Of a stretch of 64,000 nt of DNA, positions 1 through 64,000 are shown piece by piece. The stretch is from an uncultured Alphaproteobacteria bacterium (lineage in GTDB: Bacteria; Pseudomonadota; Alphaproteobacteria; HIMB59; GCA-002718135). Numbering within the stretch: the first letter of the stretch is position 1; each line of letters starts with the position of its first letter. The notes under the pieces are model-generated. The model made no database searches. It saw only the letters and a list, made by a program, of their open reading frames with translations, and was not told where the DNA came from. Position numbers and translations under genes: made by a program. The stretch covers positions 12,794 to 76,793 of the forward strand of contig CACJSL010000002.1 in NCBI GenBank assembly GCA_902596065.1. The letters are read 5' to 3'.

Positions 1-192
1 ACAAGAGATAGAGAGAGAAAGTTAATTAACAAAATTGACTCTGCCTTAAAAAGAATTGAGGATGGAAGTTATGGATATTGCGATGAAACTGGAGAGCCAA
101 TAAGTATAAAAAGGCTAGAGGCAAGACCTGTTGCTACATTAAGTTTAGAAGCACAAGAAATGCATGAAAAAGCAGAAAAAAAATTAAATTAA
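1..192 (+). CDS. dksA: DksA/TraR-family RNA polymerase-binding regulator, C-terminal 63 codons (5' end outside window)
   Basis: Frame 1 is open from base 1 to TAA at 190-192. It is absent from the ORF track because it has no start. The tail ...RIEDGSYGYCDETGEPISIKRLEARPVATLSLEAQEMHEKAEKKLN matches, from memory, the DksA finger block GYCxxCGxxIxxxRLxARPxAxLCxxC, but three of the four Cys are replaced. Confidence 0.7.
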   Translation, partial: TRDRERKLINKIDSALKRIEDGSYGYCDETGEPISIKRLEARPVATLSLEAQEMHEKAEKKLN

Positions 193-216
193 ATATATTT
201 AAAGTATATAGTAAAT

Positions 217-414
217 TTGATGGTTGAAGAAAATAGAATGGATTTAACTCCAGGTAACTATGTAATTAACAAAAATAATAATGAATGGGGAATTGGTCAA
301 ATACAATCATCAATAGATAATAAAATTACAGTAAATTTTGAAAATGTTGGCAAAAAAGTTATCAATATAAACGAAATTAATTTAGAAGTTATAAATTATA
401 ATGACATTAGTTGA
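217..414 (+). CDS. Small conserved hypothetical protein (DUF3553-like)
   Basis: 65-codon ORF (TTG at 217, ATG at 220). The pattern G.YV.....EWGIGQIQS....KITVNFENVGKKVI resembles the small alphaproteobacterial DUF3553 family as I remember it. It overlaps the moaA start by 14 nt. Confidence 0.45.
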   Translation: MMVEENRMDLTPGNYVINKNNNEWGIGQIQSSIDNKITVNFENVGKKVININEINLEVINYNDIS

Positions 415-1393
415 TCAGTTCAGCAGAAAAATAAACTACCTGAGAGTTTCTGTAACAGATAGATGTGATCTTAGATGTGTTTACTGCATGAAAGAAAAAA
501 TGACTTTTTTACCAAAAAGTGAAATATTAACTCTAGAAGAAATTGAAAGACTTTGTGATAACTTTATTGAACTTGGGGTAAGTAAAATCAGAATTACTGG
601 TGGGGAGCCTTTAGTAAGAAAAGATATTATTGAATTAATAAAAAAACTAAATTTTAAAAAAAATAAAACTAATTTAAAAGAGATTACATTAACTTCAAAC
701 GGAACTTTATTAGCAAAGTATGCAAAAGAATTAAAAAAATTTGGAGTTAGTCGAATTAATATTTCTCTAGATACTATAGATCCAGACAAATATAAAGAAA
801 TTACAAGATTTGGAAATTTAGATAATGTAATCAAAGGTATCAAAGAAGCAATAAAGAATAAAATAAAAGTCAAAATAAATGTTGTAGCATTAAAAAATTT
901 TAATGAAAATGAATTAGAAAAATTGATAATTTGGGCCAACAAATTAAAAATAGATATAACTTTCATTGAAGTTATGCCAATGGAAGAAACAGGTATTGAT
1001 AGATATCATCAATTTATTTCATTAGATCAAACTTTTAATAAGCTTAATTCAATTTTTGAATTTAAAAAAATTGATAAGAATACTGGTGGTCCAGCTTTAT
1101 ATTATCAGAGCAAAAAATTATCTATAAATGTTGGTTTTATTACACCTTTAAGTAATAATTTCTGTTCGTCCTGTAATAGAATTAGAATTACAAGTACTGG
1201 AAAACTTTTTATGTGCCTAGGACAAAATGAATATATTGATTTTAGAGATATCTTAAGAAAAGATTATGGCGATGATTATATTAAAGAAAAAATTAATTAT
1301 GCTTTAAAAATTAAACCTAAAAGACATGATTTTTTAATTGAAGAAAATAATAAGCCTTATATTCAAAGACATATGAATGTTACAGGTGGATAA
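401..1393 (+). CDS. moaA: GTP 3',8-cyclase (molybdenum cofactor biosynthesis protein A), radical SAM
   Basis: 330 aa with the N-terminal radical-SAM motif CDLRCVYC, GGEPL, and a C-terminal second-cluster region CSSCNRIRITSTGKLFMCL typical of MoaA. Confidence 0.9.
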   Translation: MTLVDQFSRKINYLRVSVTDRCDLRCVYCMKEKMTFLPKSEILTLEEIERLCDNFIELGVSKIRITGGEPLVRKDIIELIKKLNFKKNKTNLKEITLTSNGTLLAKYAKELKKFGVSRINISLDTIDPDKYKEITRFGNLDNVIKGIKEAIKNKIKVKINVVALKNFNENELEKLIIWANKLKIDITFIEVMPMEETGIDRYHQFISLDQTFNKLNSIFEFKKIDKNTGGPALYYQSKKLSINVGFITPLSNNFCSSCNRIRITSTGKLFMCLGQNEYIDFRDILRKDYGDDYIKEKINYALKIKPKRHDFLIEENNKPYIQRHMNVTGG

Positions 1394-2151
1394 TGAAATT
1401 TTATTTTAGTAATTCAAAATCAAAAGAAGCGATAGAAGCTAAGGAATATTTAGTATCTAAATATGGACAAAATCAGCCTGAGGATGCAGATATAATAGTA
1501 CCAATAGGTGGAGATGGTTTTATGCTTAAAAATTTACATGACTTTCATCAATTAAATAAATCTTTCTTTGGTATAAATTGTGGTTCAGTAGGTTTTCTTA
1601 TGAACGCTAAAAATGATGAAGATTTAGAAATATTAGTAAAACAATCACATGAAACAATTTTATATCCTCTTCAAATGAATGCTACTGATAGTAACAATAA
1701 ATCTTTTAGTTCGATTGCATTTAATGAAGTTTCAATGATGAGACAAACTCATCAAGCCTCTAAAATTAAAATTAAGATAAATGAAATAGAACGAATTAAA
1801 GAACTTGTGTGTGATGGTGTATTAGTTGCAACTGCTGCAGGTAGTACTGCATATAATCTCTCAGCTCATGGAAGTATCATACCACTTAATTCTAATTTAC
1901 TAGCCTTAACTCCTATAAGTGCTTTTCGTCCTAGAAGATGGAGAGGTGCCCTATTACAACATAACACAAATATAAAATTTGAAGTTATTGATAATATTAA
2001 TAGACCTGTAAGCGTTACAGCAGATCATAGTGAATTTCGAAATATAGTAAAAGTTGATATTATTTCTTCTCAAAAAAGTTCTTGTAAAATACTTTTAGAC
2101 TCCAAACATTCAATGGAAGAAAGAGTATTAAAAGAACAATTCTATTCTTAA
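1393..2151 (+). CDS. nadK: NAD kinase
   Basis: 252 aa with the GGDGFML motif and the ATAAGSTAYNLSAHG block. The ATG overlaps the moaA stop (TAATG). Confidence 0.9.
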   Translation: MKFYFSNSKSKEAIEAKEYLVSKYGQNQPEDADIIVPIGGDGFMLKNLHDFHQLNKSFFGINCGSVGFLMNAKNDEDLEILVKQSHETILYPLQMNATDSNNKSFSSIAFNEVSMMRQTHQASKIKIKINEIERIKELVCDGVLVATAAGSTAYNLSAHGSIIPLNSNLLALTPISAFRPRRWRGALLQHNTNIKFEVIDNINRPVSVTADHSEFRNIVKVDIISSQKSSCKILLDSKHSMEERVLKEQFYS

Positions 2152-2155
2152 ATTT

Positions 2156-2533
2156 TTAATTTTCAGCAAACACGCAAATTTTATTTCCATCTAAATCTCT
2201 AAAATATCCATAATAATTTTCGCCGTGTCTAGGCCCAGGATCACCTTCATTTATTGCTCCAAGTTCTATAGCTTTTTTATGAATTTCATTAATCTTTTCT
2301 GGCGTTTGAGCATCAAATGAAATCATCGTTCCATTACCAATTGAAGCTTTATCTTTATTAAATGGGCTCATAATATAAAAATATGCTAACTTGTCTGTTT
2401 TTTCTTTTGCATACCCCACATATCTTCCTTCTTCTTCTTCAACTCTAATAATATCTAATATCTTTAAAATTTCATCATAAAAATCAGAACTTTTTTTTAA
2501 ATCATTAGTTCCTAAAGTTACAAATCTAATCAT
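2156..2533 (-). CDS. VOC (glyoxalase/bleomycin-resistance/dioxygenase) family protein
   Basis: 125 aa with the VOC-fold pattern (N-terminal F.TLGTNDL..S..FY, C-terminal YYGYFRDLDGNKI). Confidence 0.75.
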   Translation of the reverse strand: MIRFVTLGTNDLKKSSDFYDEILKILDIIRVEEEEGRYVGYAKEKTDKLAYFYIMSPFNKDKASIGNGTMISFDAQTPEKINEIHKKAIELGAINEGDPGPRHGENYYGYFRDLDGNKICVFAEN

Positions 2534-2560
2534 ATGAAAATAGGTTATTTAATTTTTTTT

Positions 2561-2645
2561 TGGTAGCCTCGGCCGGACTTGAACCGGCACTCCCAAAAGG
2601 GCAAGGATTTTAAGTCCTTTGTGTCTACCATTCCACCACGAGGCC
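2561..2645 (-). tRNA. tRNA-Leu (anticodon UAA), class II with long variable arm, CCA encoded
   Basis: The reverse complement reads GGCCTCGTGGTGGAATGGTAGACACAAAGGACTTAAAATCCTTGCCCTTTTGGGAGTGCCGGTTCAAGTCCGGCCGAGGCTACCA. Elements: 7-bp acceptor (G1:U72 wobble), anticodon stem AAGGA/TCCTT with loop CTTAAAA, long variable arm, T arm GCCGG-TTCAAGT-CCGGC. Ends are +/-1 nt. Confidence 0.9.
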
Positions 2646-2660
2646 AAATTTATGCATTTA

Positions 2661-3407
2661 TCAGACTATTGAACTTTTTCCACCTAATAATGAAATCATA
2701 CTTTGAATTTCTATGGAAATATCATCTAGGTTTTCAATTGTCCAAGAAGAAATAACAATATTTATACCTCCAACTTTTGTAATATAATTAAAAAAAGGAT
2801 AGCTACCTATACTGCATTCTTTAAATTTTTTTTGAATTTTTTCTAATTCTGTTGAAATAGCACTTTCGTATAAATTTGTATTAATTGTTATAATTTTTTT
2901 TGGAGGACCCTTTTGTATTTTTTCTAATAAACTAATGAACATTTTTTGCATGATTTCTGGAACACCTGGAAGCACATAGACATTTTTTACGATAAATCCT
3001 GGAGCTACAGTAAGAGGATTTTTTATTAATTTTGCATTCTCAGGCATTTTTGCCATTTTTTTTCTTCCTTCATTAAATTGACCGGCAGGATAATAATTTT
3101 CTAATATTTTGTAAGCCTCATCATGAAAGCAGTATTTTAAATTAAATGCTTCAGCAATACTTTCAGACGTTATATCGTCATGAGTTGGACCAATACCTCC
3201 TGTAGTAAAAACATAGTCATATTTTTTATGAAATTCTTTTATATTAATAATGATTGTTTCTTTACTATCATGAATAATCTTAATTTCTTCTAAAGAGATT
3301 CCTGATTCAGTAAGTTTTTTTGCTATAAAATTTGAATTTGTATCATGAGTTCTACCAGATAAAATCTCATCTCCTATTACCAATATTCCAGCTTTTAAAA
3401 TTGCCAT
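2661..3407 (-). CDS. CinA-like / MoCF-biosynthesis (molybdopterin-binding) domain protein
   Basis: 248 aa. The N-terminus AGILVIGDEILSGRTHDTNSNFIAKKL and GGIGPTHDDIT are typical of the MoaB/MogA-like domain of competence/damage-inducible CinA-type proteins. Confidence 0.75.
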   Translation of the reverse strand: MAILKAGILVIGDEILSGRTHDTNSNFIAKKLTESGISLEEIKIIHDSKETIIINIKEFHKKYDYVFTTGGIGPTHDDITSESIAEAFNLKYCFHDEAYKILENYYPAGQFNEGRKKMAKMPENAKLIKNPLTVAPGFIVKNVYVLPGVPEIMQKMFISLLEKIQKGPPKKIITINTNLYESAISTELEKIQKKFKECSIGSYPFFNYITKVGGINIVISSWTIENLDDISIEIQSMISLLGGKSSIV

Positions 3408-3496
3408 TATTGCTTTTATACATTTAATGAGATCAATTAAATATATATCTGATATCTATTTCATAGTTTTAAATATTAGTATAAAAGTAACTTTTA

Positions 3497-4291
3497 ATGC
3501 AATCTAATCATATACCTATTTACACATCTAAAGATTTTGAAGGTATGAGAAAAGCTGGTTCTCTAGCAGCAAAAATATTAGATCAATTACAATCGTTTGT
3601 TAAACCTGGTATTTCTACTTTAGAAATTAATGATTTTTGTCATGAAATAATCATTGAAAATGAAGCTATTCCTGCACCTTTAAATTATAAAGGTTTCCCT
3701 AAATCAGTTTGCACATCTGTTAATCATGTTGTGTGTCATGGCATTCCTAATGATCAAAAAATATTAAAAGATAATGATATAATTAATGTTGATGTCACTG
3801 TTATTTTAGATGGATGGTATGGTGATAGCTCAAGAATGTATGTTGCAGGATCAATAAACAATAAAATTTATTCTCTATTAAAAACAACATATGAGTGTTT
3901 GCTTATTGGCATTGAAAATGCATTGCCTGGTAAGCATTTAGGCGACATAGGATATGAAATACAAAATCATGCAGAAAAAAATCATTACTCAGTTGTAAGA
4001 GATTTTTGTGGACACGGAATAGGAAAGGAATTTCACACTCCTCCAAGTGTTTTGCATTATGGCAATATTGGCGAAGGGCCAATATTAAAACCAGGAATGT
4101 TTTTTACAATTGAACCAATGATAAACTTGGGAGATTGGAGAACAAAAATATTAAATGATGGTTGGACAGCTGTTACAAAAGACAAATCTTTGTCTGCTCA
4201 ATTTGAACATACAATTGGTATTACTGAAAAAGGTAATGAAATATTTACTCTTTCTCATAATAATTCCGATTTTCCAATAAATCCTTTATAA
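3497..4291 (+). CDS. map: Methionine aminopeptidase, type I
   Basis: 264 aa with VCHGIP, DVTVILDGWYGDSSRMY, FCGHGIG and EPMIN/FEHT blocks carrying the MetAP metal ligands. Confidence 0.95.
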   Translation: MQSNHIPIYTSKDFEGMRKAGSLAAKILDQLQSFVKPGISTLEINDFCHEIIIENEAIPAPLNYKGFPKSVCTSVNHVVCHGIPNDQKILKDNDIINVDVTVILDGWYGDSSRMYVAGSINNKIYSLLKTTYECLLIGIENALPGKHLGDIGYEIQNHAEKNHYSVVRDFCGHGIGKEFHTPPSVLHYGNIGEGPILKPGMFFTIEPMINLGDWRTKILNDGWTAVTKDKSLSAQFEHTIGITEKGNEIFTLSHNNSDFPINPL

Positions 4292-4298
4292 GAGCTTA

Positions 4299-5594
4299 AT
4301 GATTCCAAGATATAATAGACCTGTAATTCAATCTATATGGTCAGATGAAAATAAATTTAAAATTTGGACTGAAATTGAATGCTTGATAGCTGAAAAACTC
4401 TCTGAACTTGGTGACATACCAAATAAAGCGGCAGAAGATATAAGAAAAAAAGCAAAATTTAATATTGATGAAATTAAAGAAATTGAAAAAGAAACAAAAC
4501 ATGATGTTGTTGCTTATATAAATAATGTTAGTTCCTATATAGGTGAAAATTCTAAATATTTTCACTTTGGGGTAACTTCAAGTGACATTATCGATACTGG
4601 ATTTTCTCTTCAGTTAAAACAAACAGCTGAAATTATTACTGAGCAGTTAAAAAAATTAATAAATAATTTAAAACAAAAATCTATTGAGCACAAATATACT
4701 TTTATGATTGGCAGAAGTCATGGTGTGCATGCTGAACAGATTTCATTTGGTTTAAAAATGGGTTCTTTTTACTTTGAATTTTTAAGAAATTTAAAAAGAT
4801 TAGAAATTGCCAAAGAGGAAATTTCAATTTGTTCTATTTCTGGACCAGTTGGAACTTATAATTCAATAGACCCTAGAATAGAAGAGTATGTTGCAAAAAA
4901 ATTAAATTTAAAAACTGAGGATATCTCAACTCAAGTTATACCAAGAGATAGACATGCATTTTATTTTTCTACGTTGGGAATAATTGCCTCATCAATTGAA
5001 AGACTAGTTATCGAAATAAGACATTTACAAAGAACTGAAATTTTAGAAGTGGAAGAATTTTTTAGTTCAGGTCAAAAAGGTTCTTCAGCAATGCCTCATA
5101 AAAGAAATCCAATTTTAAGTGAAAATTTAACTGGTTTAGCTAGATACATAAGAAGTGCTACTATTCCCACAATGGAGAATATAGCTTTGTGGCACGAAAG
5201 AGACATAAGTCATTCTAGTGTAGAAAGAATACTTGCACCTGATATTAATATTGCTATGGATTTTGCTTTAAATAGACTTTCAAACATTATTGAAAATTTA
5301 GTTGTTTACCCAGAAAATATGGAAAAAAATCTTAATAGCTTAGGAGGACTTCACAAAAGCCAAGATATTTTAAAAGCACTTATAAAAAAGGGGCTTTCAC
5401 GTCAAGATGCATATTTAAATGTACAATCTTTGTGTACAAAAGCTTGGAATACAAAAGAAAAATTTATAGAAATATTGTTAAAAGATAATAAGATAAATGA
5501 ATATCTAAATGAGAAAGAGATAACAAAGCTTTTAACAAATGATGATATAAAAGAAAGTATTGATTGGATTTATAAAAATAAATTTAAAATTTAA
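4299..5594 (+). CDS. purB: Adenylosuccinate lyase
   Basis: 431 aa with the fumarate-lyase signature SSAMPHKRNP and an N-terminus MIPRYNRP..IWSDENKF typical of PurB. Confidence 0.95.
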   Translation: MIPRYNRPVIQSIWSDENKFKIWTEIECLIAEKLSELGDIPNKAAEDIRKKAKFNIDEIKEIEKETKHDVVAYINNVSSYIGENSKYFHFGVTSSDIIDTGFSLQLKQTAEIITEQLKKLINNLKQKSIEHKYTFMIGRSHGVHAEQISFGLKMGSFYFEFLRNLKRLEIAKEEISICSISGPVGTYNSIDPRIEEYVAKKLNLKTEDISTQVIPRDRHAFYFSTLGIIASSIERLVIEIRHLQRTEILEVEEFFSSGQKGSSAMPHKRNPILSENLTGLARYIRSATIPTMENIALWHERDISHSSVERILAPDINIAMDFALNRLSNIIENLVVYPENMEKNLNSLGGLHKSQDILKALIKKGLSRQDAYLNVQSLCTKAWNTKEKFIEILLKDNKINEYLNEKEITKLLTNDDIKESIDWIYKNKFKI

Positions 5595-5637
5595 TTCTTA
5601 CTTTTCTTTTGAAGACAAATACTTTATTTAATATTTA

Positions 5638-5868
5638 ATGCCTCTAGAAAAAAAAATAATTGAAGAACTGATTAAAAACTCTATTCCTGACGCTAAAGTA
5701 ATAATTGAGGATTTAAGAGGTGATGGGGATCATTATAGTGCTACAGTTATTTCAAAAACTTTTGATGGAAAAAGTAAAATAGAGCAACATAAAATGGTAT
5801 ATAACTCTTTAGAAGGTAAAATGGGTAAGGAATTACATGCGTTAATGCTTAAAACAAAAATGGAGTAA
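5638..5868 (+). CDS. BolA family protein
   Basis: 76 aa of BolA-like size and pattern (...DGDHYSATVIS..F.GKS.I.QHKMVY..L). It lies directly upstream of a monothiol glutaredoxin, the usual BolA-Grx pairing. Confidence 0.8.
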   Translation: MPLEKKIIEELIKNSIPDAKVIIEDLRGDGDHYSATVISKTFDGKSKIEQHKMVYNSLEGKMGKELHALMLKTKME

Positions 5869-5871
5869 AAT

Positions 5872-6216
5872 ATGAATGATATTAATATTGATGTTACAGA
5901 GAGTATAAACAATGAATTAAATAATAATGATGTTGTTTTATTTATGAAAGGAACTCCTGATTTTCCTATGTGTGGATTCTCAGCTGCTACTGTTCAAGTT
6001 TTAAAAAACCTAGGTATCAACTTTAATAGTGTTAATGTTTTAGATAGTAATGATATGAGAGAAGGAATAAAAAAATTTTCTGATTGGCCCACTATTCCTC
6101 AATTATATGTTAAAAAAGAATTTATTGGTGGATGTGATATTGTTAAGGAAATGTATGAAAGTGGAGAACTTCTAGAATTATTAAATTCAAGAGGAATACA
6201 AGTTAACCCTTCTTAA
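5872..6216 (+). CDS. grxD: Monothiol glutaredoxin (Grx4 family)
   Basis: 114 aa with the CGFS active site in [17 protein letters not shown], followed by [17 protein letters not shown]. Confidence 0.9.
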
Positions 6217-6218
6217 TT

Positions 6219-7124
6219 TTGAGAAAAAATAATCTTTTAAAAGGAATTTTTTTTACTTCATTTGCTTCTACTTTTTGGGGAATCCCTCAGCCTTTAATTT
6301 TTAATCAAATAAAATATATTCCAGCAATAGAAGTAGTTAGTCACCGAGCTTTGTGGTCTTTTATATTTCTTTTTCTTATAATTACATTCATTGGAAAAAT
6401 TAAAGATTTTTTTTTATTATTCTATTCTTATAAAATTCTAATCATTTTAAGTATTAGTGCTATTTTAATTTCAATTAATTGGATAGGCTTTATTTTTGCC
6501 GTAAGTTTTAATAGAATTCAAGATGCATCAATGGGTTATTTTTTAACTCCTCTAGTAAGTATTAGTTTAGGATATTTTTTTTTAAATGAAAAAATATCAA
6601 AAGCTAAATTCATATCTATCTTATTAATGCTTTCTGCAATATTTTTTTTAATTATTAGCTTAAAAACTTTGCCTATACTTGCTATTGTAATTGGAACTTC
6701 ATGGGGACTATATGGTTTATTAAAGAAAAAAATAAATATTTCATCTGAAATAGGTCTTTTATATGAATCATTTTTAATATCTATTTTAGCTTTGCCATAT
6801 ATAATTTATATCGATTATATTAACTTGGGATTTTTTCTAAATGAATCAACTAATACAAATTATTTATTAATTTTAACAGGTGCAATAACTGTATTTCCTT
6901 TATTTTTATTTAATCAAGGTGTAAAATTTATTACATTGGGTTTTGCAGGAGTTATTTTTTATCTAGCTCCTACTCTTCATTTCTTTACTTCAGTATTTAT
7001 TTTAAATGAAACTTTGAGTTTATCTAAACTTATTGCTTTTATAATAATTTGGATTGGAGTATTAGTTTTTATTATAGATGTTTTGAAAAATGAAAATAAA
7101 TCTATCGAGAATAATACTCAATAA
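6219..7124 (+). CDS. rarD: EamA/RarD-type drug/metabolite transporter (10 TMS)
   Basis: 301 aa, hydrophobic throughout, with a duplicated EamA-like architecture. TTG start 2 nt after the grxD stop. The RarD assignment is from overall pattern only. Confidence 0.7.
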
Positions 7125-7722
7125 CTAGATTAGGCTCCATAGTTACTGGATAAGGTACATCATGAATTAATGGGGCTCTTAAAAATCTACCTTTAAATTC
7201 TTTTATATCAACTTCAAGGTACTCAGGTATTTCTCTTTCTTGAGAAACAATTGCTTCTTGAACCAAATTCATCTCTTTTGATTTGTCTTTTAAAGAAATT
7301 TCATCGCCATCTTTAACAGTATATGATGGAATATTAACTCTTTTTCCATTTACTTTAACATGTCCATGATTAACAAATTGTCTGGCAGAAAAAATTGTTG
7401 GTACAAATTTCATTCTATAGACAATAGCATCAAGCCTTCTTTCTAAAAGTTCAATTAAAATTTCACTAGTATCACCTTTAATATTAGATGCTTTATGATA
7501 TATGCGTCTAAATTGTTTTTCTGTTAAATCGCCATAATAAAAACGTAGTTTTTGTTTAGCAAATAATTGATTTCCGTAATCAGATAATTTTCTTCTTTGA
7601 CCTGACACACCATGTTGGCCTGGTCTAGAGTTTCTATTATTATATGGACTTTTTGGTCTGCCCCAAAGATTACAACCTAATCTACGGTCTATTTTGTATT
7701 TAGCAGCTATTCTTTTTGTCAT
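7102..7722 (-). CDS. rpsD: 30S ribosomal protein S4
   Basis: [28 protein letters not shown]... plus the S4 RNA-binding domain ([11 protein letters not shown]...[16 protein letters not shown]). I place the start at the ATG 7720-7722. The 14-codon extension in the ORF track begins at a TTG that is part of a TTGACA -35 box. Confidence 0.95.
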
Positions 7723-7736
7723 ATATATCTCGCGGA

Positions 7737-7764
7737 TATATAGAGATATAATCTTACATGTCAA
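7737..7764 (-). promoter_or_regulatory. Candidate sigma-70 promoter of rpsD (TTGACA-16 nt-TATATA)
   Basis: The minus strand reads TTGACA (7764-7759), tgtaagattatatctc (16 nt), TATATA (7742-7737). The ATG is 15 nt further on, implying a very short leader. Confidence 0.45.
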
Positions 7765-7786
7765 TTCTATATTATTAAATATTTGA

Positions 7787-8503
7787 CTATTTTCTTAGCT
7801 TTTTTATCATTCCCCAAAGAGTTTGAATTTCAATTTTACTTAAAGAAGACCTTAAAAACAATGTTTGTATATTTTCAAACATTTTTTTATTTTTATTTTT
7901 TGGGTGTAAAAAACCTACTTCTTCTAATTCATCTTTTAAAAAATTCATAAAGTATAAAAAATCTTTATTTGAAGCTTTTTTTTCAATTATTATATTTTTA
8001 TTATTTAATCTCTTATTTTTTTGAAAAAAATCTCTCCAACAATAACACATTAATAAAACAGCATGTGATAAATTTAAAGATTGATTAGATTTTGATGTAT
8101 CAATTGTGAAGATTATATCTGCTAGCATCAAATCTTGATTAGATAGACCAGAGTTTTCAGGTCCAAAAACTATAGCTACCTTTTTAGTTTTAGGAAAATT
8201 TGTAAATAACCTATTCACATTACTAAGACTTGGCTTATTTAAAAATCTTCTTCTATTTGAAGTAGCTACAACATAACTAAAACTTTCTAATGCATTATCT
8301 AAATCATTATAAACCTTAGCATTTAGAATAATTTTTTTAGAATTAGCAGAAGATTTTATAGCTAAGTTATTTGGCCACCCTTCTCTAGGATTAACAATTA
8401 ATAATTTATTTAATCCAAAATTGTCCATAGCTCTTGCAACCATGCCAATATTTTCTGGGAGTTGAGGCTTAACTAAAACTATAGAAGGTTTAATAATTTT
8501 CAC
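7787..8503 (-). CDS. SpoU/TrmH-family (TrmJ-like) RNA 2'-O-methyltransferase
   Basis: 238 aa with an N-terminal SPOUT domain: [43 protein letters not shown]. Confidence 0.8.
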
Positions 8504-8505
8504 AA

Positions 8506-10086
8506 TTAAGATTTTAGATCATGAAATAACTTATAAGTAATACTATCATAGATAGCATTGTAAGAGGCATCAATAATATTGGGAGATACTCCAATTGTTG
8601 TCCAATGACGATTGCTATCATCGGTTGATTCAATTAAAACTCTTGTAACTGCTCCAGTTCCTTTATCAGAAGATAAAATCATTACTTTAAAATCTGTTAG
8701 CTTTAGATTCTTTAAAGTTGGATAAAAACTAATCAAAGCTTTTCTTAAAGCACTATCAATTGCATTTACAGGACCATTTCCAACTCCTACGGTCATTCTC
8801 TCTTCATCTGCAACATGAACATTAATTGTAGCCTCTGATTCTGTTATAAGTTGACCTTTTGCATTCCATCTTCTTTCATCTGTAACTCTAAATTTTTGAA
8901 GAGTATAAAAATCAACTATTTCACCTATTTCTTTTCTAACCAAAACTTCAAAACTAGCTAGAGCAGTATCATAAGAAAAACCTTCGGATTCTTTTTCTTT
9001 AATAATTCTAAGAATTTTATTAATTTTATCATCTGAGAGATTAATTGACATTTTATTTAATTGAGTAATTAAATTCGATTTTCCTGCTTGATCTGAAATG
9101 ATAACATTTCTAAAATTTCCAACTATAGAAGGATTAATATGTTCATAAGTTTCCGGATTTTTTTCTACAGCTGAAGCATGAAGTCCTCCCTTATGAGAAA
9201 ATGCATATTCTCCTACATAAGGGCTTTGTTTTTTTGAGGGGGTATTCAATATTTCATCAACTAATCTAGATAATTTAGTAATATCACTTAGTTTATCTTT
9301 ATTAATATTTATTTGATAATCAGTTTTAAGAGCTAATGTAGGAATAAGAGAAATTAAATTAGCATTTCCACATCTTTCTCCTAGTCCATTAATTGTTCCT
9401 TGAATTTGCTTTGCACCTGCATTTATTGCAGCAAGAGAATTTGCTACAGCATTTTCTGTATCATTATGAGCATGAATACCAATATTTTTTCCAGGTATTT
9501 CTTTAGTAACCCTAGAAACAATTTCAAAAATTTCATTAGGTAAAGTTCCACCATTAGTATCACATAAAACTATCCATCTAGCACCTGATTCATAAGCTGC
9601 CATTAAACATTCAATAGAGTATTTCTCATTATATTTAAATCCATCAAAAAAATGTTCTGCATCAAATATTGCCTCTTTATTTTTTTTGGTTATTTCTTTA
9701 ATGCTTTCAGATATCATTAGTAGATTTTCATTTTTATCTATTGATAAAGCCTCGGTAACTTGGAACAATGAAGATTTACCTACTAAACAAATAGATGTAG
9801 CCTTAGAGTTTATTAAAGTATTAAGTCCAGGATCATTGCCAGCACTTTTGCTAGGTCTTCTAGTCATGCCAAAAGCTGTAAAAGATGAATTATTAAATTT
9901 TATATCTCTATTAAAAAATTCATCGTCAGTAGGGTTAGCACCAGGCCAACCTCCTTCAATATAATCAACACCTAATTCATCTAAAGCTTTAGAAATAATC
10001 ATTTTATCACTAACAGTAAAATTTACTCCAGTTGTTTGTTGACCATCTCTTAGGGTGGTATCAAATAAATAAATCTTATTTTCCAT
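8506..10086 (-). CDS. cimA: Citramalate synthase / LeuA-related 2-isopropylmalate synthase family protein
   Basis: 526 aa. The N-terminus LFDTTLRDGQQTTGVNFTV, HAHNDTENAVANSLAAI, and the length with C-terminal regulatory domain fit the CimA (LeuA_rel) subgroup. Confidence 0.8.
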   Translation of the reverse strand: MENKIYLFDTTLRDGQQTTGVNFTVSDKMIISKALDELGVDYIEGGWPGANPTDDEFFNRDIKFNNSSFTAFGMTRRPSKSAGNDPGLNTLINSKATSICLVGKSSLFQVTEALSIDKNENLLMISESIKEITKKNKEAIFDAEHFFDGFKYNEKYSIECLMAAYESGARWIVLCDTNGGTLPNEIFEIVSRVTKEIPGKNIGIHAHNDTENAVANSLAAINAGAKQIQGTINGLGERCGNANLISLIPTLALKTDYQININKDKLSDITKLSRLVDEILNTPSKKQSPYVGEYAFSHKGGLHASAVEKNPETYEHINPSIVGNFRNVIISDQAGKSNLITQLNKMSINLSDDKINKILRIIKEKESEGFSYDTALASFEVLVRKEIGEIVDFYTLQKFRVTDERRWNAKGQLITESEATINVHVADEERMTVGVGNGPVNAIDSALRKALISFYPTLKNLKLTDFKVMILSSDKGTGAVTRVLIESTDDSNRHWTTIGVSPNIIDASYNAIYDSITYKLFHDLKS

Positions 10087-10151
10087 TATTTTAGGCCTGC
10101 TAAATGAAAAGATAATTAATGTCGAGTTAATTCAAAATTTAAAGACTTATT

Positions 10152-11498
10152 TTAAGCAATTACACCTAATTTCTTCATAATGTTGTTTCTTGTAAGTAAA
10201 GGGAGTAAGAATTTTAACTCAGGCCCCTTTGCTTTTCCAGTTAATGCCATTCTTAGAGGCATAAACAAATCTTTTCCTTTTTTCCCAGTTTTTTTATTTA
10301 TTTCCATAATCCATTCATCCCAACTATCAATAGTGTATGGTTCTTTAGGCAATAAATTGGCAGCATCTTTTAAAAATTCTTTATCGTCTGCATAAAATGG
10401 TTTTTCTGTTTTAATAATATTATGCCATTCTAAACATTCTGAGAAAAAATTTATATTGTTCTTAACAAAAATCCAAAAATTATTATCGGCATGTATTCTT
10501 AAATCAAGAAATTTATTTTTTACATCTGAATATGTATATTTTTGTAATATTTCTTTATTTAATAATTTTAAAACTTCAATTGAAAATTTAGGAGAAGAAT
10601 TTGAAATATTAGATATATTATAATTATTTATTAATTTAGTTACATCTGTTTCACTACTAATATTAGAACTTGTACCAACGCTTAAAAGATAATTTAATAT
10701 TGTTAAACTTTCAAATCCAGTGTCTCTAAGTTTTTCAATTGACAAACTACCTAATCTTTTTCCAAATGCTTTTCCATTTTCATCAGTTAAAAATGGGTGA
10801 TGTCCAAAAGTTGGAATAGCTGAATTTAAGGCTTCAAAAATTTGTATATGAAATGCAGTATTTGAAATATGATCCTCACCTCTAATAATTTCTGAAACTC
10901 CTTCTTCAATATCATCTATTACAGAAGGCAAATGATATAATAAAGTTTCATCCTCTCTAATCAATACAGGATCACTTAAATTCTTACTTTCAAATGATAC
11001 TTTTCCTTTTATCAAATCATTCCATTCAATAGTTTTATTTTCAAGTTTGAATCTCCAATGTGGTTTTTTACCTGATAGCAAAAGATTTTTAATTTCAATT
11101 TCAGTTAGATGAAGAGAGCTTCTATCATAAATAGGTGGTTTGCCAGAAGTAAGTTGTGATTTTTTCTTAAGTGATAGCTCTTCTTGGCTTTCAAAGCATG
11201 GGTAAAGTCTATTATCTTTTTTTAATTTTTCTATACTTTGATCATATATTTTTTTTCTATCAGATTGATTAAATGATTTGTTCCAACTAATTCCAAGCCA
11301 ACTTAAATCTCTTTTTATTTTTTCTTCGTATTCTTTCTTGCTTCTTTCTATATCGGTATCATCAATTCTTAAGATAAAATTTCCTTTTTTATTATTTATA
11401 TAAGCCCAATTTAAAACTGCTGATCTAGCGTTTCCAATATGAATTAAACCAGTTGGACTAGGGGCAAACCTGGATAAAGAATTCATTTTATTTTTCAA
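10152..11498 (-). CDS. gltX: Glutamyl-tRNA synthetase
   Basis: 448 aa. SRFAPSPTGLIHIGNARSA carries the HIGH motif, followed by a class I catalytic core. Confidence 0.93.
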   Translation of the reverse strand: MKNKMNSLSRFAPSPTGLIHIGNARSAVLNWAYINNKKGNFILRIDDTDIERSKKEYEEKIKRDLSWLGISWNKSFNQSDRKKIYDQSIEKLKKDNRLYPCFESQEELSLKKKSQLTSGKPPIYDRSSLHLTEIEIKNLLLSGKKPHWRFKLENKTIEWNDLIKGKVSFESKNLSDPVLIREDETLLYHLPSVIDDIEEGVSEIIRGEDHISNTAFHIQIFEALNSAIPTFGHHPFLTDENGKAFGKRLGSLSIEKLRDTGFESLTILNYLLSVGTSSNISSETDVTKLINNYNISNISNSSPKFSIEVLKLLNKEILQKYTYSDVKNKFLDLRIHADNNFWIFVKNNINFFSECLEWHNIIKTEKPFYADDKEFLKDAANLLPKEPYTIDSWDEWIMEINKKTGKKGKDLFMPLRMALTGKAKGPELKFLLPLLTRNNIMKKLGVIA

Positions 11499-12225
11499 AT
11501 TTACAAACTGGAATTGATATCATTTTATGTAAGTTTTGTTCTCTAATTTTATTATATTTTTCAAAATGAGGACTATCTTTATTTTCCATAGCTTCCTCTA
11601 TTTCCTTATAGGTTAATCCAAGTTGAGATTCATCATTTCTACTATCATCCCACAAACCATCCGTGGGTGGAGCGTTTACTATGTCTTTATTAATTTCTAA
11701 CTCTTTTGCCATTTCCCAAACTTGAGATTTTGTACAATCAGCAATTGGTGAGATATCTACACCTCCATCTCCATATTTAGTATAAAAACCAACACCAAAA
11801 TCTTCTACTTTATTTCCGGTTCCCACTACTATGCCATTACTAGATTGTGCAATTTGATACAAAGTAATCATTCTGAGTCTTGAACGAGAATTTGCAAATG
11901 CTAATTTATTCTCATATTCTTTCATTGCTTTTTCAAAAGAATTAAAAACATGATCTAATTCTATAATTTTTGTTTCAACATTGTTATATTTACTTTTTAA
12001 CCATTCCAAATGCTGTAAACTTAAATAGTGTTGCTCACTATTTTGTCTTATTGGCATAGATACTGCGATTGTTTTTAATTTTGTTTTTGCCGATAAAGTA
12101 CTTGCTACTGCAGAGTCAACTCCTCCTGAGACTCCTATAATCAAAGAAACTGGATTATACTTAACTTTGTCTGAATAACCTTTTATCCAATCAACTATAA
12201 ATTCTATTCTCTCATTAACTAACAT
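11488..12225 (-). CDS. nadE: NH3-dependent NAD+ synthetase
   Basis: 245 aa with the PP-loop GVSGGVDSAV and NadE-like blocks (GTGNKVEDFGVGFYTKYGDGGVD). It overlaps gltX by 11 nt. Confidence 0.9.
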   Translation of the reverse strand: MLVNERIEFIVDWIKGYSDKVKYNPVSLIIGVSGGVDSAVASTLSAKTKLKTIAVSMPIRQNSEQHYLSLQHLEWLKSKYNNVETKIIELDHVFNSFEKAMKEYENKLAFANSRSRLRMITLYQIAQSSNGIVVGTGNKVEDFGVGFYTKYGDGGVDISPIADCTKSQVWEMAKELEINKDIVNAPPTDGLWDDSRNDESQLGLTYKEIEEAMENKDSPHFEKYNKIREQNLHKMISIPVCKFEK

Positions 12226-12249
12226 ACTATTTAATATATAAATGTTATT

Positions 12250-13626
12250 TTATAGATTGGAAGACTGCTGTAATCTAATTCTTTCATCTTTTAAAAAATC
12301 TGAAAGAATAAAAGCCAATTCTAAAGATTGAGAAGCATTTAATCTTGGATCACAGTAAGTATGATATCTGCTTTTTAAGTCATCTTCAGTAACTTCTCTA
12401 ATTCCACCTATACATTCTGTTACATCTTGACCGGTCATCTCTAGATGAATTCCGCCAGGATATGTTCCTTCTGAACGATGAATCTTAAAGAACTGTTCTA
12501 TCTCTGAAATTATATTAGTTAGTGGTCTAGTTTTATACCCTGTATTAGATTTAATAGTATTTCCGTGCATAGGATCACAAGCCCAAACCACCTTATAGTC
12601 AGTTTTGCTAACCTCTCTAATTATTTGAGGTAAAATTGAAGAAATTTTATCTGCTCCCATGCGACATATTAAAGTAACTCTTCCAGGAATATTATTTGGA
12701 TTAACAACTTCAATAATTTTTAGGAGTTCACTAACTTCTGTAGAAGGTCCTACTTTTATACCTATTGGATTTTCTATGCCTTTAATAAATTCAATATGAG
12801 CGCCATCAAGTTGTCTTGTTCTGTCTCCGACCCACAGCATATGAGCAGATACATCATACCAAAGACCAGTAGTACTATCTACTCTAGTCAACGCTTCTTC
12901 ATAAGGAAGCAATAAAGCTTCATGACTAGTATAAAAATCTGTTTCATTCATTTGACGAACATTTTCATCATTAATCCCACAAGCTTCCATAAAAGTTAAA
13001 CATTCATCTATTCTATTTGCCATATCTTCAAATCTTTTTTTATACTGATTGTCATCTGCAAAACTCAAATTCCATTGATGAATTTGTTTTAAATTAGCAA
13101 AACCTCCTTGAGCAAATGCTCTTAATAAATTCAGAGTAGCTGCTGACTGATTATAAGCTTGTATCAATCTTTTTGGATCAGCAGTTCTCGATTTTTCATT
13201 AAAATCAATACCATTTATAATATCGCCTTTATATGATTCTAATTCTAGATTATCTAACTTTTCTGTATCCTGGGATCTCGGTTTTGCAAACTGACCAGCA
13301 ATACGACCAACTTTTACAACTGGGCAAGAAGCACCATAAGTTAAAACTACAGCCATTTGTAACATAACTTTAAAAGAGTCTCTGATATTATTAGGATTAA
13401 AATCTGCAAAACTTTCAGCACAATCACCTCCTTGAAGTAAAAATGCTTTGCCATTAGCAACATCTCCTAATTGCTTTAGCAAATTTCTTGATTCACCTGC
13501 AAATACTAAAGGCGGATATGCAGTAAGTTTATTAGTAATTAGATTTAATGCTTTTTCATCAGAATAATTAGGCAAGTGTTTTGCCTTTTTTTCTCTCCAA
13601 GAGCTAGGTTTCCAATTTTTATTCAT
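12250..13626 (-). CDS. 3-deoxy-7-phosphoheptulonate (DAHP) synthase, class II
   Basis: 458 aa. WRxKxAxQxPxY-type N-terminus (SWREKKAKHLPNY), GRIAGQFAKPRS and DPMHGNT are class II (plant-like) DAHP synthase blocks. Confidence 0.9.
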   Translation of the reverse strand: MNKNWKPSSWREKKAKHLPNYSDEKALNLITNKLTAYPPLVFAGESRNLLKQLGDVANGKAFLLQGGDCAESFADFNPNNIRDSFKVMLQMAVVLTYGASCPVVKVGRIAGQFAKPRSQDTEKLDNLELESYKGDIINGIDFNEKSRTADPKRLIQAYNQSAATLNLLRAFAQGGFANLKQIHQWNLSFADDNQYKKRFEDMANRIDECLTFMEACGINDENVRQMNETDFYTSHEALLLPYEEALTRVDSTTGLWYDVSAHMLWVGDRTRQLDGAHIEFIKGIENPIGIKVGPSTEVSELLKIIEVVNPNNIPGRVTLICRMGADKISSILPQIIREVSKTDYKVVWACDPMHGNTIKSNTGYKTRPLTNIISEIEQFFKIHRSEGTYPGGIHLEMTGQDVTECIGGIREVTEDDLKSRYHTYCDPRLNASQSLELAFILSDFLKDERIRLQQSSNL

Positions 13627-13678
13627 ATTTATAAAAGCGTAATAAACTCTAAAGAATCTTGAAACAAGTCCAATATAA

Positions 13679-14977
13679 TTATTTTTTTCCCCGTTTTCTT
13701 AGAATTTTTAGATCAGATCTCTCAAGTGCTAAATAATTAGCAGGTATATTTCTAGTAACAACACTTCCAGCTCCTATTGTAGCTTTTCTACCAATAGTAA
13801 TAGGAGCTACTAAAGAGCAGTTAGAACCAACAAAAACTTGATCCTTAATAATAGTTTTATTTTTTTTCTTTCCATCATAATTACAAGTAATAGTTCCCGC
13901 TCCAACATTTACATTTTTTCCCAAATGTGAGTCCCCAATATAAGATAAATGACTAATAGAATTTTTATTTCCAATAACAGAATTTTTTATTTCTACAAAA
14001 TTACCAATTTTTGTATTTTTTCCAATTTTAGATTTTGGTCTTATTCTCGCACTAGGGCCTATTGAGGAATTTTCTCCAATAGAACACTCTTCAATAACAC
14101 TATAACTTTTAATTAATACATTTTCATCAATCAGTACCCTTGGTTTAAAAGTTACAAAAGGTTCAATTATGGATCCTTTTTTAATTTTTGTATCTACACA
14201 TAAACGTATAGTTTCTGGTTGTTGTAAAATCACACCATTCTTAATAATATTTGCTTTAAGTTTTTTTTGAAGTATTTTATCAACTAATATTAAATCATCT
14301 ATAGTATTAATGCCTAATGTTTCTTCTTGTGGACAAATAATATAACTAAAACCCTTTCTTAAATTATTAAATATTTGAAATATATCTGGTAAGTATTTTT
14401 CCTTTTTTAAATTTTTATCAGAAATTTTATTAATATTGCTAAATAATAATTTGGCATTGCATAACATTACTCCTGAATTACAAAGCAATATTTTTTTTTC
14501 AATTAAAGAAGTATTTATTTCCTCAACGACAGAAATAATTTTTTTATCTTTTGCCTTCACTCTGCCATATCCATAAGGATTATTGGTTTTAAAAGCTATC
14601 ATTGATCCTATGGATCCATTTTTAACATAATTATTATAAAGTTTTGTAATTGTATTAGAAGATAGCAACGGAACATCACCAAATAGAATTAAAACATTTT
14701 TATTTTTGATATATTTTTTGGCACAAACTATTGCATCTGCTGTACCCTTTTGATTTTTTTGTAATACACATTTTGCATATGGAAATTTATTTTTAATTTC
14801 AATGATATTTTCTTTATTACAAACAAAAATAACTTCTTTATTAGAAATTTTTTTTGCTACCTGATAAACATGGTTAATAATTTCAATTCCTGCAAGGTCT
14901 TGAAAAATTTTAGATTTTTTATGCTTAAATCTTGTACTCTTTCCAGCAGCTAAAATTACAGTAGTTATTTTTTTCAT
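13679..14977 (-). CDS. glmU: Bifunctional GlcNAc-1-P uridyltransferase / GlcN-1-P acetyltransferase
   Basis: 432 aa. N-terminal LAAGKSTRF nucleotidyltransferase motif, then a C-terminal left-handed beta-helix of hexapeptide repeats (IG.N..IG.F.EIKNS.IG...). Confidence 0.9.
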   Translation of the reverse strand: MKKITTVILAAGKSTRFKHKKSKIFQDLAGIEIINHVYQVAKKISNKEVIFVCNKENIIEIKNKFPYAKCVLQKNQKGTADAIVCAKKYIKNKNVLILFGDVPLLSSNTITKLYNNYVKNGSIGSMIAFKTNNPYGYGRVKAKDKKIISVVEEINTSLIEKKILLCNSGVMLCNAKLLFSNINKISDKNLKKEKYLPDIFQIFNNLRKGFSYIICPQEETLGINTIDDLILVDKILQKKLKANIIKNGVILQQPETIRLCVDTKIKKGSIIEPFVTFKPRVLIDENVLIKSYSVIEECSIGENSSIGPSARIRPKSKIGKNTKIGNFVEIKNSVIGNKNSISHLSYIGDSHLGKNVNVGAGTITCNYDGKKKNKTIIKDQVFVGSNCSLVAPITIGRKATIGAGSVVTRNIPANYLALERSDLKILRKRGKK

Positions 14978-14993
14978 TTTAAGTTGGCAAAAT

Positions 14994-15626
14994 TTAGAAA
15001 TTTCTTACAATTTCATTACCAACATTAATAATTTCTTTAGAAGCATCTGAGGTAACACTTATATCAACTACTCCCCTACCAACTGAAAATGTTTCGGCAT
15101 AAATTATTTTACCAGAAACTCTAGATCTTGCAATTTTTGCTCCAGCGTATCTCAATCTCATAATCATAGCTTCTGTTAACTTTGCTCTTGGCATAACTCT
15201 ATTTAAGATAACAGTTGTTTTTTTTCTTTCTTCTTTAGCTACATTTAAAAAAGGAATTGTAGCCATAAGATCTAATGGACTTGGTTGAACAGGAACAAAA
15301 ATATAATCTGATGATTTGACGATTTGTATTGTTTCAAAAGTAATTGAAGGAGGGCTATCTATAATAATAAAATTATATTTTCTTTTAATTTTTTTTAGAT
15401 CTTCCTTTAAGTTTCTTGGGTCAAAAGCATAGCTATCAATACCCATAGGCTCTTCTCCATAATATTTTTTTCTAGCATCTAGCCAATATGTAAGACTTTT
15501 TTGTGCATCAGCATCTATAACAGCAACTTTATAATCACTATTTGCCCATAATACTGCTAAATTTGCAGATAATGTAGTTTTACCTGATCCTCCTTTTTGA
15601 TTAGCAAATGATATAATTTTACCCAT
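14994..15626 (-). CDS. Orphan ParA/MinD-like P-loop ATPase
   Basis: Deviant Walker A in MGKIISFANQKGGSGKTT. I place the start at this ATG (15624-15626); the track adds 12 codons upstream. No parB-like gene is adjacent. Confidence 0.8.
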   Translation of the reverse strand: MGKIISFANQKGGSGKTTLSANLAVLWANSDYKVAVIDADAQKSLTYWLDARKKYYGEEPMGIDSYAFDPRNLKEDLKKIKRKYNFIIIDSPPSITFETIQIVKSSDYIFVPVQPSPLDLMATIPFLNVAKEERKKTTVILNRVMPRAKLTEAMIMRLRYAGAKIARSRVSGKIIYAETFSVGRGVVDISVTSDASKEIINVGNEIVRNF

Positions 15627-15702
15627 ATTAAAACTTGTAAAAAATTTGTAAGACAATAACAATTTTATGTCTATATAAATTCTGTAAATAAGACAAAATA
15701 TT

Positions 15703-16638
15703 ATGAAAAAAATGTTAGAATTAGCTAAAAAAACCTTTCAGAATGGTGGATTAGTTATCTTTCCTACTGAAACTGTTTATGGACTAGGTGGAGATGCAAC
15801 AAATGATATAGCACTTAAAAAGATATTTAAATTAAAAAAAAGACCTAGAAATAATCCCCTTATATGTCATTTTAAAAATATAAAAGAAGTAAAAAAAAAT
15901 TGTAAAATAAAAACCTTAGATGAAAAATTAATTAATTTATTTTGGCCAGGTCCTTTAACATTAATTTTAGAAAAGAAAAAAACAAGTTCAATTAGTCCAT
16001 TAGTGTCAAATAGTATGAATTTCATTGGATGCCGTATACCAAATAATAAAACTGCTAAAAGTTTGTTAAATCTACTTAATTTTCCTATAGCAGCTCCTAG
16101 TGCTAATATTGCAACAAAAATTTCTAGCACTCACCCTTTGCATTTACTAAAATATTTTAAGAAAAAAGTTTTTATTTTAGATGGCGGTAGATCTAAATTA
16201 GGACTTGAATCAACAGTCATAAAAACTTTTAATAAACATATAAAAATATTAAGATTAGGAAGTATTAGTATAGAAGAAATAAAATCTAAATTACCTAATG
16301 TGAAAATAATTATCTCAAATAATAAATCAATAATTTCTCCAGGAAATCAAAAAAAACATTATGCTCCTAACTTACCGATAAGAATAAATGTAAAAAAAAT
16401 GAATAAAAATGAAAGTTTGTTAAATTTTGGAAAAAATAATCTTAAATCTAATATTTGTGAATATAATCTCAGTACTTCAGGCAATTTAAAGGAAGCAAGC
16501 AAAAATTTTTTTTATTATTTGCATCTTCTTGATAATACTAAATGTTCTAAAATTGCTGTTGCACCTATACCTAATTATGGATTAGGAAAAACCATTAATG
16601 ATAAATTAAAAAGAGCCTCTTATAATAAAAATAATTAA
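15703..16638 (+). CDS. tsaC: L-threonylcarbamoyladenylate synthase (Sua5/YrdC/TsaC family, with Sua5 C-terminal domain)
   Basis: 311 aa with FPTETVYGLGGDATN, PLICH, WPGPLTLIL and APSAN blocks. Confidence 0.85.
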   Translation: MKKMLELAKKTFQNGGLVIFPTETVYGLGGDATNDIALKKIFKLKKRPRNNPLICHFKNIKEVKKNCKIKTLDEKLINLFWPGPLTLILEKKKTSSISPLVSNSMNFIGCRIPNNKTAKSLLNLLNFPIAAPSANIATKISSTHPLHLLKYFKKKVFILDGGRSKLGLESTVIKTFNKHIKILRLGSISIEEIKSKLPNVKIIISNNKSIISPGNQKKHYAPNLPIRINVKKMNKNESLLNFGKNNLKSNICEYNLSTSGNLKEASKNFFYYLHLLDNTKCSKIAVAPIPNYGLGKTINDKLKRASYNKNN

Positions 16639-17960
16639 AATTTATATTTTATTGAGTCTCTTAGTTTATAATAAAAAATAGCTGAAGAATAAATAGGTCT
16701 TCTAAAAAAATCTCCTCCTGGAATTATTAGATGTTTTATATTAGAGAATAAATCAAACCTTTCTGATTTTCCATCAATTTTTTCAGAAATCAATTTTCCT
16801 GCAAATGTGCTTAAGGCAAGTCCATGACCAGAATAACCTTGTGCATAAATTAATTTATTATTCATTAAAGTGCCAAAATGAGGAAGTCGATTAATAGTAA
16901 TAGCTAAAGTTCCACCCCAAGCAAAATCTATTTTGCAATCTTTAAGTGTAGGAAATACTTTATCCATTCTATTTTTAACAAAATTTTTAGAATTTTTCAC
17001 AAACATAGCAGAATAAGTTTCCCCACCTCCAAAAATCAATCTCCAATCTTCTGAAAATCGGTAATAATCTATTATAAATCTAGTATCACATACAGCATGA
17101 TTATTTTTTATAAGTTCTCTAGCTTTTTTTTCTCCTAAAGGTTCTGTTGCAATTACGTAATTATTTATAGGCATAAACCTTTGTCTAATATTGCTAAGTA
17201 AATTATCTAAATATCCATTACAAGCTACTACCACTCTTTTAGATTTAATTTTTTTTAGATTTGAATAGCAATACATAGAATCTTCATGCTCTATTATTTT
17301 AGTTATAGGTGTGTTTTCAAAAACTTTTATTTTTGTAGAGTTAATTTGATTTGCTATACCTATTAAAAATTTTAAAGGATTAATATGATAGCTGCCATAA
17401 TTAATTAATCCAGATTCATATATATTAGATTTAATTTCATCTTTTATTTGAATTTTGTTTAAAAGTTTTAAATTTGTATAATTATAAAATTTTTCTAGAT
17501 GATTTTTTTCTTCTTCAAAATATTTTATATCTTTTTTAAAGCATCCTGCACTAATTACGCCATTTTGTAAATTGCAATCAATTTTATATTTATTTATTAA
17601 ATCAATTGAATATTGAACTGCATCTAAGCCAAAATTCCAAAATTCCCTCGCAGTTTCAAATCCTAATTTCTTTTCAAGAAAAAATTGATCTTTTCGCATC
17701 CCATTACCTAACTGACCGCCATTTCTTCCTGAAGCGCCCCAGCCAATTAATCTTGATTCACATAAAGCTACAGAATATCCTTTATTGACTAAGTTCAACG
17801 CACTTGATACTCCTGTTAACCCTCCTCCAACAATACAAATATCAACCTCTAAATAATCTTCTAAAAAATCTTCTGAAGAATAGGGTTTTATAGAATGTCT
17901 ATAATAACTTTCTTTTTCATTATCATGTTGTTCATAGGTCTTTTTTTTGTTAAATAACAT
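16635..17960 (-). CDS. DAO-family FAD-dependent oxidoreductase (PuuB/PauB-like gamma-glutamyl-amine oxidase candidate)
   Basis: Dinucleotide fold DICIVGGGLTGVSSAL with a DAO-type C-terminus. I prefer the ATG at 17958-17960; the track start at 17975 is a TTG five codons upstream. Confidence 0.8.
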   Translation of the reverse strand: MLFNKKKTYEQHDNEKESYYRHSIKPYSSEDFLEDYLEVDICIVGGGLTGVSSALNLVNKGYSVALCESRLIGWGASGRNGGQLGNGMRKDQFFLEKKLGFETAREFWNFGLDAVQYSIDLINKYKIDCNLQNGVISAGCFKKDIKYFEEEKNHLEKFYNYTNLKLLNKIQIKDEIKSNIYESGLINYGSYHINPLKFLIGIANQINSTKIKVFENTPITKIIEHEDSMYCYSNLKKIKSKRVVVACNGYLDNLLSNIRQRFMPINNYVIATEPLGEKKARELIKNNHAVCDTRFIIDYYRFSEDWRLIFGGGETYSAMFVKNSKNFVKNRMDKVFPTLKDCKIDFAWGGTLAITINRLPHFGTLMNNKLIYAQGYSGHGLALSTFAGKLISEKIDGKSERFDLFSNIKHLIIPGGDFFRRPIYSSAIFYYKLRDSIKYKF

Positions 17961-17982
17961 AATAATATGAAACAATAATATC

Positions 17983-18009
17983 GTAATTCCTTTTCAAAAC
18001 AAGAATTAC
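17983..18009. promoter_or_regulatory. Inverted repeat GTAATTC-N13-GAATTAC in the divergent promoter gap
   Basis: GTAATTC (17983-17989) and its exact reverse complement GAATTAC (18003-18009) lie in the 73-bp gap between the divergently transcribed FAD oxidoreductase and GS-like genes. Confidence 0.3.
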
Positions 18010-18033
18010 ATATTTCAAATTTAAATAATCATT

Positions 18034-19398
18034 ATGTCTGAAAATTTTCAAAATTGGATTAAAGAGAATTCTATTACTGAGGTTGAGTGTTTAGTGCCTG
18101 ATTTAGGAGGTATTGCTAGAGGTAAAATTCTTCCTTCCAATAAATTTCTAAAAGGTATGGAGAATGACAGTCATAGATTGCCTCAATCAGTATTTATTCA
18201 AACAATTTCTGGGGGTTATGCGAATGAAGAAGAAGATCTCCCAAATGATGTCTACAACCCTACAGATATTGATGTCATTTTAAGGCCTGATTTTAATACA
18301 ATAAGAAATGTGCCATGGTATGAAGATCCTACAGCCCAAGTAATTTGTGATGCAGTGAATTTAAATGGCTCTACTGTAATAAACTCTAGTAGGAGTGTTC
18401 TTAAAAAAATAATTAAACAATTTAATGATTTAGGTTACCAACCAATAGTTTCGCCTGAAGTTGAATTTTATTTAGTAAAACCTAATCCAGACTCAGATTA
18501 TCCTCTAGAAGTTCCTATAGGGCAATCTGGAAGAGAAGAAAAAGGGAAACAAGCATTTGGAATTGATGCAGTTAATGAATTTGATAATCTATTTGAAGAT
18601 GTTTATAATTATTGTGAGCAACAAAATATAGAAATAGATACAATAAATCATGAAAGTGGTTCTGCCCAAATGGAAATTAATTTTCAACATGGGGATCCTT
18701 TAGAATTGGCGGACCAAGTATTTCTTTTTAAGAGAACTTTAAGACAAGCAGCTATTAAACATAAATTATATGCGACTTTTATGGCAAAGCCAATTGAGAA
18801 TCAACCTGGAAGCTCATTGCATTTACATCAATCATTGCTTAATGCCAAAAATAAAAAAAACGTTTTTTTTAATAATAAAAATACAATTTCTAATTTAATG
18901 AAAAATTATATTGGAGGATTGCAAGAATTCACCCCTAAATTAATGCCAATTCATGCTCCTAATATTAATTCATATAGACGTTTATTTGCTACTTGGGACG
19001 CTCCTAGAAATACAAACTGGGGCATAGGTAATAGATCATGTGGATTTCGAATTCCTTCAAATGAAGAATATAGTATGCGTATTGAAAATAGAATTTCTGG
19101 CTCTGATACCAACCCTTACTTAGTAATTGCTGCAAATCTAGCTGCTGGATATTTAGGAATTAAAAATAAAATTAAGCCATCTGCAGAAACCAAAAAAAGT
19201 GTATTTGGGCAAAAGCAAAGCTCATTACCTACAACAATGGAGGAAGCTATCTCCTTGTTTGAAAAAGATGAACAAATTAACGAAGTATTTAATCAAAAAT
19301 TTGTAAGAACTATAGCTGCAATTAGAAAAGTTGAAAATCAAGCATATCTTAAAGTTATTAGTTCTTGGGAGAGAGAATTTCTACTATTAAATGTCTAA
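18034..19398 (+). CDS. Glutamine synthetase-family gamma-glutamyl-amine ligase (PuuA/PauA/GmaS-like)
   Basis: 454 aa with a GS catalytic domain: EVEFYL, NHESGSAQMEINF, FMAKP...PGSSLHLHQSL, NRSCGFRIP, ENRISGSDTNPYL. Confidence 0.85.
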   Translation: MSENFQNWIKENSITEVECLVPDLGGIARGKILPSNKFLKGMENDSHRLPQSVFIQTISGGYANEEEDLPNDVYNPTDIDVILRPDFNTIRNVPWYEDPTAQVICDAVNLNGSTVINSSRSVLKKIIKQFNDLGYQPIVSPEVEFYLVKPNPDSDYPLEVPIGQSGREEKGKQAFGIDAVNEFDNLFEDVYNYCEQQNIEIDTINHESGSAQMEINFQHGDPLELADQVFLFKRTLRQAAIKHKLYATFMAKPIENQPGSSLHLHQSLLNAKNKKNVFFNNKNTISNLMKNYIGGLQEFTPKLMPIHAPNINSYRRLFATWDAPRNTNWGIGNRSCGFRIPSNEEYSMRIENRISGSDTNPYLVIAANLAAGYLGIKNKIKPSAETKKSVFGQKQSSLPTTMEEAISLFEKDEQINEVFNQKFVRTIAAIRKVENQAYLKVISSWEREFLLLNV

Positions 19399-20627
19399 GA
19401 TATAGAAATTTCTAAATGCTTTAAATACCAAGATTTAAATTTTTCTAGACCTTTTTCCATTTCAGATAAAGGACCTGGTACATATTTTTTTGACAGGACC
19501 CCTTTTTGATTATTTTCAATTATCTTTTTATCAGCAATAGTTGTCAAATCCCACATCCATGTCATTTCTTCTAAATTATAATCTTTGCCCTCCTCTGCAT
19601 CTTTGTGAACTAACCACATTAGTTCAACTTGTGTATGCAATGATGAAACAGGAATAAAGGTAAATAGTGTAGCAAAATCATTACACATAAGTAAACTATT
19701 AAAAGGTGAAGTTCCGACAGATGTATAACCACAATCATATTCTTTAAAATCTCCCATTAATTTTGAAACAGGTTTCCCAGATTTAGTTTCTGTAAACATT
19801 CCTTCTTTAAGTGGAGTTCTCTCGGCGCTTCTAGAATAATCATTAAATTCACTTTCAGAATATTCTCCAGTAACATGACCCATTTTTTTAACTTTTTCAT
19901 TCCAATTTTGTAAAATCTTATCAAATTTTTTTGATGAAGGGCCTGTATTACTTCCAGCTCCATAAGCAATGATATACTCTTTATCATGAACTTTACAATA
20001 TTCTGGATGTGCAGGTTGACAGTGATAACATTCATGAAAATTATCTAATGTAAGTTTCCAATTTCCATTTGTTGGATACATCTGCCTATGAGCAATTTTA
20101 GCATTAGATAAGCCATGTAATTTAATAAATTCTTTAGTAGGAGAAATAAATTCATTAAAATCATTTGGTTTATCTGACAAATTGATAAATATAAGTCCTT
20201 CAAAAATTTTTAAGTTACATTTATTTAAGGACCATTCTTCTTTGTTAAAATTATCATTCATCAACCTTGCAGACTTTATTGATCCATCTAAATTATAACT
20301 CCAAGCGTGGTAAGGACAAACTAATAATTTTTTATTTCCTGACTCTTCTAAACAAATATGTGAACCTCTATGTCGACAGACATTATAATGGGCATAAATT
20401 TTATTATCTTTATCACGAATAATTATTATTGATTCTTTCCCTATATTAAAAAGAAAGAAATCACCATATTTTGGAATTCTTGAGGTATGACCCACAAATA
20501 CCCATTGTTTAGAAAAAATATTTTTAATATCTAAATTAAAAATATAATCATCAACATAAAATTCTTGATCTAATGTGTAATTTGATTTCTGTTTCTTTAT
20601 TAAATTTTTTAAATTATCATTATTCAT
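19395..20627 (-). CDS. Rieske [2Fe-2S] non-heme-iron oxygenase, alpha subunit (GbcA/CntA/Stc2-like group)
   Basis: Rieske motif CRHRGSHIC...CPYHAW. Mononuclear-iron block NWKLTLDNFHECYHCQPAHP (E-x-Y-H-x4-H). I place the start at the ATG 20625-20627 (MNNDNL...); the track start 20663 is a TTG inside the palindrome. Confidence 0.85.
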   Translation of the reverse strand: MNNDNLKNLIKKQKSNYTLDQEFYVDDYIFNLDIKNIFSKQWVFVGHTSRIPKYGDFFLFNIGKESIIIIRDKDNKIYAHYNVCRHRGSHICLEESGNKKLLVCPYHAWSYNLDGSIKSARLMNDNFNKEEWSLNKCNLKIFEGLIFINLSDKPNDFNEFISPTKEFIKLHGLSNAKIAHRQMYPTNGNWKLTLDNFHECYHCQPAHPEYCKVHDKEYIIAYGAGSNTGPSSKKFDKILQNWNEKVKKMGHVTGEYSESEFNDYSRSAERTPLKEGMFTETKSGKPVSKLMGDFKEYDCGYTSVGTSPFNSLLMCNDFATLFTFIPVSSLHTQVELMWLVHKDAEEGKDYNLEEMTWMWDLTTIADKKIIENNQKGVLSKKYVPGPLSEMEKGLEKFKSWYLKHLEISIS

Positions 20628-20646
20628 TAATATACATATAATATTG

Positions 20647-20664
20647 ATTGAATATCCATTCAAT
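20647..20664. promoter_or_regulatory. Operator/promoter palindrome copy a: A-TTGAAT-atcc-ATTCAA-T
   Basis: Exact inverted repeat, core 20648-20663, centred in the 55-bp gap between the Rieske gene (ATG 20627, minus strand) and the FAD oxidoreductase (ATG 20683). It ends 19 nt before the + strand ATG; TATAAG lies at 20671-20676. Confidence 0.55.
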
Positions 20665-20682
20665 GAAATTTATAAGTATCTA

Positions 20683-22017
20683 ATGGCAGGTTTATACCAT
20701 CCGGATATATATAAATTTGAAAAACCTATAAATAGTTATTGGGAAACAACTGCTGATACAAAAAATCAATATAACAAATTGAAAGAAGATATTCATACAA
20801 ATATATTGGTTATTGGAGGTGGTTATACAGGCATATCTTGTGCTTTAAGTTTATCAAAAAAATATAATGAAGAAGTTGTCATAGTTGAAGCAGGTCATAT
20901 TGGTTGGGGATCCTCAGCGAGAAACGCAGGTTTTTGCTGTATACCTCCTGCGAAAATGTCCGTATCAAAAATGTTTAAGAAATATGGAAAAGAAGAAACT
21001 AAGAAATTTTTTCAAAATACAATTGAAGGATCAAATTTTACAAAAGATTTAATATCAGAATACAATATTGATTGTGACTTAACTGGAAATTGTAATTATG
21101 AAGTTGCCCCACATCCTGACTACTTTCAATCCATTAAAAAAGAAGCAGATGTGTATAAAAAAGAATTTGGAATAGAAACAGAAATATATTCTCAATCAGA
21201 ATTTAATGAAATAGGACATACAGGTGAAGAACAATTTGGGGCTTTTTCTTATAAACCTGGATTTGCAATTAATCCTTTAAAATTTTTACTTGGATTAGCT
21301 AAAGAAGCAAAAAAGTCTGGTGTTAAAATTTATCAAAAAAGCAAAGTTAGCAAAATAGAAAAAAAGAATGGAAAGTATAATATTATAATAAATGAAAACA
21401 AAATAACATCGAATAAAATAGTTATGGCCACTAATGGATTTTATAGAGATGACTTATTTCCAAAACTTAATAATAGAATACTTCCTGTAATATCTAATAT
21501 TATTATTACAAAACCACTTACAAATGATCAAATTATGGCTCACAATTTTGTTACACACAACCCTATCTTAAATAATAGAAATTTACTTTTTTATTATAGA
21601 TTATTAAAAGATAATCGTTTCTTATTTGGTGCTAGAGGTGATTTAGTTGGAAGTGAAGAGTCTTCTTTAATAAAATCAAAAAAAATGGAACAACAAATGA
21701 AAAAAGTTTTTCCTGAATGGAACAATGTTGAAATTGATTATCATTGGCGAGGTCTTGTGGCCGTAACTACAAAATTTACTCCTTCAATTGGAAAGTTAGA
21801 TGATGATGAAATTTACTATAGTTTTGGTTATCAAGCAAATGGGGTTAATACTGCCCCTTGGTCTGGTAGTAAACTTGCAAATTTAATTGTATCAAATAGT
21901 AAAGAACTTAATATTTCAAAATTTTATCAAGGATTACCAAAAAAGTTTCCTTTTCCAAAATTAAGACTATTTTATCTTAAGATGTATTTAGCATATCATT
22001 CATTAAGAGATAAATAA
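20683..22017 (+). CDS. DAO-family FAD-dependent oxidoreductase (second PuuB/PauB-like paralogue)
   Basis: NILVIGGGYTGISCAL dinucleotide fold of DAO type. I prefer the ATG at 20683 (MAGLYHPDIY...). The track TTG at 20644 would overlap the divergent gene and the palindrome. Confidence 0.8.
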   Translation: MAGLYHPDIYKFEKPINSYWETTADTKNQYNKLKEDIHTNILVIGGGYTGISCALSLSKKYNEEVVIVEAGHIGWGSSARNAGFCCIPPAKMSVSKMFKKYGKEETKKFFQNTIEGSNFTKDLISEYNIDCDLTGNCNYEVAPHPDYFQSIKKEADVYKKEFGIETEIYSQSEFNEIGHTGEEQFGAFSYKPGFAINPLKFLLGLAKEAKKSGVKIYQKSKVSKIEKKNGKYNIIINENKITSNKIVMATNGFYRDDLFPKLNNRILPVISNIIITKPLTNDQIMAHNFVTHNPILNNRNLLFYYRLLKDNRFLFGARGDLVGSEESSLIKSKKMEQQMKKVFPEWNNVEIDYHWRGLVAVTTKFTPSIGKLDDDEIYYSFGYQANGVNTAPWSGSKLANLIVSNSKELNISKFYQGLPKKFPFPKLRLFYLKMYLAYHSLRDK

Positions 22018-22050
22018 ACTTATGAAAATTACCAATTAGTTAATCTTATA

Positions 22051-23823
22051 ATGAAAACTTTTAAACCTTTATTATATTTAATGCCATATTTATGGCCTAA
22101 AAATAATAAAAATTTTAAAATAAGATTGATTTTAGCAATATGTTTTTTAATCTTTGCCAAATTAGCAAATGTTTCTGTGCCAATTTTTTTAGGGAAAGCC
22201 GTTGATTCATTAGATGGGCTTAATAAAAATTCTTTAATCATCTTTGTCCCTATAGTTTTTATTGCCGCTTATGGAATTGCAAGATTTTTGCATGTTGGTT
22301 TTGGTGAAATACGAGATGCTTTATTTGCAAGAATTGGACAAAATGCAATTAGAAGAGCTGCCTTAAAAGTATTTGAGCATCTTCATAATTTATCATTAAA
22401 ATTTCACTTAAATAGACAAACAGGAGCTTTAAGTAGAATTATAGACAGAGGAATAGGTGCAATAGATTTTATACTTCGCTTTGTAACATTTAATATTTTT
22501 CCAACATTATTAGAAATGATTTTAGTTTGTCTTATTCTTTTAAATTTATTTAGTTGGTATTTCTCAATTATTACTTTTTTTGTAATCCTTTTTTACATAT
22601 CTTTTACATTTATAGTGACAGAATGGAGAGTTCAAATTAGAAAAAAAATGAATGATGCTGATAATGTTAGAGGTCAAAAATCTATTGATAGTTTATTAAA
22701 TTATGAAACAGTAAAATACTTTAATAATGAAAATTTTGAATCTTCAAATTATGATAAATCTTTAGAAGAATATGAAAAATTTGCTATCAAAAGTGCAATA
22801 AGTTTAAATTTTTTAAATTTAGGACAAGCATTAATTATCACTATTGGAATAATTGTAATGATGGTCCTAACCGTATATGAAATTCAATCAAATAAAATGA
22901 GTATTGGTGATTTCATTATAGTCAATACCTATTTAATTCAATTATCTATTCCCTTAAACTTTATAGGTTTTGTATATTGGCAAATCAAACAATCTTTAGT
23001 TGATATGGAAAATATGTTTACTCTTTTAAATGAAAAAACAGAAATAACAGACAATATTCATGCAAAAGATTTAATAATTTCAGATGCATCAGTTACCTTT
23101 AAAAATGTTTCTTTTCATTATGATGAAAAAAGAAAAATTATTAAAGATATATCTTTTAAGATTTATCCTAATCAAACTGTCGCAATAGTGGGACCTACTG
23201 GTGCAGGAAAATCAACAATAAGTAAAATTTTTTTTAGATTTTTTGATCCTATCTCTGGGTCAATATTAATTGATAATCAAGATATAAGAAAAGTAACACA
23301 AAAATCTCTTCGCGAACAAATTGCTGTAGTACCTCAAGATACTGTCTTATTTAATGAAACTTTATTTTATAATATTTCTTATGGCAATCCAAATTCCTCT
23401 AAAGAAGAAATTGTTCAAGTTACAAAAATGGCAAAATTACATGACTTTATTGAGAACCTACCTGATGGATATAATACTATAGTTGGAGAAAGAGGTTTAA
23501 AACTTTCTGGTGGTGAAAAACAACGAGTTGCTATAGCAAGAGCCTTACTAAAAAAACCTAAAATTTTCTTTTTTGATGAAGCCACTTCTTCGTTAGATAC
23601 AAAAACAGAAAAAGAAATTCAAAATAATCTTGAACATTTATCAAAAAATATAACAACCATAATAATAGCTCATAGACTTTCTACTGTTAAAAATGCTGAT
23701 AATATAATTGTATTAGATAATGGAGAAATAGCTGAGACAGGAAATCACAGAAGATTATTAGAGCTTAATGGTTTATATTCAAACCTTTGGAAACAACAAG
23801 AAAAAAACTTTAAAGATAAGTAA
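22051..23823 (+). CDS. ATM1/HMT1-type ABC exporter (fused permease + ATPase)
   Basis: 590 aa with six N-terminal TMS, Walker A GPTGAGKST, signature LSGGEKQRVAIARAL and Walker B IFFFDEATS. Confidence 0.85.
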   Translation: MKTFKPLLYLMPYLWPKNNKNFKIRLILAICFLIFAKLANVSVPIFLGKAVDSLDGLNKNSLIIFVPIVFIAAYGIARFLHVGFGEIRDALFARIGQNAIRRAALKVFEHLHNLSLKFHLNRQTGALSRIIDRGIGAIDFILRFVTFNIFPTLLEMILVCLILLNLFSWYFSIITFFVILFYISFTFIVTEWRVQIRKKMNDADNVRGQKSIDSLLNYETVKYFNNENFESSNYDKSLEEYEKFAIKSAISLNFLNLGQALIITIGIIVMMVLTVYEIQSNKMSIGDFIIVNTYLIQLSIPLNFIGFVYWQIKQSLVDMENMFTLLNEKTEITDNIHAKDLIISDASVTFKNVSFHYDEKRKIIKDISFKIYPNQTVAIVGPTGAGKSTISKIFFRFFDPISGSILIDNQDIRKVTQKSLREQIAVVPQDTVLFNETLFYNISYGNPNSSKEEIVQVTKMAKLHDFIENLPDGYNTIVGERGLKLSGGEKQRVAIARALLKKPKIFFFDEATSSLDTKTEKEIQNNLEHLSKNITTIIIAHRLSTVKNADNIIVLDNGEIAETGNHRRLLELNGLYSNLWKQQEKNFKDK

Positions 23824-23856
23824 TGAAAAAAAAGATGATTTTTTTTTTAGAAAATG

Positions 23857-23867
23857 TACAAGTTGTA
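23857..23867. promoter_or_regulatory. Short palindrome TACAA-G-TTGTA upstream of aguA
   Basis: An 11-bp palindrome 18 nt upstream of the aguA ATG (23885). Low information content in AT-rich DNA. Confidence 0.15.
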
Positions 23868-23884
23868 AAGTTTCAAATAACTAA

Positions 23885-24928
23885 ATGAGCACACCTAAAG
23901 AAAAAAAATTTTACATGCCTCCTGAATGGCATCCACATACATGTTGTTGGATGCAATGGCCTTATAATAATCCTAAACATGATGGATATGGAACTGTTCC
24001 CTCTTGGTCTCATTTTGATTTTGACAAAGGTCGACTAGCATGGTCTAATGTGGCTAATTCTATTGCTAAATTTGAAAAAGTTAAAATGATTGTTCATCCT
24101 GATGAAATATCAAAAGCAAAGAAATTGTTAAATTCTGAAATTGAAATTATTCAACTAAAAATTGATGATTGTTGGGCAAGGGATAGTGGAGCTATTTTCT
24201 TATTAAATAAAGAAAATAAACTTGGTGGTATTGATTGGGAATTCAATGGATGGGGTAAATTTAAACCTTTTGACTCTGACAATAAAGTTGCGAAATTTAT
24301 GATAGAAAATTCATCAGCTACTTATTTTAAAAATAATATGATCTTAGAAGGAGGTTCTATTCATGTTGATGGAGAAGGAACACTTTTAACCACAGAACAA
24401 TGTTTGCTTAATAAAAATAGAAATCCACAATTATCTAAGGAAGAAATTGAAAAAAATTTAAAAGAATATCTAAATGTAAATAAAGTAATCTGGCTTAAGA
24501 GTGGCACTGACGAAGGAACGGATGGTCATGTTGATAATATTGCCTGTTTTGTAAAACCTGGAGTTGTTATGGCTTTATCCTGTAAAGATAAAAGTGATCC
24601 TTTTTTTGAAAAAATTAATGAAAATTTAGAAATATTAAAAACATCAACTGATAATAAGGGTAGATTAATAAATGTCATTGAATTAGAAATGTCTTATAAA
24701 AGACTTATACCAAATAATGATGAACCAAGTTCTTATATAAATTACTATATTGCAAACAATGGAATAGTAATGCCGAGTTTTGATGATCAAAAAGCAGATT
24801 TAAATGCTCAATCTATTATAGAATCAGTCTTTCCTGATAGGAAAATTATTGTTATTAATGGAATTGATATTTGTTTGGGCGGAGGTAATGTTCATTGTAT
24901 AACTCAACAACAACCTCTAAGTTCATAA
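23885..24928 (+). CDS. aguA: Agmatine deiminase
   Basis: 347 aa. FYMPPEWHPH..CWMQWP N-terminus, and C-terminal GGGNVHCITQQQP with the catalytic Cys. Confidence 0.9.
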   Translation: MSTPKEKKFYMPPEWHPHTCCWMQWPYNNPKHDGYGTVPSWSHFDFDKGRLAWSNVANSIAKFEKVKMIVHPDEISKAKKLLNSEIEIIQLKIDDCWARDSGAIFLLNKENKLGGIDWEFNGWGKFKPFDSDNKVAKFMIENSSATYFKNNMILEGGSIHVDGEGTLLTTEQCLLNKNRNPQLSKEEIEKNLKEYLNVNKVIWLKSGTDEGTDGHVDNIACFVKPGVVMALSCKDKSDPFFEKINENLEILKTSTDNKGRLINVIELEMSYKRLIPNNDEPSSYINYYIANNGIVMPSFDDQKADLNAQSIIESVFPDRKIIVINGIDICLGGGNVHCITQQQPLSS

Positions 24929-24947
24929 TAGATAAAGAGAGAAAAAT

Positions 24948-25817
24948 ATGAAAATCAAAGTTGCTGCAACTCAAATGTCTTGCACTTGGGAAATTGAAGA
25001 AAATATTTCAAAAGCAAAAAAACTTATTTATGAAGCAGCTAAAAAAGGTGCGAATATAATTTTACTTCAAGAATTATTTCAAACTCCATATTTTTGCATT
25101 CAATATGATGAAGAAATTTTTAAGTTAGCACAGACTTATGAAAATAATAATGTTCTAAAAGAAATGTCAAGTTTAGCAAAAGAATTAAATGTTGTGCTTC
25201 CAATTAGTTTTTTTGAAAAAGACAACAATGCATATTTTAATTCTATTGCAGTAATTAATTCAGATGGAAACATACTTGGTAAATATCGTAAATCTCACAT
25301 ACCTGACGGTGCTGGTTATTTAGAAAAATACTATTTTAATCCGGGCAATACTGGTTTTGAAGTATGGGATACAGCTTTTGGAAAAATTGGTATTGGTATC
25401 TGTTGGGATCAATGGTTTCCAGAAGCTGCAAGAATTATGGCACTTAAAGGAGCTGAAGTACTATTTTATCCTACAGCAATTGGTGATGAGTTAATGAGTG
25501 AATATGACAGCTCCGGAGCATGGCAAAGAGTTATGCAAGGTCATGCAGCTGCAAATATAATGCCAGTAGTGGCATCTAATAGAATTGGTTCTGAGTCAGT
25601 AAAAGGTCAAGTTAATGGATTTTATGGAAAGTCTTTTATTTGTGATCGATCAGGTAAAATTATTAAAGAAGCATCAAAAGAAAAAGAAGAAATTATTTTG
25701 GCAGACATAGATACTGAAGAAAATCATTTATTTAGAAGAAATTGGGGACTTTTTAGAGATAGAAGAACAGATTTGTATAAAGAGATATTAACTCTTGAAG
25801 GTAAAATTAAAGATTAA
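24948..25817 (+). CDS. aguB: N-carbamoylputrescine amidase (nitrilase superfamily)
   Basis: 289 aa with a Glu-Lys-Cys triad context: ILLQELF, YRKSHIP, GIGICWDQWFPE. It is adjacent to aguA. Confidence 0.9.
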   Translation: MKIKVAATQMSCTWEIEENISKAKKLIYEAAKKGANIILLQELFQTPYFCIQYDEEIFKLAQTYENNNVLKEMSSLAKELNVVLPISFFEKDNNAYFNSIAVINSDGNILGKYRKSHIPDGAGYLEKYYFNPGNTGFEVWDTAFGKIGIGICWDQWFPEAARIMALKGAEVLFYPTAIGDELMSEYDSSGAWQRVMQGHAAANIMPVVASNRIGSESVKGQVNGFYGKSFICDRSGKIIKEASKEKEEIILADIDTEENHLFRRNWGLFRDRRTDLYKEILTLEGKIKD

Positions 25818-27192
25818 GATACCATTTATATTCAATATCAGAAATTTCAGAACGAAAAGATTCGATTTCCTTTCTTTTTAAATCAGCATACATTGTTACA
25901 TATTCTTTTGAATAATAATCAATACAAAATTTTGAGTCTTCAAATAACCCAATAGCTTTTTCAATTGACTTGGGCATTTCAGGATCGGGGTCAGTGCAAG
26001 CATTATCAATTCTCAATTTTGTAGGAGATAGTTTATTTATAAGACCATAATGAATTCCAGATAAAATAGCCGAAAGAACTAAATAAGAATTAGCTTCAGC
26101 TCCTGCTACTCTATGTTCAATCCTTTTAGATTTTTCATCACTTCTTGGTATTCTAAAAGCTACTGATCTATTGTTGGGACCCCATGAATTATTTACAGGA
26201 ACAAATTGATCAGGCTCAAAACGTCTATAAGAATTTACATTAGAAGCAAAAATTAAAAAATTATCATATAATGTCTTTTGTAAACCACCAATTGCATAAT
26301 GTAATTGTTCACTTCCCTCATCTTTATCTCCAGAAAAAATATTTTGATTTTTTTCATCAAACAAACTTATATGAACATGCATACCACTGCCTGTTTGCTC
26401 AATAAATGGTTTAGAAATAAAACTTGCCTCATAATCATGTTTAATTGCAGTTTCCTTTATTACTCTTCTAAGCAAAGCAGAGTCATCTGCAGCTTTAAGA
26501 ATATCATTGGTATGATTTAAATTTATTTCAAATTGTCCTGGAGCAAATTCTGATGAGGCAGTTGATGCAGGAATATTTTGTATTTTACAAAATTCATTAA
26601 CATCTTCTAAAAAATCATAAAATTCATCTAATTCTCGCATTCCATAAACCTGAGTTCCTTCACTCTGTTTATTAGTTTCATTTGATATTGCTGGTTCTGG
26701 TTTTTCAGAAATATTTTTTCTTTTTTTAAAAAGATAAAATTCTAATTCAAAAGCAACTTTAAATTGTAAATTTAAATCTTCAATTCGACTTAAAACGCTA
26801 GCAAGTACATTTCTTGGATCTATAATAGAGCTATATCGTGAATCATCTTGAATTGTTATCAAAACTTGCCCTAAAGAATCTTTATGCCATGGCATTTTTT
26901 TTAAGGTTCCAGCTACGGGAAAATAAGTTGCATCTGGATCTCCATCAGTAAAACCTCTTCCAGCTGCATCAGGACAATAGCCAGTAACATCTAATAAAAA
27001 AGTAGAATAACAAAATTGAATTCCTGACTTAAAAAGTTTTTGAGCATCGTTAATAGGCAATCTTTTGCCTCTAATAACGCCTGATAAGTCGCTTAAAATA
27101 GCATCAATATATTTAATTTCAGGATTTTTTTCTTTAAAAGAATCAAATTCATCGATTGTTGCTAGTAAAACTTTGTTATTTTGAAAAGTCAT
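25807..27192 (-). CDS. Glutamine synthetase-family gamma-glutamyl-amine ligase (second PuuA/PauA-like paralogue)
   Basis: 461 aa with ELEFYLF, SSEFAPGQFEINL, GSGMHVHISL, NRSVAFRIP, EHRVAGAEANSYL. Confidence 0.85.
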   Translation of the reverse strand: MTFQNNKVLLATIDEFDSFKEKNPEIKYIDAILSDLSGVIRGKRLPINDAQKLFKSGIQFCYSTFLLDVTGYCPDAAGRGFTDGDPDATYFPVAGTLKKMPWHKDSLGQVLITIQDDSRYSSIIDPRNVLASVLSRIEDLNLQFKVAFELEFYLFKKRKNISEKPEPAISNETNKQSEGTQVYGMRELDEFYDFLEDVNEFCKIQNIPASTASSEFAPGQFEINLNHTNDILKAADDSALLRRVIKETAIKHDYEASFISKPFIEQTGSGMHVHISLFDEKNQNIFSGDKDEGSEQLHYAIGGLQKTLYDNFLIFASNVNSYRRFEPDQFVPVNNSWGPNNRSVAFRIPRSDEKSKRIEHRVAGAEANSYLVLSAILSGIHYGLINKLSPTKLRIDNACTDPDPEMPKSIEKAIGLFEDSKFCIDYYSKEYVTMYADLKRKEIESFRSEISDIEYKWYLNL

Positions 27193-27215
27193 ATATTTTT
27201 ATATGAAAAAATTAA

Positions 27216-27231
27216 TTGAATGTCTATTTAA
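27216..27231. promoter_or_regulatory. Operator/promoter palindrome copy d: TTGAAT-gtct-ATTtAA (one mismatch)
   Basis: It lies in the 58-bp gap between the GS-like gene (minus strand, ATG 27192) and the amidase (ATG 27251). Extended arms TTAATTGAAT / ATTTAATTAA match 9 of 10. It ends 19 nt before the amidase ATG. Confidence 0.42.
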
Positions 27232-27250
27232 TTAAACTAAAGTAATATCT

Positions 27251-28726
27251 ATGGAGCTACATTATATATCAGCTGTTGAAGCTATAAAAAAATTCAAAGA
27301 TAAATCATTATCTCCAGTAGAGCTTATAAATTCTATCATTGAAAGATCTGAAAAGATTAATCCTAAAATAAATGCTCATAACTTTACTTTTTATGAAAAA
27401 GCAATTGAATATGCAAAAAAATCAGAACAAAAATATTTAACAAATTCCTCAACTCTACCGTTAGAAGGAATACCTGTTGCTATTAAAGATGAAGAAGACA
27501 TCAAAGGTCAGCCAAATACTAATGGCTCGTTGATATTAAAAGATCATATAGCTAATCGAACTATGATTGATATTGAAAGAATTGTTAATTCTGGAGCAGT
27601 TATCCATTGTAGAACAACTACCCCAGAATTTTCTACTACCTCTTTCACTCATTCAAAATTATGGGGTGTTACAAGAAATCCATGGAATTTAGATTATACA
27701 CCTGGCGGTTCTTCCGGAGGGTCAGGTGCATCTTTGGCTGCAGGATGTTCAACTCTAGCAACTGGTTCTGATATTGGAGGATCAATAAGAATACCCGCTT
27801 CTGCTTGTGGTTTAGTTGGGTTTAAGCCTCCTCATGGTCGAAATCCTCAAGAAGCACCTTTTAATCATGATCAATATTGTGTGGTTGGCCCAATGGCAAG
27901 AACAGTTAAAGATTGTGCTCTAATGCAAAATGTAATGTCAGGACCACATCCCAAAGACATTACTAGCTTAAAACCTAAATTAAATATCCCTGATGAATTT
28001 GAAAATATTAAAAATTGGAAAATAGCTTATTCAATGGATCTTGGTTTTTTTGAAATTGATAAAGAGGTAGAAAAAAATACACTCAATATAATTAATAAAT
28101 TAAAAGAATTAGGTGCACAAGTTGAAGAAGTTAAAATAAAATGGAATAAAAAAGAGCTTGAAGATACTTGTTATAATTACTATGCCCATCTTTTTGCCAA
28201 TTTTGTTGCAGAATTAATTCCTAAATATGAAGAAGAACTGACAGATTACGCAAGAGATGTTGGCTCAACAGCTAGAATTATCAATAAAGCATTAGTGGAA
28301 AGAAAAAAAATCAATCATCCGACTATGGGAGTTGATCTTGGTATGACATTATATGAATGTAATAAAGTAGCTGGTAAAATGTATGAAGAGTTTGGTCCTA
28401 TAATACACAAATATGATGCTTTTGTTTGCCCTACCTTATCTATCCCTGCTGTTAAGGCAGACATTAATCTGTTTAAAGATAAAATATTAATAAATGGAAA
28501 AAAAATAAATTCGCCTGATCTTGGATGGACTTTGTGTTATCCTTTTAATATACTCTGTCGATTACCAGTGTTGTCAATCCCCTCAGGAATAGCTGGTAAT
28601 GGTGTTCCTACTGGAGTACAAATAGTTGGCAAACCTTATGATGATATACCCGTTTTCCAAGCAGGATATCAATTAGAACAGATAGAGCCATGGTTTCAAA
28701 ACAATAAATTAAAACCTAATTTATAA
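27251..28726 (+). CDS. Amidase-signature (AS) family amidase
   Basis: 491 aa with PVAIKDE (Lys), GGSSGGSGASLAAG and GSDIGGSIRIPA (Ser-cisSer-Lys triad context). Confidence 0.85.
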   Translation: MELHYISAVEAIKKFKDKSLSPVELINSIIERSEKINPKINAHNFTFYEKAIEYAKKSEQKYLTNSSTLPLEGIPVAIKDEEDIKGQPNTNGSLILKDHIANRTMIDIERIVNSGAVIHCRTTTPEFSTTSFTHSKLWGVTRNPWNLDYTPGGSSGGSGASLAAGCSTLATGSDIGGSIRIPASACGLVGFKPPHGRNPQEAPFNHDQYCVVGPMARTVKDCALMQNVMSGPHPKDITSLKPKLNIPDEFENIKNWKIAYSMDLGFFEIDKEVEKNTLNIINKLKELGAQVEEVKIKWNKKELEDTCYNYYAHLFANFVAELIPKYEEELTDYARDVGSTARIINKALVERKKINHPTMGVDLGMTLYECNKVAGKMYEEFGPIIHKYDAFVCPTLSIPAVKADINLFKDKILINGKKINSPDLGWTLCYPFNILCRLPVLSIPSGIAGNGVPTGVQIVGKPYDDIPVFQAGYQLEQIEPWFQNNKLKPNL

Positions 28727-28803
28727 AAATTGTTATTTTTTATTGAAATTTTCTCAAATTGTTGTTCATATAGCAATTAATTAATTTTTTTATTGGGGGT
28801 AAA

Positions 28804-29892
28804 ATGCCTAAATACTATGAAACTAAAAATTTTTTAGTTAAAACTTTAGGAGTGGCAATATTAACGGTTTTTATGGCCGTATTATTTTCCACTTCAAAGG
28901 TTTTTGCTGATGAGCCTGGAAGTGTTTTTCTTTGGGGCGGATATGATGATGATGGTCTGTTTGGATCATATGTAGAAGAACATGGATCACCTGAATACTC
29001 AACATTTGGTGATGCTGAAGAAGGTTTACAAAAATTAAAAGCTGGTTTTGAAGTTGATTTAGCTTGGCCATGCCAAGGTGAAATAGCTCGTTGGGTAAGA
29101 GCTGGAGTACTTGAACCATTGGACACTTCTCGAATAGATAACTGGGATGATATGTTCCCTGAAGTCAGAGATCTACCAAGCGGTATTGTGGATGGTAAGA
29201 ACTATTTTGCACCTATCGATTGGGGTGATACAACTTTATTTTACATGGCTGATCGAGTTCCGTGGATGAATGCTGATAATGAAAGTTTTGATCTAATGGA
29301 AGATCCAAGAGTAAAAGGTAAAGTTGGTATATTAGACTCTGCTGCTGACTCATTATTTTTAATGATGCATCATCTTGGAATTGATATCAGAGAAAAGGAT
29401 CAATTAACTAAAGCTGCTATTGATAAAGGTATCAATAAGTTTCGTGAAATGAGAGATAACGGACAAATTCGTGCGTTCTTCGGAGACACTTCTTCAATGG
29501 TAGAGGCGTTAGGTAACGAAGAAATAGATGTAGCTCTTGGTTGGAACGAAATTGCATGGAATGCTGGAGCGAAAATGATGCAACCTGCTAATGGAACAAT
29601 GACTTGGGCTTGCGGACTTGCAATTGTTAAAGGTGCAGACCTTGATAAAGCATATGCAATGATTAACGGAGCTACTAGTCCAGAAACTTCAGCTTACTTA
29701 CTTAGTGAGTGGGGTTATGGCCATTCAAACAAGAAAGGTTTTAGCACCATCACTGCTGATGAATTAGCTGAGCGTGGAGTAGCATCTAATCCTGCAGAAC
29801 ACCTTTCAAATGGAATGTTCTCTGTGATGCCTTCAGATGAAGTAACTGATTATATGGAAGCTCAATGGGCTGAAATGGTTGCTGGCGGTTAA
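28804..29892 (+). CDS. Periplasmic substrate-binding protein, PotD/PotF (family 1) type
   Basis: 362 aa with a signal peptide (...AVLFSTSKVFA/DEP) and a mature domain of the polyamine-type SBP pattern. Purine-rich SD (GGGGGT) precedes the ATG. Visibly richer in G+C and poorer in Lys/Asn/Ile codons than its neighbours. Confidence 0.8.
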   Translation: MPKYYETKNFLVKTLGVAILTVFMAVLFSTSKVFADEPGSVFLWGGYDDDGLFGSYVEEHGSPEYSTFGDAEEGLQKLKAGFEVDLAWPCQGEIARWVRAGVLEPLDTSRIDNWDDMFPEVRDLPSGIVDGKNYFAPIDWGDTTLFYMADRVPWMNADNESFDLMEDPRVKGKVGILDSAADSLFLMMHHLGIDIREKDQLTKAAIDKGINKFREMRDNGQIRAFFGDTSSMVEALGNEEIDVALGWNEIAWNAGAKMMQPANGTMTWACGLAIVKGADLDKAYAMINGATSPETSAYLLSEWGYGHSNKKGFSTITADELAERGVASNPAEHLSNGMFSVMPSDEVTDYMEAQWAEMVAGG

Positions 29893-29912
29893 TCAAAGAT
29901 TAGTTCAATATC

Positions 29913-29950
29913 AAAATAGCCTGCTCTCTTTCTGAGGCAGGCTATTTTTT
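29913..29950. terminator. Bidirectional intrinsic terminator between the convergent SBP and potA-like genes
   Basis: AAAA-TAGCCTGC-(12-nt loop)-GCAGGCTA-TTTTTT: an 8-bp GC-rich stem (29917-29924 / 29937-29944) flanked by an A run and a T run. The potA-like stop codon lies inside the 3' arm. Confidence 0.75.
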
Positions 29951-31024
29951 ATTTAATAAAGAAATATCTTCTAAACTAATACTTATAAAGCATTTATTAT
30001 TTTCAAAAGATTGATTATCAAAATGTTGTGAAGAAACAGTGATTAGTTGTTCTATTCCTTTCGTTTCAACGTAAAATCTAGTCATTTCTCCTAAATAAGA
30101 AGTCTGACTAATCTTAGCATCAAGACAGATATCCCAGTCAGATTTCACTTTAGAAATCATCATTGATTCTGGACGAACACTGCAAACAACATCAGAAGAA
30201 TTTGTTGCTATATTTAAATTATTTTTAATTTTAAACACTCCCAATTTTTCGATCGAAACGTTGATGAATTCTCCATCACTTGATTTAGTTTCAGCTTTAA
30301 GGAAATTTGTTTCACCAATAAAGTCACTTACAAATATATTTTTTGGATTCTTATAAAGTTCATTTGGTGCTGATAATTGCTGAATTTTTCCATCGTTCAT
30401 AACTGCAACTCTATCTGACATACTTATAGCTTCTTGTTGATCGTGAGTAACGAATACAAAAGTAATTCCAATATTTTTTTGAAGAGTTCTTAATTCTAAT
30501 TGCATTTCATCTCTTAGTTTTTTATCTAAAGCTCCAAGAGGTTCATCTAATAATAAAACTTTTGGTTGCCTTACTAATGCTCTTGCAAGAGCAACACGCT
30601 GTCTTTGACCACCAGATAATTGATTACTAAATCTTTCTTCATAGCCCTCAAGCTTAACCAATGAAAGAACTTCTTTAACGCGTTTACCTATTTCATCATT
30701 GCTTAAGCCAAGTTTTCTTAGTCCAAATTGAATATTTTTTTCTACGTTAAGGTGAGGAAAAATTGCATAGTTTTGAAAAACCATATTTGTAGGTCTTTTG
30801 TCTGGTGGTAATGCAGTAATATCTGTTCCATCAATTAATAGATTTCCTGAAGTAGGATATTCAAATCCTGCCAACAACCTTAACAATGTTGTCTTACCAC
30901 ATCCAGAAGGTCCTAAAAGAGAAAAAAATTCGCCTTCTTTAATTTCAAATGAAACATCATCAACTGCTTTTACATCTGCAAAGTGTTTTGAAATATTATT
31001 GATCTGTATAAATGAATTGTTCAT
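29942..31024 (-). CDS. ABC importer ATP-binding protein, PotA type
   Basis: 360 aa with Walker A GPSGCGKTT, LSGGQRQRVALARAL, LLLDEPLGALD, and a C-terminal TOBE-like regulatory domain. Confidence 0.88.
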   Translation of the reverse strand: MNNSFIQINNISKHFADVKAVDDVSFEIKEGEFFSLLGPSGCGKTTLLRLLAGFEYPTSGNLLIDGTDITALPPDKRPTNMVFQNYAIFPHLNVEKNIQFGLRKLGLSNDEIGKRVKEVLSLVKLEGYEERFSNQLSGGQRQRVALARALVRQPKVLLLDEPLGALDKKLRDEMQLELRTLQKNIGITFVFVTHDQQEAISMSDRVAVMNDGKIQQLSAPNELYKNPKNIFVSDFIGETNFLKAETKSSDGEFINVSIEKLGVFKIKNNLNIATNSSDVVCSVRPESMMISKVKSDWDICLDAKISQTSYLGEMTRFYVETKGIEQLITVSSQHFDNQSFENNKCFISISLEDISLLNKK

Positions 31025-31030
31025 AATTTA

Positions 31031-31840
31031 TTATAATTTCATAGCTATATCTTTCTTTGCTTTACCTTGTCCAACATTTCTTAACCAGAATGCTAACAAA
31101 ACAATAAAAGTAGTAAAAACAATTATTACTGCTCCCAAAGCCAGTACGTGAGGTAACTTTTGAACAAATCTCATTTGACCCCACATATACATTGGAAGTG
31201 TTGCATCACTTCCAGTTAAAAAGAATGCCAGAATAAATTCATCAAAAGAAATTATGAAACTTAGAAGAAGAGCTGCAACTATTCCAGGCAAATACAATGG
31301 AAATGAAACTCTAAAAAATGTTCCCCATGCATTCTCTCCTAAATCTCTAGAGGCCTCTTCAAGTGAAAAATCAAAACCTTCGATACGAGCTATAAGTATT
31401 AACATTGCAAAAGGTGTACAAAATAAAGTGTGACCAATTGTGACTGGAACGAGACCTAATTTAAATCCAAGATTAACCCAAATTATAAGTATAGCTACAG
31501 CCAAAATAATTTCAGGTATCAAAAATGGCATCATTATACCTCCATAAGAGATCTTTTCCCCTCTAAATTTATATCGAGCAAATGCCTTTGCAGCAAAAAG
31601 TGCAATTGTTGTGCTAATGACACTCGCAACTACTCCTACTTTTATACTCGCCCATAGAGCCTTATGTAGATTTCTTTTTGACCACATCTCTTCGTAGTGT
31701 TCCGTTGTAAATCCAGCGAGAGGGAATGACATATAATTTGCGTCGTTAAAACTAAATATAGGCAAGAATAAAACTGGCACATACAGAAACCCAAAATATA
31801 AAAGAGTATAAATCAGTAATGTATTATTTTTTTCGTTCAT
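31031..31840 (-). CDS. ABC importer permease, PotC type
   Basis: 269 aa with 6 TMS and an EAA-loop region (LEEASRDLGENAWGTFFRVSFPL). Confidence 0.85.
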   Translation of the reverse strand: MNEKNNTLLIYTLLYFGFLYVPVLFLPIFSFNDANYMSFPLAGFTTEHYEEMWSKRNLHKALWASIKVGVVASVISTTIALFAAKAFARYKFRGEKISYGGIMMPFLIPEIILAVAILIIWVNLGFKLGLVPVTIGHTLFCTPFAMLILIARIEGFDFSLEEASRDLGENAWGTFFRVSFPLYLPGIVAALLLSFIISFDEFILAFFLTGSDATLPMYMWGQMRFVQKLPHVLALGAVIIVFTTFIVLLAFWLRNVGQGKAKKDIAMKL

Positions 31841-31842
31841 TT

Positions 31843-32727
31843 TTAAGTTAACCTTTGTGTTAGTTTTTTTGTTACATTCGAAACAATTATAGTTATGAGC
31901 ACAACAGTTGTTAACATAATTGTAGCTGAAGCTGCACCAAGAGGAATATTATTTATTTTTCCAAAATAAGCCTGAATCATATTTGAAAGCATGCGACCAT
32001 CAGTTCCTCCAAGTAAAGCTGGAGTTACATAATCACCTACTGTTGGAATAAATATGATTAATATTGCACCTATTACACCAGGTAACGATAATGGAAATGT
32101 AATTTTCCAAAATACTTCAAATCGAGAGAGCCCAAGATCCCTTCCAGCTTCAATAAAAGAAAAATCAATTTTTTCTAACGAAACATATAAAGGTAGTAAC
32201 GCAAACGCTGCCCATGCATGAGTTAAAGTAATAACTACTGCGGTCTCTGAATACATTAAGAATGTAAGAGGTTCGCTAAGAATTCCAGCATTAATCAATG
32301 AAGAGTTTATCACTCCTTTTGTTCCAAGGATAATTTTCCAAGAGAATACTCTTAATAAATAAGAAGTCCAAAAAGGTAAAGTAAGTAAAACAAGCCACAG
32401 CATTTTGTTTTTTTTGACATAAAAAGCGATGTAATAACAAACTGGGTATGCTGTTATAAGTGTAATTAGTGTTACGAGAAATGATATTTTAATTGATTTT
32501 ATTAGAAGTGTGACCAATAATTTTTTTTGAAAGAAATCAATATATCTTTGAAATGTAAAAGTATAATCAATCTCCATCATACTAACTTGAGTAAACATAC
32601 TAAAGCTCAGCATTAGGGCCATTGGGACGATCATAGCTAAAATAACTAAAATTAAAGCTGGTGATAATAAAGAATAGGCTTTAACATTATCATGTTTTGC
32701 ATAAATTTTTTTCAAAAAGCCTATCAT
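31843..32727 (-). CDS. ABC importer permease, PotB type
   Basis: 294 aa with 6 TMS and the EAA loop FIEAGRDLGLSRFEVFWKITFPL. Confidence 0.85.
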   Translation of the reverse strand: MIGFLKKIYAKHDNVKAYSLLSPALILVILAMIVPMALMLSFSMFTQVSMMEIDYTFTFQRYIDFFQKKLLVTLLIKSIKISFLVTLITLITAYPVCYYIAFYVKKNKMLWLVLLTLPFWTSYLLRVFSWKIILGTKGVINSSLINAGILSEPLTFLMYSETAVVITLTHAWAAFALLPLYVSLEKIDFSFIEAGRDLGLSRFEVFWKITFPLSLPGVIGAILIIFIPTVGDYVTPALLGGTDGRMLSNMIQAYFGKINNIPLGAASATIMLTTVVLITIIVSNVTKKLTQRLT

Positions 32728-32749
32728 ATTTTCTTTTACAGCTCCTTAT

Positions 32750-33928
32750 TTATTCAATTAAAGATTTCAAACCTCTTTTATAAAGAGAATTTGCAATTAT
32801 TATTCTATGAATTTCACTTGTCCCTTCCCAAATACGATCGACTCGTAGTTCCCTATAGTATCTTTCAGCAACATTTTCCCTCATATATCCTCTTCCACCA
32901 AAAATTTGTACTGCACGGTCTGCAATTTTGTTAGCCATTTCAGAGGCTAATAATTTTATCATGGAACATTTTCCGTGTAAAATTTTAACATCTTGATTTG
33001 AATCATGAGCTTTGCATATTTCATAGAGCATTAATCTAGTTGAAGCTAATTCATTGACACAATCTGCAAGCATAAATTGTATTGCTTGATAATTTGATAT
33101 TTTATCTCCAAAAGACTCTCTTTCTTTTGCAAAAATTGTTGCTTCATCAATTAATCTCTCGGCTGCCCCACAGCATCTAGCTGCTATTCCTAATCTTTCA
33201 TGTCTAAACCAAGAATGTGTATAGTCCATTCCTATACCTTCATTACCTATTATATTTTTAGAAGGTATAGAAACATTATTAAAACGATAAATACTGTGAT
33301 GATGAGCATAAGTATGACTAAATTTAGGAGTATCTATTAATTCAATACCTTTTGTATCTTTATCAATTATAAAAAGTGAGTGTTTGTCTTTATTTTGACC
33401 AGATTTAATTTTTGCTTGTAAAAAGAAAAAGTTAGCAAGATTTGCACTAGTCACATACCATTTTTCACCATTGATTATGTATTGATCTCCCTTTTTTTCA
33501 GCTGTAGTTTCTATAGAGCCATCTACATCAGAGCCTGCACCTTTTTCAGTAATTGCATAACATTCTTTTTTTGTTCCATTTAAAAGTGGCTTTAAATAAT
33601 TTTCTTTTTGAAAGTCATTGAAATTTACTTCCATCCAATCTTGAGCTTCTGAAAAACACCAACATAAAGCATTAGTAACACGACCAAATTGTTCCCAAAT
33701 AATCATTTGTTCAAACATATTTAATCCCAGTCCTCCATTTTCTTTTGATATTCCCATACCAGGAAGTCCTAGAGAAATTGCAATATCTCGATGTTTTTTT
33801 TCTATATCTTTTGGTAATTCTCCATCATTTTTTTCAGCATGAACTTCCCAAGGTATAAGTTCATCATTAACAAATTTTCTTATTTTTTTTTGCCACTCTA
33901 AGGCCTTAGGGGTCATTCCACTATACAT
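32750..33928 (-). CDS. Acyl-CoA dehydrogenase family protein
   Basis: 392 aa with ACAD blocks (CYAITEKGAGSD, IFGGRGY, RVDRIWEGTSEIHR). It starts 2 nt after the TetR stop and ends 22 nt before potB. Confidence 0.85.
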   Translation of the reverse strand: MYSGMTPKALEWQKKIRKFVNDELIPWEVHAEKNDGELPKDIEKKHRDIAISLGLPGMGISKENGGLGLNMFEQMIIWEQFGRVTNALCWCFSEAQDWMEVNFNDFQKENYLKPLLNGTKKECYAITEKGAGSDVDGSIETTAEKKGDQYIINGEKWYVTSANLANFFFLQAKIKSGQNKDKHSLFIIDKDTKGIELIDTPKFSHTYAHHHSIYRFNNVSIPSKNIIGNEGIGMDYTHSWFRHERLGIAARCCGAAERLIDEATIFAKERESFGDKISNYQAIQFMLADCVNELASTRLMLYEICKAHDSNQDVKILHGKCSMIKLLASEMANKIADRAVQIFGGRGYMRENVAERYYRELRVDRIWEGTSEIHRIIIANSLYKRGLKSLIE

Positions 33929-33930
33929 AT

Positions 33931-34584
33931 CTATAAAATATTTTTAAATTGTTTTGGAAAATTTGACTTAATAAATTCAAAGCAAATTTTTTTTGACTGT
34001 ACTTTATTAAAAGTATCAGGATCTTCTAATTGATCTAACCATAAACCCATTATTAAAGCTTGAAAACCTCTAGCTATGTTTTTTTCAGATAATTTAACTT
34101 TTTCTTTTTTTATTAAATCTAAAAAGATATTTTCAGTAATTGATTGATAATATAAATCTCGCTCTTTACATATTTGATGATAAGCTGGTTTGTATTTGAT
34201 TTCGCTAAAAAATGTAAACCAGACAGCTATTTTTTCTCTGGTACATATTTTTTTACTAAAATCATTTTTTATAATTCCTATTATTTTTTTTCTAGGATCA
34301 TTCCCAGCTTTAGAAATACTCTTTTGAAATGAAAGCAGATATTCATTTGAAATAAATTTTAAAGTCTCAATTAATAGTAGTTCTTTACTTTTAAAATGGA
34401 AATTTACTATCCCTTGAGATAATCCTGCTCCTTGAGAGACATCTTGCATTGTTAATTGGTGTATTCCTTTTTTTGATAAATTCTTAATGGTTGAAGATAT
34501 CAATTTTAAATTACTATTTTTTTTATTTTCTAATCTAATATTTCTGTGTCTCATAAAATTATAAAAACAATGATAGTTTTTCAT
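33931..34584 (-). CDS. TetR-family transcriptional repressor, BetI-like subgroup
   Basis: N-terminal HTH (TMQDVSQGAGLSQGIVNFHFKSKELL). The C-terminal blocks VWFTFFSE...P and GFQALIMGLWLD resemble, from memory, E. coli BetI (AWLAFWASS...P, LAALIDGLWLR). An alternative start is the ATG at 34554. Confidence 0.8.
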   Translation of the reverse strand: MKNYHCFYNFMRHRNIRLENKKNSNLKLISSTIKNLSKKGIHQLTMQDVSQGAGLSQGIVNFHFKSKELLLIETLKFISNEYLLSFQKSISKAGNDPRKKIIGIIKNDFSKKICTREKIAVWFTFFSEIKYKPAYHQICKERDLYYQSITENIFLDLIKKEKVKLSEKNIARGFQALIMGLWLDQLEDPDTFNKVQSKKICFEFIKSNFPKQFKNIL

Positions 34585-34612
34585 AAAAAGCTTGATTTTA
34601 CAAGAAATTTGG

Positions 34613-34628
34613 TTGAATGGTCATTCAA
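34613..34628. promoter_or_regulatory. Operator/promoter palindrome copy b: TTGAAT-ggtc-ATTCAA (exact; extended TTGAATG-gt-CATTCAA)
   Basis: It lies in the 63-bp gap between the TetR gene (minus strand) and the divergent flavoprotein operon. It ends 19 nt before the ATG at 34648; TATAAG lies at 34634-34639. Confidence 0.6.
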
Positions 34629-34647
34629 AGAAATATAAGAAAATACT

Positions 34648-36276
34648 ATGAACAAATCTAAATATGATGTTGCAATTATTGGTGGTGGTCATAATGGGCT
34701 CACCACAGCATGTTATTTAGCTAAAGCTGGACTAAAAGTAGTTGTTGTAGAAAAACATGATTATGTGGGGGGAGCAGCTGTAAGCAGAGAGCTTCATCCA
34801 GGTTGGACATATTCTAACTGTTCATACGTCTGTAGTTTGCTTAGACCTGAAATTTTTAGAGATTTAGAATTATCTAAACACGGTTTACAAATTATACCTT
34901 ACGAAGGTAGTGCAAGCATGCTTAATGATGGGAGATTTTACGCACATTACCAAGATCATGATTTAACTTATAGATCTATTGCTCAATTTTCCAAAAAAGA
35001 TGCTGAAGCCTATGATAGATTTGGAAAAGATGTGATGCGACAGTGTAAAATTATTAAACCTCTTTTAAAGATGACACCTCCTGATCCTACTTCATTTTCT
35101 CCAAAGGATATAATGGGTTTATTTGAATTTGCTAAATATTTTGCTGCAAAAGATGAGTTAGGAGGCTTAGGTGAGAAAGAAATATACGATACAATTCGTT
35201 TTTGGACAATGAGTGTTAGGGATTATCTCGAAGAATATTTTGAATCAGAAATTGTAAAAGTGCATTTAGCAGGGTCTGCTATCATTGGAACAGCTTTAGG
35301 CCCTTATTCTCCAGGCTCTGCATATGTATTGCTACATCATTATATGGGAGAAGTAGATGGTACTGTTGGAGCGTGGGGGTACGCTAGAGGAGGTATGGGT
35401 TCAATTACAAAAGCTATGGCATCTTCTTTTAAATCAAAAAATGGAGAAATTAAATCTGGTTCGCCAGTCACAAAAATTCTTATTAAAAATAATAAAAGTT
35501 ATGGTCTTGTTCTTGAAAATGGAGATGAAATTTATGCTGATAAAATAGTTTCAAACCTTGATGTCAAAAGAACCTTTTTAAAAGTTGTTGAGGAAAAAGA
35601 ATTACCCAATGATTTTTACAAAGCAGTAAAAAATTTTAAAATCAGAGGATCTTCAGGAAAGTTAAATATTGCTCTTGATGATCTACCTATTTGGAAAAGT
35701 ATTCCAGAGGGTGATCCAGCTGGAACAGGTGACTTACATATAACTCAGAATATTGAAGAGATGGAGGGAGCATATGATGATTGGAAAGATGGTAAGTGGT
35801 CTCAATTTCCATATGTTGATATGTGTATTCCAAGTATAAATGATCCCACTATGGCCCCTCAAGGAAAACACTATATGTCTGTTTTTATTCAATATGTTCC
35901 TTACAATTTAGCAGATGGAGGATGGACAGAAGAAAAGCGTCTTGAATTTGGCAAACATGTGATGGGTAGGATTGGAAATTATTCAACAAACTTCAATGAT
36001 ATCATTAATCATGCAGAAATTAGAACTCCTAAAGAATTAGAAGCTGAAGTTGGTTTAACAGAAGGAAATATTTTTCAAGGTGAGCTTACTATGGATCAGT
36101 TAATGTTTAACCGCCCTGTACCTGGTTATGCTCAATATAAAACGCCTATAAAAAATCTTTATATGTGTGGTTCTAGCACTCATCCTGGCGGAGGAGTAAT
36201 GGGAGCACCTGGAGCAAATGCTGCAAGAGAAATATTAAAAGATTTAAACAAAAAGATATCAACACATTATATATGA
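34648..36276 (+). CDS. CrtI/phytoene-desaturase-family (flavin amine-oxidase superfamily) FAD-dependent oxidoreductase, paralogue 1
   Basis: 542 aa. N-terminal YDVAIIGGGHNGLTTACYLAKAGLKVVVVEKHDYVGGAA and C-terminal LYMCGSSTHPGGGVMGAPGANAA. Confidence 0.8.
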   Translation: MNKSKYDVAIIGGGHNGLTTACYLAKAGLKVVVVEKHDYVGGAAVSRELHPGWTYSNCSYVCSLLRPEIFRDLELSKHGLQIIPYEGSASMLNDGRFYAHYQDHDLTYRSIAQFSKKDAEAYDRFGKDVMRQCKIIKPLLKMTPPDPTSFSPKDIMGLFEFAKYFAAKDELGGLGEKEIYDTIRFWTMSVRDYLEEYFESEIVKVHLAGSAIIGTALGPYSPGSAYVLLHHYMGEVDGTVGAWGYARGGMGSITKAMASSFKSKNGEIKSGSPVTKILIKNNKSYGLVLENGDEIYADKIVSNLDVKRTFLKVVEEKELPNDFYKAVKNFKIRGSSGKLNIALDDLPIWKSIPEGDPAGTGDLHITQNIEEMEGAYDDWKDGKWSQFPYVDMCIPSINDPTMAPQGKHYMSVFIQYVPYNLADGGWTEEKRLEFGKHVMGRIGNYSTNFNDIINHAEIRTPKELEAEVGLTEGNIFQGELTMDQLMFNRPVPGYAQYKTPIKNLYMCGSSTHPGGGVMGAPGANAAREILKDLNKKISTHYI

Positions 36277-37739
36277 AAAAATTTGATGTAATAATAATTG
36301 GAGGTGGACATAATGGTTTAGTTGCATCTTCATATCTAGCCAAAAAAGGTAAAAAAGTTTTGGTAATTGAAAAAAATGAACATGTTGGAGGATTAGCGGA
36401 ATATGCAAATTCACTGAGTTGTATTTCTCCTATCATTAAAAAAGAATTAAATATCAATATTCCTAATATTAAAGATACAGATTACATTATATCTCTTGAA
36501 GATAATCAAAATCATACAATCTTAGAGGATAAAAACGGTAAGCTATCTTTTGTAAAAACGAATGCTGATGAAGATGATCAGAAAACATTTTTATCAATTA
36601 TTAATAACTACAAATTATTTTCAAAAACTCTTGGATCTTTTATGCATCAAAAACCCCCAAGAGTTAAATCAGGAAAAAGGTCAGACTTATTTCAATTAAT
36701 GTCCATGGGATGGAAAATTAGAAAATTAGGTAAAAAAAATATGCGAGAGCTATTAAGAGTAATTGGTTTAAATATTGCTGATGATTTAGAGGATAATTTA
36801 AATAACGATAACTTAAAGGGTTTATTGTCCCATGAATCAGTTTTAGGCTCAAACTTGGGTCCTAGATCTCCTGGCTCAATATTGACTTTACTTTATAAGC
36901 AAGCAATCAATGATAATATTTTTAATTTGAAGAAGATAGAAGTTACAAACTATATTAATCAATTAGAAGATTGTTGTAAAAAAAATACAGTAGAAATAAT
37001 TAAATCCTCTGAAGTTAGAAAAATAGTAACTAAAAACAACTCTGTTACTGGTATTCAATTAAATAATAATGAGGTTATAGAATCAGCATGCGTTATGTCT
37101 AATGCTGACCCCAAAACAACTTACTTAAATTTATTAGGCGCAGAAATATTAGATACTGATTTTATTAGAAGAATTAAAAATTTTAGAAACAAGGGAAATG
37201 TTGCTAAACTTGAATTAGTTTTAGAAAATGAGATTAATATTAAAAATATTGATAAGAAAATGTATGGAAAATTTATTTACGCCCCAAATATAAAATACAT
37301 AGAACATGCATTTAATGCCAATAAGTATAATCATTATTCTAAAAATCCATGTTTGGAATTTTATGTTAATGATAACACTTTGTCAGCAAACATTTACTAT
37401 GTTCCATATTTAATTAATGCTAGTCATCAAGAAAATGAAATAATTGAAAAGTGTGTTGCTGTTTTAAGTAAATTTATTCCAGATATGAATATAAGAAAAC
37501 AAGAACTTATTACTCCAAATCAAATGGAGGAAAAATATAATATATCTGGTGGTCATTGGCATCATGGTGATTTAGAAATAGATCAATTACTAATGATGAG
37601 ACCTTTTTATGGATCTTCTCAATATTCAACTCCTGTTAACGGTTTATATTTATGCAGTGCTGGCACTCATCCTGGAGGAGGTTTAACTGGTATCAACGGT
37701 CTTAATGCAGCAAAAAAAATAGTAGAGGACTTAAAATAA
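36273..37739 (+). CDS. CrtI/phytoene-desaturase-family FAD-dependent oxidoreductase, paralogue 2
   Basis: 488 aa with FDVIIIGGGHNGLVASSYLAKKGKKVLVIEKNEHVGG and LYLCSAGTHPGGGLTGINGLNAA. Its ATG overlaps the upstream stop (ATGA). Confidence 0.75.
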   Translation: MKKFDVIIIGGGHNGLVASSYLAKKGKKVLVIEKNEHVGGLAEYANSLSCISPIIKKELNINIPNIKDTDYIISLEDNQNHTILEDKNGKLSFVKTNADEDDQKTFLSIINNYKLFSKTLGSFMHQKPPRVKSGKRSDLFQLMSMGWKIRKLGKKNMRELLRVIGLNIADDLEDNLNNDNLKGLLSHESVLGSNLGPRSPGSILTLLYKQAINDNIFNLKKIEVTNYINQLEDCCKKNTVEIIKSSEVRKIVTKNNSVTGIQLNNNEVIESACVMSNADPKTTYLNLLGAEILDTDFIRRIKNFRNKGNVAKLELVLENEINIKNIDKKMYGKFIYAPNIKYIEHAFNANKYNHYSKNPCLEFYVNDNTLSANIYYVPYLINASHQENEIIEKCVAVLSKFIPDMNIRKQELITPNQMEEKYNISGGHWHHGDLEIDQLLMMRPFYGSSQYSTPVNGLYLCSAGTHPGGGLTGINGLNAAKKIVEDLK

Positions 37740-38941
37740 TGAATAAAGAAAAAATTTCATATAAAAAACCTCTATTAGAAACACCTTTTCATAAAAGAAC
37801 ATCTGAGCATTGTTATGCAAATGATTGGTATAGATGGGCTGGTTACAAAGTTGCCAAAGAATACTCCTCAACTGAACTTGAATATACTTCAATGAGAAAC
37901 ACTGCAGGAGTAATAGATATAACTCCAATGCATAAATATGAAATTAAAGGTAAAGATGCAAAAAAATTTATTAATAAATTAATTACAAAAAATATTACTA
38001 ATATTCAATCTAATCAAGTAGCCTACGGCATATGGTGCAATGAAGATGGAATGGTGATTGATGATGGAACAATATTTTGCTTAAACGAAAATCATTATAG
38101 AATTTTTTGCGCTGAGAGAAATCTTAATTGGTTTTGTGATACAGCTACTGGATTTAATGTAACTATTGAAGATATAAGCTCATCAATTGCTGCTTTAGCT
38201 TTTCAAGGTCCTTTATCTTGTAAAATTTTAAATCTTTTAAAAGTAGAAAATATAGAAAACCTTAAACCTTTTCATTTTGATAATTACAAACTTGAAAATC
38301 AAAATGTCACAATTTCAAGAACAGGCTTTTCTGGAGATTTAGGTTATGAAATATGGTGTGACCCTTCTCAGGCTATCGATGTATGGGACAGCTTATTTAA
38401 GTTTAACAGAGATTATAAAGTACTTGCTGCTGGAATGAACTCACTTGAGATGGTGAGAATTGAAGCAGGATTTATCCAACCAAATGCAGATTTTATGTCT
38501 GCAGAACAGGCTTTAAGACCAAATAGAATGAGAAACCCATATGAATTAGGTTTAGGTTGGTTAGTAAATCTAGATAAAGAGTATTTTACTGGGAAACAGG
38601 CTTTAATTAGACACAAAGAAAAGGGGCCTGAAAAAAAACTTGTAGGATTGGATGTTGAGGGAGATAAGCCTGCTGTGGGATCTGTCCTCTATGATAATAG
38701 TAAGAAAAATATAGCCAAAGAAATTGGTATAGTGACAGCAGCAATGTGGTCCCCTGTTCTTAAATCTAATATTGCAATTGGATTTGTTAACAAAGAATAT
38801 TATAAGTTAGGATCTAATGTTTATGCTGAAATTTACCATCCAGAAGAATTGGATTATAGAAAAATTTGGGCTGAATGCAAAGTGGTAAAAAAGCAATTTT
38901 TTAACAATCCAAGAAGGAATGCTATTCCTGCATTTATATAG
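37739..38941 (+). CDS. GcvT-family aminomethyltransferase-like folate-binding protein
   Basis: 400 aa. TPFHKRT, AGVIDITPMHKYEIKGKDA, LAFQGP, ISRTGFSGDLGYEIW and LRIEAGF are typical GcvT/DmdA-family blocks. Its ATG overlaps the upstream stop (TAATG). Confidence 0.85.
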   Translation: MNKEKISYKKPLLETPFHKRTSEHCYANDWYRWAGYKVAKEYSSTELEYTSMRNTAGVIDITPMHKYEIKGKDAKKFINKLITKNITNIQSNQVAYGIWCNEDGMVIDDGTIFCLNENHYRIFCAERNLNWFCDTATGFNVTIEDISSSIAALAFQGPLSCKILNLLKVENIENLKPFHFDNYKLENQNVTISRTGFSGDLGYEIWCDPSQAIDVWDSLFKFNRDYKVLAAGMNSLEMVRIEAGFIQPNADFMSAEQALRPNRMRNPYELGLGWLVNLDKEYFTGKQALIRHKEKGPEKKLVGLDVEGDKPAVGSVLYDNSKKNIAKEIGIVTAAMWSPVLKSNIAIGFVNKEYYKLGSNVYAEIYHPEELDYRKIWAECKVVKKQFFNNPRRNAIPAFI

Positions 38942-38953
38942 GATAGATATTAT

Positions 38954-40105
38954 ATGGAATTTAATCTTTCAGAAGAACAGAATCTTTTAATTGATACTAC
39001 TAAATCATTCGTAAAAGCAGAATTATTGCAACATGAAGAACTATTAGAAAAAACAAATAATTTACCAAAAGAATTATATGATGAAATTAAGAAAAAAAGT
39101 ATTGAAGCAGGCTTATATGCTTGCAATATGCCAACTGAACATGGTGGTGGTGGCTTAAATGCTTTTGATTTAACCTTGGTTGAAAAACATCTAGGATTTG
39201 CATCACTTGCTTTAGCAGAAATTGCTTGGAGACCACAAAATATCTTAATGGCCTGCGAAGGTGAACTAGTAGATGAATACTTAAAACCGGCTATTACTGG
39301 AGAGAGAAAAGATTGTATTGCTATGACTGAACCTGGCGCTGGTTCAGATTTAAGAGGTATGAAAACGAAAGCAGTTAAAGATAGAAATGATTGGATTATT
39401 AATGGAACAAAACATTTTATATCTAATGCTCACATCTCTGACTTTGTTGTTCTTTTTGCTTCAACAGGTGAAGATGATAAAGGTAGAAATTCACTTTCTT
39501 GTTTTTTAGTTGATTTAAAACAAAAAGGAGTTGAAGTTGCTAAAGGATATGACTGTGTCTCTCACAGAGGATATGTAAATAATATTATACATTTTAATGA
39601 TTGTAGAATTCCTGGAAAAAATATTCTTGGAGAAAAAGATAAGGGTTTTGAATTAATGAATGTTTGGTTGGAAGCTACTAGATTAACTGTTGCGGCTACA
39701 TCGGTATCTAGAGCAGAAAGAGCTTTTGATATCGCTTTGGATTGGTCAGCTAATAGAAAACAATTTGGAAAAGTCATTGGAAAATTTCAAGGTGTTTCAT
39801 TTAAACTAGCTGATATGGCTACAGAAATTAAATTAGCAAATTTAATGTTAATGGAATCAGCTTGGAAGATTGATCAAAAAACATTAACTTCCCAAGATGC
39901 TGCAATGACAAAATTATTTTGCACTGAAATGTTAAGCAGAGTTTCAGATGAAGCAATTCAAATTTGTGGTGGAATGGGATTAATGGCAGATATACCTCTT
40001 GAAAGAATATGGCGTGATGCAAGAATAGAAAGAATTTGGGAAGGGACAAGTGAAATTCAACGGCATATTATTTCACGTTCTTTATTAAGACCCCTTGGAG
40101 CATAA
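38954..40105 (+). CDS. Acyl-CoA dehydrogenase
   Basis: 383 aa with EFNLSEEQ, CIAMTEPGAGSDL, QFGKVIGKFQGV, ICGGMGL and RIERIWEGTSEIQR. Confidence 0.9.
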   Translation: MEFNLSEEQNLLIDTTKSFVKAELLQHEELLEKTNNLPKELYDEIKKKSIEAGLYACNMPTEHGGGGLNAFDLTLVEKHLGFASLALAEIAWRPQNILMACEGELVDEYLKPAITGERKDCIAMTEPGAGSDLRGMKTKAVKDRNDWIINGTKHFISNAHISDFVVLFASTGEDDKGRNSLSCFLVDLKQKGVEVAKGYDCVSHRGYVNNIIHFNDCRIPGKNILGEKDKGFELMNVWLEATRLTVAATSVSRAERAFDIALDWSANRKQFGKVIGKFQGVSFKLADMATEIKLANLMLMESAWKIDQKTLTSQDAAMTKLFCTEMLSRVSDEAIQICGGMGLMADIPLERIWRDARIERIWEGTSEIQRHIISRSLLRPLGA

Positions 40106-40108
40106 TCT

Positions 40109-42145
40109 TTGAACTTAAAAAAACTTTTTAGACCAAAAAGCTTGGCTATAATAGGAGGCTATTGGGCAGACTTTGTTTATGATGGTAACAAAACTATTGG
40201 TTATAAAGGTAAAGTTTGGCATATAAATCCTTCACGAAAAAGCACCAAAAGAAAAAAATATTATAAAAATATTAAAGATCTACCAGAAATACCTGATTGT
40301 GTTTATCTTGCCGTTTCAAGAGATCAAACTGTAAAATTAATTAAAGATATATCTAATATGGGTGTTGGAGGAACAGTTTGCCTGGCTTCAAGATTTTCTG
40401 AACTTAATTCAAAAGAAGGAAAAGATAAAACTAATGAACTTATAAAAAACTCTGGTAAGATGCCTTTTCTGGGACCAAATTGTTATGGATTTATCAATTA
40501 TTTAGATAAAATTTCTGTATGGTCAGATCAAGTTTCTGGGAAACCAACAAAAAAAGGTGTTGCTATTATATGTCAGAGCGGAACAATTGGTAATACTATT
40601 AGTTTTAACAATAGATCTTTGCCTATTGGCTACATAATTTCTTTAGGTAATCAATCAAAAATAACCATTGAAGATGCAATTAATTATGCCCTTGATGATA
40701 ACAGAGTAACCGCCATTGGTATTTACGCCGAAAGTTTTACTAATACTGCAAAATTAATTAAAGTATTTAAAAAATCTAAGTTAAAGAACATACCTATAGC
40801 TATAGTCAAAGTAGGCAGATCTAAAATTGCATCTAAAACAATTCTAACACATACTGGCTCTCTTAGTGGGAAAGAAGATATTTATGATTCTTTGTTTCAA
40901 AGAATGGGGGTAGCAAAATGCAATACATTAGGCGAATTATGTGAAATTTTAAAATTATTTCATACACATGGAGTTTTAAAAGATGATCAAATTTCAATAA
41001 TGGGACCATCTGGAGGAGATATGGCTATGATAGGAGATGTGGCAGAATCTTTATCATTAAAATTTGGCAAAATACCTCCAAAAATAAAAAATGATTTAAA
41101 AAAAGTTAATCACCCAAGCGTGATAATATCAAATCCTTTTGATTTACAAACATACAATTGGAATGATCCTGAGAATCTAGAAAAAACATTTAAATTAATA
41201 TTCAAAACAAATTTTGCTTTAAATGCACTGATGTTAGATCTTCCAAATGTAGAAGATTGTGATACTGAAGAGTGGGATGCAATAGTTGATAAATTTATAA
41301 AATCTTCAAAAATAAAAAAAAATGGAGCAATTATTTCTTCACTTTCAGATACTCTTCCAAAATATTTAAGAGAAAAATGTCTAAAGTATAACGTTGTTCC
41401 TCTTCAAGGCATGTCAGAAAGCTTATTAGCTATAAGTAATTCAATAAAAATTGGCAAAGTATGGAAGAATTTTGCTGGTATAAAAATTCCTGAGAAAATA
41501 CCAAATCTTAAAAAGAAAATAAAAACATATTCAGAATATGAATCAAAGTTAATTTTAAAGAAAAACAAAATACCTATTCCAAAATCCTTAGTTACAAATA
41601 AAAAGAATATATTGCGTGATTCTAAAAAAATTGGATTTCCTTTAGTGGCAAAAATAAATTCAAATACAGTTTTTCATAAAACTGAAATTGGAGGTGTTGT
41701 AACAAATATTAATAGTGAAAAAGAATTAAAGAAAAAAACAAATAAATTTACTGGTAATATCTTAATTGAAAAAATGATAACTGATAATGTCTTTGAAATG
41801 ATTATAGGAATAAAAAACGATAATGAATTTGGTCCTACTATAATTTTAGGAGCTGGAGGAATTTATACTGAATTATTTAAAGATACAACCACCCTACTCT
41901 TACCTTTAACTAAAAGAATGATTATGGAAGAGATAAAAAAACTAAAATTTAGTAAAATATTATTTGGTTTTAGAGGAAAAAATAGTGGTGATTTAGATGC
42001 TTTAGTTTGTTCAATATTAAAAATTGCTAAATTTGCTGAAAATAATTATGATAAAATTTCAGAAGTTGATATAAATCCATTAATAGTTTGTAAAAAAGGC
42101 AAAGGGGTGTTTGCTGTAGATGCATTAATACATTATTTTAAATAA
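40109..42145 (+). CDS. ADP(NDP)-forming acyl-CoA synthetase, fused alpha/beta (CoA-binding + ligase-CoA + ATP-grasp domains)
   Basis: 678 aa. N-terminal LFRPKSLAIIGG CoA-binding fold, GPNCYGFIN, and a C-terminal ATP-grasp (E.ESK.IL....IPIP..., GFPLVAKI). TTG start 3 nt after the ACAD stop. Confidence 0.8.
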   Translation: MNLKKLFRPKSLAIIGGYWADFVYDGNKTIGYKGKVWHINPSRKSTKRKKYYKNIKDLPEIPDCVYLAVSRDQTVKLIKDISNMGVGGTVCLASRFSELNSKEGKDKTNELIKNSGKMPFLGPNCYGFINYLDKISVWSDQVSGKPTKKGVAIICQSGTIGNTISFNNRSLPIGYIISLGNQSKITIEDAINYALDDNRVTAIGIYAESFTNTAKLIKVFKKSKLKNIPIAIVKVGRSKIASKTILTHTGSLSGKEDIYDSLFQRMGVAKCNTLGELCEILKLFHTHGVLKDDQISIMGPSGGDMAMIGDVAESLSLKFGKIPPKIKNDLKKVNHPSVIISNPFDLQTYNWNDPENLEKTFKLIFKTNFALNALMLDLPNVEDCDTEEWDAIVDKFIKSSKIKKNGAIISSLSDTLPKYLREKCLKYNVVPLQGMSESLLAISNSIKIGKVWKNFAGIKIPEKIPNLKKKIKTYSEYESKLILKKNKIPIPKSLVTNKKNILRDSKKIGFPLVAKINSNTVFHKTEIGGVVTNINSEKELKKKTNKFTGNILIEKMITDNVFEMIIGIKNDNEFGPTIILGAGGIYTELFKDTTTLLLPLTKRMIMEEIKKLKFSKILFGFRGKNSGDLDALVCSILKIAKFAENNYDKISEVDINPLIVCKKGKGVFAVDALIHYFK

Positions 42146-42149
42146 TTAT

Positions 42150-42926
42150 ATGAATAAACCTATAAAAACTAAAATTGAAGGATCAATATTAGAAGTAACA
42201 ATTGATCGTCCAAAAGCGAACGCTATAGACTCTAAAACTAGCATAATATTAGGAGATATTTTTGCTGATTTTAGAGATAATCCTAAACTTAAAGTTGCTA
42301 TAATAACTGGAGGTGGTGAAAAATTTTTTTCTGCTGGATGGGATCTTAAAGCTGTAAATGAAGGAGAAGCTGCTGATGCAGATTATGGCGTAGGTGGATT
42401 TGGAGGATTGCAAGAATTACCAAATATGAATAAACCTATTATTTCTGCTGTTAATGGTATTGCGTGTGGAGGTGGTTTTGAAATCATGATTTCAGCAGAT
42501 ATTATTATTGCTGCAGATCACGCTACTTTTGCTTTACCTGAAATTAATGTTGGTGTCATAGCTGATGCGGCAACTATAAAACTAAGAAGAAGAATTCCCT
42601 ATCATGTAGCTGTCGAATTTTTAATGACAGGTAGGTGGATGGATGTCAAAGAAGCAAAGCACTGGGGTTTAGTTAATGAAATAGTTGATAAAAAAGATTT
42701 ATTAAAAAGATCCTGGGAAATTGCTGATAAAATTTCAAAAGGGCCTAATTTAATATATTCATCAATCAAAGAAGTTTTAAGAGAAACAGAAAATGAAAAG
42801 GAGATACCTTCTTTTGATATTCTTCGATCCTTAGAAACTGTAAAGAAAGTTTATGGAAGTGAAGACTTAAAAGAAGGTGCCTCTTCTTTTGTAAAAAAAA
42901 CTGATCCAAATTGGAAAGATAAATAG
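42150..42926 (+). CDS. Crotonase-superfamily hydratase, CaiD (carnitinyl-CoA dehydratase)-like
   Basis: 258 aa. The blocks [52 protein letters not shown] and [12 protein letters not shown] closely track the E. coli CaiD sequence as I recall it ([53 protein letters not shown]). Confidence 0.8.
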   Translation: [258 protein letters not shown]

Positions 42927-42947
42927 TTAACAATTTTAATTATTTCA

Positions 42948-42968
42948 TTGAATGCTCATTCAGTGAAT
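42948..42968. promoter_or_regulatory. Operator/promoter palindrome copy c: TTGAAT-gctc-ATTCAg, plus a third half-site (ATTCA-g-TGAAT)
   Basis: It lies in the 56-bp gap between the crotonase stop (42926) and the aminotransferase ATG (42983). The 16-bp core 42948-42963 ends 19 nt before the ATG. An overlapping second palindrome spans 42958-42968. Confidence 0.5.
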
Positions 42969-42982
42969 GATAAAACTACTTA

Positions 42983-44359
42983 ATGAAAAACGATTATATT
43001 AGTGAAATTCATAAAAAAGATAGATTAGTTCTTCATCCTTATGAAGATACAAATACAAGAGGAACATATAACCGTAAACTAATTACAAAATCAGATAATA
43101 TTTATTTATATGATGAAAATGGGACTGAATATATTGATGGTCCTGGAGGAATGTGGTGTAATAATATTGGCCACGGCAATAAGGAAATTGGAGAAGCCGT
43201 AAAAAAACAACTTGAAAAATTAGAATATTGTAGTCCTTTTTCAGAATCTACTGAAATATCAGCTGAATTAGCTTCGGTTTTATCAGAGTTATCTCCCGGT
43301 GATCTGAATACAGTTTTTTTTACCACCGATGGATCAACTGCAAATGATACTGCTTTAAGATTTATAATGTTTTATAATAATATGCTAGGTCGTCCTAATA
43401 AAAAACATATCATTACAAGAAATAAAGCTTATCACGGCAGTACCTATTTAACAGGATCAATAACTGGGAAAGATAGAGAAAAAAATAATTTTGATTTTGA
43501 AAAAGATTTTATACATCATTTAAGTGCTCCTTTAGAGTATAGAAGAAAAGATAATCAAACTGTGGAAGAGTTTTGTGATGATCTAGTGAAAGAATTTGAA
43601 AATAAAATTCTTGAGCTTGGTTCTGAAAATGTCGCTGCTTTTATAGCAGAACCTATTATGGCATCTGGAGGATGTATTGTTCCACCAGAGGGTTATTTAA
43701 AAAGAATTTGGGAAATTTGTAAAAAAAATGATGTACTTTTTATATCTGATGAAGTTGTTACTGGCTTTGGAAGAATAGGTCATTTTTTTGCTTCAGAAAA
43801 AGTATTTGGAGTAACACCTGACATTATAACTTGTGCTAAAGGTATCACTTCAGGATATATGCCTTTGGGTGCTGTTTTATTTTCAGATAAATTGCTTAAT
43901 GATCTTAAAAATGATTCTGCTCTTTTTTTTCATGGATATACATATTCTGGTCACCCCGCTTGTTGTGCAGCAGCATTAAAGAATATAGAAATTATTAAAA
44001 GAGATAAAATTCTTGAACATGTTCAAAATATAGAACCTTACTTTCATCAACAATTAAAAAAATTATACGATTTACCAATTGTAGGAGATATAAGAGGCAA
44101 AGGACTTATGGCTGGAATAGAATGCGTGATTAATAAAGACAGTAAAGAGGCTCTAGTATTAGATAAAGCTATAGGTTCTAGAATTGATGAAGAGTCATTA
44201 AAATTGGGATTAATAATTCGTCCACTTTATCATATATGTGTTTTATCTCCTGCTTTAATTATTTCAAAAAATCAAATTGATACACTTGTAGATAAATTAT
44301 ATTTAGCAATTAAAAATACAATAACACAATTAGAAGTAGAGGGCTTATGGAAAGGTTAA
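42983..44359 (+). CDS. Class III (omega) pyridoxal-phosphate aminotransferase
   Basis: 458 aa with AYHGSTY, FIAEPIMASGG, LFISDEVVTGFGRIGHFF and TCAKGITSGYMPLG (PLP-binding Lys). Confidence 0.9.
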   Translation: MKNDYISEIHKKDRLVLHPYEDTNTRGTYNRKLITKSDNIYLYDENGTEYIDGPGGMWCNNIGHGNKEIGEAVKKQLEKLEYCSPFSESTEISAELASVLSELSPGDLNTVFFTTDGSTANDTALRFIMFYNNMLGRPNKKHIITRNKAYHGSTYLTGSITGKDREKNNFDFEKDFIHHLSAPLEYRRKDNQTVEEFCDDLVKEFENKILELGSENVAAFIAEPIMASGGCIVPPEGYLKRIWEICKKNDVLFISDEVVTGFGRIGHFFASEKVFGVTPDIITCAKGITSGYMPLGAVLFSDKLLNDLKNDSALFFHGYTYSGHPACCAAALKNIEIIKRDKILEHVQNIEPYFHQQLKKLYDLPIVGDIRGKGLMAGIECVINKDSKEALVLDKAIGSRIDEESLKLGLIIRPLYHICVLSPALIISKNQIDTLVDKLYLAIKNTITQLEVEGLWKG

Positions 44360-44368
44360 AACTTCTTA

Positions 44369-45556
44369 ATGCTTTCCAATATTAAAAGGTATTTTGACTT
44401 TAGTTCAATAAATTCTAGTATAAAATATTTATCTATTGTTGCTTTCTTTACAGGCACAGTTCTTGGTTATTTTTTCACAATAATAGTAATTTTACAAAAA
44501 TATGCAGGTTATTCAGAATCAACAATTGGTTTAATTGCCTCTAGTTTTTCTTTTGGGTTAATGTCTGCAGGTTTTTTTGTGTCTAAAACTTTAGATAGAT
44601 TTGGATTATTTAATACATTGATATTTTCAGTATGTATTCAAGCCTTATGTGTTATTTCTATGTTTGTATATTTTAATCCAATAAATTTTGTGATTTGTCA
44701 TTTTATCATGGGACTTACGGGTGGCATGAATTGGATGACAATGGATACTTGGGTAAATATTGTTTCTAATAACAATAATAGAGGAAAATCTATAGGTTTA
44801 TATAATTCAGCAATTTCAATTGGTTTTGGTGTAGGGCCATTAATTGTAGCTGTTTTAGGAAGTAAAGGATCTTTACCAATTTTTATATGCTTAATATTAA
44901 TGGCTTTCAGAATTTTTATGATTATTTTAATAAAAAAACATATCGAAAATGTAGAAATACCTAAGCAAAAGAAACAAATTAGTTTTTCATTCATTGTAAT
45001 GGCCCCTTTTGTTTTTGTTGCTATATTTATTGGGGGAATTAACGACTCTACTTTTGGTGCTTTATTTCCTGCATTTATGATAAATGAATTCTTTTCTGAC
45101 AGACAAATTGGTTTCTATTATTTTTTAGGAGCTTTTGCTGGTGTCTTATCTCAACCTTTTGTAGGAGCATTAAGTGATAAAATAGATAAAAGAAAATTAA
45201 TTTTTATTTTTCTTTGTGGAAATATTATATGGCCACTACTCCTATTAAAAACTATAAACTTAGATTATGCTGTTTACATTTCAGTTATTATATGGGGTTG
45301 TTCAAGTATTAGTTTATATACTGTGACTTTGGCCTATTTAGGACAAAGGATAAAAATCAAGGAAATAGCAATAGCTACCTCATTATTCATCATAATATAT
45401 GAAGCAGGAGAATTCATAGGGCCTATTTCCGTAGGTATAGTTATGGACAGTATGGGAAATAATGGATTTATTTATAGCCTATTAATCTTTACTAGTTTTA
45501 GTATAATAATTGGATTTATCAGATCAGTTTTAAAAAATGAAAATAAAAATAATTAA
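44369..45556 (+). CDS. MFS transporter
   Basis: 395 aa with 12 predicted TMS in a 6+6 arrangement and a central basic loop (KKHIENVEIPKQKKQ). Confidence 0.8.
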   Translation: MLSNIKRYFDFSSINSSIKYLSIVAFFTGTVLGYFFTIIVILQKYAGYSESTIGLIASSFSFGLMSAGFFVSKTLDRFGLFNTLIFSVCIQALCVISMFVYFNPINFVICHFIMGLTGGMNWMTMDTWVNIVSNNNNRGKSIGLYNSAISIGFGVGPLIVAVLGSKGSLPIFICLILMAFRIFMIILIKKHIENVEIPKQKKQISFSFIVMAPFVFVAIFIGGINDSTFGALFPAFMINEFFSDRQIGFYYFLGAFAGVLSQPFVGALSDKIDKRKLIFIFLCGNIIWPLLLLKTINLDYAVYISVIIWGCSSISLYTVTLAYLGQRIKIKEIAIATSLFIIIYEAGEFIGPISVGIVMDSMGNNGFIYSLLIFTSFSIIIGFIRSVLKNENKNN

Positions 45557-45983
45557 AGCAAAAAAAGAGAATATTAAGGATGTTGGCATTCTATTTGATT
45601 TATATAGACAATTTTATAAATATAATCCTGAATTAAAAAAATCTACTAAATATATCAAAGAAAGAATTTCTAAAAAAGATTCAACTATTTTTGTATGCTA
45701 CCAAGATAAGGAGGCATGCGGATTTGTGCAATTATATGAAACTTTTGATTCCCTTAATATTAATAAAAAATTAATCTTATATGATTTGTTTGTAAAAGAA
45801 ATTTTTAGAAAAAAAAGAATAGGTAGAAAATTAATGAATACTGCAAAAAAATTTGCAGTTAAAAAGAAAATTAAAATAATAGAACTATCTACTGCAATTA
45901 CTAATAAGAAGGCTCAATCACTTTATGAATCTCTTGAATATAAAAGAGATAAAGAATATTATAACTATTATTTAGAATTATAA
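45537..45983 (+). CDS. GNAT-family N-acetyltransferase
   Basis: 148 aa with an acetyl-CoA-binding motif context, LFVKEIFRKKRIGRKLM (R/Q-x-x-G-x-G/A-like). It overlaps the MFS gene by 20 nt. Confidence 0.75.
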   Translation: MKIKIIKAKKENIKDVGILFDLYRQFYKYNPELKKSTKYIKERISKKDSTIFVCYQDKEACGFVQLYETFDSLNINKKLILYDLFVKEIFRKKRIGRKLMNTAKKFAVKKKIKIIELSTAITNKKAQSLYESLEYKRDKEYYNYYLEL

Positions 45984-45985
45984 AT

Positions 45986-46555
45986 ATGAAAACTGTTAAA
46001 TTTAATGAAATGAAAGATGGGGATAAAGAAGATTATGAACTTCTTGCTAAATTTGAAGATAAATACATAGAAGGTACGGCTGATAGAGTTATTCGTATTT
46101 TAAAAGGTTTAGACAGTTCATTAGGAGGTTATAAAGTTTCTAGATTAGAACACTCTTTACAAACTGCATCAAGAGCACTGAGAGATAATGCATCAGAAGA
46201 AATGATAGTCGCAGCCCTATTACATGATATAGGAGATGAAATAGCTCCATTAAATCATTCAGAAATATCTGCAGCAGTATTAAGGCCTTTTGTTGCTGAA
46301 AAAACTCATTGGATAGTTCAAAAACATGGATTATTTCAATCTTATTATTATAATCATCATTATGGAAATGATCGAAATTTAAGAGATAAATATAAAGATC
46401 ATCCTTTTTTTATAGATACTGTTAATTTTTGCTCAAAGTGGGATCAAAATTCTTTTGATCCAAATTATGAAACTATTCCTCTTAAAGATTTTATTCCTTT
46501 AGTTTATAAAATTTTTAATAGAGACCCTCATAAACATGTATATTTGGGACTTTAA
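45986..46555 (+). CDS. HD-domain metalloprotein (phosphohydrolase fold; possible PhnZ/MIOX-like oxygenase)
   Basis: 189 aa with H56 (LEHSLQTA), H80-D81 (AALLHDIGD), further conserved-looking His (H91, H108, H114, H124/125, H139) and KWDQNSFD near the C-terminus. The EHSLQ.A....A.EEM..AALLHD pattern resembles PhnZ as I recall it. Confidence 0.7.
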   Translation: MKTVKFNEMKDGDKEDYELLAKFEDKYIEGTADRVIRILKGLDSSLGGYKVSRLEHSLQTASRALRDNASEEMIVAALLHDIGDEIAPLNHSEISAAVLRPFVAEKTHWIVQKHGLFQSYYYNHHYGNDRNLRDKYKDHPFFIDTVNFCSKWDQNSFDPNYETIPLKDFIPLVYKIFNRDPHKHVYLGL

Positions 46556-46560
46556 TTATT

Positions 46561-47028
46561 TTATTTTTTTAATTTATTAATAAGATGTAAATTTCCTGGT
46601 TTAAAATTATTTTTATTATCTTCTATAAAATTTTTAATTAAGCTACTTTTTGATTCCTCAAATTCAGTTACTTTGCGAGAATTCAAATCCACATATAATG
46701 AACAAACCTCTGTTGTAGCTGCTAAGTATTTTTCTGACTTGTGAATCATTTCAAGTTTATAAACAATACGTTTTTTATCAAAATCAATAAAAAGTAATTT
46801 AATATCAACTTCATCTCCAACTTTAACTTCCATGTCATAAGTTGTGTGCGATTCTACAGCAAAAGTAGTTCTTTTTTCAATTTTAGCTGCATCTTCTCCT
46901 ATATTAAATTTTTGCAGCAAAACCTCCCAAGCAGAATCAAAGAGATGAATATAAAAAGCAAGGTTCATATGACCGTTATAATCAGTCCATTCAGATTTAA
47001 CACGACCTGTTTTTAAATAAATACTCAC
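46561..47028 (-). CDS. Hotdog-fold (4HBT/YbgC-type) acyl-CoA thioesterase
   Basis: 155 aa. The N-terminal [15 protein letters not shown] matches the 4HBT-type D-x-N-x-H-(V/M)-N motif. It is divergent from the BKACE gene. Confidence 0.72.
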
Positions 47029-47071
47029 TTGTCTAATTCCTTATTCTGAGATACATCAAATTATATTAAAA

Positions 47072-47962
47072 ATGAACAATGAAGTTATAATAAGTTGTGC
47101 TGTTACTGGATCTGGTGATACTGCTAAAAAGCATCCTGAACTTCCAATAACTCCGAAACAAATAGCTGACGCTGCTATAGAGGCAGCTAAGGAGGGGGCG
47201 GCTATTGCTCATATGCATGTGCGAGAACCAGACGGAAAACCAAGCAGAAAACTTGAATACTATAAAGAGGTTGCAGATAGAATCAGATCAAGCGATACTG
47301 ATGTTGTAATCAATTTTACTACTGGTATGGGAGGAGACTTTGAAGTTGGAGAGGGAAAAGATCCTTTAAATCCTATAGGGCCTAACACCGATATGGTACA
47401 TGCCCTTGATCGTTTAGAGCATGTTGAAGAATTATTACCAGAAATATGCACTTTAGATTGTGGCTCTCTGAATTTTGGAGATACAAATATGCTATTTGTC
47501 CATACTCCAATCCAGTTAAGAGCTGCTGCAAAAAAAATGCAAGATTTAGGAGTTAAACCAGAAATGGAAGCTTTTGAAATGGGGCACTTATGGTTTGCAA
47601 ATCAATTATATAAAGAAGGACTAGTTGATGGACCTCCAATGTATCAAATATGTTTAGGTATACCTTGGGGCTCTCCAGCTGATACAAGCTCAATGAAAGT
47701 AATGGCAGACATGATACCTTCTGAAGGTATCTGGGCTGGTTTTGGTATAGGAAGACACCAAATGCCTATGGCTGCTCAAGCTGTAGTTTTAGGTGGAAAT
47801 GTTCGAGTAGGTCTTGAAGATAATTTATATTTAAAAAAAGGAGTATTAGCATCGAACGGTCAATTAGTTGAAAAAGCTGCAAGAATAGTTGATGATTTGG
47901 GTGCAAAAATATTAAATCCTGAAGAAGTAAGAGAAAAATTAAAATTAAAAAAACATTTTTAA
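47072..47962 (+). CDS. BKACE (beta-keto acid cleavage enzyme, DUF849 / 3-keto-5-aminohexanoate cleavage enzyme family)
   Basis: 296 aa. [13 protein letters not shown]...[38 protein letters not shown] is the characteristic DUF849 N-terminus, followed by [12 protein letters not shown] near the C-terminus. Confidence 0.85.
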
Positions 47963-47968
47963 ATTTTT

Positions 47969-48976
47969 ATGAGTATTGAATCAAAATATGTTGCCTTAAA
48001 AGAATACATACCTATGGGGAATCCTAGTTTATCTCATTTTGATTTAAAATCTGAAACAATTTCTCTAAAAAATGATGATGAAGTTTTAGTAACTAATAAA
48101 TGGATATCCGTAGATCCTTATATGAGAGCTAGAATGACTGAAAGGAAAAATTATAAACCTCCTTTTGAAATTGGTAAACCAATGGAGGGAACAGCAATTG
48201 GAGAAATAATTGAAAGTAAATCAAATAATTTTAAAAAAGGAGATTTCGTACTAAGTGAATTTGGTTGGAGAGATAATTTTATTGCAAATTCAGAATCACT
48301 TAAAAAAATTAACCCTATTAATGTACCTATACAAACATATTTAGGTCCTTTAGGCTTTACTGGTCATACAGCATATATTGGACTTTTTAGAATAGCAAAA
48401 ATAAAACAAAACCAAACTATTCTTGTTTCTTCTGCAGCAGGAAGTGTAGGATCTACTGTTTGTCAAATTGCTAAAATATTAGGATGTAAAGTTATTGCAA
48501 GTACTGGTAGTGATGAAAAAGTAGAGTGGCTAAAAAAAGAAATTGGTGTTGATCATGCTTTTAATTACAAAAAAATTGATAATCTAGTTTTGCACTTTAA
48601 AGATATTTGTCCAGAAGGTTTTGATATTTACTTTGATAATGTTGGGGGAGATTTTCTTGAGGCGGCAATTTTTAGAATGAAAAATTTTGGTAGAATTGTT
48701 ATTTGTGGAAGGATTTCTCAAATGAATGCAACTTCACCTGGTGAAGGATTAAAAAATATGGCTCATGTGTTAGTAAAAAGATTAACTATTAAAGGTTTTT
48801 TAATATTTGATCATTATGAAGATTATAAAGATTTTGAAAATGATATGAGCAATTGGGTAATAAATAAAAAAATTAAATGGAGAGAAACTATCGTTGAGGG
48901 TATTGAAAATTCACCTCAAGCTTTCTTAGACTTATTAAATGGCAAAAATATAGGCAAAATGATTGTTAAAATCTAA
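47969..48976 (+). CDS. NADP-dependent MDR oxidoreductase (zinc-independent, PTGR1/YncB/CurA-like enone reductase type)
   Basis: 335 aa with ISVDPYMR, VSSAAGSVGSTVCQIAK (AxxGxxG), and no zinc-ligand Cys cluster. Confidence 0.82.
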   Translation: MSIESKYVALKEYIPMGNPSLSHFDLKSETISLKNDDEVLVTNKWISVDPYMRARMTERKNYKPPFEIGKPMEGTAIGEIIESKSNNFKKGDFVLSEFGWRDNFIANSESLKKINPINVPIQTYLGPLGFTGHTAYIGLFRIAKIKQNQTILVSSAAGSVGSTVCQIAKILGCKVIASTGSDEKVEWLKKEIGVDHAFNYKKIDNLVLHFKDICPEGFDIYFDNVGGDFLEAAIFRMKNFGRIVICGRISQMNATSPGEGLKNMAHVLVKRLTIKGFLIFDHYEDYKDFENDMSNWVINKKIKWRETIVEGIENSPQAFLDLLNGKNIGKMIVKI

Positions 48977-50418
48977 ACAGTCACATAAGGGGACGTGCCT
49001 CGATAATTAATATCTAATTTTAAATCTTTATCTATGGGAGGAAATGCTCTTTGTTGACAATTAATTCTAGGACATATCCTGCACGAAATTCCTATGGGTG
49101 TCTCTAAGTTTTTATTTTGAAGGTCCATTCCTTCAGAATATGTTAATTCTTTTGCATATTGAATATCACAACCTAAGCCAATAGAAACAAAACTTTTTGG
49201 CATACCATGTTTTTCTATTCCTTTTTCAAAAGCTCTAGCTATACAAAAATATACTTTTCCATCTGGCATTCTTGATATTTGAGGATGAATTTTTCCAGGA
49301 TTTAAAAAAGCTATATATACATTCCATCTTGGACATGAGCCTCCATGTCTTGGAATATGAATACCAGATAAAGAAAATCTTTTAGATACATTGCCAGCTA
49401 TATCTGTTTTTAAAAAATGAAATGGCACTCCCTCAGAGCCAGGTCTTTGTAAATTAGTTAAACGATGAGTAATTTGTTCAAAGCTAGCAGCATAATGATG
49501 CATTAATATCTCAATATCATACTTGTATTTTTTTGCACTTTTAAGAAAATCTTCATAAGGCATCAATAGTGCAGCTGAAAAATAATTTAATAATGATATT
49601 TTCAGTAAAGCAATTAATTCATCTGAATAAAATTTATTTTTATTAATTATTTGTTGTATAATTTTTTGACATTCACAATAACCTATTTGATAGGCTAGAT
49701 GAAAATTTCTAGCAGTATAGGTAAGCATTTCTGATAAAATAAGAGTATTATTTTTACTATCAAATTTTTTAACTGATTTTTCATCTTCTTCTGGTGGTAC
49801 TATTTTAACTTTTATATTATGCTCGCTTTGTAAATAACTTGTAAATTTGATTTCAGTAGACCCTATTCCAGGTCCAAACTGTAAGCCAATTTTATCTCTT
49901 AAGGACTCGGCTTTTTTTTCTAAAGAATCAAAATAATTTTTATTTTCTTGCAAAAAGTCTGAAACAATTTCTACTGGCAAACGAGTAGATTTTCTTTCTG
50001 AAATACCTGATTCTACATCCATAATTTCAAGACGATTTTGCATATCATCTCTTAAGCTTTTGTAAGAATCATTGAGCATCAGCAATGCTTTAGCAATATT
50101 AGGATTACTACCAATAAATTCAGCAGTCTCTAAATTAGTGATATCTAAGTCATCAAATATTTCATTGCTTAAAACTTCCATTGTGTCAGCTAATATTCTT
50201 TTATTACTCTCTACTGTTAAATCTTTTAAAGAAAGATTTAGCTCATTACCTATTTTGATCAAAAGAGGAACAGTAAGTGTTCTTCTGCCATTTTCTAAAA
50301 GATTTAAATAACTTGCTGATATACCAAGATTTTTTGAAAAATCAGATTGAGATATGCCTTTTGATCTCCTCTCTTTTCTAATTCTAGGACCAAGGTTTAT
50401 TAATTCAGAAGATTTCAT
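48973..50418 (-). CDS. ScfR/RamB-type regulator (XRE HTH + ImmA/IrrE-like metallopeptidase-like domain + DUF2083-type C-terminus)
   Basis: 481 aa. N-terminal XRE HTH (IRKERRSKGISQSDFSKNLGISASYLNLLENGRR) and a Cys-rich C-terminal region (GGSCPRWNV...CRICPRINCQQR), as in short-chain fatty acyl-CoA regulators. Confidence 0.78.
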   Translation of the reverse strand: MKSSELINLGPRIRKERRSKGISQSDFSKNLGISASYLNLLENGRRTLTVPLLIKIGNELNLSLKDLTVESNKRILADTMEVLSNEIFDDLDITNLETAEFIGSNPNIAKALLMLNDSYKSLRDDMQNRLEIMDVESGISERKSTRLPVEIVSDFLQENKNYFDSLEKKAESLRDKIGLQFGPGIGSTEIKFTSYLQSEHNIKVKIVPPEEDEKSVKKFDSKNNTLILSEMLTYTARNFHLAYQIGYCECQKIIQQIINKNKFYSDELIALLKISLLNYFSAALLMPYEDFLKSAKKYKYDIEILMHHYAASFEQITHRLTNLQRPGSEGVPFHFLKTDIAGNVSKRFSLSGIHIPRHGGSCPRWNVYIAFLNPGKIHPQISRMPDGKVYFCIARAFEKGIEKHGMPKSFVSIGLGCDIQYAKELTYSEGMDLQNKNLETPIGISCRICPRINCQQRAFPPIDKDLKLDINYRGTSPYVTV

Positions 50419-50419
50419 A

Positions 50420-50467
50420 TTTACAAAATTTACAAATTAAGATTTTTTACAATCATGTTCTTTACAT
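50420..50467. promoter_or_regulatory. Four same-orientation TTTACA(A/T) repeats immediately upstream of the ScfR-type regulator
   Basis: TTTACAAA at 50420 and 50429 (9-bp period), TTTACAA at 50446 and TTTACAT at 50461. AAAATTTACAAA resembles the corynebacterial RamB box A(A/G)AACTTTGCAAA as I remember it. Confidence 0.25.
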
Positions 50468-50542
50468 AAATTATGGCTGAAATTCAAAAAAAAAATTGAT
50501 TTTTTTTAGATTAGTAAATAATGTCAATTATCGAGGAAAACT

Positions 50543-50722
50543 ATGCAAAAAAATGAAAAAACTAAGAAAAAAGCTAAAAGTAAAGAGTTTAATAATACTC
50601 TAATTACTAATGAATTTACCAAAAAAGATATTGAAAAGTCTTATGATTTAGACAATTTAAAAGGTACTGAAGCCTATTACTCAAATAGATATGGCTGGAC
50701 CCTAAGAAAATCTATCGATTAA
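50543..50722 (+). CDS. Unannotated small ORF, 59 codons, hypothetical basic protein
   Basis: Below the ORF-track cut-off. ATG at 50543 is preceded by GAGGA (50533-50537) at 5-nt spacing; stop TAA at 50720-50722. Translation: MQKNEKTKKKAKSKEFNNTLITNEFTKKDIEKSYDLDNLKGTEAYYSNRYGWTLRKSID. It fills most of an otherwise unusual 318-bp gap. Confidence 0.35.
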   Translation: MQKNEKTKKKAKSKEFNNTLITNEFTKKDIEKSYDLDNLKGTEAYYSNRYGWTLRKSID

Positions 50723-50736
50723 ATTAACTTTTATAT

Positions 50737-53421
50737 TTAACCTGTATTTTTCATTGAAGCTGAAATACCTGAAATAGTAACAATCATTGCATCCATTAGT
50801 ATTTTTTTGCTTTTTGTATTTATATTTTTCTTGTTTAATCTTTTCATTATATCTGCTTGAAGTAAGTTTAAAATTTCTGCATAGGTATTTCTTAGTTTGA
50901 TTGATTTTCTGAAAGCTTTTCTTTGATTTATTATATTATTAGGAATAATTTTTTTATTAATTTCAATTAATTCAATAAGTTTCGCCCTTAATTCATTTCC
51001 AATTTTTTTTAATTCAGGAGTTGCTAAACATTCTTCATAATATCTAATTACTCGTTGATCTGTTTTTATCAAAACCATATCTAACATATCCATCATTTCA
51101 TAAAAAAATGGCCAGTTTTTAATCATCTCATCTAAAATTTTTTTATTTTTTCCTTTTGAAGCAAAATTTAAAGCTTCATATGTGCCCAGCCATGCTGGTA
51201 ATAACATTCGAATTTGTGTCCAGGCAAAAACCCAAGGTATAGCTCTTAAACTTTTAATATCTTTTGAAGCATTTCTCTTAGAAGGTCTCGATCCAATATA
51301 TAATTTGCCAATAATATTCTTTGGGGTGACTTTATCAAAATATTTTAAAAAATCTTCATCTTCTAATAAATAATGTCTATATGCTTTACTTGAAATAACG
51401 CTCATTGAATCTATTAATGCCCTCCATTCTTTACTAGGCTTGTTAGGAGGAGATAAAGTTGCTTCAAGTACTGCTCCTATATAGGTCCCTAAACTATATT
51501 CAGCCATAGATTCAGATCCATATTTTTGTTGTATTACTTCTCCTTGTTCAGTTACTCTAGTCATTCCCATTACAGTGCCTGGTGGTTGAGATAAAAGTGC
51601 TGCATAAACTGGGCCTCCACCTCTACCAACTGACCCCCCTCTTCCGTGAAAGAAATTCAATTTTATTTTATGCTTATTAGCTACTGAACATAATTTTTCT
51701 TGAGCACAATATTGAGCCCAGCTAGCTGCGAATTTTCCAGCATCTTTACTGGAGTCTGAATATCCAATCATTATTTCTTGCTCATTTGAAAAAATATTTG
51801 TGTACCATCTATTTTTAAATAAATTATCTACAATTTTAGATGAATTTTGTAAGTCTGATAATGTTTCAAACAGTGGCACTATTCTTAAAGGGTTTTTAAC
51901 TCCAGCTTCTTTTTGCAATAGTAAAACAGCTAGAATATCAGAAACTTTAGATGTCATAGAAATAACATAAGCTCCTAAAAATTCGTTTGAAGTATTAGCA
52001 ATCATTTTAAAAGTTTCCCATGTTTCTTTATCAGTATTATTAAATTTAATTTTGTTAGGTATTAGTGGTCTTTTAGATTTATATTCTCTAGATAAAAATT
52101 TTATTTTTTCTTGTTCTGATAATTTTGTATATTCCTTTAAGGCTAATTTCTTACAAATTGTATTTAATAATGAAGTATGTCTTGATGACTCTTGTCTAAT
52201 ATCTAATTTTGCTAAATTTAATCCAAAAGTATGACTAAGTCTTATTATATCGAGAACTAAGCCATTAGCTATAATATCACATTTTACTAAACATAAAGAA
52301 TTATAAACTTCATTTAAAGGATCAAGAATTTCATTTATAGAATTAACTAATAATTTTTTTTTAGGTTCTCTTTTCTCTAAAAGAGCATCTTCTATTTCTC
52401 TTTGAGTTTGTTGTAATTTATTTCTAATAGGTCTTAAAAAAACTCTGTATGGTTCCCAAGTTTTCCCTACTTGTTTTTTTATTTTTTTTGAGCAATCAAA
52501 TAATGATAAACTTTGAATTAATTTAGTAAATTCTTTCTCATATAAGCTCGCTGCTTCCCATCTAGATAACAAAACTACTTCCATAGTTGTTTTAGATGTA
52601 ACATTTGGATTTCCATCTCTATCTCCACCCATCCAAGAGCTAACCTTGATTGGAGAATAATTAATAGGTAAGTTTTTATTAGTAAATTTATTAACTGCAT
52701 TATCAAATCTTGAACATATTTTAGGAATCGAATTCCAGAGTGAGTCCTCAATTACAGCCAAACCCCATTTGGCTTCTTCAACAGCCGTAGGTCTAGATCT
52801 TTTTATTTCATCCGTTTTCCATACTGAAGTAATTTCTTCTTTTAATTTTTTTTCAAGTATTCCTTTTTCTCTCTTAATATTTTGTTTTTTAAGAATTTGT
52901 ATATTATTTAATTCGTCTAATATATTATTTACATTGGCATATTTTTGAATCAATGTTCTTCTTTTAACTTCTGTAGGGTGAGCTGTTAAAACTAAATCAA
53001 TACTTATATTTTTTGCTACATTAAAAAATTTATTTTTAGAAACATTTGGATTTTTTTGAACATCTAATAACGCTTCTTCTAAAATTACTATTTCATTAGT
53101 CTCTTGAGTTTTACGAATAACATGATCATGAATATTGTGAATACTATACAATGATTCAGCAATATTAGAAAAATCTAAAAACCTACTAAATGATTTAGCT
53201 ATAATTAAGGTTTCTGTCGAAGTAAGATTTGAAATTTGATTTTTTAATTTTTTAAATGATTGTTTATTTAAACCTTCATTACTTCCTCTACTATTTTTTG
53301 AAAGAGTTCTAATCTTTTCAATCTTATCAAAAATAGCAGTGTTTTCTTGTTTTTTTATAACACTACCTAATATTTCTCCTAAGAGATGAATAGTAGATGA
53401 AAGTTCAATTTTTTTTGTCAT
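50737..53421 (-). CDS. ppc: Phosphoenolpyruvate carboxylase
   Basis: 894 aa with VLTAHPTE, IGYSDSSKDAG, FHGRGGSVGRGGGP and a C-terminal ...MKNTG. Confidence 0.95.
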   Translation of the reverse strand: MTKKIELSSTIHLLGEILGSVIKKQENTAIFDKIEKIRTLSKNSRGSNEGLNKQSFKKLKNQISNLTSTETLIIAKSFSRFLDFSNIAESLYSIHNIHDHVIRKTQETNEIVILEEALLDVQKNPNVSKNKFFNVAKNISIDLVLTAHPTEVKRRTLIQKYANVNNILDELNNIQILKKQNIKREKGILEKKLKEEITSVWKTDEIKRSRPTAVEEAKWGLAVIEDSLWNSIPKICSRFDNAVNKFTNKNLPINYSPIKVSSWMGGDRDGNPNVTSKTTMEVVLLSRWEAASLYEKEFTKLIQSLSLFDCSKKIKKQVGKTWEPYRVFLRPIRNKLQQTQREIEDALLEKREPKKKLLVNSINEILDPLNEVYNSLCLVKCDIIANGLVLDIIRLSHTFGLNLAKLDIRQESSRHTSLLNTICKKLALKEYTKLSEQEKIKFLSREYKSKRPLIPNKIKFNNTDKETWETFKMIANTSNEFLGAYVISMTSKVSDILAVLLLQKEAGVKNPLRIVPLFETLSDLQNSSKIVDNLFKNRWYTNIFSNEQEIMIGYSDSSKDAGKFAASWAQYCAQEKLCSVANKHKIKLNFFHGRGGSVGRGGGPVYAALLSQPPGTVMGMTRVTEQGEVIQQKYGSESMAEYSLGTYIGAVLEATLSPPNKPSKEWRALIDSMSVISSKAYRHYLLEDEDFLKYFDKVTPKNIIGKLYIGSRPSKRNASKDIKSLRAIPWVFAWTQIRMLLPAWLGTYEALNFASKGKNKKILDEMIKNWPFFYEMMDMLDMVLIKTDQRVIRYYEECLATPELKKIGNELRAKLIELIEINKKIIPNNIINQRKAFRKSIKLRNTYAEILNLLQADIMKRLNKKNINTKSKKILMDAMIVTISGISASMKNTG

Positions 53422-53658
53422 AAAGTTTTTTTATGTATAAAAAAAGATAATTTAGAAAAATTAATATATTAATATTTTAATAAATACAGATGATTTTTTT
53501 ATTAAAACTCATGGGTTTCTATTATAAATTTTACTTAAATTATTAAAAAAAGGTAATTTTATTAAATAACTTTTAGTGCTCTATTTAATACACTTGTTTT
53601 GAACAAAATTATTTTTTTTATTTTTTAATATATTTTTAATATTAGATTAATCTATAAA

Positions 53659-54444
53659 TTATTTATTTTTCCAAACTGGAGATCTTTTTTCAATAAATGA
53701 GTTTATTCCTTCAATAGCATCTTTTTTCATCATATTTTCTGTCATAATTTTACTAGCATATGAATACGCTTGCTTCATAGGTTGTTCTAACTGTTTATAA
53801 AAAGCCTCTTTTCCAATGGCTAAAACTAAATTTGATTTCGAAGAAATTAAATTGGCAATTTTTGTTACTTCCCTATCTAACTTTGAAGAAATAAAAAAAT
53901 CATTTATTAAGCCTATTTCTTTGGCATATTTTGCAGTAATTGGCTCACCAGTAAGAAGCATTTCCATAGATCTTTTTCTATTAACTTTTCTACTCAAAGC
54001 CACCATAGGAGTACTGCAAAATAATCCAATATTAACACCTGGGGTAGCAAAAATTGCTTTGCTATCACTGTAGGCCAAATCACAACTTGCAACTAATTGG
54101 CATCCTGCAGCAAATGCTGCACCATGAATCTTAGCTATAACTGGTTTTTTGTGATTAACTATATTTAACATTAGTTCAGAACATTTATTAAATAATCTTT
54201 GATATTCAGATTTTCCTTTTAACCCTCTTATTTCTTTTAAATCATGTCCAGCACAAAAACCTTTTCCTTGACCCTCAATTATAATTACTTTTACTTTATT
54301 ATCTAAATTTAATTTTTTAAAAATTTCTATTAAAGATAAAATCGTATTAAAGGATAAAGCATTGTAAGTTGAAGGTTCAGCTAAGATAATTTTAGCAATA
54401 CCTTTATTATCAATTGATAAGATAATATTTTTGTAACTTTTCAT
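53659..54444 (-). CDS. Enoyl-CoA hydratase/isomerase (crotonase) family protein
   Basis: 261 aa with NALS, GKGFCAGHDLKE, KIHGAAFAAGCQL and a C-terminal EGINSFIEKRSPVWKNK. Confidence 0.85.
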   Translation of the reverse strand: MKSYKNIILSIDNKGIAKIILAEPSTYNALSFNTILSLIEIFKKLNLDNKVKVIIIEGQGKGFCAGHDLKEIRGLKGKSEYQRLFNKCSELMLNIVNHKKPVIAKIHGAAFAAGCQLVASCDLAYSDSKAIFATPGVNIGLFCSTPMVALSRKVNRKRSMEMLLTGEPITAKYAKEIGLINDFFISSKLDREVTKIANLISSKSNLVLAIGKEAFYKQLEQPMKQAYSYASKIMTENMMKKDAIEGINSFIEKRSPVWKNK

Positions 54445-54463
54445 TTAATGAAATTTATCTATT

Positions 54464-54493
54464 TTGCATTAGTATACTTAGCAAAACTATATT
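54464..54493 (+). promoter_or_regulatory. Candidate promoter of the homocysteine methyltransferase gene (TTGCAT-18 nt-TATATT)
   Basis: TTGCAT at 54464-54469 and TATATT at 54488-54493. The ATG at 54508 implies a leader of about 8 nt. The gap also contains the direct repeat ATTAGTATA at 54468-54476 and 54491-54499. Confidence 0.3.
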
Positions 54494-54507
54494 AGTATAG
54501 AAAAATA

Positions 54508-55407
54508 ATGATTGAGAAAAAGAAAAAATACATTCTGGATGGTGGTTCTGGACAAACTCTACTAGAAATGGGTCTTAAGCCAGAAGGAAGACTTTGGTCA
54601 GCCACAGCTTTAATTAATAAAAATTTGCATAAAATGATTATAGATATGCATTTAGATTTTATAAATGCTGGATCTGATTTAATTGTAACTAGTAATTTTT
54701 CTGTAAGAAAAAGAAGGTTTTTAGAATATAATAAGTTAGAATTTTTTGAACAAGCTACCAATGATTCAGCTATACTAGCTAAAAAGGCAAAAGATATTTC
54801 TCGAAAAAATGTTTTAATAGCAGGATCTCTTCCTACTCAAGAAATTGTTTATTTTGCAAAAAGGGTCGCAGATGATAAAGAAATATATAATGGCTTTAAT
54901 GAAACTGCTAAAATTTTAGATCCTAACGTTGATTTATTTTATTTAGATGTTTTGAGTAGTATTAATGAAATTAAAATTGCCTGTGAAGCTATTAAAGATT
55001 TTGAAAAACCAATTTTAATTGGAGTTCATTTAAATAATAAAGGTTATTTGCCTTCTGGAGAAACAATCAATGATTTAATACCTATTACCAATAATTATAA
55101 TACTTGTGGAATAATAGCAGCTTGTGTTTCGCCAGAAATAGTAAATCTTGCAATGCCTATATTAACAAATCAAAAATTACCTTTCGGATTTAAAGTTAAT
55201 GCATTTAAAAATATACCTGAGAATGATCCTTTGGATGCCGATTTATATGATAATGGATATCCGACAGAAAGATATGGCACACGTGCTAATGAATTTAATC
55301 CAGAAGTATTCAAAAAATTTGTTCAAAATAAATTAAAAGATGGCGCAACTTTATTGGGCGGTTGCTGCGAAATTAAACCAAGACACATAAAAGCCTTAAC
55401 TAAATAA
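54508..55407 (+). CDS. Homocysteine S-methyltransferase domain protein (BHMT/MmuM-like)
   Basis: 299 aa with ILDGGSGQTL, an internal Cys (IIAACVSPE) and C-terminal LLGGCCEIKPRHI, the zinc-binding Cys/Cys-Cys pattern of Hcy-binding domains. Confidence 0.8.
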   Translation: MIEKKKKYILDGGSGQTLLEMGLKPEGRLWSATALINKNLHKMIIDMHLDFINAGSDLIVTSNFSVRKRRFLEYNKLEFFEQATNDSAILAKKAKDISRKNVLIAGSLPTQEIVYFAKRVADDKEIYNGFNETAKILDPNVDLFYLDVLSSINEIKIACEAIKDFEKPILIGVHLNNKGYLPSGETINDLIPITNNYNTCGIIAACVSPEIVNLAMPILTNQKLPFGFKVNAFKNIPENDPLDADLYDNGYPTERYGTRANEFNPEVFKKFVQNKLKDGATLLGGCCEIKPRHIKALTK

Positions 55408-55426
55408 TTAAAATTTTAAATCTAAA

Positions 55427-57058
55427 TTATTTATAAATTTCAGCTTTTAAAGGTGCTTCTTCTCTTCCTAAAATTAGATCTGAAGCTTTTTCTGCAATCA
55501 TTACTGTTGCTGCATTCAAGTTTCCACTAACAATATCTGGCATAATAGAAGAATCAATAATCCTTAAATTTTGGATACCATGAACTTTAGTTTCTTCATC
55601 TACAACTGACATTTTATCGATACCCATTTTATTAGTACATGAAGGATGATATGCTGTGTCTCCAGTATTTCTTATTATTTCATCTAGTTGTTCATTAGAT
55701 TGGCAATCATTTCCTGGTCGAATTTGCTCACCTAAATAAGAAGACAAACTTGGTTGACTAAAAATATTATTTGCTATTTTCACACTTTCTCGCATTTGCT
55801 CTAAATCTTCTTCTTCTTTTAAATAATTAAATTGAATTATTGGATCGTCATTAGCATTTTTACTGCGAAGCTTAACAAAACCTCTACTTTTAGGTCTATT
55901 AGGAGATGCATGAAATTGAAAACCATCAAATGAAGGATTAGTTAATCCATGATTAATTACTAAAGATGGAAAGAAATGGAATTGAATGTTTGGATGTGAA
56001 TATTTAGAGTTAGTTTTAACAAAGCCACCTAATTCAAGGTGTGAATGAGCTAACATTCCTTTTTTAAATAAGAACCATTTAAGACCCTCTATGCCTTGAG
56101 TGATATAATTAGTTGACAAATTATATAAAGTTTCTTTTTTCTTTGATTTGTGCTGAATATATATTTCAAAATGATCTTGAAGATTTTGCCCTACTCCAGG
56201 CAAGTCATGAACTATATCAATAGCCATTTTTTTTAGTTCAGTTGCATCACCTATTCCTGATAATTGTAATAACTTTGGTGAATTAATTGATCCAGCAGAC
56301 AATAAAACTTCTTTTCTTGCAAAAAATCTTTCTTTTTTATTGTTTACTTCTACTTCAATTCCAATTGCAATTTTGTTTTTAAATAAAATTTTTAAAACAT
56401 TAGAATTTGTAAAAATTCTTAAATTTGGTTTGTTTCTAATTGTATTCAAATAGGCTTTTCCAACTCCATATCTTTGTCCTCGATTGATAGTCACATCAAA
56501 TGTGCCAAAACCTTCTTGTTTAAACCCATTTGAATCTTCAAATAATTCAAAACCAGCTTCTTTGGCTGCATTTAAAACAGATTGAAATAAAGGAAATCCT
56601 TCATTAATTTTAGATCTATTTACTTTTAATGGTCCATAACCTCCTCTATAAAGATTTTCACCTCCAGACCATGTTTCTAATTTTTTAAAATATGGTAAAA
56701 CATTTTCATAGCTCCATTTATTTAAACCATAAGATGCCCATCTATTAAAGTCTTCCGGATGACCTCTTACAAAAACCATTCCATTATGTGAGGAACAACC
56801 TCCAATCATTTTTCCTCTTGGACAAAAAATTCTTCTGTTATTTAAATATGGTTCTGGTTCAGAATAGTACTTCCAATTCATATTTGGATCATGCATTGTA
56901 TACAAAAGTGCACTCGGCATATTCACTTTCCAGGTATTATCAGTTAGTCCTGATTCAAATAATGCTATAGAATTTTTTTCATTAAAACTTAAACGATTTG
57001 CTAGAACACACCCAGCGGACCCTGCGCCAATTATTAAATAATCGAAGTCTTGATCCAC
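55427..57058 (-). CDS. GMC-family oxidoreductase, choline dehydrogenase-like
   Basis: 543 aa with FDYLIIGAGSAGCVLANRLS, GGCSSHNGMV and a C-terminal HPSCTNKMG...LRIIDSSIMP. Confidence 0.85.
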   Translation of the reverse strand: MDQDFDYLIIGAGSAGCVLANRLSFNEKNSIALFESGLTDNTWKVNMPSALLYTMHDPNMNWKYYSEPEPYLNNRRIFCPRGKMIGGCSSHNGMVFVRGHPEDFNRWASYGLNKWSYENVLPYFKKLETWSGGENLYRGGYGPLKVNRSKINEGFPLFQSVLNAAKEAGFELFEDSNGFKQEGFGTFDVTINRGQRYGVGKAYLNTIRNKPNLRIFTNSNVLKILFKNKIAIGIEVEVNNKKERFFARKEVLLSAGSINSPKLLQLSGIGDATELKKMAIDIVHDLPGVGQNLQDHFEIYIQHKSKKKETLYNLSTNYITQGIEGLKWFLFKKGMLAHSHLELGGFVKTNSKYSHPNIQFHFFPSLVINHGLTNPSFDGFQFHASPNRPKSRGFVKLRSKNANDDPIIQFNYLKEEEDLEQMRESVKIANNIFSQPSLSSYLGEQIRPGNDCQSNEQLDEIIRNTGDTAYHPSCTNKMGIDKMSVVDEETKVHGIQNLRIIDSSIMPDIVSGNLNAATVMIAEKASDLILGREEAPLKAEIYK

Positions 57059-57840
57059 TAAATCATTCTTTCAGTATTTCCATCCACACTTATAGATTGA
57101 CCAGATATATTTTTAGAAAAGTCACTTAGTAAATAAATTATAATAGAAGTTATTTCATCTTTTGATACAAATGATCTCATAGACACCATAGATTCAAATT
57201 CTTTTTTTATAATAGAGGTTTTGCTCTTTAAAAGATTAGCTTTTGCTTCAATCACTCTATCCATTCTCTTACCTTCTACTGATCCAGGACAAACAGCATT
57301 AACTCGAATATTATGTTTTCCTAACTCCATAGCCATGCTCTTGGTAAGACCTATAATTGCCCATTTGCTTGCCGCATAAGGTGTTCTTTGAGGAAAACCA
57401 TATAAACCGGCAGAGGAAGATAGATTAATAATAGAACCAGACTTATTTTTTTTTAATAATGGAACTGAATATTTTGAAAAATAAAAATGACTATTTAGAT
57501 TAGTAGATATAGTATTTTCCCATTCAGTGTTTGTAATTTTATCTAAATATTTTGTTGGTCCTGCAATACCAACATTATTAATCAAACCATCAATGCTTTT
57601 TATAAAATTTATAGACTCAAAATATTTTTTAACCTGTGAAGAATCATTAACATCTAAATGATAAGCATGAATCTTATTTTTATATTTCTTATTCCTTTGA
57701 AGTTTATCAATCTTTTTTTTATCTATATCTGTAATAAAAACATATCCTCCAAGATCAATAATTTTTTTTGCAATAGAAAAACCAATACCATCTGCCGCTG
57801 CAGAAATTATAAATTTTTTATTTTTAAAACTAATTTTCAT
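57058..57840 (-). CDS. Short-chain dehydrogenase/reductase (SDR)
   Basis: 260 aa with ISAAADGIGFSIA (a variant of TGxxxGIG), NNVG and YAASKWA (YxxxK). Its stop overlaps the downstream GMC start by 1 nt. Confidence 0.85.
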   Translation of the reverse strand: MKISFKNKKFIISAAADGIGFSIAKKIIDLGGYVFITDIDKKKIDKLQRNKKYKNKIHAYHLDVNDSSQVKKYFESINFIKSIDGLINNVGIAGPTKYLDKITNTEWENTISTNLNSHFYFSKYSVPLLKKNKSGSIINLSSSAGLYGFPQRTPYAASKWAIIGLTKSMAMELGKHNIRVNAVCPGSVEGKRMDRVIEAKANLLKSKTSIIKKEFESMVSMRSFVSKDEITSIIIYLLSDFSKNISGQSISVDGNTERMI

Positions 57841-57845
57841 ATAAA

Positions 57846-58997
57846 TTATTTAAAATATGGAATTACTTTTTCAGAAAATAAATTCATACTTTTTAATATT
57901 TTTTTATATTCTATACCTGGAAATTGCTGTAATAAAACAATATGTTGAAGATTAATTGATTCAATGTAGTAATTAATTTTTTCTTTAATGTATTTGCTAT
58001 CACCTACCCAAATTAGATCATGATCTAATAAAAAATCGAACCAACTATTATTTAAATCTTTGTTTGTTAACTCAGCCCCTTCATCTAAATATGATTTTCT
58101 TGACCATTCCCCTGAAGGCCTACTTCCACTTAAAAATTCATAATATAGATTAATTGATTGTTCAACATCTCTACGAGCTTCTTCATATGAATCTGCTACA
58201 TAAATTATAACACAAATACCTACATTTCTTCCTAAATCAATTTTATCATTTCTGTACTTTAAAGCTGATGATTTATATTGTTCCCAACAAGTATTAAGTT
58301 TATTTAATGGATTTGACATTCCAATGACATTATACCCCATCATACCTGCAAGATTATAAGTTTGAGGAGTATTAGACATTAACCAAACAGGAGGATGTGG
58401 TTTTTGAAAAGGTTTTGGATGTATATACATACCTATATATTCGCCATCTTCTTTATGATATTTTTTGTCCAAAGGATTAAAAAATCTATTTGTCTCTTTC
58501 CATCCTGGCTCTGGAAATTTGTAAAACTGCCCTTCATATTTAAAAGGATCTTCCGTCCAAGCTTTTAAAATTATATCTAAACATTCTTTGAACAAATCAT
58601 TACTTTTTTTATTATCTCTTCTGTCTGCATCTTTATTGAACTGTATACAAACTCTTTCATTAATTCCTTTGCTTGCACCAAAGTCAACTCTTCCTTCAGT
58701 TAAATGATCCAATACCGCTATATCTTCAGCAACTCTAAGAGGGTGCCAATCAGGCAAAACAACTGGGCTTTGGCCAACTCTAATTTTTTTTGAATGAGCT
58801 GCGAGGTCAGCACACATTAGTATAGGATTTGGTGGTGCATTTAAATAACCATTATGTGCAAAATGATGTTCAGTTAACCATACTGTCTCAAAACTAGCAT
58901 CTTCAGCTAGTTGAGTTTGTTCTCTCATCATCTTAGCAGTTTCAATCCAAGGAATATTTTCACCAGGATTAAAAAAAGGGATAAAATCAAATCTCAT
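57846..58997 (-). CDS. Luciferase-like (LLM class) flavin-dependent monooxygenase/oxidoreductase
   Basis: 383 aa with a TIM-barrel LLM pattern: FETVWLTEHHF, IRVGQSPVVLPDWHPLRVAEDIAVLDHLTEGRVDFG. No flavin reductase gene is adjacent. Confidence 0.78.
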   Translation of the reverse strand: MRFDFIPFFNPGENIPWIETAKMMREQTQLAEDASFETVWLTEHHFAHNGYLNAPPNPILMCADLAAHSKKIRVGQSPVVLPDWHPLRVAEDIAVLDHLTEGRVDFGASKGINERVCIQFNKDADRRDNKKSNDLFKECLDIILKAWTEDPFKYEGQFYKFPEPGWKETNRFFNPLDKKYHKEDGEYIGMYIHPKPFQKPHPPVWLMSNTPQTYNLAGMMGYNVIGMSNPLNKLNTCWEQYKSSALKYRNDKIDLGRNVGICVIIYVADSYEEARRDVEQSINLYYEFLSGSRPSGEWSRKSYLDEGAELTNKDLNNSWFDFLLDHDLIWVGDSKYIKEKINYYIESINLQHIVLLQQFPGIEYKKILKSMNLFSEKVIPYFK

Positions 58998-59860
58998 AAA
59001 GTCTTTACAATATTATTCATAATTTTCTTAAATAACTTACTATTTGAATCACCAATACAATCTACAGTATCAAAATGATCACAATTTTCAATAGGCAATA
59101 AAGAAATAGAATTAGTCATAGAAGAAAATTTTTTAAATAGATCAATAGATTGTCTTTGCATGTCCGGAGGTTCTTTAGATCCATAGGCTATAAGTAAGTT
59201 GCCCTTTAAATCAAATGTTCTATAAAAAGGACTTTCATCTATTGCCTCCTTGTGATTTAATTTTAATCTTTCATTCTCTGAGCATTGTAATAAAGGAATT
59301 AAATCATATATTCCAGAAACAGCAATGGAATAATTTATAAATTTCTGTGGCATTAAAGAATTAATTTTATTCCAATCTGTCATTAGCATTTCAACTGTTA
59401 AATGAGCCCCTGCAGAGTGGCCCATTAAATTAAAGTTTTGTTTATTGATATCTAATTCATCTGCATTTTTCCAAAGAAAAGTAATTGCTTGTTGAATTTG
59501 ATATTTAATATTAGAAAATTTAACTTGAGGACACATTTCATAATTTACAAAAGCAACAGAAATATTTAAATTATTATAAGGTTCAGCTATAAAACTATAG
59601 ACAGATTTATCGCCTCTTTGCCAATAACCCCCATGAATATAAAGTAAAAAAATTTTACTATTATTTACAGAGTATAAATCTAAAACATTTCTTTCACTCT
59701 TTCCATATTTTAAGTTAAATCTTGGTTTTACTCTTTCAGAATAGTCTTTAGATTTTTTAATCCAATTAGGTATTACTTCAGTTTGATAATTAGGTCTTAA
59801 ACCTCTTAAATAATATTGATTCTCTATTTCATTCTTTGTAAGCTTAGTAAATTCTTTCAA
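58994..59860 (-). CDS. Alpha/beta-hydrolase (esterase / arylformamidase-like)
   Basis: 288 aa with the oxyanion-hole HGGYW, the nucleophile elbow GHSAGAH and a C-terminal DHF. It overlaps the LLM gene by 4 nt. Confidence 0.75.
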   Translation of the reverse strand: MKEFTKLTKNEIENQYYLRGLRPNYQTEVIPNWIKKSKDYSERVKPRFNLKYGKSERNVLDLYSVNNSKIFLLYIHGGYWQRGDKSVYSFIAEPYNNLNISVAFVNYEMCPQVKFSNIKYQIQQAITFLWKNADELDINKQNFNLMGHSAGAHLTVEMLMTDWNKINSLMPQKFINYSIAVSGIYDLIPLLQCSENERLKLNHKEAIDESPFYRTFDLKGNLLIAYGSKEPPDMQRQSIDLFKKFSSMTNSISLLPIENCDHFDTVDCIGDSNSKLFKKIMNNIVKTL

Positions 59861-59864
59861 AAAA

Positions 59865-60524
59865 TTATCCTTTTTTTTCTATTTCAAGCCATTCATTTGG
59901 ATTTGTTCCAAATTTATTCATAGCATGCTCTTTATAAGCTTCTCTTAGGCATAATTTATTATACCATTTCTCAATATTTGGAAAAGATGGCCTTGTTATA
60001 TCAAGCTCAAAGTATTTAAACATTCCAGCTCCAACTGGAATATCTCCAATTGTAAATGAGTCTCCTATAATATAACTTTTGCCATCAAGTTGTTTTTCTA
60101 AAATCTCCATAATAGAATTTAAATTTTTTACCATTTCTTCTATTTTATTGTTATCTCTGTCATTTTCTGAAATTCTAACTTTATTCCAAAAAATAGGAAA
60201 TAATTTTGGCATAAGTGTTTCTTGAAACCATTCAATCCATTGATCGGCTAAAGCAGCTTCACAAATATCCTTAGGCCATAAAGAACCATATCCATATTTT
60301 TTGGCTAAATAACGGATAATTGCATAAGATTCCCACAAAACAAAATTTCCATCTTTTATAGTTGGTATATATAAATTTGGATTTAACTTTTTATAATCTT
60401 CATTTTTTAAACCTCCAAAAGACCCGCCAACATTGTGTCTTTTATAATCTAAATTCAATTCTCCAACAGTCCACATGACATGTATAACCTGGTTAGAATT
60501 TTTTCTTCCCCATACTTCTAGCAT
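59865..60524 (-). CDS. Glutathione S-transferase (GstB/YliJ-like)
   Basis: 219 aa. The N-terminus LEVWGRKNSNQVIHVMWTVGELNL resembles the LWGRxxSxNVxKVxW start of GstB-type GSTs. Thioredoxin-like fold plus a helical domain. Confidence 0.82.
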   Translation of the reverse strand: MLEVWGRKNSNQVIHVMWTVGELNLDYKRHNVGGSFGGLKNEDYKKLNPNLYIPTIKDGNFVLWESYAIIRYLAKKYGYGSLWPKDICEAALADQWIEWFQETLMPKLFPIFWNKVRISENDRDNNKIEEMVKNLNSIMEILEKQLDGKSYIIGDSFTIGDIPVGAGMFKYFELDITRPSFPNIEKWYNKLCLREAYKEHAMNKFGTNPNEWLEIEKKG

Positions 60525-60533
60525 TGAACTGTT

Positions 60534-61577
60534 TTATTTTTGGTGAGCTGTTTTGCTTAGTGAAATAGCTAATTCTTTTTCTGTTATATAGCCCATAGTA
60601 TCACCTTTATTATCAACTACAACAATTGTAGATCTTTCAGACAAAACTTTAGGAAGAAATTCTTCAATATATACACTTTCATTTACTTTGTAAGTATCAG
60701 ATAGCTTCAAATCTTTTGCATTAAATTGATCTGCTTTAATCATAACAGTTTTAGCTCTTAAAACTTTTGCTCTATTTACATCTTTTACAAATGCTTCGAC
60801 ATAATCATCAGCAGGATTCATGATAATTTGCTCGGGTGTTCCTACTTGTACCAATCTTCCTCCATTTAAAATTCCAATATGGTCCCCAAGTCTTAAAGAT
60901 TCATCTAAATCATGTGTTATAAAAACTATTGTTTTTTTTAATTCAGACTGCAATTCAATCAATTGTTGCTGCATATCACTTCTAATAAGAGGGTCTAGGG
61001 CACTAAAAGCTTCATCCATTAACAATATACCTGGATTAGTTGCTAAAGCTCTAGCCAACCCTACTCTTTGCTGCATTCCTCCTGAAAGCTGACTGGGATA
61101 TTGATTCTCAAAGCCAATAAGTCCTACTGCTTCAATTTGTTTCATAGCTATTTCATTTCTTTTTTCTAATTGCATCCCTTGTATTTCTAAACCGTATGCA
61201 ACATTTTGAATAACAGTTTTATGAGGAAATAATCCAAATCTTTGAAAAACCATACTCATTTCATTTTTTCTAAATTCAATTAATTGATTTTCATTAAAGT
61301 CTAAAACATTAGTGCCATTTACAATCACTTCTCCATGAGTTGGATCTATTAATCGATTTATATGTCTAATTAAAGTTGATTTACCTGAACCAGATAAACC
61401 CATACAAACAAAAGTCTCCCCTTCTTCAATTGATATTGATACATTATCAAGTCCAACTGTATGACCTGTTTCTTCAAGAACCTGTTCTTTTGATGCTCCT
61501 TTTTGAACCATTGGCAAAACACTTAAAGGATCAGTGCCAAAAATTTTATAGATATTTTTTATTTCAATTTTAGACAC
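60534..61577 (-). CDS. proV: Glycine betaine/proline-type ABC importer ATPase with C-terminal CBS region
   Basis: 347 aa with GLSGSGKST, LSGGMQQRVGLARAL and LLMDEAFSALD. Confidence 0.9.
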   Translation of the reverse strand: MSKIEIKNIYKIFGTDPLSVLPMVQKGASKEQVLEETGHTVGLDNVSISIEEGETFVCMGLSGSGKSTLIRHINRLIDPTHGEVIVNGTNVLDFNENQLIEFRKNEMSMVFQRFGLFPHKTVIQNVAYGLEIQGMQLEKRNEIAMKQIEAVGLIGFENQYPSQLSGGMQQRVGLARALATNPGILLMDEAFSALDPLIRSDMQQQLIELQSELKKTIVFITHDLDESLRLGDHIGILNGGRLVQVGTPEQIIMNPADDYVEAFVKDVNRAKVLRAKTVMIKADQFNAKDLKLSDTYKVNESVYIEEFLPKVLSERSTIVVVDNKGDTMGYITEKELAISLSKTAHQK

Positions 61578-61579
61578 AA

Positions 61580-62596
61580 TTATTTTTTCTTTTTAGCGGG
61601 TTGTGTTCTTTCTTGAATTCTTTCTCCATAAGCTTGAGTAATTCTATCAAAGACAATTGCTAATAGAACTATGGCAAGACCTGCTTCTAATGAAGATCCA
61701 ACATTTAATTGCTGTAAACCAAGTAAAACTTCGTCACCTAGACCTCTTGTACCTATCATAGAAGCAACAACAACCATAGCTAGCGCCATCATAGTGCATT
61801 GATTTATTCCTTGCATTATATTTGGTAAAGCTAAAGGTAATTGTACTCCCCACAATTTTTGTTTTTTATTTGCCCCAAAAGATTCGGCTGCTTCTAAAAT
61901 TTCTTTATCAACTAATCTTATTCCTAGATCTGTTAATCTAATTAGAGGTGGGCACGAATATATAAATATACCTATAATTGCAGGAATAGCTCCTAAGCCA
62001 AACAAAATGATTCCAGGAATTAAATAACAAAAAGCAGGTATTACTTGCATTAAATCTAATATAGGAAGAATTGCATTTCTTACCTTAGGACTTCGCGCCA
62101 TAGCAATTCCAATTGGAATTCCGACAATTACACATAATACGATACCAATAAAAACAATTGTAGTTGTTTCAATTGCTTTGTCCCAAAAACGTGGATTTAA
62201 AAAACCAATTGAAAAAGTACATAATCCAACAAATAAAGTAGTTCCATATTTCTTTCCACTTGCATAGAAAGTAAGAAGAATAACTGCAAAAACTATTATT
62301 GGCCAAGGAACATCTACAAGAAAGTTTTTTATAATTGAATATGAACGCAATAATCCATAACCAATAGCGTCAAAAATAAGCCCATACTTGGCACTAAATG
62401 CCCTCCATCCGTCATTTATCCAGACCATAAAAGGTACATCTAGCCATTTAGGAAAATTATTTAACCATCTAAGATCAGTAATTAATTCTCCAACACTATC
62501 CGGCTTTCTCTTACTTGAATTATAACTTACTATTAAAAGTAATATAAAAATTAAGAAGAAACCAAAATTAAAATATTTTTTATACTTTTTTAACAT
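61580..62596 (-). CDS. proW: Glycine betaine/proline-type ABC importer permease
   Basis: 338 aa, multi-TMS, with the EAA region ILEAAESFGANKKQKLWGVQLPLALP. Confidence 0.9.
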   Translation of the reverse strand: MLKKYKKYFNFGFFLIFILLLIVSYNSSKRKPDSVGELITDLRWLNNFPKWLDVPFMVWINDGWRAFSAKYGLIFDAIGYGLLRSYSIIKNFLVDVPWPIIVFAVILLTFYASGKKYGTTLFVGLCTFSIGFLNPRFWDKAIETTTIVFIGIVLCVIVGIPIGIAMARSPKVRNAILPILDLMQVIPAFCYLIPGIILFGLGAIPAIIGIFIYSCPPLIRLTDLGIRLVDKEILEAAESFGANKKQKLWGVQLPLALPNIMQGINQCTMMALAMVVVASMIGTRGLGDEVLLGLQQLNVGSSLEAGLAIVLLAIVFDRITQAYGERIQERTQPAKKKK

Positions 62597-62601
62597 TATT
62601 G

Positions 62602-62630
62602 AAAAAATCTAGGGGAATTTAATCCCCTAG
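62602..62630 (-). terminator. Intercistronic intrinsic terminator / attenuator between proX and proW
   Basis: The minus strand reads CTAGGGGA-TTAAAT-TCCCCTAG (perfect 8-bp stem, 62630-62609), then A and TTTTTT (62607-62602), ending 5 nt before the proW ATG (62596). Confidence 0.6.
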
Positions 62631-62648
62631 AAAACTATTAATGATTAT

Positions 62649-63674
62649 TTAAAGAGCACTTTTGATTTTAGCTGCAACATCAGCTGAAACCCAAGACTCC
62701 CATACGTCATTAGTAGATAAGAAATGCATAGCAGTTGCTTCCATATCTCCACCTGACTCATCTACATAATATGCTAACATTTCATTAACTAACGGAGTAG
62801 GTAATGAATAGTTTTTAATCATATCATTTATCTCAGGATTAGCTTCTGCCCATTTTGTAGTAGACATTTTAGTCAAAGCCATATCTTTATATTCACATGC
62901 ACAAGAAGGAACATATGATTCTTGACCATTAGCTTTAATATCTTCTACTACTACTGACATAGCTCCCCAACATTCAGCATCATATGCTGGCTCTTCAAGT
63001 CTTACCATATCAATATCAGGCTTACCCATTAAACTTGTTGGAGTCCAATAGTAAGAAAATACTGGTTGACCTTTTGCAAATCCACCAGCTATAGCAGCAT
63101 CCAATGCGCCACCAGAACCTGGATCAAAGTTTGTATAGAATTCATCTAAACCATATTCTTTTTGTTTAACAAAATTAATTGTGTAACAAGTCCATCCAGA
63201 AATACAGCTAGTCATTCTTCCTTTTGAAGGATCTTCAGGATCTTTAAACAATTCCCAAATGCCAGGTTTTTTCATATCTTCAACTGATTTTAAACCATGT
63301 GCTTCAGCAGTTGCTCTATCAACCCAAAAAGCTTGTTCAGAAGCAGGGGTATTAATTCCTAAATGCTGAATTGTTCCAGCCTCAAAATGAGGTTTTAATA
63401 ATTCAACTAAGTTATCTTCCCAAACTTCAGTTACAACATCAATTTGTCCATCAAAAAAAGCAGCCATAATTGGTGTAGTGCTTCCTTTAGTCACTTCAAC
63501 ATCACAACCATAACCATGTTCAATCATAAAAGATGAAATAGCAGTATGAATGTTTGCACTATCCCAGTCAAAATCACCTAAGTGAACACTGCAACCAGCT
63601 TTAGCACTAGATGCACCTAGTGAAATACCAGACAATAAAACTAGAGATAGGATAAATTTTTTTACGAATTTCAT
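62649..63674 (-). CDS. proX: Periplasmic glycine betaine-type substrate-binding protein (OpuAC/ProX family)
   Basis: 341 aa with a signal peptide (...GASSAKA/G) and an OpuAC-like mature domain. A strong SD, AGGAGG (63686-63681), lies 6 nt before the ATG. Richer in G+C than the surrounding genes. Confidence 0.85.
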   Translation of the reverse strand: MKFVKKFILSLVLLSGISLGASSAKAGCSVHLGDFDWDSANIHTAISSFMIEHGYGCDVEVTKGSTTPIMAAFFDGQIDVVTEVWEDNLVELLKPHFEAGTIQHLGINTPASEQAFWVDRATAEAHGLKSVEDMKKPGIWELFKDPEDPSKGRMTSCISGWTCYTINFVKQKEYGLDEFYTNFDPGSGGALDAAIAGGFAKGQPVFSYYWTPTSLMGKPDIDMVRLEEPAYDAECWGAMSVVVEDIKANGQESYVPSCACEYKDMALTKMSTTKWAEANPEINDMIKNYSLPTPLVNEMLAYYVDESGGDMEATAMHFLSTNDVWESWVSADVAAKIKSAL

Positions 63675-63755
63675 AAATTTCCTCCTAAAAAAAATTAATT
63701 AATTAATTGTTAGCACTTAAACAACATAAGAGAAAAAATACAACAGTAAATTTAG

Positions 63756-63786
63756 AAAAAAAGCCAGCGATTGGCCAAATTTTTTA
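63756..63786 (-). terminator. Weak candidate terminator downstream of the ALDH gene
   Basis: The minus strand reads GGCCA-ATCGC-TGGCT (4-5 bp stem) followed by a T run, 33 nt after the ALDH stop and upstream of proX. The stem is short, so confidence is low. Confidence 0.3.
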
Positions 63787-63818
63787 TATTTTTATTAATT
63801 TATATGTATAGAAACGAT

Positions 63819-64000
63819 TTATTTCCAATCAGTTATAGCTTTAACTTCAAGATACTCTTCGAGGCCCCATTTTCCTCCCTCTCTTCCATTTCCAGATTGA
63901 CGAAAACCTCCAAAAGGGGTTCCACCAGATACACCCTTACCATTTACTTCAACTCCACCAGATTTAAGTTGTCGAGCTACTCTTTTTGCTTTTTCCTTAT
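63819..64000 (-). CDS. Aldehyde dehydrogenase family protein, C-terminal fragment (possible betaine-aldehyde dehydrogenase)
   Basis: The minus strand is open from the window edge to TAA (63821-63819). The tail ...GVSGGTPFGGFRQSGNGREGGKWGLEEYLEVKAITDWK carries the ALDH C-terminal PFGG(F/Y)(K/R)QSG.GRE block. The betB-like role is inferred only from proXWV/GMC neighbours. Confidence 0.72.
   Translation of the reverse strand, partial: KEKAKRVARQLKSGGVEVNGKGVSGGTPFGGFRQSGNGREGGKWGLEEYLEVKAITDWK

What the first reader, a model, noticed from the sequence alone, without database searches (positions are those of the whole stretch)
16635..22017. GS-like ligase, orphan Rieske oxygenase and two DAO flavoproteins in alternating orientation: gamma-glutamyl tagging of an amine before oxygenation?
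Gene order is FAD oxidoreductase (-), GS-like (+), Rieske alpha subunit (-), FAD oxidoreductase (+). There are two divergent promoter gaps and a 4-nt convergent overlap between the GS-like and Rieske genes.

The Rieske protein has CxH...CxxH and the NWK...E-x-Y-H-x4-H iron block. As I recall, this block is shared with the GbcA/CntA/Stc2-type group that attacks N-methyl or quaternary amines. No ferredoxin, reductase or beta subunit is encoded anywhere in the window.

Established precedents for a GS-like enzyme feeding an oxygenase:
- Aniline dioxygenase: a GS-like AtdA1/TdnQ makes gamma-glutamylanilide for a Rieske oxygenase.
- Isopropylamine catabolism: IpuC followed by a monooxygenase.
- Puu/Pau polyamine pathways: a GS-like ligase followed by a DAO-type oxidase.

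Inference: an amine is gamma-glutamylated and then oxidised or demethylated while tagged. Operator copy (a) places the Rieske gene and the second flavoprotein in the same regulon as the demethylase/CoA island.
Basis: partly seen in the sequence, partly recalled or inferred. Interest (0 to 1): 0.65.

Follow-up and report, generated by a model that had tools for sequence, protein, structure and literature searches.

The report
Two unrelated amine-catabolism gene pairs
The four genes are real, but they form two independent units that merely abut: a putrescine-pathway-type glutamyl-ligase/oxidase pair, and a betaine-demethylase-type oxygenase with a flavoprotein that belong to a repressor-controlled, apparently undescribed methylated-amine breakdown module shared with the abundant ocean bacterium SAR11.

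Summary
DAO1(-), GS-like(+), Rieske alpha(-) and DAO2(+) lie in alternating orientation, with two divergent gaps and a 4-nt convergent overlap. No reductase, ferredoxin or beta subunit is encoded in the 64 kb. The window comes from the HIMB59/AEGEAN-169 clade.

The central inference, gamma-glutamyl tagging before Rieske oxygenation, is not supported.
- GS1-DAO1 is a PuuA/PuuB-type pair. It has its own conserved inverted repeat, and it occurs alone in Azospirillum and Sinorhizobium.
- Rieske-DAO2 share a 55-bp gap centred on TTGAAT-N4-ATTCAA. The same palindrome fronts the BetI-like TetR/CrtI-like operon and the aminotransferase operon. It is invariant in 26 HIMB59 gaps.
- In Pelagibacteraceae one palindrome-headed run reads CrtI_a-CrtI_b-GcvT-aminotransferase-Rieske-DAO2-PotBCA.
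- Rieske relatives in Bacteroidota, Rhodobacterales and Rhizobiaceae keep the CrtI-like/GcvT partners (plus the transporter in the alphaproteobacterial plasmids) but have no GS-like gene (0 of 53 non-HIMB59 loci).

The Rieske protein is Stc2/GbcA-type. The module's "PotD" keeps the aromatic cage but has lost three of four polyamine-binding acidic residues, in line with published glycine betaine/DMSP binding by SAR11 PotD.

Best model: stepwise N-demethylation of a methylated onium osmolyte. The substrate is unknown.

The parts
16635..17960 (-). DAO1: FAD amine oxidase of the PuuB (gamma-glutamylputrescine oxidase) family
   Evidence: Pfam DAO, E 6e-52. It is 38% identical to E. coli PuuB over the full length, including the C-terminal YYxLRD tail. 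It is 37% identical to the Azospirillum protein and 32% to the S. meliloti protein that sit next to GS1 orthologues.
17983..18009 (.). Inverted repeat GTAATTC-N13-GAATTAC in the 73-bp DAO1|GS1 divergent gap. It is a candidate operator and differs from the TetR palindrome.
   Evidence: Read directly from the sequence. A core ATTCTTG...GAAT is kept in the same gap in about 25 HIMB59 loci. The TGAAT-N4-ATTCA motif is absent from this gap.
18034..19398 (+). GS1: GS-like ATP-dependent gamma-glutamyl-amine ligase, PuuA type. The amine substrate is unknown.
   Evidence: Gln-synt_C, E 1.7e-100, below the GlnA and type III GS cut-offs. The metal, ATP and glutamate ligands are conserved. D50, S53, Y179, N264 and E327 are replaced as in PuuA. 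It is 31% identical to PuuA. Orthologues at 47-51% identity are paired with a PuuB-like oxidase in Azospirillum and Sinorhizobium.
19395..20627 (-). Rieske non-haem-iron oxygenase alpha subunit, Stc2/GbcA-type (C-N cleaving, N-demethylating group). No local reductase.
   Evidence: Rieske plus Ring_hydroxyl_A domains. The NCBIfam GbcA model scores 332 bits, below its 670 cut-off. PDB relatives 3N0Q and Stc2 3VCA match at E 1e-79 and 1e-77 over the full length, whereas CntA and aromatic dioxygenases match only the Rieske domain. The cluster and iron ligands are invariant in the family alignment.
20648..20663 (.). TetR (BetI-like) operator TTGAATATCCATTCAA at the centre of the 55-bp Rieske|DAO2 divergent gap
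   Evidence: The pattern is enriched in the window: 8 strand matches against 0.94 expected, and 3 exact core matches against 0.54 expected. It is present in the same gap in all 25 HIMB59 loci that carry both genes. It lies inside a block, TATAAATTTCATTGAATGnnTATTCAATCAATATTATA, that is nearly invariant across 18 distinct gap sequences.
20683..22017 (+). DAO2: divergent member of the PuuB/AmaA family of FAD amine oxidases, co-regulated with the Rieske gene
   Evidence: Pfam DAO, E 7e-52. It is 28% identical to PuuB over the full length. It lies immediately downstream of the Rieske orthologue in the Pelagibacteraceae operon in 15 of 18 loci.
33931..34584 (-). BetI-like TetR repressor, the presumed regulator of the palindrome. 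It is the first gene of the run TetR-ACAD-PotB-PotC-PotA.
   Evidence: NCBIfam BetI model, 102 bits, below cut-off. Homologues (28-39% identical) sit next to the CrtI_a homologue in SAR11, Parasedimentitalea, Fuscovulum, Rhizobium and Shinella.
34613..34628 (.). Perfect palindrome TTGAATGGTCATTCAA in the TetR|CrtI_a gap
   Evidence: The same motif, TGAATAATCATTCA, lies in the TetR|CrtI_a gap of 14 Pelagibacteraceae loci.
34648..38941 (+). CrtI_a, CrtI_b (two amine-oxidase/phytoene-desaturase-like flavoproteins) and a GcvT-like folate-binding protein. These are the partners most often found with the Rieske gene across lineages.
   Evidence: They lie beside the Rieske relative in Bacteroidota (CrtI-like in 19 of 24 loci, GcvT-like in 10 of 24) and Pelagibacteraceae (16 of 18), within about 5-7 kb of it in three gammaproteobacterial loci, and near Rieske-type genes on the four alphaproteobacterial plasmids.
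42948..42963 (.). Third palindrome copy, TTGAATGCTCATTCAG, upstream of the aminotransferase-MFS-GNAT genes
   Evidence: A copy lies in the GcvT|aminotransferase gap of SAR11 locus L068.
42983..44359 (+). Omega-aminotransferase (AT3) of the regulon
   Evidence: NCBIfam NF005447, 664 bits, above its cut-off. Orthologues at 47-57% identity lie in the module in SAR11, Parasedimentitalea, Rhizobium and Shinella.
28804..29892 (+). PotD/PotF-family binding protein whose pocket looks suited to onium compounds, not polyamines
   Evidence: The aromatic residues W34, Y37, W229, W255 and Y293 are kept. E36 is replaced by G, D168 by S, and D257 by C. Versions 69-95% identical flank the SAR11 operon. SAR11 potD (SAR11_1336) binds glycine betaine with Kd 2 nM, and also DMSP and other osmolytes (PMC11485210).
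25807..28726 (.). GS2 (-), the closer PuuA homologue, and an amidase-signature enzyme (+), divergent, with a conserved half-site ACATTCAA at 27216-27231
   Evidence: GS2 is 37% identical to PuuA and lacks the ammonium site. The half-site is kept in 5 HIMB59 loci. GS2 and amidase orthologues flank the SAR11 module.

Best explanation
The 5.4-kb stretch holds two independent divergent gene pairs that abut tail to tail in a streamlined HIMB59-clade genome.

Pair 1, DAO1 and GS1, is a Puu/Pau-type module. GS1 uses ATP to join glutamate to an amine. The amine is unknown; a diamine or small alkylamine is likely. DAO1 then oxidises the gamma-glutamyl amine. The pair has its own cis-element.

Pair 2, Rieske and DAO2, belongs to a dispersed regulon of a BetI-like TetR repressor that binds TTGAAT-N4-ATTCAA. 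The regulon comprises:
- TetR-ACAD-PotBCA;
- CrtI_a-CrtI_b-GcvT-ACAD-CoA ligase-enoyl-CoA hydratase;
- aminotransferase-MFS-GNAT;
- Rieske|DAO2;
- possibly GS2|amidase-SBP.

Inferred mechanism:
1. A methylated onium compound (betaine-type osmolyte) is imported by the PotD-like ABC system.
2. The Rieske oxygenase hydroxylates an N-methyl or N-alkyl carbon. This releases formaldehyde or an aldehyde and yields a less substituted amine, as Stc2 and GbcA do.
3. The CrtI-like flavoprotein pair, with the GcvT-like protein, removes a further methyl group as methylene-tetrahydrofolate.
4. DAO2 oxidises the remaining secondary or primary amine. In some relatives an OYE/DgcA-type enzyme may take this step.
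5. The omega-aminotransferase removes the nitrogen.

Shown here: gene identities, catalytic residues, the operator and its conservation, and the synteny across lineages. Inferred: the substrate class, the order of steps, and the electron donor for the Rieske centre.
For: Separate cis-elements:
- The palindrome is found only in the Rieske|DAO2, TetR|CrtI_a and ECH|AT3 gaps.
- It is conserved in 25 of 25 HIMB59 loci that carry both Rieske and DAO2, and in 14 SAR11 loci.
- A different repeat is conserved in the DAO1|GS1 gap.

Synteny:
- The Pelagibacteraceae run TetR< >CrtI_a CrtI_b GcvT AT3 Rieske DAO2 PotBCA <SBP <amidase unites exactly the window's operator-marked genes.
- In Bacteroidota the Rieske gene lies beside CrtI-like genes in 19 of 24 loci and a GcvT-like gene in 10 of 24, with no GS-like or DAO gene in any.
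- Plasmids of cultured Parasedimentitalea, Fuscovulum, Rhizobium and Shinella carry TetR, SBP, ABC transporter, CrtI_a/b, GcvT, aminotransferase and Rieske-type genes, but no GS-like gene.
- The closest cultured Rieske homologue, from Yoonia (42% identical), sits with an OYE/DgcA-like enzyme, a DAO-GcvT fusion, an aminotransferase and a TetR gene.

Rieske family.

Transporter pocket and published SAR11 PotD specificity; PMC11485210.

GS1-DAO1 autonomy and PuuA/PuuB likeness.

Counts by lineage.
Against: - No substrate has been tested, and the SBP's orthology to SAR11_1336 is inferred, not shown (one search gave no accession link).
- DAO2 belongs to the PuuB family, whose characterised member acts on a gamma-glutamyl amine. 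A GS-like gene (GS2) also accompanies the module in SAR11 and HIMB59. Gamma-glutamylation may therefore still be part of the same pathway in these lineages.
- SAR11 is thought to demethylate glycine betaine with BHMT, so the true substrate may be another betaine or a non-betaine amine.
- Agmatine-deiminase-like or agmatinase-like genes recur next to this Rieske subfamily. The model does not explain this.
- In Rhizobium, Shinella and Fuscovulum the module's Rieske genes belong to other subfamilies, about 26-30% identical and in most cases matching only the Rieske domain.
- No reductase was found near the gene, so the activity lacks a known electron source.
Confidence: 0.6

Rival explanations
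1. GS1 gamma-glutamylates an amine. The tagged amide is then the substrate of the Rieske oxygenase and of the DAO flavoproteins. This would be an aniline-dioxygenase-like or Ipu-like logic.
For: - GS1 and the Rieske gene are adjacent in 31 of 32 HIMB59 loci.
- Both DAO proteins are PuuB-family.
- GS-like enzymes lacking the ammonium site are present.
- In SAR11 a GS-like gene (GS2) follows a Rieske-family paralogue.
Against: - The genes are convergent and are separated by different conserved operators.
- An OYE-type gene or an aminotransferase is inserted between them in some genomes.
- The adjacency is restricted to one clade in which the flanking housekeeping genes are equally syntenic.
- GS1 is near the Rieske gene in 0 of 53 loci outside HIMB59.
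- GS1-DAO1 stands alone in Azospirillum and Sinorhizobium.
- The Rieske protein groups with enzymes that act on free betaines.
- There is no GATase-like partner, beta subunit or reductase.
Confidence: 0.1
2. A hybrid pathway with the order reversed. The TetR regulon first demethylates the imported compound (Rieske, then CrtI/GcvT). The resulting primary amine is then gamma-glutamylated by GS2, oxidised by DAO2 and released by the amidase. In this reading gamma-glutamylation is part of the regulon, but it acts after oxygenation and uses GS2 rather than GS1.
For: - DAO2 is PuuB-family and shares the operator with the Rieske gene.
- GS2 is the closer PuuA homologue, at 37% identity.
- The GS2|amidase gap keeps a half-site.
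- GS2 and the amidase flank the module in SAR11 and HIMB59.
- The amidase could stand in for the missing PuuD.
Against: - Only a half-site is present, not a full palindrome.
- GS2 in the window lies next to aguA and aguB, which fits ordinary putrescine catabolism.
- GS2, DAO2 and the amidase are absent from the module in Bacteroidota, Rhodobacterales and Rhizobiaceae.
- The window has no aldehyde dehydrogenase.
Confidence: 0.2
3. All the genes serve polyamine or guanidino-amine nitrogen scavenging. In this reading the Rieske oxygenase and the CrtI-like amine-oxidase-like flavoproteins cleave secondary amines such as spermidine or norspermidine, or methylated or guanidino derivatives. That would fill the spermidine-catabolism gap noted for SAR11.
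For: - The transporter is Pot-type, aguA and aguB are nearby, and GS/DAO genes of Puu type are present.
- SAR11 metabolises spermidine without a known enzyme (PMC8437039).
- Agmatine-deiminase-like or agmatinase genes recur beside this Rieske subfamily.
- CntA shows that the family can cleave larger N-alkyl groups.
Against: - The SBP has lost three of the four acidic polyamine ligands.
- SAR11 PotD was shown to bind betaine and DMSP, not polyamines as annotated.
- The GcvT-like partner points to one-carbon (N-methyl) chemistry.
- The regulator is BetI-like.
Confidence: 0.1

Closest known systems
Stachydrine demethylase Stc2 (PDB 3VCA) and glycine betaine monooxygenase GbcA/BmoA, with their downstream demethylases (StcD or DgcA, OYE-type; DMGDH/Sox, DAO plus GcvT)
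   Same: - The alignment runs the full length at E about 1e-78, and GbcA is the best NCBIfam model.
- The Rieske ligands, the two iron-binding histidines with the aligned aspartate, and the bridging glutamate are all present.
- No beta subunit is present.
- The gene is accompanied by flavin and GcvT-type partners that mirror the GbcA -> DgcA -> Sox logic.
   Different: - Identity is only about 36-42%, and the GbcA equivalog cut-off is not reached (332 bits against 670).
- No GbcB/PDR-type reductase lies nearby.
- The second-step partner is a pair of CrtI-like flavoproteins with a free-standing GcvT-like protein.
- The pathway ends in an omega-aminotransferase, which implies a product other than glycine or proline.
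- Import is through a PotD-family system, not a ProU/OpuA system.
E. coli Puu pathway (PuuA gamma-glutamylputrescine synthetase, PuuB oxidase)
   Same: - GS1 and GS2 share PuuA's loss of the ammonium site while keeping the catalytic core.
- DAO1 is 38% identical to PuuB over the full length.
- The ligase-oxidase pairing is conserved in other Alphaproteobacteria.
   Different: - The window has no PuuC aldehyde dehydrogenase and no PuuD hydrolase.
- GS1 is only 31% identical to PuuA and falls below the NCBIfam gamma-glutamylputrescine synthetase cut-off (199 bits against 650).
- The amine substrate is unknown.
Aniline dioxygenase (AtdA1-A5 / TdnQTA1A2B)
   Same: A GS-like gene and a Rieske alpha gene lie side by side.
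   Different: - The genes are not co-transcribed; they are convergent.
- There is no GATase-like subunit, beta subunit or reductase.
- The Rieske catalytic domain matches Stc2 and GbcA. Aromatic dioxygenase models match only the first ~220 residues, essentially the Rieske domain.
BetI, the TetR-family repressor of choline/betaine genes
   Same: It is the best NCBIfam match. The operator is palindromic, lies in a divergent promoter, and includes an autoregulatory position.
   Different: The score is below the BetI cut-off (102 bits against 201). The regulon content is different, and the ligand is unknown.

Membership tests
Rieske non-haem-iron oxygenase alpha subunit, N-dealkylating group (Stc2/GbcA/CntA) | Rieske [2Fe-2S] ligands CxH...CxxH | tested here: met
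   C84, H86, C104 and H107 are invariant in the 7-sequence alignment and align with Stc2.
Rieske non-haem-iron oxygenase alpha subunit, N-dealkylating group (Stc2/GbcA/CntA) | Mononuclear iron site of two histidines and one carboxylate, plus a bridging acidic residue | tested here: met
   E199-x2-H202-x4-H207 and D366 are invariant and align with the Stc2 segment ECYHCSSNHP...DEDREIVETNQ.
Rieske non-haem-iron oxygenase alpha subunit, N-dealkylating group (Stc2/GbcA/CntA) | Full-length similarity to characterised members rather than to ring hydroxylases | tested here: met
   3N0Q and Stc2 cover residues 4-408 at E about 1e-78. CntA and the aromatic dioxygenases match only residues ~17-211.
Glycine betaine monooxygenase GbcA (NCBIfam equivalog NF058607) | Score above the curated cut-off | tested here: not met
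   332 bits against a cut-off of 670. The SAR11 and Bacteroidota orthologues score 297 and 325 bits.
Two-component Rieske monooxygenase system | A cognate reductase (GbcB/CntB/PDR type) encoded with the oxygenase | tested here: not met
   None is present in the 64-kb window. tblastn with a PDR/VanB-type query found none in 94 further loci (1.65 Mb), which include the 85 Rieske loci. The only hit was the query's own Mesorhizobium locus, where it lies next to a 42%-identical Rieske homologue. The rest of the genome could not be searched.
Two-component Rieske monooxygenase system | N-demethylation or C-N cleavage activity | not testable with these tools
   This needs an enzyme assay.
True glutamine synthetase (GlnA) | Ammonium-binding residues D50, S53, Y179, N264, E327, and a score above the GlnA cut-off | tested here: not met
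   Neither protein keeps any of the five residues. GS1 has P, V, gap, P, D and GS2 has C, T, gap, T, F, against P, V, gap, A, Y in PuuA. GS1 scores 247 bits and GS2 200 bits against a cut-off of 429.
PuuA-type gamma-glutamyl-amine ligase | GS catalytic core kept (E129, E131, E212, E220, H269, H271, R321, R339, R344, E357, R359) while the ammonium site is lost | tested here: met
   All eleven residues are conserved in GS1 and GS2. Identity to PuuA is 31% for GS1 and 37% for GS2. The NCBIfam equivalog for gamma-glutamylputrescine synthetase is not reached (199 and 176 bits against 650), so the substrate need not be putrescine.
Puu pathway (complete) | PuuC aldehyde dehydrogenase and PuuD gamma-glutamyl-GABA hydrolase present | tested here: not met
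   No aldehyde dehydrogenase and no class-I glutamine amidotransferase-type hydrolase were found among the window's ORFs. An amidase-signature enzyme at 27251-28726 might substitute for PuuD.
Aniline-dioxygenase-type gamma-glutamyl-dependent Rieske system | GS-like, GATase-like, alpha, beta and reductase genes in one operon | tested here: not met
   Only a GS-like gene and an alpha gene are present. They are convergent and have separate operators.
TetR/BetI-type regulon | A palindromic operator repeated in the promoter regions of the target genes and conserved across species | tested here: met
   Binding by the TetR protein itself was not tested.

The most novel reading that the evidence does not exclude
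The Rieske-DAO2 pair is part of an undescribed, repressor-controlled pathway for complete N-demethylation of a non-glycine betaine or other methylated onium osmolyte. The pathway would comprise a Rieske oxygenase, a heteromeric CrtI-like flavoprotein with a GcvT-like folate protein, a DAO- or OYE-type oxidase, and an omega-aminotransferase. It would be physically coupled, in SAR11 and HIMB59, to the highly expressed "PotD" osmolyte transporter. It would run without a dedicated reductase. One possibility is that the Rieske centre is reduced by the co-regulated flavoproteins that oxidise the downstream intermediates.
Probability: 0.3. Interest if true: 0.75.

Novelty: new variant of a known kind. 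Interest (0 to 1): 0.5.

Why it matters
SAR11 and HIMB59 are among the most abundant bacteria in the surface ocean. [quoted passage not shown] If the genes wired to that transporter (Rieske, CrtI-like pair, GcvT, aminotransferase, DAO2) form an oxygen-dependent demethylation route, several things follow:
- there would be a second fate for methylated osmolytes besides BHMT;
- the route would be a new source of formaldehyde and methylene-folate for energy;
- the genes would serve as markers for interpreting ocean metatranscriptomes.

The case also shows that conserved adjacency inside one streamlined clade is weak evidence of function. Operators and cross-phylum synteny split the apparent four-gene cluster into two units.

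Tried and rejected
- Word-indexed homologue search with GS1. It returned only HIMB59 sequences at least 86% identical, so it gave no distant context. The plasmid tblastn search was used instead.
- Exact-sequence cluster look-up of the SBPs. It gave only generic "spermidine/putrescine-binding" names and no link to SAR11_1336. The supplements of the Nature paper are not held. The orthology therefore remains an inference.
- PDB searches with CrtI_a and DAO2. They found only remote flavoproteins (phytoene desaturase, glycine oxidase, sarcosine oxidase), which says nothing about function.
- Promoter and terminator scan. It found 29 promoter-like sites against 38.6 expected in this AT-rich DNA, so it is not informative. 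No convincing terminator lies between the convergent genes.
- Rfam scan. The only match is a tRNA.
- Nine literature searches and several full-text look-ups. None found a description of the Rieske/CrtI-like/GcvT module.
- Rejected idea: the module's 404-aa FAD oxidoreductase in Rhizobium SL42 is a DAO2 equivalent. It has no BLAST similarity to DAO2.
- Rejected idea: the SAR11 gene next to GS2 is a second complete Rieske oxygenase. It lacks the Rieske domain.

Full report
**Origin and anatomy**

The window has about 28% G+C. Its Rieske gene is 98% identical to that of a HIMB59-clade MAG and 77-95% identical to those of many "MarineAlpha5"/AG single-cell genomes. The DNA is therefore from the HIMB59/AEGEAN-169 lineage, formerly SAR11 subclade V.

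| Gene | Coordinates | Strand |
|---|---|---|
| DAO1 | 16635-17960 | - |
| GS1 | 18034-19398 | + |
| Rieske alpha | 19395-20627 | - |
| DAO2 | 20683-22017 | + |

- The convergent GS1/Rieske overlap is the tetranucleotide CTAA, which carries both stop codons.
- The divergent gaps are 73 bp and 55 bp.
- Nearly all ORFs of at least 90 aa in the 64 kb were scanned directly. The two not scanned, 10152-11498 and 11488-12225, are identified by homology as GltX and NadE. None of the ORFs is a ferredoxin, a reductase or an oxygenase beta subunit.
- Unannotated small ORFs add only a BolA-like peptide.
- tblastn with a PDR/VanB-type reductase finds nothing in the window.

**The proteins**

The Rieske protein:
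- It has the cluster ligands C84, H86, C104 and H107.
- It has the iron site E199-x2-H202-x4-H207 plus D366.
- Its full-length relatives among solved structures are 3N0Q (Ruegeria) and the stachydrine demethylase Stc2, at E about 1e-78. CntA and the aromatic ring dioxygenases match only the Rieske domain.
- The best NCBIfam model is GbcA, but at 332 bits against a cut-off of 670.
- Conclusion: it belongs to the N-dealkylating group but is not an orthologue of any characterised member.

The GS-like proteins:
- GS1 and GS2 (25807-27192) keep all metal, ATP and glutamate ligands of glutamine synthetase.
- The ammonium-site residues D50, S53, Y179, N264 and E327 are replaced, just as in E. coli PuuA.
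- Both fall below the GlnA and type III GS cut-offs.
- GS2 is 37% identical to PuuA and GS1 is 31% identical.

The DAO proteins:
- DAO1 is 38% identical to PuuB end to end.
- DAO2 is 28% identical to PuuB.

**Two cis-elements**

The Rieske|DAO2 gap is centred on TTGAATATCCATTCAA. The window has four copies or near-copies:
- 20648-20663, in the Rieske|DAO2 gap;
- 34613-34628, between a BetI-like TetR gene and the first CrtI-like gene;
- 42948-42963, upstream of the omega-aminotransferase;
- 27216-27231, a one-mismatch copy between GS2 and an amidase.

The core TGAAT-N4-ATTCA occurs 3 times against 0.54 expected, and every copy is intergenic.

In the related loci the motif sits in the DAO2|Rieske gap in all 25 HIMB59 loci that have both genes. 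It sits in the TetR|CrtI_a gap in 14 Pelagibacteraceae loci. Across 18 distinct HIMB59 gap sequences the block TATAAATTTCATTGAATGnnTATTCAATCAATATTATA is nearly invariant, although the flanking proteins are only 70-85% identical.

The DAO1|GS1 gap lacks this motif. It carries a different conserved repeat instead: GTAATTC-N13-GAATTAC in the window, with the core ATTCTTG...GAAT kept across the clade.

The GS2|amidase site is conserved only as a half-site.

**Synteny across lineages**

- HIMB59: the order DAO2< Rieske> GS1< DAO1> is conserved, with GS1 within two genes of the Rieske gene in 31 of 32 loci. The housekeeping genes next door (sua5, parA, glmU, the DAHP synthase gene, nadE, gltX) are conserved in order too. 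The adjacency therefore carries little functional information.
- Within the clade, other genes are sometimes inserted between the Rieske gene and GS1. One is a 678-aa OYE/DgcA/StcD-type flavoprotein. Another is an aminotransferase.
- Pelagibacteraceae (Rieske 48-53% identical): one co-directional run, headed by the palindrome, reads CrtI_a-CrtI_b-GcvT-aminotransferase-Rieske-DAO2-PotB-PotC-PotA. On the opposite strand lie the SBP and the amidase, followed by a Rieske-domain-less paralogue and GS2.
- Marinoscillaceae/Flammeovirgaceae (Bacteroidota, 63-69% identical): the Rieske gene sits next to CrtI-like genes in 19 of 24 loci and a GcvT-like gene in 10 of 24. An NhaC-type transporter gene, annotated in one locus (L032), and housekeeping genes flank it. 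No GS-like or DAO gene is present.
- Outside HIMB59, GS1 is near the Rieske gene in 0 of 53 loci.
- The same core (TetR, PotD-like SBP, ABC transporter, CrtI_a at about 60% identity, CrtI_b, GcvT, aminotransferase at about 50%, and one or two Rieske alpha genes, sometimes with the OYE-type enzyme and a GNAT) lies on plasmids of cultured Parasedimentitalea marina, Fuscovulum ytuae, Rhizobium sp. SL42 and Shinella zoogloeoides. None of these has a GS-like gene.
- The closest cultured Rieske homologues are 42% identical. In Yoonia the gene sits with TetR, an agmatinase, an OYE-type enzyme, a DAO-GcvT fusion (DMGDH-like) and an aminotransferase. In Mesorhizobium it sits directly after a PDR/VanB reductase.

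**GS1-DAO1 is an autonomous pair**

- In Azospirillum lipoferum the GS1 orthologue (50% identical) is divergent from a DAO1 homologue (37% identical), between smc and a ubiA-family gene.
- On S. meliloti pSymB a 47% GS1 orthologue is followed by a 32% DAO1 homologue.
- Neither locus has a Rieske gene.

**The substrate class**

The module's SBP is annotated as spermidine/putrescine-binding. When aligned to E. coli PotD and PotF it keeps the aromatic residues W34, Y37, W229, W255 and Y293. It replaces three of the four acidic ligands: E36 by G, D168 by S or N, and D257 by C. The pattern is the same in HIMB59, SAR11, Parasedimentitalea, Rhizobium and Shinella.

Clifton et al. (Nature 2024, PMC11485210) showed that SAR11_1336 (potD) binds glycine betaine with Kd 2 nM, as well as DMSP and other osmolytes, rather than polyamines as annotated. 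The published accounts read here describe a single PotABCD system in SAR11 (PMC8437039, PMC10308909), and the SBP beside this operon in Pelagibacteraceae is 69-95% identical to the window's. Orthology is therefore likely, but I could not prove it.

Four features point to a methylated onium or betaine-type compound rather than to a gamma-glutamyl amide:
- the BetI-like regulator;
- the Stc2/GbcA-type oxygenase;
- the folate-binding GcvT-like protein;
- OYE/DgcA-type or DAO-GcvT-type partners in relatives.

The terminal omega-aminotransferase suggests that the fully demethylated product is an omega-amino compound, not glycine or proline. In the window the same operon also holds an acyl-CoA dehydrogenase, an ADP-forming CoA ligase and a CaiD-like hydratase, with a BKACE gene and a thioesterase gene nearby. 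That would fit a butyrobetaine- or carnitine-like substrate, but this is conjecture.

**Verdict**

The four genes are two independent modules.
- GS1-DAO1 is an ordinary Puu/Pau-type ligase/oxidase pair with an unknown amine substrate.
- Rieske-DAO2 is the detached end of a TetR regulon that forms one operon in SAR11.
- The proposed hand-over from GS1 to the Rieske enzyme has no support and faces several independent counter-indications.
- A weaker version cannot be excluded. In it, gamma-glutamylation by GS2, DAO2 and the amidase acts downstream of demethylation in SAR11 and HIMB59.

**What remains unexplained**

- The electron donor of the Rieske centre is unknown. No PDR-type reductase lies near the gene in any of 85 Rieske loci or in the window.
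- Agmatine-deiminase-like or agmatinase-like genes recur next to this Rieske subfamily.
- The role of the CrtI-like pair is unknown.

I found no description of this module in the searchable literature.

Noticed in passing
window 28804-32727, compared with L054-L070 and L013-L021: PotB, PotC, PotA and the SBP of this HIMB59 window are 85-99% identical to those of true Pelagibacteraceae, whereas neighbouring enzymes are only 40-73% identical. Within HIMB59 two transporter allele types exist: about 95% identical to the window in L016, L021 and L027, and 49-68% in L013 and L014. This suggests recent lateral exchange of the osmolyte transporter between the two orders.
   Followed up: partly
L054 18210-19304, and equivalents in L055-L074: In Pelagibacteraceae the gene just upstream of GS2 is a paralogue of the Rieske oxygenase catalytic domain. 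It has lost the Rieske [2Fe-2S] domain: there is no CxH...CxxH motif, and Pfam finds only Ring_hydroxyl_A.
   Followed up: partly
L030-L052, L072, L078, L079 (Marinoscillaceae/Flammeovirgaceae MAGs and SAGs): The HIMB59 Rieske protein is closer to Bacteroidota versions (63-69% identical) than to SAR11 versions (48-53%). This implies cross-phylum transfer of the Rieske/CrtI-like/GcvT cassette among streamlined marine bacteria.
   Followed up: no
L013 11245-13281, also L015 and L051; L088 20325-22364; L094 12333-14384: A 678-683-aa OYE plus FAD/NAD-domain flavoprotein (architecture of DgcA, StcD and trimethylamine dehydrogenase) lies immediately downstream of the Rieske gene in some HIMB59 genomes. 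It recurs in the module in Parasedimentitalea (47% identical) and Yoonia. It is absent from the window.
   Followed up: partly
L001, L011, L026-L029, L031, L053; L094 11288-12325; L080 11309-12256: Extra agmatine-deiminase-like paralogues (34-37% identical to the window's AguA) sit directly beside Rieske/DAO2 in several HIMB59 genomes. In Yoonia and a Dongiaceae MAG an agmatinase/arginase-family gene takes that position. The link between this Rieske subfamily and guanidino-group hydrolases is unexplained.
   Followed up: no
window 17983-18009: An inverted repeat, GTAATTC-N13-GAATTAC, lies in the DAO1|GS1 gap and is conserved across HIMB59 as ATTCTTG...GAAT. No regulator gene is adjacent, so the binding factor is unknown.
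   Followed up: partly
window 54508-63674: More betaine-related genes lie at the 3' end of the window: a homocysteine S-methyltransferase (BHMT-like), a GMC oxidoreductase (choline-dehydrogenase-like) and an OpuAC-type ABC transporter. The window as a whole is rich in quaternary-amine functions.
   Followed up: no
window 46561-48976: [quoted passage not shown] A BKACE gene also lies near the module on the Parasedimentitalea plasmid. This may hint at a carnitine- or dehydrocarnitine-like branch.
   Followed up: no
L090 16397-16648, L091 16386-16631, L082-L084: A small conserved ORF of 81-84 aa with no Pfam match follows the GcvT-like gene in Rhizobiaceae and gammaproteobacterial versions of the module. 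It may be a small subunit, as SoxD is in sarcosine oxidase. It is absent from the window.
   Followed up: no
window 2564-2645: A single tRNA gene on the minus strand is the only Rfam match in the window.
   Followed up: no

What the first reader, a model, noticed from the sequence alone, without database searches (positions are those of the whole stretch)
20647..42985. TTGAAT-N4-ATTCAA palindrome occurs four times, each ending exactly 19 nt before an ATG: one promoter/operator module linking about 30 kb into a putative regulon
The four copies, read directly from the sequence:
- (a) 20648-20663 TTGAATatccATTCAA
- (b) 34613-34628 TTGAATggtcATTCAA
- (c) 42948-42963 TTGAATgctcATTCAg
- (d) 27216-27231 TTGAATgtctATTtAA

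Each copy lies in a non-coding gap at the head of a + strand transcription unit. In all four the palindrome ends exactly 19 nt before the A of the ATG (20683, 34648, 42983, 27251).

In that fixed register the left half-site sits where a -35 hexamer belongs. A -10-like TAnAAn follows after about 17 nt (TATAAG, TAAGAA, TAAAAC; TAAAGT one nt earlier in d). Only about 6 nt then remain before the ATG, and no Shine-Dalgarno sequence is present. The predicted mRNAs are therefore leaderless or nearly so, and a protein bound to the palindrome would occlude the promoter.

Copy (b) sits between a BetI-like TetR gene and its divergent operon, the classic autoregulatory position.

Rough estimate: assuming about 70% A+T, an exact match to the 12 specified bases is expected about 0.04 times in 64 kb.

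The four units plus the tetR-ACAD-potBCA unit cover more than 20 genes (about 19.4-46.6 kb). That is a very large regulon for a streamlined genome.
Basis: partly seen in the sequence, partly recalled or inferred. Interest (0 to 1): 0.88.

Follow-up and report, generated by a model that had tools for sequence, protein, structure and literature searches.

The report
TetR repressor sites on four promoters
A 16-base palindrome found four times in an amine-degradation gene cluster of a marine HIMB59/AEGEAN-169 bacterium is very probably the binding site of the BetI-like TetR repressor encoded beside it; it lies over promoters set so close to the start codons that the mRNAs probably have almost no leader, which makes this a real but ordinary kind of local regulon.

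Summary
All four TTGAAT-N4-ATTCAA copies are at the stated coordinates. Each lies in a 55-63 nt non-coding gap and ends 19 nt before an ATG. For 57 starts, 0.0012 such sites are expected at one fixed offset.

The window comes from the HIMB59/AEGEAN-169 clade, not from SAR11 proper.

Conservation in related sequences:
- Site b is exact in 22 of 23 orthologous tetR gaps.
- Site a is exact in 41 of 42 orthologous gaps.
- Site c is present in 17 of 18.
- Site d is present in only 7 of 10.
- Every exact match in 640 kb of related DNA lies at site a or site b.

The same palindrome also sits next to distant homologues of this TetR (31-38% identity) in alphaproteobacteria with up to 68% G+C. That ties the site to the protein.

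The 19 nt distance is not invariant; it ranges from 18 to 24 nt in relatives. What is fixed is a -10-like hexamer 17 bp after the left half-site, followed by 5-6 unconstrained bases and then the ATG. This is the geometry of a leaderless promoter, but no transcription start site has been mapped.

The operator is not the canonical betI box, and the protein scores below the BetI cut-offs.

Verdict: a new member of a known kind (a TetR repressor with operators overlapping promoters), governing about 23 genes. Interest is moderate.

The parts
20648..20663 (.). Operator a, TTGAATATCCATTCAA. It lies in the 55 nt gap between the Rieske oxygenase gene (- strand) and the FAD oxidase gene (+ strand).
   Evidence: Exact in 41 of 42 orthologous metagenome gaps.
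20635..20676 (.). Conserved, mirror-symmetric block around operator a: TATAnn, 7 nt, palindrome, 7 nt, TATAnn. The + strand -10-like hexamer TATAAG is at 20671-20676. The mirror hexamer, read on the - strand, is at 20635-20640.
   Evidence: Both hexamers sit at a fixed 7 nt from the palindrome in all distinct orthologous sequences. The bases after them vary.
27216..27231 (.). Operator d, TTGAATGTCTATTTAA (1 mismatch). It lies in the 58 nt gap between the GlnA-like gene (- strand) and the amidase gene (+ strand). The -10-like TAAAGT is at 27238-27243.
   Evidence: Kept in 7 of 10 loci that have the amidase. Disrupted by a 4 nt insertion in L003 and L004, and absent in L020. Retained in L007 and L022, where the amidase is degraded.
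34613..34628 (.). Operator b, TTGAATGGTCATTCAA. It lies in the 63 nt gap between tetR (- strand) and the CrtI-like oxidoreductase operon (+ strand). -10 candidates are TATAAG at 34634-39 and TAAGAA at 34636-41.
   Evidence: Exact in 22 of 23 HIMB59-type loci, with 1 mismatch in L020. The tetR ATG is a constant 28 nt away in all 23 loci.
34595..34624 (-). Candidate tetR promoter: ATGACC, 18 nt, TAAAAT. Its -35 lies in the centre of operator b.
   Evidence: This is a consensus match only; that scan finds no more promoter-like sites than in shuffled sequence. TAAAAT is not kept in L011-L013 and L015.
42948..42963 (.). Operator c, TTGAATGCTCATTCAG (1 mismatch). It lies in the 56 nt gap between the CaiD-like gene and the class III aminotransferase gene, which run in the same direction. 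It marks an internal promoter.
   Evidence: Present in 17 of 18 loci. Absent in L010, which lacks the caiD to ACAD2 segment.
42968..42976 (+). Extended -10-like element TGaTAAAAC (TGnTAnnnT in relatives). The hexamer starts 17 bp after the left half-site of operator c.
   Evidence: The gaaTGnTA core is fixed in all 17 loci. The distance to the ATG is 19 or 22 nt.
33931..34584 (-). The proposed repressor: a TetR-family regulator with a BetI-type C-terminal domain.
   Evidence: Pfam TetR_N and TetR_C_6. NCBIfam BetI models score 101.7 bits against a cut-off of 201.3, and 97.6 against 118, so both are below cut-off.
29942..33928 (-). Remainder of the tetR unit: acyl-CoA dehydrogenase, potB, potC and potA.
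   Evidence: Gaps between genes are 2-22 nt.
34648..42926 (+). Unit b(+): two CrtI/amine-oxidase-like flavoproteins, a GcvT-like demethylase, an acyl-CoA dehydrogenase, an ADP-forming acyl-CoA ligase and a CaiD-like hydratase.
42983..46555 (+). Unit c(+): class III aminotransferase, MFS transporter, GNAT acetyltransferase and a 189 aa protein of unknown family.
20683..25817 (+). Unit a(+): FAD (DAO-type) oxidase, MsbA-like ABC exporter, agmatine deiminase and N-carbamoylputrescine amidase.
   Evidence: Gaps between genes are 33, 61 and 19 nt. Whether all four genes share one transcript is inferred.
19395..20627 (-). Unit a(-): GbcA-like Rieske oxygenase, divergent from operator a.
   Evidence: The mirror-image -10 box is conserved.
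25807..27192 (-). Unit d(-): GlnA-like (gamma-glutamyl-polyamine synthetase-like) gene, divergent from operator d.
27251..29892 (+). Unit d(+): amidase and a PotF/PotD-like binding protein.
   Evidence: The 77 nt gap before potF has its own GGGGG Shine-Dalgarno-like run and no operator. Co-transcription is therefore uncertain.

Best explanation
The palindrome, whose fuller consensus is A-TTGAAT-R-NN-Y-ATTCAA-T, is the operator of the BetI-like TetR-family repressor encoded at 33931-34584.

**Proposed mechanism**
- Without its ligand, a TetR dimer binds each of the four operators and stops RNA polymerase from using the promoters that overlap them.
- In this clade, the half-site on the far side from each regulated gene doubles as the -35 hexamer (TTGAAT).
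- A -10-like hexamer follows after a 17 bp spacer, and the ATG comes 5-6 nt later. This accounts for the 19 nt distance: 17 + 6 + 6 - 10 = 19.
- Transcripts would therefore start at or within a few bases of the start codon. No Shine-Dalgarno sequence is present and there is no room for one.
- At the three divergent gaps (a, b, d) the same bound dimer would also block the oppositely oriented promoter, including that of tetR itself (autoregulation).
- An amine-type ligand would release the repressor. It is most likely a methylated or quaternary amine, a polyamine, or a CoA-thioester intermediate of their breakdown.
- About 23 genes in seven units (19.4-46.6 kb) would then be switched on, for uptake and catabolism of polyamine and betaine/carnitine-type compounds.

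**Shown**
- The sites, and their conservation in related sequences.
- Their exclusive placement in these gaps.
- Their co-occurrence with the TetR subfamily.
- The fixed spacing between half-site and -10 box.

**Inferred**
- Binding by this protein, and repression.
- Leaderless starts.
- The identity of the ligand.
- The operon boundaries.
For: **Sites and chance**
- Four sites lie at one fixed offset before gene starts.
- P is about 8e-14 for that arrangement.

**Conservation in orthologous gaps**
- Site b is exact in 22 of 23 loci whose TetR is 66-100% identical.
- Site a is exact in 41 of 42 gaps whose downstream protein is 68-100% identical.
- Site c is present in 17 of 18 loci.
- All 63 exact matches in 418 + 221 kb of related DNA are at site a or site b.

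**Link to the regulator**
- It is the only transcription factor recognised among the cluster genes and the ten further window proteins scanned.
- It sits in the classic divergent, autoregulatory position.
- Homologues at 31-38% identity carry the same palindrome just upstream of tetR, or upstream of a potFBCA-tetR operon. These include Acidimangrovimonas (68% G+C, exact TTGAATGACCATTCAA), Sulfitobacter, Shimia (two loci), Anderseniella, a Kordiimonadaceae MAG and an uncultured alphaproteobacterial MAG. L040, titled a gammaproteobacterial MAG, has degenerate copies with 1-2 mismatches.
- Relatives that lack the motif differ at one position of the presumed recognition helix: LSHG instead of LS[Q/L/I/T/V]G.

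**Promoter geometry**
- Site a: ATTCAA, tgaaatt, TATAnn, then 5-6 variable nt and the ATG, in 42 of 42 gaps. A mirror-image box is present on the other side in 26 of 26 distinct sequences.
- Site c: TGnTAnnnT at the same offset in 17 of 17 loci.
- The alternative upstream promoter has no conserved -35.

**Shine-Dalgarno and gap sizes**
- Shine-Dalgarno-like motifs precede only about 7 of 57 genes in the window.
- Divergent gaps are 55-89 nt.

**Precedent**
- BetI1 of Ruegeria pomeroyi protects a palindrome that covers the -35 box (PMC12442346).
Against: - No binding, expression or transcription-start data exist for any of these sites.
- The -10 candidates are weak in places. At site b they are TAAGAA with a 17 nt spacer, or TATAAG with a 15 nt spacer. 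The sixth base of the hexamer at site a is T in only about two thirds of sequences.
- In DNA with 28% G+C, promoter-like hexamers occur at the chance rate: 85 found against 89.7 in shuffles.
- In the G+C-rich relatives the palindrome lies downstream of a separate TTGACn -35 box, around +1. The overlap with the -35 is therefore not a conserved property of the system.
- Site d is degenerate or missing in several lineages.
- Only 64 kb of this genome was available, so sites elsewhere in the genome, or a second regulator sharing the motif, cannot be excluded.
Confidence: 0.8

Rival explanations
1. Same repressor and operator, but a different promoter geometry. The promoter lies upstream of the palindrome, for example TTATCA, 17 nt, TATAAT at 20614-20642. 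Transcription would start inside the palindrome and the repressor would act at about +1. The mRNAs would carry a 33-35 nt leader without a Shine-Dalgarno sequence, and that leader would include the palindrome.
For: - A near-perfect TATAAT lies 5 nt upstream of operator a in 28 of 31 distinct orthologous sequences. The promoter scan also picked it up.
- G+C-rich relatives clearly use this layout: TTGACn, about 17 nt, then the palindrome.
- The right-hand box reads TATAAA on the other strand, so the symmetry of site a fits this model too.
Against: - No -35-like hexamer is conserved 16-18 nt upstream of that TATAAT. Best matches to TTGACA are 2-4 of 6, the same as background.
- There is no TG extension before it.
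- Sites b and d have no -10 candidate in the equivalent position; they read AAGAAA and GAAAAA there.
- The model does not explain why the distance from the right-hand box to the ATG is held at 5-6 nt while its sequence is free.
Confidence: 0.2
2. The palindrome is the site of a different DNA-binding protein, for example a Crp/FNR/FixK-type regulator that recognises TTGA-N6-TCAA boxes. Its position next to tetR would then be coincidental.
For: The arms TTGA...TCAA resemble FNR/FixK boxes. This resemblance is from general knowledge and was not tested against a curated matrix.
Against: - The arm spacing is TTGA-N8-TCAA at all sites, not N6.
- The motif travels with homologues of this TetR across genomes of 30-68% G+C.
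- It is absent from relatives whose TetR has a different recognition-helix residue.
- No other regulator was found among the cluster genes and the ten further window proteins scanned.
Confidence: 0.03
3. The palindrome acts at the RNA level, as a small hairpin in the transcripts (a processing, stability or attenuation signal), rather than as a DNA operator.
For: - The mismatches at sites c (A16 to G) and d (C14 to T) both keep wobble pairing on the + strand.
- The site c hairpin is more stable than shuffled sequence: -8.9 kcal/mol, z = -2.54.
- Site c lies inside a co-directional gene string and could be transcribed by read-through.
Against: - The hairpins at sites a, b and d are no more stable than shuffles (z = 0.16, 0.01 and -0.91).
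- There is no run of T after any of them.
- There is no Rfam match in 18-48 kb.
- The half-sites are invariant rather than co-varying across 60 or more orthologous copies.
- The same sequence is kept in genomes of very different G+C content, next to a DNA-binding protein.
Confidence: 0.03
4. Chance: recurrence of an A+T-rich palindrome in A+T-rich intergenic DNA.
For: With up to 1 mismatch, the window count (6) is only modestly above the shuffle mean (2.36; 3 of 100 shuffles reach 6).
Against: - The fixed offset before four starts has P of about 8e-14.
- There are 63 of 63 exact matches at orthologous positions in related DNA.
- An exact copy is present in a genome with 68% G+C.
Confidence: 0.01

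Closest known systems
BetI, the choline-responsive TetR-family repressor of the bet genes (E. coli; BetI1 of Ruegeria pomeroyi DSS-3, PMC12442346)
   Same: - The domain pair is the same: TetR_N plus the BetI-type TetR_C_6.
- BetI models are the best NCBIfam hits.
- The operator is palindromic with ATTGA...TCAAT arms and covers the -35 box.
- The regulator gene sits at the regulated cluster and is presumably autoregulated.
- The targets are genes of quaternary-amine metabolism.
   Different: - Scores fall below both BetI cut-offs: 101.7 against 201.3 bits, and 97.6 against 118.
- The canonical betI box is ATTGACG*CGTCAAT, i.e. TTGA-N4-TCAA. Here the arms are 4 bp further apart (TTGA-N8-TCAA).
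- No betA, betB or betT genes are nearby.
- There are four operators and about 23 genes, rather than one divergent pair of operons.
BetI2 of Ruegeria pomeroyi (PMC12442346)
   Same: - It is a BetI paralogue whose boxes do not match the betI consensus.
- It uses two overlapping palindromes in a divergent gap, covering the -35 boxes of both promoters.
- Site c here likewise has a third half-site that forms a second, overlapping palindrome: CATTCA-G-TGAATG at 42957-42969.
   Different: - The box sequence is different (shared flank AAACTTGAAC).
- Whether two dimers bind here is unknown.
- Here the regulon spans several operons.
RutR, the TetR-family pyrimidine-utilisation repressor of E. coli (box recalled from memory as TTGACCAnnTGGTCAA; not checked here)
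   Same: The operator geometry is the same: 16 bp, TTGA-N8-TCAA. It too is a nitrogen-catabolism regulon with several operators.
   Different: - The inner half-site bases differ: AAT here, ACC in RutR.
- No RutR structure appeared among the PDB sequence hits at E <= 1e-3.
- The resemblance is a lead from memory, not a tested result.
Leaderless genes with a sigma-70 promoter placed directly at the start codon, as described in Caulobacter and actinobacteria (general knowledge)
   Same: - The -10-like hexamer ends 5-6 nt before the A of an ATG.
- There is no Shine-Dalgarno sequence.
- The start codon is ATG in all orthologues examined.
   Different: Nothing is mapped here, and no transcription-start data for HIMB59/AEGEAN-169 were found.

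Membership tests
TetR-family repressor with a palindromic operator | N-terminal TetR helix-turn-helix domain plus a ligand-binding C-terminal domain | tested here: met
   Pfam TetR_N (36.6 bits against a cut-off of 24) and TetR_C_6 (42.9 against 27).
TetR-family repressor with a palindromic operator | Inverted-repeat operator of about 15-20 bp next to the regulator gene, overlapping promoter elements | tested here: met
   A 16-18 bp palindrome lies 28 nt from the tetR ATG in 23 of 23 loci. It overlaps -35 and -10 candidates.
TetR-family repressor with a palindromic operator | Operator and regulator occur together across taxa | tested here: met
   Eight distant loci (TetR 31-38% identical, 45-68% G+C) carry the palindrome at the head of tetR or of its operon.
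TetR-family repressor with a palindromic operator | Specific binding of the protein to the site, relieved by a ligand | not testable with these tools
   Requires EMSA or footprinting with the purified protein.
BetI proper (choline-responsive bet repressor) | Protein reaches the curated BetI family score | tested here: not met
   TIGR03384: 101.7 bits against a cut-off of 201.3. NF001978: 97.6 against 118.
BetI proper (choline-responsive bet repressor) | Operator matches the betI box (ATTGACG*CGTCAAT type, TTGA-N4-TCAA) | tested here: not met
   All sites are TTGA-N8-TCAA. The box sequence is from PMC12442346. Its logo figure could not be read.
BetI proper (choline-responsive bet repressor) | Linked betA, betB or betT genes | tested here: not met
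   Neighbouring genes encode CrtI-like flavoproteins, GcvT-like protein, acyl-CoA dehydrogenases, CoA ligase, CaiD-like protein and PotABC.
Crp/FNR/FixK box | TTGA-N6-TCAA spacing | tested here: not met
   The spacing is N8 at every site.
Leaderless transcription unit | -10 hexamer ending about 6 nt before the A of the start codon, with a -35 box 17 bp upstream | tested here: met
   Site a: 42 of 42 gaps. Site c: 5 of 17 at that distance and 12 of 17 three nt further. Site d: 7 of 7. Site b is ambiguous.
Leaderless transcription unit | AUG start codon and no Shine-Dalgarno sequence | tested here: met
   The start is ATG in all orthologues, and no GGAG/AGGA-type motif is present in the 19 nt. 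This is weakly discriminating, because only about 7 of 57 genes in the window have a Shine-Dalgarno-like motif anyway.
Leaderless transcription unit | Mapped 5' end at the start codon | not testable with these tools
   No transcription-start data are available. A literature search found none for this clade.
Structured RNA element, terminator or riboswitch | Match to a curated RNA family, unusual stability, or covariation | tested here: not met
   There is no Rfam hit. Three of four hairpins are no better than shuffles. The stems are invariant, not co-varying.

The most novel reading that the evidence does not exclude
The 16 bp palindrome is a three-in-one element produced by genome streamlining. 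Its two half-sites would serve as the -35 hexamers of two overlapping, oppositely directed promoters that both give leaderless or nearly leaderless mRNAs. The mirror-symmetric block at site a fits this: TATAnn, 7 nt, palindrome, 7 nt, TATAnn. The whole palindrome would also be the binding site of the single repressor. One dimer in a 55-63 bp gap would then switch two divergent units. In this way one uncharacterised TetR subfamily, conserved across marine Alphaproteobacteria, would coordinate polyamine and quaternary-amine catabolism in AEGEAN-169.
Probability: 0.3. Interest if true: 0.55.

Novelty: new member of a known kind. Interest (0 to 1): 0.35.

Why it matters
- HIMB59/AEGEAN-169 and SAR11-type bacterioplankton are abundant. 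They are described as having few canonical regulatory systems (PMC10308909).
- A concrete and testable regulator, operator and regulon would show which of their nitrogen-rich substrate pathways are inducible rather than constitutive. The genes involved are for polyamine and betaine/carnitine-type compounds.
- The regulon also gives a defined gene set to follow in metatranscriptomes.
- The same operator and TetR pair occurs in cultured relatives: Shimia gijangensis DSM 100564 and Acidimangrovimonas pyrenivorans KCTC 62192. The ligand and the mechanism can therefore be established in tractable strains.
- The promoter geometry is a specific prediction of leaderless expression in a genome poor in Shine-Dalgarno sequences.
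- None of this changes how TetR regulation is understood.

Tried and rejected
- **Consensus promoter and terminator scan.** It found 85 promoter-like sites against 89.7 in shuffles, so it is uninformative at 28% G+C. It is used only as a pointer.
- **Literature search for the motif string.** It returned only unrelated papers.
- **Literature search for leaderless or start-site data in this clade, and for a TetR linked to butyrobetaine/BKACE pathways.** Neither returned anything usable.
- **Window-wide test for TAnnnT at -12 of gene starts.** There are too few operon heads and start-codon calls are uncertain, so there is no usable signal. Whether leaderless expression is general in this genome is left open.
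- **The apparent 19 nt ATG next to the palindrome in the Kordiimonadaceae locus L028.** The ATG is followed directly by TAA, so it is a coincidence.
- **My own first reading that site a has 19 nt in all 42 gaps.** It was wrong. Counted properly, the numbers are 20 at 19 nt and 22 at 18 nt.
- **Canonical betI box identity.** Rejected on arm spacing.
- **FNR/FixK box.** Rejected on arm spacing.
- **Search for a variant TTGA-N8-TCAA motif in the 14 distant loci without the palindrome.** None was found at the operon heads. These paralogues probably use another operator.

Full report
**1. The observation**

A pattern search finds TTGAAT-N4-ATTCAA exactly at 20648 and 34613, and with one mismatch at 27216 and 42948. 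Two further one-mismatch hits, at 24231 and 41190, lie inside ORFs. Direct reading confirms that each of the four copies ends 19 nt before an ATG (20683, 34648, 42983, 27251). It also confirms the quoted -10-like hexamers.

With up to one mismatch, 1.3 (composition) or 2.4 (shuffles) are expected, against 6 observed. The count alone is therefore not compelling.

The placement is compelling. Four of 57 gene starts carry such a site at one identical offset, where 0.0012 are expected (P about 8e-14). No other intergenic gap in the cluster has anything closer than four mismatches.

**2. Gene context**

| Coordinates | Strand | Product |
|---|---|---|
| 19395-20627 | - | GbcA-like Rieske oxygenase |
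| operator a | | |
| 20683-25817 | + | DAO-type flavoprotein, MsbA-like ABC protein, agmatine deiminase, N-carbamoylputrescine amidase |
| 25807-27192 | - | GlnA-like (gamma-glutamyl-polyamine synthetase-like) |
| operator d | | |
| 27251-29892 | + | amidase, PotF/PotD-like binding protein |
| 29942-34584 | - | potA, potC, potB, acyl-CoA dehydrogenase, tetR |
| operator b | | |
| 34648-42926 | + | two CrtI/amine-oxidase-like flavoproteins, GcvT-like protein, acyl-CoA dehydrogenase, ADP-forming acyl-CoA ligase, CaiD-like hydratase |
| operator c | | |
| 42983-46555 | + | class III aminotransferase, MFS transporter, GNAT acetyltransferase, one unknown protein |

- The regulator has TetR_N plus the BetI-type TetR_C_6 domain. 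It scores below both NCBIfam BetI cut-offs.
- Its nearest solved structure is an uncharacterised structural-genomics entry (3e7q, E = 7.5e-11).
- None of the ten further window proteins scanned with Pfam looks like a transcription factor.
- Just downstream lie a thioesterase, a BKACE enzyme and a dehydrogenase, none preceded by the motif.
- Taken together, the enzymes point to uptake and breakdown of polyamines and of betaine/carnitine-type compounds. This is an inference from the family names.

**3. Origin of the window**

A scan of one genome per species with the TetR protein returned 45 loci. The best hits are single-cell genomes and MAGs labelled HIMB59, at 30-32% G+C. The window is therefore of the HIMB59/AEGEAN-169 type. 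The assignment of that clade to the Pelagibacterales is disputed (PMC10308909).

**4. Conservation in orthologous gaps**

*Site b*
- It is an exact palindrome in 22 of the 23 HIMB59-type loci (TetR 66-100% identical), with one mismatch in the last.
- The tetR ATG is always 28 nt away.
- The distance to the CrtI-like ATG is 19 nt in 17 loci, 18 nt in 3, and 20, 23 and 24 nt once each.

*Site c*
- It is present in 17 of 18 loci. It is absent only from L010, which has lost the caiD to ACAD2 segment.
- Its G at position 16 is conserved.
- It is followed at a fixed distance by gaaTGnTAnnnT, an extended -10-like element.
- The ATG then follows at 19 nt (5 loci) or 22 nt (12 loci).

*Site d*
- It is kept in 7 of 10 loci that have the amidase.
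- It carries a 4 nt insertion in the spacer in L003 and L004, and is absent in L020.
- It is missing or degenerate where the amidase is missing (L010, L011, L014, L023).
- It is retained in L007 and L022, where the amidase is only a remnant. Site d therefore probably serves the divergent GlnA-like gene as well.

*Site a*
- A metagenome scan with the downstream flavoprotein gave 42 loci that include the gap.
- The palindrome is exact in 41 of them.
- The sequence after it is ATTCAA, tgaaatt, TATAnn, where the hexamer is TATAAT, TATACT, TATAAA, TATAAG or TATAGT. Then come 5 or 6 bases of unconstrained sequence, then the ATG. The distance from palindrome to ATG is 19 nt in 20 loci and 18 nt in 22.
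- My first impression, that all are 19 nt, was wrong.

*Specificity*
- In 418 kb of genome loci and 221 kb of metagenome loci, every one of the 63 exact matches lies at site b or site a.

**5. Link between site and protein**

- Among 22 distant homologues of the TetR (26-38% identical, 43-68% G+C), eight carry the same palindrome.
- In six it lies immediately upstream of tetR:
  - L037 Acidimangrovimonas, 68% G+C, exact TTGAATGACCATTCAA
  - L042 Sulfitobacter
  - L036 Anderseniella
  - L034 Shimia
  - L028 Kordiimonadaceae
  - L040, titled a gammaproteobacterial MAG, where the copies are degenerate (1-2 mismatches)
- In two (L041 Shimia, L044) it lies upstream of a potFBCA-tetR operon.
- In such genomes an A+T-rich 12-of-12 match is very unlikely to occur by chance.
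- The motif-bearing proteins have LS[Q/L/I/T/V]G in the presumed recognition helix. Twelve of the fourteen relatives without the motif have LSHG there; the other two have ITAG.
- The conserved neighbours are a DAO-GcvT fusion of the dimethylglycine-dehydrogenase type or Pot-type transporters. Both again point to amine substrates.

**6. Geometry and mechanism**

It does so if the left half-site is the -35 hexamer and transcription starts at the A of the ATG.

Points in favour:
- The half-site to hexamer distance is invariant at sites a and c. The bases after the hexamer are free in sequence but confined to 5-6 nt at site a.
- Site a is mirror-symmetric. On the other strand the palindrome is followed by tcaatat-TATAnn in 26 of 26 distinct sequences, then 6-20 nt to the Rieske ATG.
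- This is the only arrangement that fits all four sites.

The rival layout places the conserved TATAAT 5 nt upstream of operator a as the -10, with a start inside the palindrome and a 33 nt leader. It has no conserved -35: matches to TTGACA are 2-4 of 6, equal to background. It also has no counterpart at sites b and d.

It cannot be dismissed, however. G+C-rich relatives do place a TTGACn box about 28-30 nt upstream, with the palindrome around +1. Hexamers of this kind are also abundant by chance in this DNA.

In either layout the operator overlaps core promoter elements, so steric repression is the expected mode. This was shown for BetI1, whose footprint covers the -35 box (PMC12442346).

Shine-Dalgarno-like motifs precede only about 7 of 57 genes in the window, and divergent gaps are 55-89 nt. 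Very short leaders may therefore be common here. I could not test this rigorously.

**7. Rivals at other levels**

- An RNA hairpin is unlikely. Three of the four hairpins fold no better than shuffles, there is no run of T, there is no Rfam match, and the stems are invariant rather than co-varying.
- The wobble-compatible mismatches at sites c and d, and z = -2.54 for site c, are noted but are weak evidence.
- An FNR/FixK-type site is excluded by arm spacing (N8, not N6) and by the co-occurrence with the TetR.

**8. Comparison with what is known**

- This is how TetR-family repressors work in general. The closest named relative is BetI.
- It is not BetI. It scores below the family cut-offs, there are no bet genes, and the operator arms are 4 bp further apart than in the betI box ATTGACG*CGTCAAT.
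That was not tested.
- Site c has a third half-site (CATTCA-G-TGAATG). This recalls the two overlapping palindromes bound by BetI2.

**9. Verdict**

- The regulon comprises four operators, seven units and about 23 genes, if the divergent genes are counted and the operon boundaries are as inferred.
- Binding by this protein, the leaderless starts and the ligand are predictions.
- The system is a new, uncharacterised member of a well-known kind. It is useful for marine microbiology and readily testable, but not surprising in principle.

Noticed in passing
window 42957-42969: Operator c has a third half-site. CATTCA-G-TGAATG forms a second palindrome that overlaps the right arm of the first (CATTCAGCGAATG in most relatives). 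Weaker versions follow sites a (CATTCAATGAAAT) and b, and the site in L037 (CATTCAATGGATG). This may mean that two dimers bind.
   Followed up: partly
L003 and L004, orthologues of window 27216-27231: In two lineages site d reads TTGAATgtctatgtATTTAA. A 4 nt insertion in the spacer should abolish dimer binding. It looks like an operator in decay.
   Followed up: partly
L007 about 16092 and L022 about 16120 (orthologues of site d): The amidase gene downstream of site d is reduced to a remnant, yet the palindrome is kept. This suggests that site d mainly serves the divergent GlnA-like gene in these genomes.
   Followed up: partly
window 38954-42926 and 46561-48976: An acyl-CoA dehydrogenase, an ADP-forming CoA ligase, a CaiD-like hydratase, a 4HBT thioesterase, a BKACE enzyme and a dehydrogenase lie together. 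As I recall it, this set resembles the gamma-butyrobetaine/carnitine degradation route of Sinorhizobium. The GcvT/ACAD/ligase/hydratase string also parallels the logic of DmdABCD. The BKACE unit has no operator.
   Followed up: no
window 29893-29941: The convergent gap between potF and potA holds a G+C-rich hairpin (AGCCTGC...GCAGGCT) flanked by runs of A and T. It looks like a bidirectional terminator closing both units.
   Followed up: no
whole window: Only about 7 of 57 predicted genes have a Shine-Dalgarno-like motif. Divergent gene pairs are separated by only 55-89 nt, and TATA-like boxes often lie 4-12 nt before the ATG. Very short leaders, or none, may be general in this genome.
   Followed up: partly
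TetR residues about 50-57 (window 33931-34584, - strand) and homologues in L024-L045: The residue after the conserved LS in the presumed recognition helix separates motif-bearing proteins (Q, L, I, T or V) from most relatives without the motif (H in 12 of 14). It is a candidate specificity determinant.
   Followed up: partly
L034, L036, L037, L041, L042, L044, upstream of the palindrome: G+C-rich relatives share a TTGAC[T/G/C] box 28-30 nt upstream of the palindrome. L037 and L042 also share the stretch aaatcaaga. The promoter layout therefore differs from that of the HIMB59 clade.
   Followed up: partly
window 28790-28803: potF is preceded by GGGGGTAAA-ATG, one of the few strong Shine-Dalgarno-like runs in the window, and by a 77 nt gap without an operator. 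It may have its own expression signals.
   Followed up: no

What the first reader, a model, noticed from the sequence alone, without database searches (positions are those of the whole stretch)
34648..38941. Two translationally coupled CrtI/amine-oxidase-family flavoproteins plus a free-standing GcvT-like protein: candidate split, folate-coupled oxidative N-demethylase of unusual composition
Seen in the sequence:
- Two paralogous flavoproteins (GGGHNGL dinucleotide fold, C-terminal THPGGG block) overlap by ATGA at 36273-36276.
- The second one's stop overlaps the start of a 400-aa GcvT-family protein (TAATG, 37737-37741). The three are likely made together and may form a complex.
- The second paralogue is visibly more Lys/Asn/Ile-rich and more diverged, as expected for a non-catalytic or specialised partner.

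Established knowledge: GcvT-type folate modules trap the C1 unit in dimethylglycine and sarcosine dehydrogenases, heterotetrameric sarcosine oxidase, Tdm and DmdA. In those flavin-dependent systems the partner is a DAO-type flavoprotein. The amine-oxidase/CrtI superfamily contains oxidative N-demethylases (LSD1 type) and polyamine oxidases that release free aldehyde.

Inference: this trio oxidises an N-methyl or N-alkyl amine and hands the C1 unit to tetrahydrofolate. I know of no characterised enzyme with this subunit make-up.
Basis: partly seen in the sequence, partly recalled or inferred. Interest (0 to 1): 0.82.

Follow-up and report, generated by a model that had tools for sequence, protein, structure and literature searches.

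The report
Conserved three-gene candidate N-demethylase module
Two paired flavoproteins, one of them the bacterial counterpart of the uncharacterised human mitochondrial protein PYROXD2, are always encoded next to a folate-binding protein in bacteria from many phyla. They most likely strip methyl groups from amines and pass the carbon to folate, an enzyme make-up I found described nowhere.

Summary
Three overlapping genes encode flavoprotein A (542 aa), its diverged paralogue B (488 aa) and a free-standing GcvT-family protein T (400 aa).

- A and B do not group with true carotenoid desaturases. CrtI is 22-24% identical to A, and all carotenoid NCBIfam cut-offs are missed. A is 38% identical over its full length to mouse PYROXD2.
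- The trio is a conserved unit. 75 of 80 genomic loci from at least five phyla carry two paralogues plus T side by side, mostly with overlapping stop and start codons.

Other evidence:
- A conserved palindromic operator links A-B-T with an omega-aminotransferase and a PotD-type ABC transporter in one BetI-like TetR regulon.
- Recurrent neighbours are GbcA-like Rieske demethylases, aldehyde dehydrogenase and formyl-THF deformylase.
- B evolves about twice as fast as A and, in this lineage, has lost a GGxG motif kept across the aligned superfamily members.

Best reading (0.6): a heteromeric, folate-coupled oxidative N-demethylase of a methylated omega-amine. The chemistry, the complex and the substrate are inferred, not shown. 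I found no published description.

The parts
34648..36276 (+). Flavoprotein A (542 aa), a PYROXD2-type member of the CrtI / amine-oxidase superfamily and the presumed catalytic subunit
   Evidence: Pfam Amino_oxidase 63 bits. 38% identical over its full length to mouse PYROXD2, E 1e-130. 57-64% identical across phyla. Fold nearest to CrtD/CrtI, then amine oxidases. Groups with PYROXD2 and apart from B in 99 of 100 NJ bootstraps.
36273..37739 (+). Flavoprotein B (488 aa), a fast-evolving paralogue of A and the presumed non-catalytic or specificity partner
   Evidence: 29% identical to A and 24% to PYROXD2. 29-37% identical across phyla. Keeps GxGxxG...E and THPGGG but has LKKIEV where A has RGGMG and CrtI has RGGTG. 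B clade monophyletic in 93 of 100 bootstraps.
37739..38941 (+). T (400 aa), a free-standing GcvT-family folate-binding protein and the presumed C1 acceptor module
   Evidence: GCV_T plus GCV_T_C domains. Best NCBIfam matches are the C-terminal half of TMAO demethylase (250 bits) and GcvT (228 bits), both below cut-off. Aligns end to end with T. maritima GcvT 1woo. It keeps the Asp of the IDD motif (D109), the SRTGFSGDLGYE motif and R240 of RIEAG.
33931..34584 (-). Divergent BetI-like TetR regulator
   Evidence: TetR_N plus the BetI-type TetR_C_6 domain. BetI models score 98-102 bits, below cut-off. A TetR lies next to the trio in 37 of 80 loci.
34613..34628 (.). Palindromic operator TTGAATGGTCATTCAA in the TetR|A intergenic region
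   Evidence: Exact match. The same box lies upstream of A in L002, L006, L007, L023, L041, L050 and L073.
42948..42963 (.). Second copy of the operator (1 mismatch), just upstream of the aminotransferase gene
   Evidence: Equivalent boxes lie in the aminotransferase|ABC-permease promoters of L002, L004, L023, L050, L056 and L058.
42983..44359 (+). Class-III omega-aminotransferase
   Evidence: Aminotran_3, 315 bits. PRK07036, 664 bits, above cut-off. Nearest solved structures are pyruvate-dependent putrescine, polyamine and GABA transaminases. Found near the trio in 32 of 80 loci.
28804..32727 (.). PotD/PotF-type ABC importer: binding protein 28804-29892 (+), ATPase 29942-31024 (-), permeases 31031-31840 and 31843-32727 (-)
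   Evidence: ATPase matches PotA at 382 bits and PhnT2 at 381 bits. Binding protein is nearest to PotF, PotD and Lmo0810. Found near the trio in about 30 of 80 loci.
32750..33928 (-). Acyl-CoA dehydrogenase (ACAD2), next to the TetR gene
   Evidence: The same ACAD2-TetR-(aminotransferase)-A-B-T-CoA ligase order occurs in Kiloniella, Woeseiaceae, Steroidobacteraceae and Porticoccaceae loci.
38954..42926 (+). Acyl-CoA dehydrogenase (38954-40105), ADP-forming acyl-CoA ligase (40109-42145) and CaiD-like enoyl-CoA hydratase (42150-42926)
   Evidence: The hydratase best matches crotonobetainyl-CoA hydratase (289 bits, cut-off 500). The same three families recur next to the trio in L006, L012, L014, L017 and L056.
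44369..46555 (+). MFS transporter (44369-45556), GNAT acetyltransferase (45537-45983) and HD-domain protein (45986-46555) at the end of the + strand gene string
   Evidence: The HD protein recurs in L006, L007 and L012-L017. No + strand terminator-like site lies between 34648 and 46555.
19395..22017 (.). GbcA-like Rieske oxygenase (19395-20663, -) and DAO-type flavoprotein (20644-22017, +), divergent, with an operator copy at 20648-20663
   Evidence: The Rieske protein scores 332 bits on glycine betaine monooxygenase GbcA, cut-off 670. Operator with 1 mismatch. A Rieske alpha subunit lies near the trio in 27 of 80 loci.
25807..28726 (.). Glutamine-synthetase-like gamma-glutamyl-amine ligase (25807-27192, -) and amidase (27251-28726, +), with a weaker operator-like box at 27216-27231
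   Evidence: The box has 2 mismatches, so this membership is tentative.
46561..47962 (.). Thioesterase (46561-47028, -) and beta-keto-acid cleavage enzyme BKACE (47072-47962, +); possibly part of the same catabolic island
   Evidence: The thioesterase matches the C-terminal domain of carnitine 3-dehydrogenase. BKACE scores 327 bits.

Best explanation
A, B and T form one enzyme: a heteromeric, tetrahydrofolate-coupled oxidative N-demethylase.

Proposed mechanism:
- A, the PYROXD2-type flavoprotein, oxidises the N-CH3 bond of a methylated omega-amine to an iminium ion.
- B, its diverged paralogue, pairs with A as a structural or specificity subunit. In this lineage it probably has no working flavin site.
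- T, the GcvT-family module, binds tetrahydrofolate and captures the C1 unit as 5,10-methylene-THF, so free formaldehyde is not released.
- The demethylated primary amine then goes to the co-regulated omega-aminotransferase, and on through aldehyde dehydrogenase and CoA-dependent steps.
- The substrate enters through the co-regulated PotD-type ABC importer.
- A BetI-like TetR repressor controls the set through a TTGAAyGnnCrTTCAA operator.

Likely substrate class: a mono-N-methyl (possibly also dimethyl) omega-amino compound. Candidates are N-methylated diamines or polyamines, or 4-methylaminobutyrate and related omega-amino acids derived from betaines.

Shown: gene structure, homologies, conservation of the trio, the operator, the neighbourhoods and the A/B asymmetry.
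Inferred: the complex, the chemistry, the folate coupling, the electron acceptor and the substrate.
For: (1) Functional unit. 75 of 80 loci seeded on B hold two paralogues plus T side by side; the misses I checked lie at contig ends. Gene order varies (A-B-T, B-A-T, or T divergent from A-A') but adjacency does not. Junctions mostly overlap.

(2) T is a competent folate module but not the glycine-cleavage T protein. It keeps the catalytic Asp and the folate-binding motifs, scores below the GcvT cut-offs, and no gcvH or gcvP was found in the scanned part of the window. Its best match is the formaldehyde-trapping C-terminal half of TMAO demethylase.

(3) A belongs to the amine-oxidase / CrtI superfamily but not to the carotenoid enzymes. 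It is the bacterial relative of PYROXD2. The PYROXD2 locus is associated in humans with trimethylamine, dimethylamine and N2-acetyl-N6,N6-dimethyllysine (PMC9286311, PMC13352909).

(4) Regulon. There are 17 operator matches with at most 1 mismatch in 1.70 Mb of loci. By my own estimate about 0.3 are expected by chance. All lie in promoters of A-B-T, the aminotransferase, the ABC importer or the Rieske/DAO pair.

(5) Context. Recurrent neighbours are GbcA-like Rieske N-demethylase subunits (27 loci), OYE-type 680-aa flavoproteins, omega-aminotransferases of two different subfamilies (32 loci) and aldehyde dehydrogenase (14 loci). Formyl-THF deformylase PurU occurs in 11 loci, mostly Acidobacteriota, where the cassette is little more than a permease, the trio and PurU. 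One locus carries an MttB-family gene.

(6) A/B asymmetry fits a catalytic subunit with a non-catalytic partner.
Against: - There are no biochemical or genetic data.
- To my knowledge, all characterised CrtI-family enzymes act on C-C bonds of isoprenoids. The two best structural matches are carotenoid desaturases.
- No natural fusion of T with a flavoprotein appears among the 150 best T relatives in 1.84 billion representatives. The two apparent A-B fusions are frameshift artefacts.
- The PYROXD2 association is not resolved from the neighbouring gene HPS1 (PMC9286311).
- The AlphaFold model of A is only moderately confident (pLDDT 77) and poor over residues 471-516, which hold the family-specific EGNIFQGE motif.
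- The neighbourhoods mix polyamine-type and carnitine/butyrobetaine-type enzymes, so the substrate is not pinned down.
- The survey was seeded on B, so it cannot show how often A-type proteins work without B and T. Singletons do exist (L005, L090).
Confidence: 0.6

Rival explanations
1. Division of labour without formaldehyde. T acts like DmdA and transfers a methyl group directly from a sulfonium or quaternary ammonium compound to THF, giving 5-methyl-THF. A/B then oxidises a different bond of the demethylated product, for example a secondary amine or thioether.
For: DmdA is a free-standing GcvT-family methyltransferase. T matches the DmdA model at 157 bits and the DmdA structure 3tfh at E 2.9e-27. 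The downstream CoA ligase, acyl-CoA dehydrogenase and hydratase resemble DmdB, DmdC and DmdD in type. Betaine-type neighbours (GbcA-like, MttB, carnitine-like enzymes) point to quaternary substrates.
Against: T is closer to GcvT and to the Tdm C-terminal half than to DmdA. To my knowledge, direct methyl transfer from a quaternary ammonium to THF has no precedent. Conserved B-T translational coupling and strict three-way adjacency fit one enzyme better than two independent steps.
Confidence: 0.12
2. A/B is a polyamine-oxidase-type enzyme that cleaves secondary amines such as spermidine, norspermidine or their carboxyethyl derivatives. T is an accessory protein unrelated to C1 capture from the substrate.
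For: The window is a polyamine island. It holds a PotD-type importer, two gamma-glutamyl-amine ligase homologues, an amidase, agmatine deiminase, N-carbamoylputrescine amidase, a GNAT and an omega-transaminase. The amine-oxidase fold is shared with polyamine oxidases.
Against: Cleaving unmethylated polyamines releases no C1 unit. That leaves unexplained the universal linkage to a folate module (75 of 80 loci) and to PurU.
Confidence: 0.08
3. A/B is a folate-pool oxidoreductase, for example oxidising 5-methyl-THF made by T, or another redox partner of T, and not an amine oxidase.
For: In SAR11 Ia a GcvT-like gene sits next to metF (PMC3160333), which shows that methyl-THF oxidation can be linked to such transferases.
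Against: To my knowledge, this superfamily has no precedent for folate substrates. The human PYROXD2 locus is associated with methylated amines, not folates (PMC9286311, PMC13352909).
Confidence: 0.05
4. A and B are carotenoid or other lipid desaturases or isomerases, and the linkage to T is coincidental.
For: The best NCBIfam hit is beta-carotene ketolase CrtO, and the best structural hits are CrtD and CrtI.
Against: CrtO scores 287 and 117 bits against a cut-off of 1000; crtI_fam scores 112 and 70 against 238. True CrtI is only 22-24% identical. No crtB, crtE or crtY was found in the scanned part of the window, whereas the Pantoea crtI locus has them. Linkage to T holds across at least five phyla. 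The operator is shared with an aminotransferase and an amine importer.
Confidence: 0.02

Closest known systems
Heterotetrameric sarcosine oxidase (SoxBDAG)
   Same: A multi-subunit flavoenzyme encoded by tightly packed genes. A catalytic flavoprotein oxidises an N-methyl group, and a GcvT-like folate domain traps the C1 unit as methylene-THF. The alpha subunit also carries a dinucleotide-binding domain that is not the site of amine oxidation, a possible analogy to B.
   Different: The catalytic subunit is of the DAO type, not the CrtI/PYROXD2 type. A matches soxB only over its first ~45 residues. The folate domain is fused to SoxA instead of free-standing. Gamma and delta subunits are absent here.
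Dimethylglycine / sarcosine dehydrogenase, dimethylglycine oxidase and 4-methylaminobutanoate oxidase (DAO-GcvT fusions)
   Same: Flavin-dependent N-demethylation coupled to THF through a GcvT-type domain. 4-methylaminobutanoate oxidase yields GABA, the kind of product an omega-aminotransferase would take.
   Different: These are single polypeptides with a DAO-type flavin domain. Here the flavoprotein comes from another superfamily, is duplicated, and the folate module is a separate protein.
TMAO demethylase Tdm
   Same: Its C-terminal GcvT-like half is the best-scoring curated relative of T (250 bits; PDB 9q59, E 1.5e-39). That half serves to conjugate formaldehyde with THF.
   Different: In Tdm the formaldehyde comes from a metal-dependent N-terminal domain fused to the folate domain, with no flavoprotein. 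T lacks that N-terminal half; the match covers Tdm positions 387-734 only.
PYROXD2 (human/mouse mitochondrial protein, function unknown)
   Same: Full-length homologue of A: 38% identical, E 1e-130, with shared HHxMG, GAWxYxxGGMG, GNIF(Q/H)G and THPGGGVMGA motifs. It falls on the A side of the A/B split.
   Different: PYROXD2 has no known B-type or T-type partner and no assigned reaction. The link to methylated amines is statistical (GWAS) and is confounded with HPS1 (PMC9286311).
Flavin amine oxidases that N-demethylate (LSD1/KDM1, polyamine oxidases, MAO)
   Same: Same wider superfamily (PF01593) and fold. To my knowledge, LSD1 oxidises N-methyl groups to formaldehyde.
   Different: Sequence identity is 12-18%. 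They act as single catalytic subunits and release free aldehyde.
CrtI / CrtD / CrtO carotenoid desaturases and ketolase
   Same: Closest solved fold (4rep, 4dgk) and closest curated sequence models.
   Different: All cut-offs are missed. Identity is 16-24%. There is no carotenoid gene context, and the substrates would be water-soluble amines, not isoprenoids.

Membership tests
Phytoene desaturase (CrtI) family and carotenoid ketolase CrtO | Score at or above the curated NCBIfam cut-off (crtI_fam 238.1; CrtO 1000; CrtD 500-580; carotenoid isomerase 587) | tested here: not met
   A scores 112 on crtI_fam and 287 on CrtO. B scores 70 and 117.
Phytoene desaturase (CrtI) family and carotenoid ketolase CrtO | CrtI-type fold with an N-terminal GxGxxG...E motif and a C-terminal G-x-H-P-G-x-G motif | tested here: met
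   The best Foldseek matches are 4rep (E 1.4e-24) and 4dgk. The motifs align with Pantoea and Thermus CrtI.
Phytoene desaturase (CrtI) family and carotenoid ketolase CrtO | Genomic association with carotenoid synthesis genes (crtB, crtE, crtY) | tested here: not met
   None was found in the scanned part of the window, 1-57.8 kb. The true crtI of Pantoea sits between crtY and crtB.
PYROXD2 family | Full-length homology to vertebrate PYROXD2 and placement with it in a tree | tested here: met
   A is 38% identical over 548 columns, E 1e-130. A plus PYROXD2 form a clade without B in 99 of 100 bootstraps. B is only 24% identical and falls outside.
PYROXD2 family | A defined catalytic activity | not testable with these tools
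   No activity is assigned to PYROXD2 in the papers I read (PMC8777681 abstract; PMC9286311; PMC13352909).
Glycine cleavage T protein (GcvT) | GCV_T folate-binding domain plus GCV_T_C barrel, with the conserved catalytic Asp and folate-binding motifs | tested here: met
   188.5 and 40.9 bits. D109 aligns with D96 of 1woo, and the SRTG..G..GYE and R-I-E-A motifs are kept. Assigning these residues to folate binding rests on my knowledge of T-protein structures.
Glycine cleavage T protein (GcvT) | Score at or above the GcvT equivalog cut-offs | tested here: not met
   PRK00389 scores 228 against 300. TIGR00528 scores 182 against 235.85.
Glycine cleavage T protein (GcvT) | Works with H and P proteins (gcvH, gcvP) | tested here: inconclusive
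   No gcvH or gcvP was found next to T in this window. My scan of the other loci used no gcvH or gcvP profile, and the rest of the genome is not available.
Heterotetrameric sarcosine oxidase | DAO-type beta subunit; alpha subunit with a fused GcvT-like domain; small gamma and delta subunits | tested here: not met
   A matches soxB at 29.9 bits over residues 3-48 only (cut-off 529). T matches soxA positions 628-972 at 164 bits (cut-off 1164). There are no small ORFs between or after the three genes in the window.
DMGDH / SARDH / DMGO (DAO-GcvT fusion enzymes) | Flavin domain and folate domain on one polypeptide | tested here: not met
   T is free-standing here and in nearly all of its 150 best relatives. 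The long ones are a tandem GcvT duplication or Tdm-like.
TMAO demethylase Tdm | N-terminal metal-dependent demethylase domain fused to the GcvT-like domain | tested here: not met
   T covers model positions 387-734 of 763 only, at 250 bits against a cut-off of 1100.
Flavin-containing amine oxidoreductases (Pfam PF01593) | Domain match above the gathering score | tested here: met
   A scores 63.4 bits over residues 17-379 (cut-off 19.8). B matches only over its first ~28 residues, at 28.1 bits.
Flavin-containing amine oxidoreductases (Pfam PF01593) | Active-site features of MAO/PAO/LSD1 (aromatic cage, flavin-N5 lysine) | not tested
   Identity to solved amine oxidases is 12-18%. The model is poor around residues 471-516, so no reliable mapping was attempted.
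BetI (choline-responsive TetR repressor) | TetR_N plus BetI-type C-terminal domain, and the equivalog cut-off | tested here: inconclusive
   Both domains are present. The BetI models score 101.7 against 201.3 and 97.6 against 118. The protein is BetI-like but not BetI.

The most novel reading that the evidence does not exclude
The A-B-T trio is the bacterial prototype of the PYROXD2 family. It would be a new class of heteromeric, folate-coupled N-demethylases built on a CrtI-type flavoprotein plus a degenerate paralogue. The class is spread over many phyla and abundant in ocean Alphaproteobacteria. If so, human PYROXD2 would be a mitochondrial oxidative demethylase of methylated amines such as methyl-lysine-type or butyrobetaine-type compounds. 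That would explain its metabolite associations.
Probability: 0.35. Interest if true: 0.9.

Novelty: new variant of a known kind. Interest (0 to 1): 0.78.

Why it matters
Folate-coupled removal of N-methyl groups is how many bacteria, including the most abundant ocean heterotrophs, turn osmolytes and methylated amines into energy and C1 units. All known flavin-dependent versions use a DAO-type flavoprotein.

This module would add a second, independently evolved solution. Its catalytic subunit comes from the CrtI/PYROXD2 lineage, it has a pseudo-enzyme-like partner, and its folate protein is detachable.

It is widespread. The trio appears in every one of 80 loci where the contig extends far enough, from at least five phyla. 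The 90%-identity clusters of the window's own A, B and T proteins hold 766, 227 and 458 sequences.

It also offers the first testable biochemical hypothesis for PYROXD2. This human mitochondrial protein is linked to an infantile metabolic disorder and to blood and urine levels of methylated amines, and no reaction has been assigned to it.

Several cultured, genetically tractable carriers exist, so the hypothesis can be tested directly.

Tried and rejected
- Apparent A-B fusion proteins (P0104, 904 aa; P0115, 890 aa) looked like Rosetta-stone evidence. Both sit on frameshift-ridden contigs where T is also split, so I rejected them as artefacts.
- Search for T fused to a flavoprotein among the 150 best of 1.84 billion representatives: none. 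The long hits are a tandem GcvT duplication, an HTH fusion or Tdm-like.
- The AlphaFold-database fold search (afdb50) was not available. I reached PYROXD2 by probing the protein database with a recalled sequence, then comparing A only with the retrieved, source-named entries.
- I did not attempt a pseudo-multimer model.
- The promoter and terminator scan of 33.8-47.2 kb was uninformative in this AT-rich DNA: 65 promoter-like sites against 80 expected, and no + strand terminator.
- Eight literature searches found no description of the trio. They combined PYROXD2, demethylase, phytoene dehydrogenase-like, GcvT, aminomethyltransferase, polyamine, butyrobetaine and Pelagibacter.
- The SAR11 Ia GcvT-like genes of unknown function (SAR11_1265 and SAR11_1303) lie in other contexts and are not this system.
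- The HD-domain protein matches PhnZ/TmpB-type oxygenases only over the ~40-residue HD motif (36-40 bits against cut-offs of 215-300). I did not pursue a phosphonate substrate.
- Substrate identification from the binding protein failed. It is only distantly related to PotF and PotD (E 1e-16 to 1e-19).
- Rfam and tRNA scans found only one tRNA-Leu far from the locus.

Full report
OBSERVATION. A's stop and B's start share ATGA at 36273-36276. B's stop and T's start share TAATG at 37737-37741. A and B are paralogues, 29% identical, E 2e-63. Both carry IIGGGHNGL and THPGGG. B is richer in Lys+Asn+Ile (31% against 20%) and is encoded at lower GC.

WHAT THE PROTEINS ARE. A matches Pfam Amino_oxidase over residues 17-379. 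B matches only generic dinucleotide-binding models beyond its N-terminus. The best curated models for both are carotenoid enzymes, but far below cut-off: CrtO scores 287 and 117 bits against 1000, and crtI_fam 112 and 70 against 238. No close relative has a solved structure. An AlphaFold model of A (pLDDT 77) is nearest to CrtD 4rep and CrtI 4dgk at 16-18% identity. The amine oxidases NicA2, MAO and putrescine oxidase follow. True CrtI proteins from Pantoea, Thermus and Sphingomonas plasmids are 22-24% identical to A, and the Pantoea gene sits between crtY and crtB. No carotenoid gene was found in the scanned part of the window, 1-57.8 kb. T has complete GCV_T and GCV_T_C domains. It aligns end to end with T. 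maritima GcvT and keeps the catalytic Asp (D109) and the SRTG..G..GYE and RIEA motifs. It scores below the GcvT cut-offs. Its best curated match is the folate-binding C-terminal half of TMAO demethylase.

THE TRIO IS A CONSERVED UNIT. I aligned B orthologues from four plasmids and scanned one genome per species of bacteria and archaea with that alignment. The scan reported at least 593 relatives, and the best 80 loci were kept. I scanned those loci with profiles built from the window and plasmid genes.
- All 80 loci hold two CrtI-like paralogues where the contig allows.
- 75 hold T directly beside them. The misses I checked (L041, L051, L072, L083) lie at contig ends, and L035 holds a truncated T.
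- The taxa are Alphaproteobacteria (SAR11-like single-cell genomes, Rhizobiales, Rhodobacterales, Kiloniellales, Rhodospirillales), Gammaproteobacteria (Steroidobacteraceae, Woeseiaceae, Halieaceae, Porticoccaceae), Burkholderiaceae, Bacteroidota, Acidobacteriota, Chloroflexota and Dormibacterota.
- Order varies (A-B-T, B-A-T, or T divergent from the pair), but adjacency is kept.
- A-to-B junctions overlap in 46 of 56 loci and never exceed 17 nt. B-to-T junctions are 20 nt or less in 48 of 53.

A REGULON. The 63-nt spacer between the divergent BetI-like TetR gene and A holds the perfect palindrome TTGAATGGTCATTCAA at 34613-34628. Near-copies lie just upstream of the aminotransferase gene (42948-42963) and at the divergent starts of a GbcA-like Rieske gene and a DAO-type flavoprotein gene (20648-20663). 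A weaker copy lies between a glutamine-synthetase-like gene and an amidase gene (27216-27231). Across the 1.70 Mb of sequence held at that point (window plus loci), 17 matches with at most one mismatch occur. By my own estimate about 0.3 are expected by chance. All are intergenic, upstream of A or in aminotransferase|ABC-permease promoters. They occur in Rhizobiales, a Rhodospirillaceae genome and the SAR11-like genomes. So A-B-T, the omega-aminotransferase and the PotD-type importer are co-regulated in distant lineages.

NEIGHBOURHOOD. Among the 80 loci:

| Neighbour | Loci |
|---|---|
| TetR | 37 |
| Class-III aminotransferase | 32 |
| ABC importer genes | about 30 |
| Rieske alpha subunit | 27 |
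| Aldehyde dehydrogenase | 14 |
| ADP-forming CoA ligase | 13 |
| Glutamine-synthetase-like ligase | 12 |
| PurU formyl-THF deformylase | 11 |
| Carnitine-dehydrogenase-like enzyme | 8 |

- The aminotransferases belong to two subfamilies, and the gene often lies directly before A or after T.
- The Rieske proteins are GbcA-like: 304-332 bits against a cut-off of 670.
- The aminotransferase resembles pyruvate-dependent putrescine, polyamine and GABA transaminases.
- In Acidobacteriota the cassette is essentially APC permease(s), T, the two flavoproteins and PurU, followed by housekeeping genes.
- One Paracoccaceae contig has an MttB-family gene after T.
- In the window the trio lies inside an amine-catabolic island of about 32 kb (16.6-49 kb), flanked by housekeeping genes. 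The island holds DAO-type oxidases, two gamma-glutamyl-amine ligase homologues, agmatine deiminase, N-carbamoylputrescine amidase, an amidase and the importer.
- It also holds two acyl-CoA dehydrogenases, an ADP-forming CoA ligase and a CaiD-like hydratase. Beyond them come the aminotransferase, MFS, GNAT and HD proteins, a thioesterase like the C-terminal domain of carnitine dehydrogenase, and a BKACE.

A AND B ARE NOT EQUIVALENT. Between this window and other phyla A is 57-64% identical, T 40-47% and B 29-37%. In a 65-sequence NJ tree rooted on CrtI, all A sequences group with PYROXD2 and a few bacterial singletons, apart from B, in 99 of 100 bootstraps. B is monophyletic in 93 of 100 and long-branched. 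The second subunits from Acidobacteriota, Vicinamibacterales, Chloroflexota and Dormibacterota branch between the two clades. B keeps the N-terminal GxGxxG...E and the C-terminal THPGGG. The GGxG motif is present in every A (RGGMG), in PYROXD2 (QGGMG) and in CrtI (RGGTG). It is replaced in the window's B (LKKIEV) and its close relatives, altered in L043 and deleted in L039. Other B proteins keep it. B also has 'GGHWHHG' where A has 'EGNIFQG' and PYROXD2 has 'GGNIFHG'. This fits a catalytic A with a partner whose flavin site is dispensable. That the motif contacts FAD is my inference.

PYROXD2. I probed the protein database with a recalled sequence and retrieved named PYROXD2 entries. Mouse PYROXD2 (P0224) is 38% identical to A over its full length (E 1e-130) but only 24% to B. 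It is 32% identical to a bacterial singleton. PYROXD2 has no assigned reaction (abstract of PMC8777681). Its locus is associated with urinary trimethylamine, plasma dimethylamine and N2-acetyl-N6,N6-dimethyllysine, although one study favours the neighbouring gene HPS1 (PMC9286311; PMC13352909).

MECHANISM PROPOSED (confidence 0.6).
- The substrate is imported by the PotD-type system.
- A oxidises an N-methyl C-N bond (inferred from the superfamily, the partner and the context).
- B pairs with A (inferred from co-inheritance, coupling and asymmetry).
- T binds THF and converts the iminium ion or formaldehyde to 5,10-methylene-THF (inferred from conserved residues and from analogy with Tdm, SoxA and DMGDH).
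- The primary amine produced is transaminated, then oxidised and processed as a CoA ester.
- PurU and the general folate pathway dispose of the C1 unit.
- Where GbcA-like Rieske and OYE-type enzymes are present, they would remove earlier methyl groups of a betaine, leaving the last one to A-B-T.
The substrate class is probably a methylated omega-amine: N-methylated diamines or polyamines, or 4-methylaminobutyrate-type acids. I cannot choose among them. The electron acceptor is unknown.

RIVALS.
- T as a DmdA-like direct methyltransferase, with A/B acting at another step (0.12).
- A/B as a polyamine oxidase for unmethylated amines, with T accessory (0.08).
- A/B as a folate-pool oxidoreductase (0.05).
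- A/B as a carotenoid or lipid desaturase (0.02).
The rest of the probability goes to chemistry not considered here.

COMPARISON AND NOVELTY. The system would work like heterotetrameric sarcosine oxidase, the DMGDH/SARDH/DMGO enzymes and Tdm: C1 from a methylated nitrogen compound passed to folate through a GcvT-type module. It is a member of none of them. The flavoprotein belongs to another superfamily, it is duplicated into unequal subunits, and the folate module is a separate protein. No fusion appears among the best 150 T relatives. Eight full-text searches found no description. I rate it a new variant of a known kind of system, with a real chance of defining the function of the PYROXD2 family.

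LIMITS. Nothing here is biochemical. The survey was seeded on B. The AlphaFold model is moderate. No multimer prediction could be run. The AlphaFold-database fold library was unavailable. The literature library does not cover most subscription journals.

Noticed in passing
window 34613-34628, 42948-42963, 20648-20663, 27216-27231; L002, L004, L023, L033, L041, L050, L056, L058, L073, L006, L007: A conserved palindromic box TTGAAyGnnCrTTCAA marks promoters of A-B-T, the aminotransferase, the ABC importer and, in the window, a Rieske/DAO gene pair. It is probably the operator of the BetI-like TetR. It defines a regulon shared by SAR11-like bacteria and Rhizobiales.
   Followed up: yes
L002 14788-15039, L004 14786-15031, L086 4335-4580 (12 loci by profile); absent from the window: A small conserved ORF of about 81 aa follows T directly in Rhizobiaceae and Paracoccaceae. 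I did not scan it against the family libraries. It could be a fourth subunit, reminiscent of the small subunits of sarcosine oxidase.
   Followed up: partly
window 36273-37739 (B residues ~217-222) and B of L007, L008, L043, L039: The GGxG motif, kept by every A, PYROXD2 and CrtI sequence aligned, is lost or deleted in B of several lineages but kept in others. B may be turning into a pseudo-enzyme independently in different clades.
   Followed up: partly
window 16635-28726: Upstream of the locus lies a polyamine-type gene set. It holds two DAO-type flavoproteins, two glutamine-synthetase-like ligases, a GbcA-like Rieske oxygenase, an ABC exporter-type protein, agmatine deiminase (23885-24928), N-carbamoylputrescine amidase-like CN hydrolase (24948-25817) and an amidase.
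   Followed up: partly
window 38954-42926 and 46561-48976: A set of carnitine/gamma-butyrobetaine-like enzymes sits around the trio: a CaiA-like dehydrogenase, an ADP-forming CoA ligase, a CaiD-like hydratase, a thioesterase resembling the C-terminal domain of carnitine dehydrogenase, a BKACE and an NADPH-dependent reductase. All score below the equivalog cut-offs, which suggests an analogue of that pathway for a different substrate.
   Followed up: partly
L037 6974-19000: One Pseudomonadales genome carries two complete trios in tandem, one in A-B-T order and one in B-A-T order, plus an extra GcvT-like gene upstream.
   Followed up: no
L053-L085 (Acidobacteriota and relatives): A minimal cassette: APC-family permease(s), T on the opposite strand, two flavoproteins of which the second is intermediate between the A and B types, and in many of these loci formyl-THF deformylase PurU. 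There is no aminotransferase and no ABC importer.
   Followed up: partly
L086 4723-6276: An MttB-superfamily (quaternary-amine methyltransferase type) gene lies just downstream of T and the small ORF on a Paracoccaceae contig.
   Followed up: no
L005 9992-11590; L090 7995-9611; L026 ~8066; L080 ~19520: Single PYROXD2-like flavoproteins occur without B or T. In Roseovarius the gene lies near BKACE, choline dehydrogenase, aldehyde dehydrogenase and Rieske genes, so the wider family may also be tied to betaine-type catabolism.
   Followed up: partly
window 54508-57058: A homocysteine S-methyltransferase (BHMT-like, 54508-55407) lies next to a GMC oxidoreductase whose cluster members are named choline dehydrogenase (55427-57058). 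This is another methyl-group metabolism pair in the same window.
   Followed up: no
P0104 (L087) and P0115 (L086): Database 'fusion' proteins joining A and B are gene-calling artefacts of frameshifted, low-quality contigs. T is also split on both contigs.
   Followed up: yes
window 2561-2645: The only RNA gene detected in the window is a tRNA-Leu (anticodon TAA) on the minus strand.
   Followed up: yes
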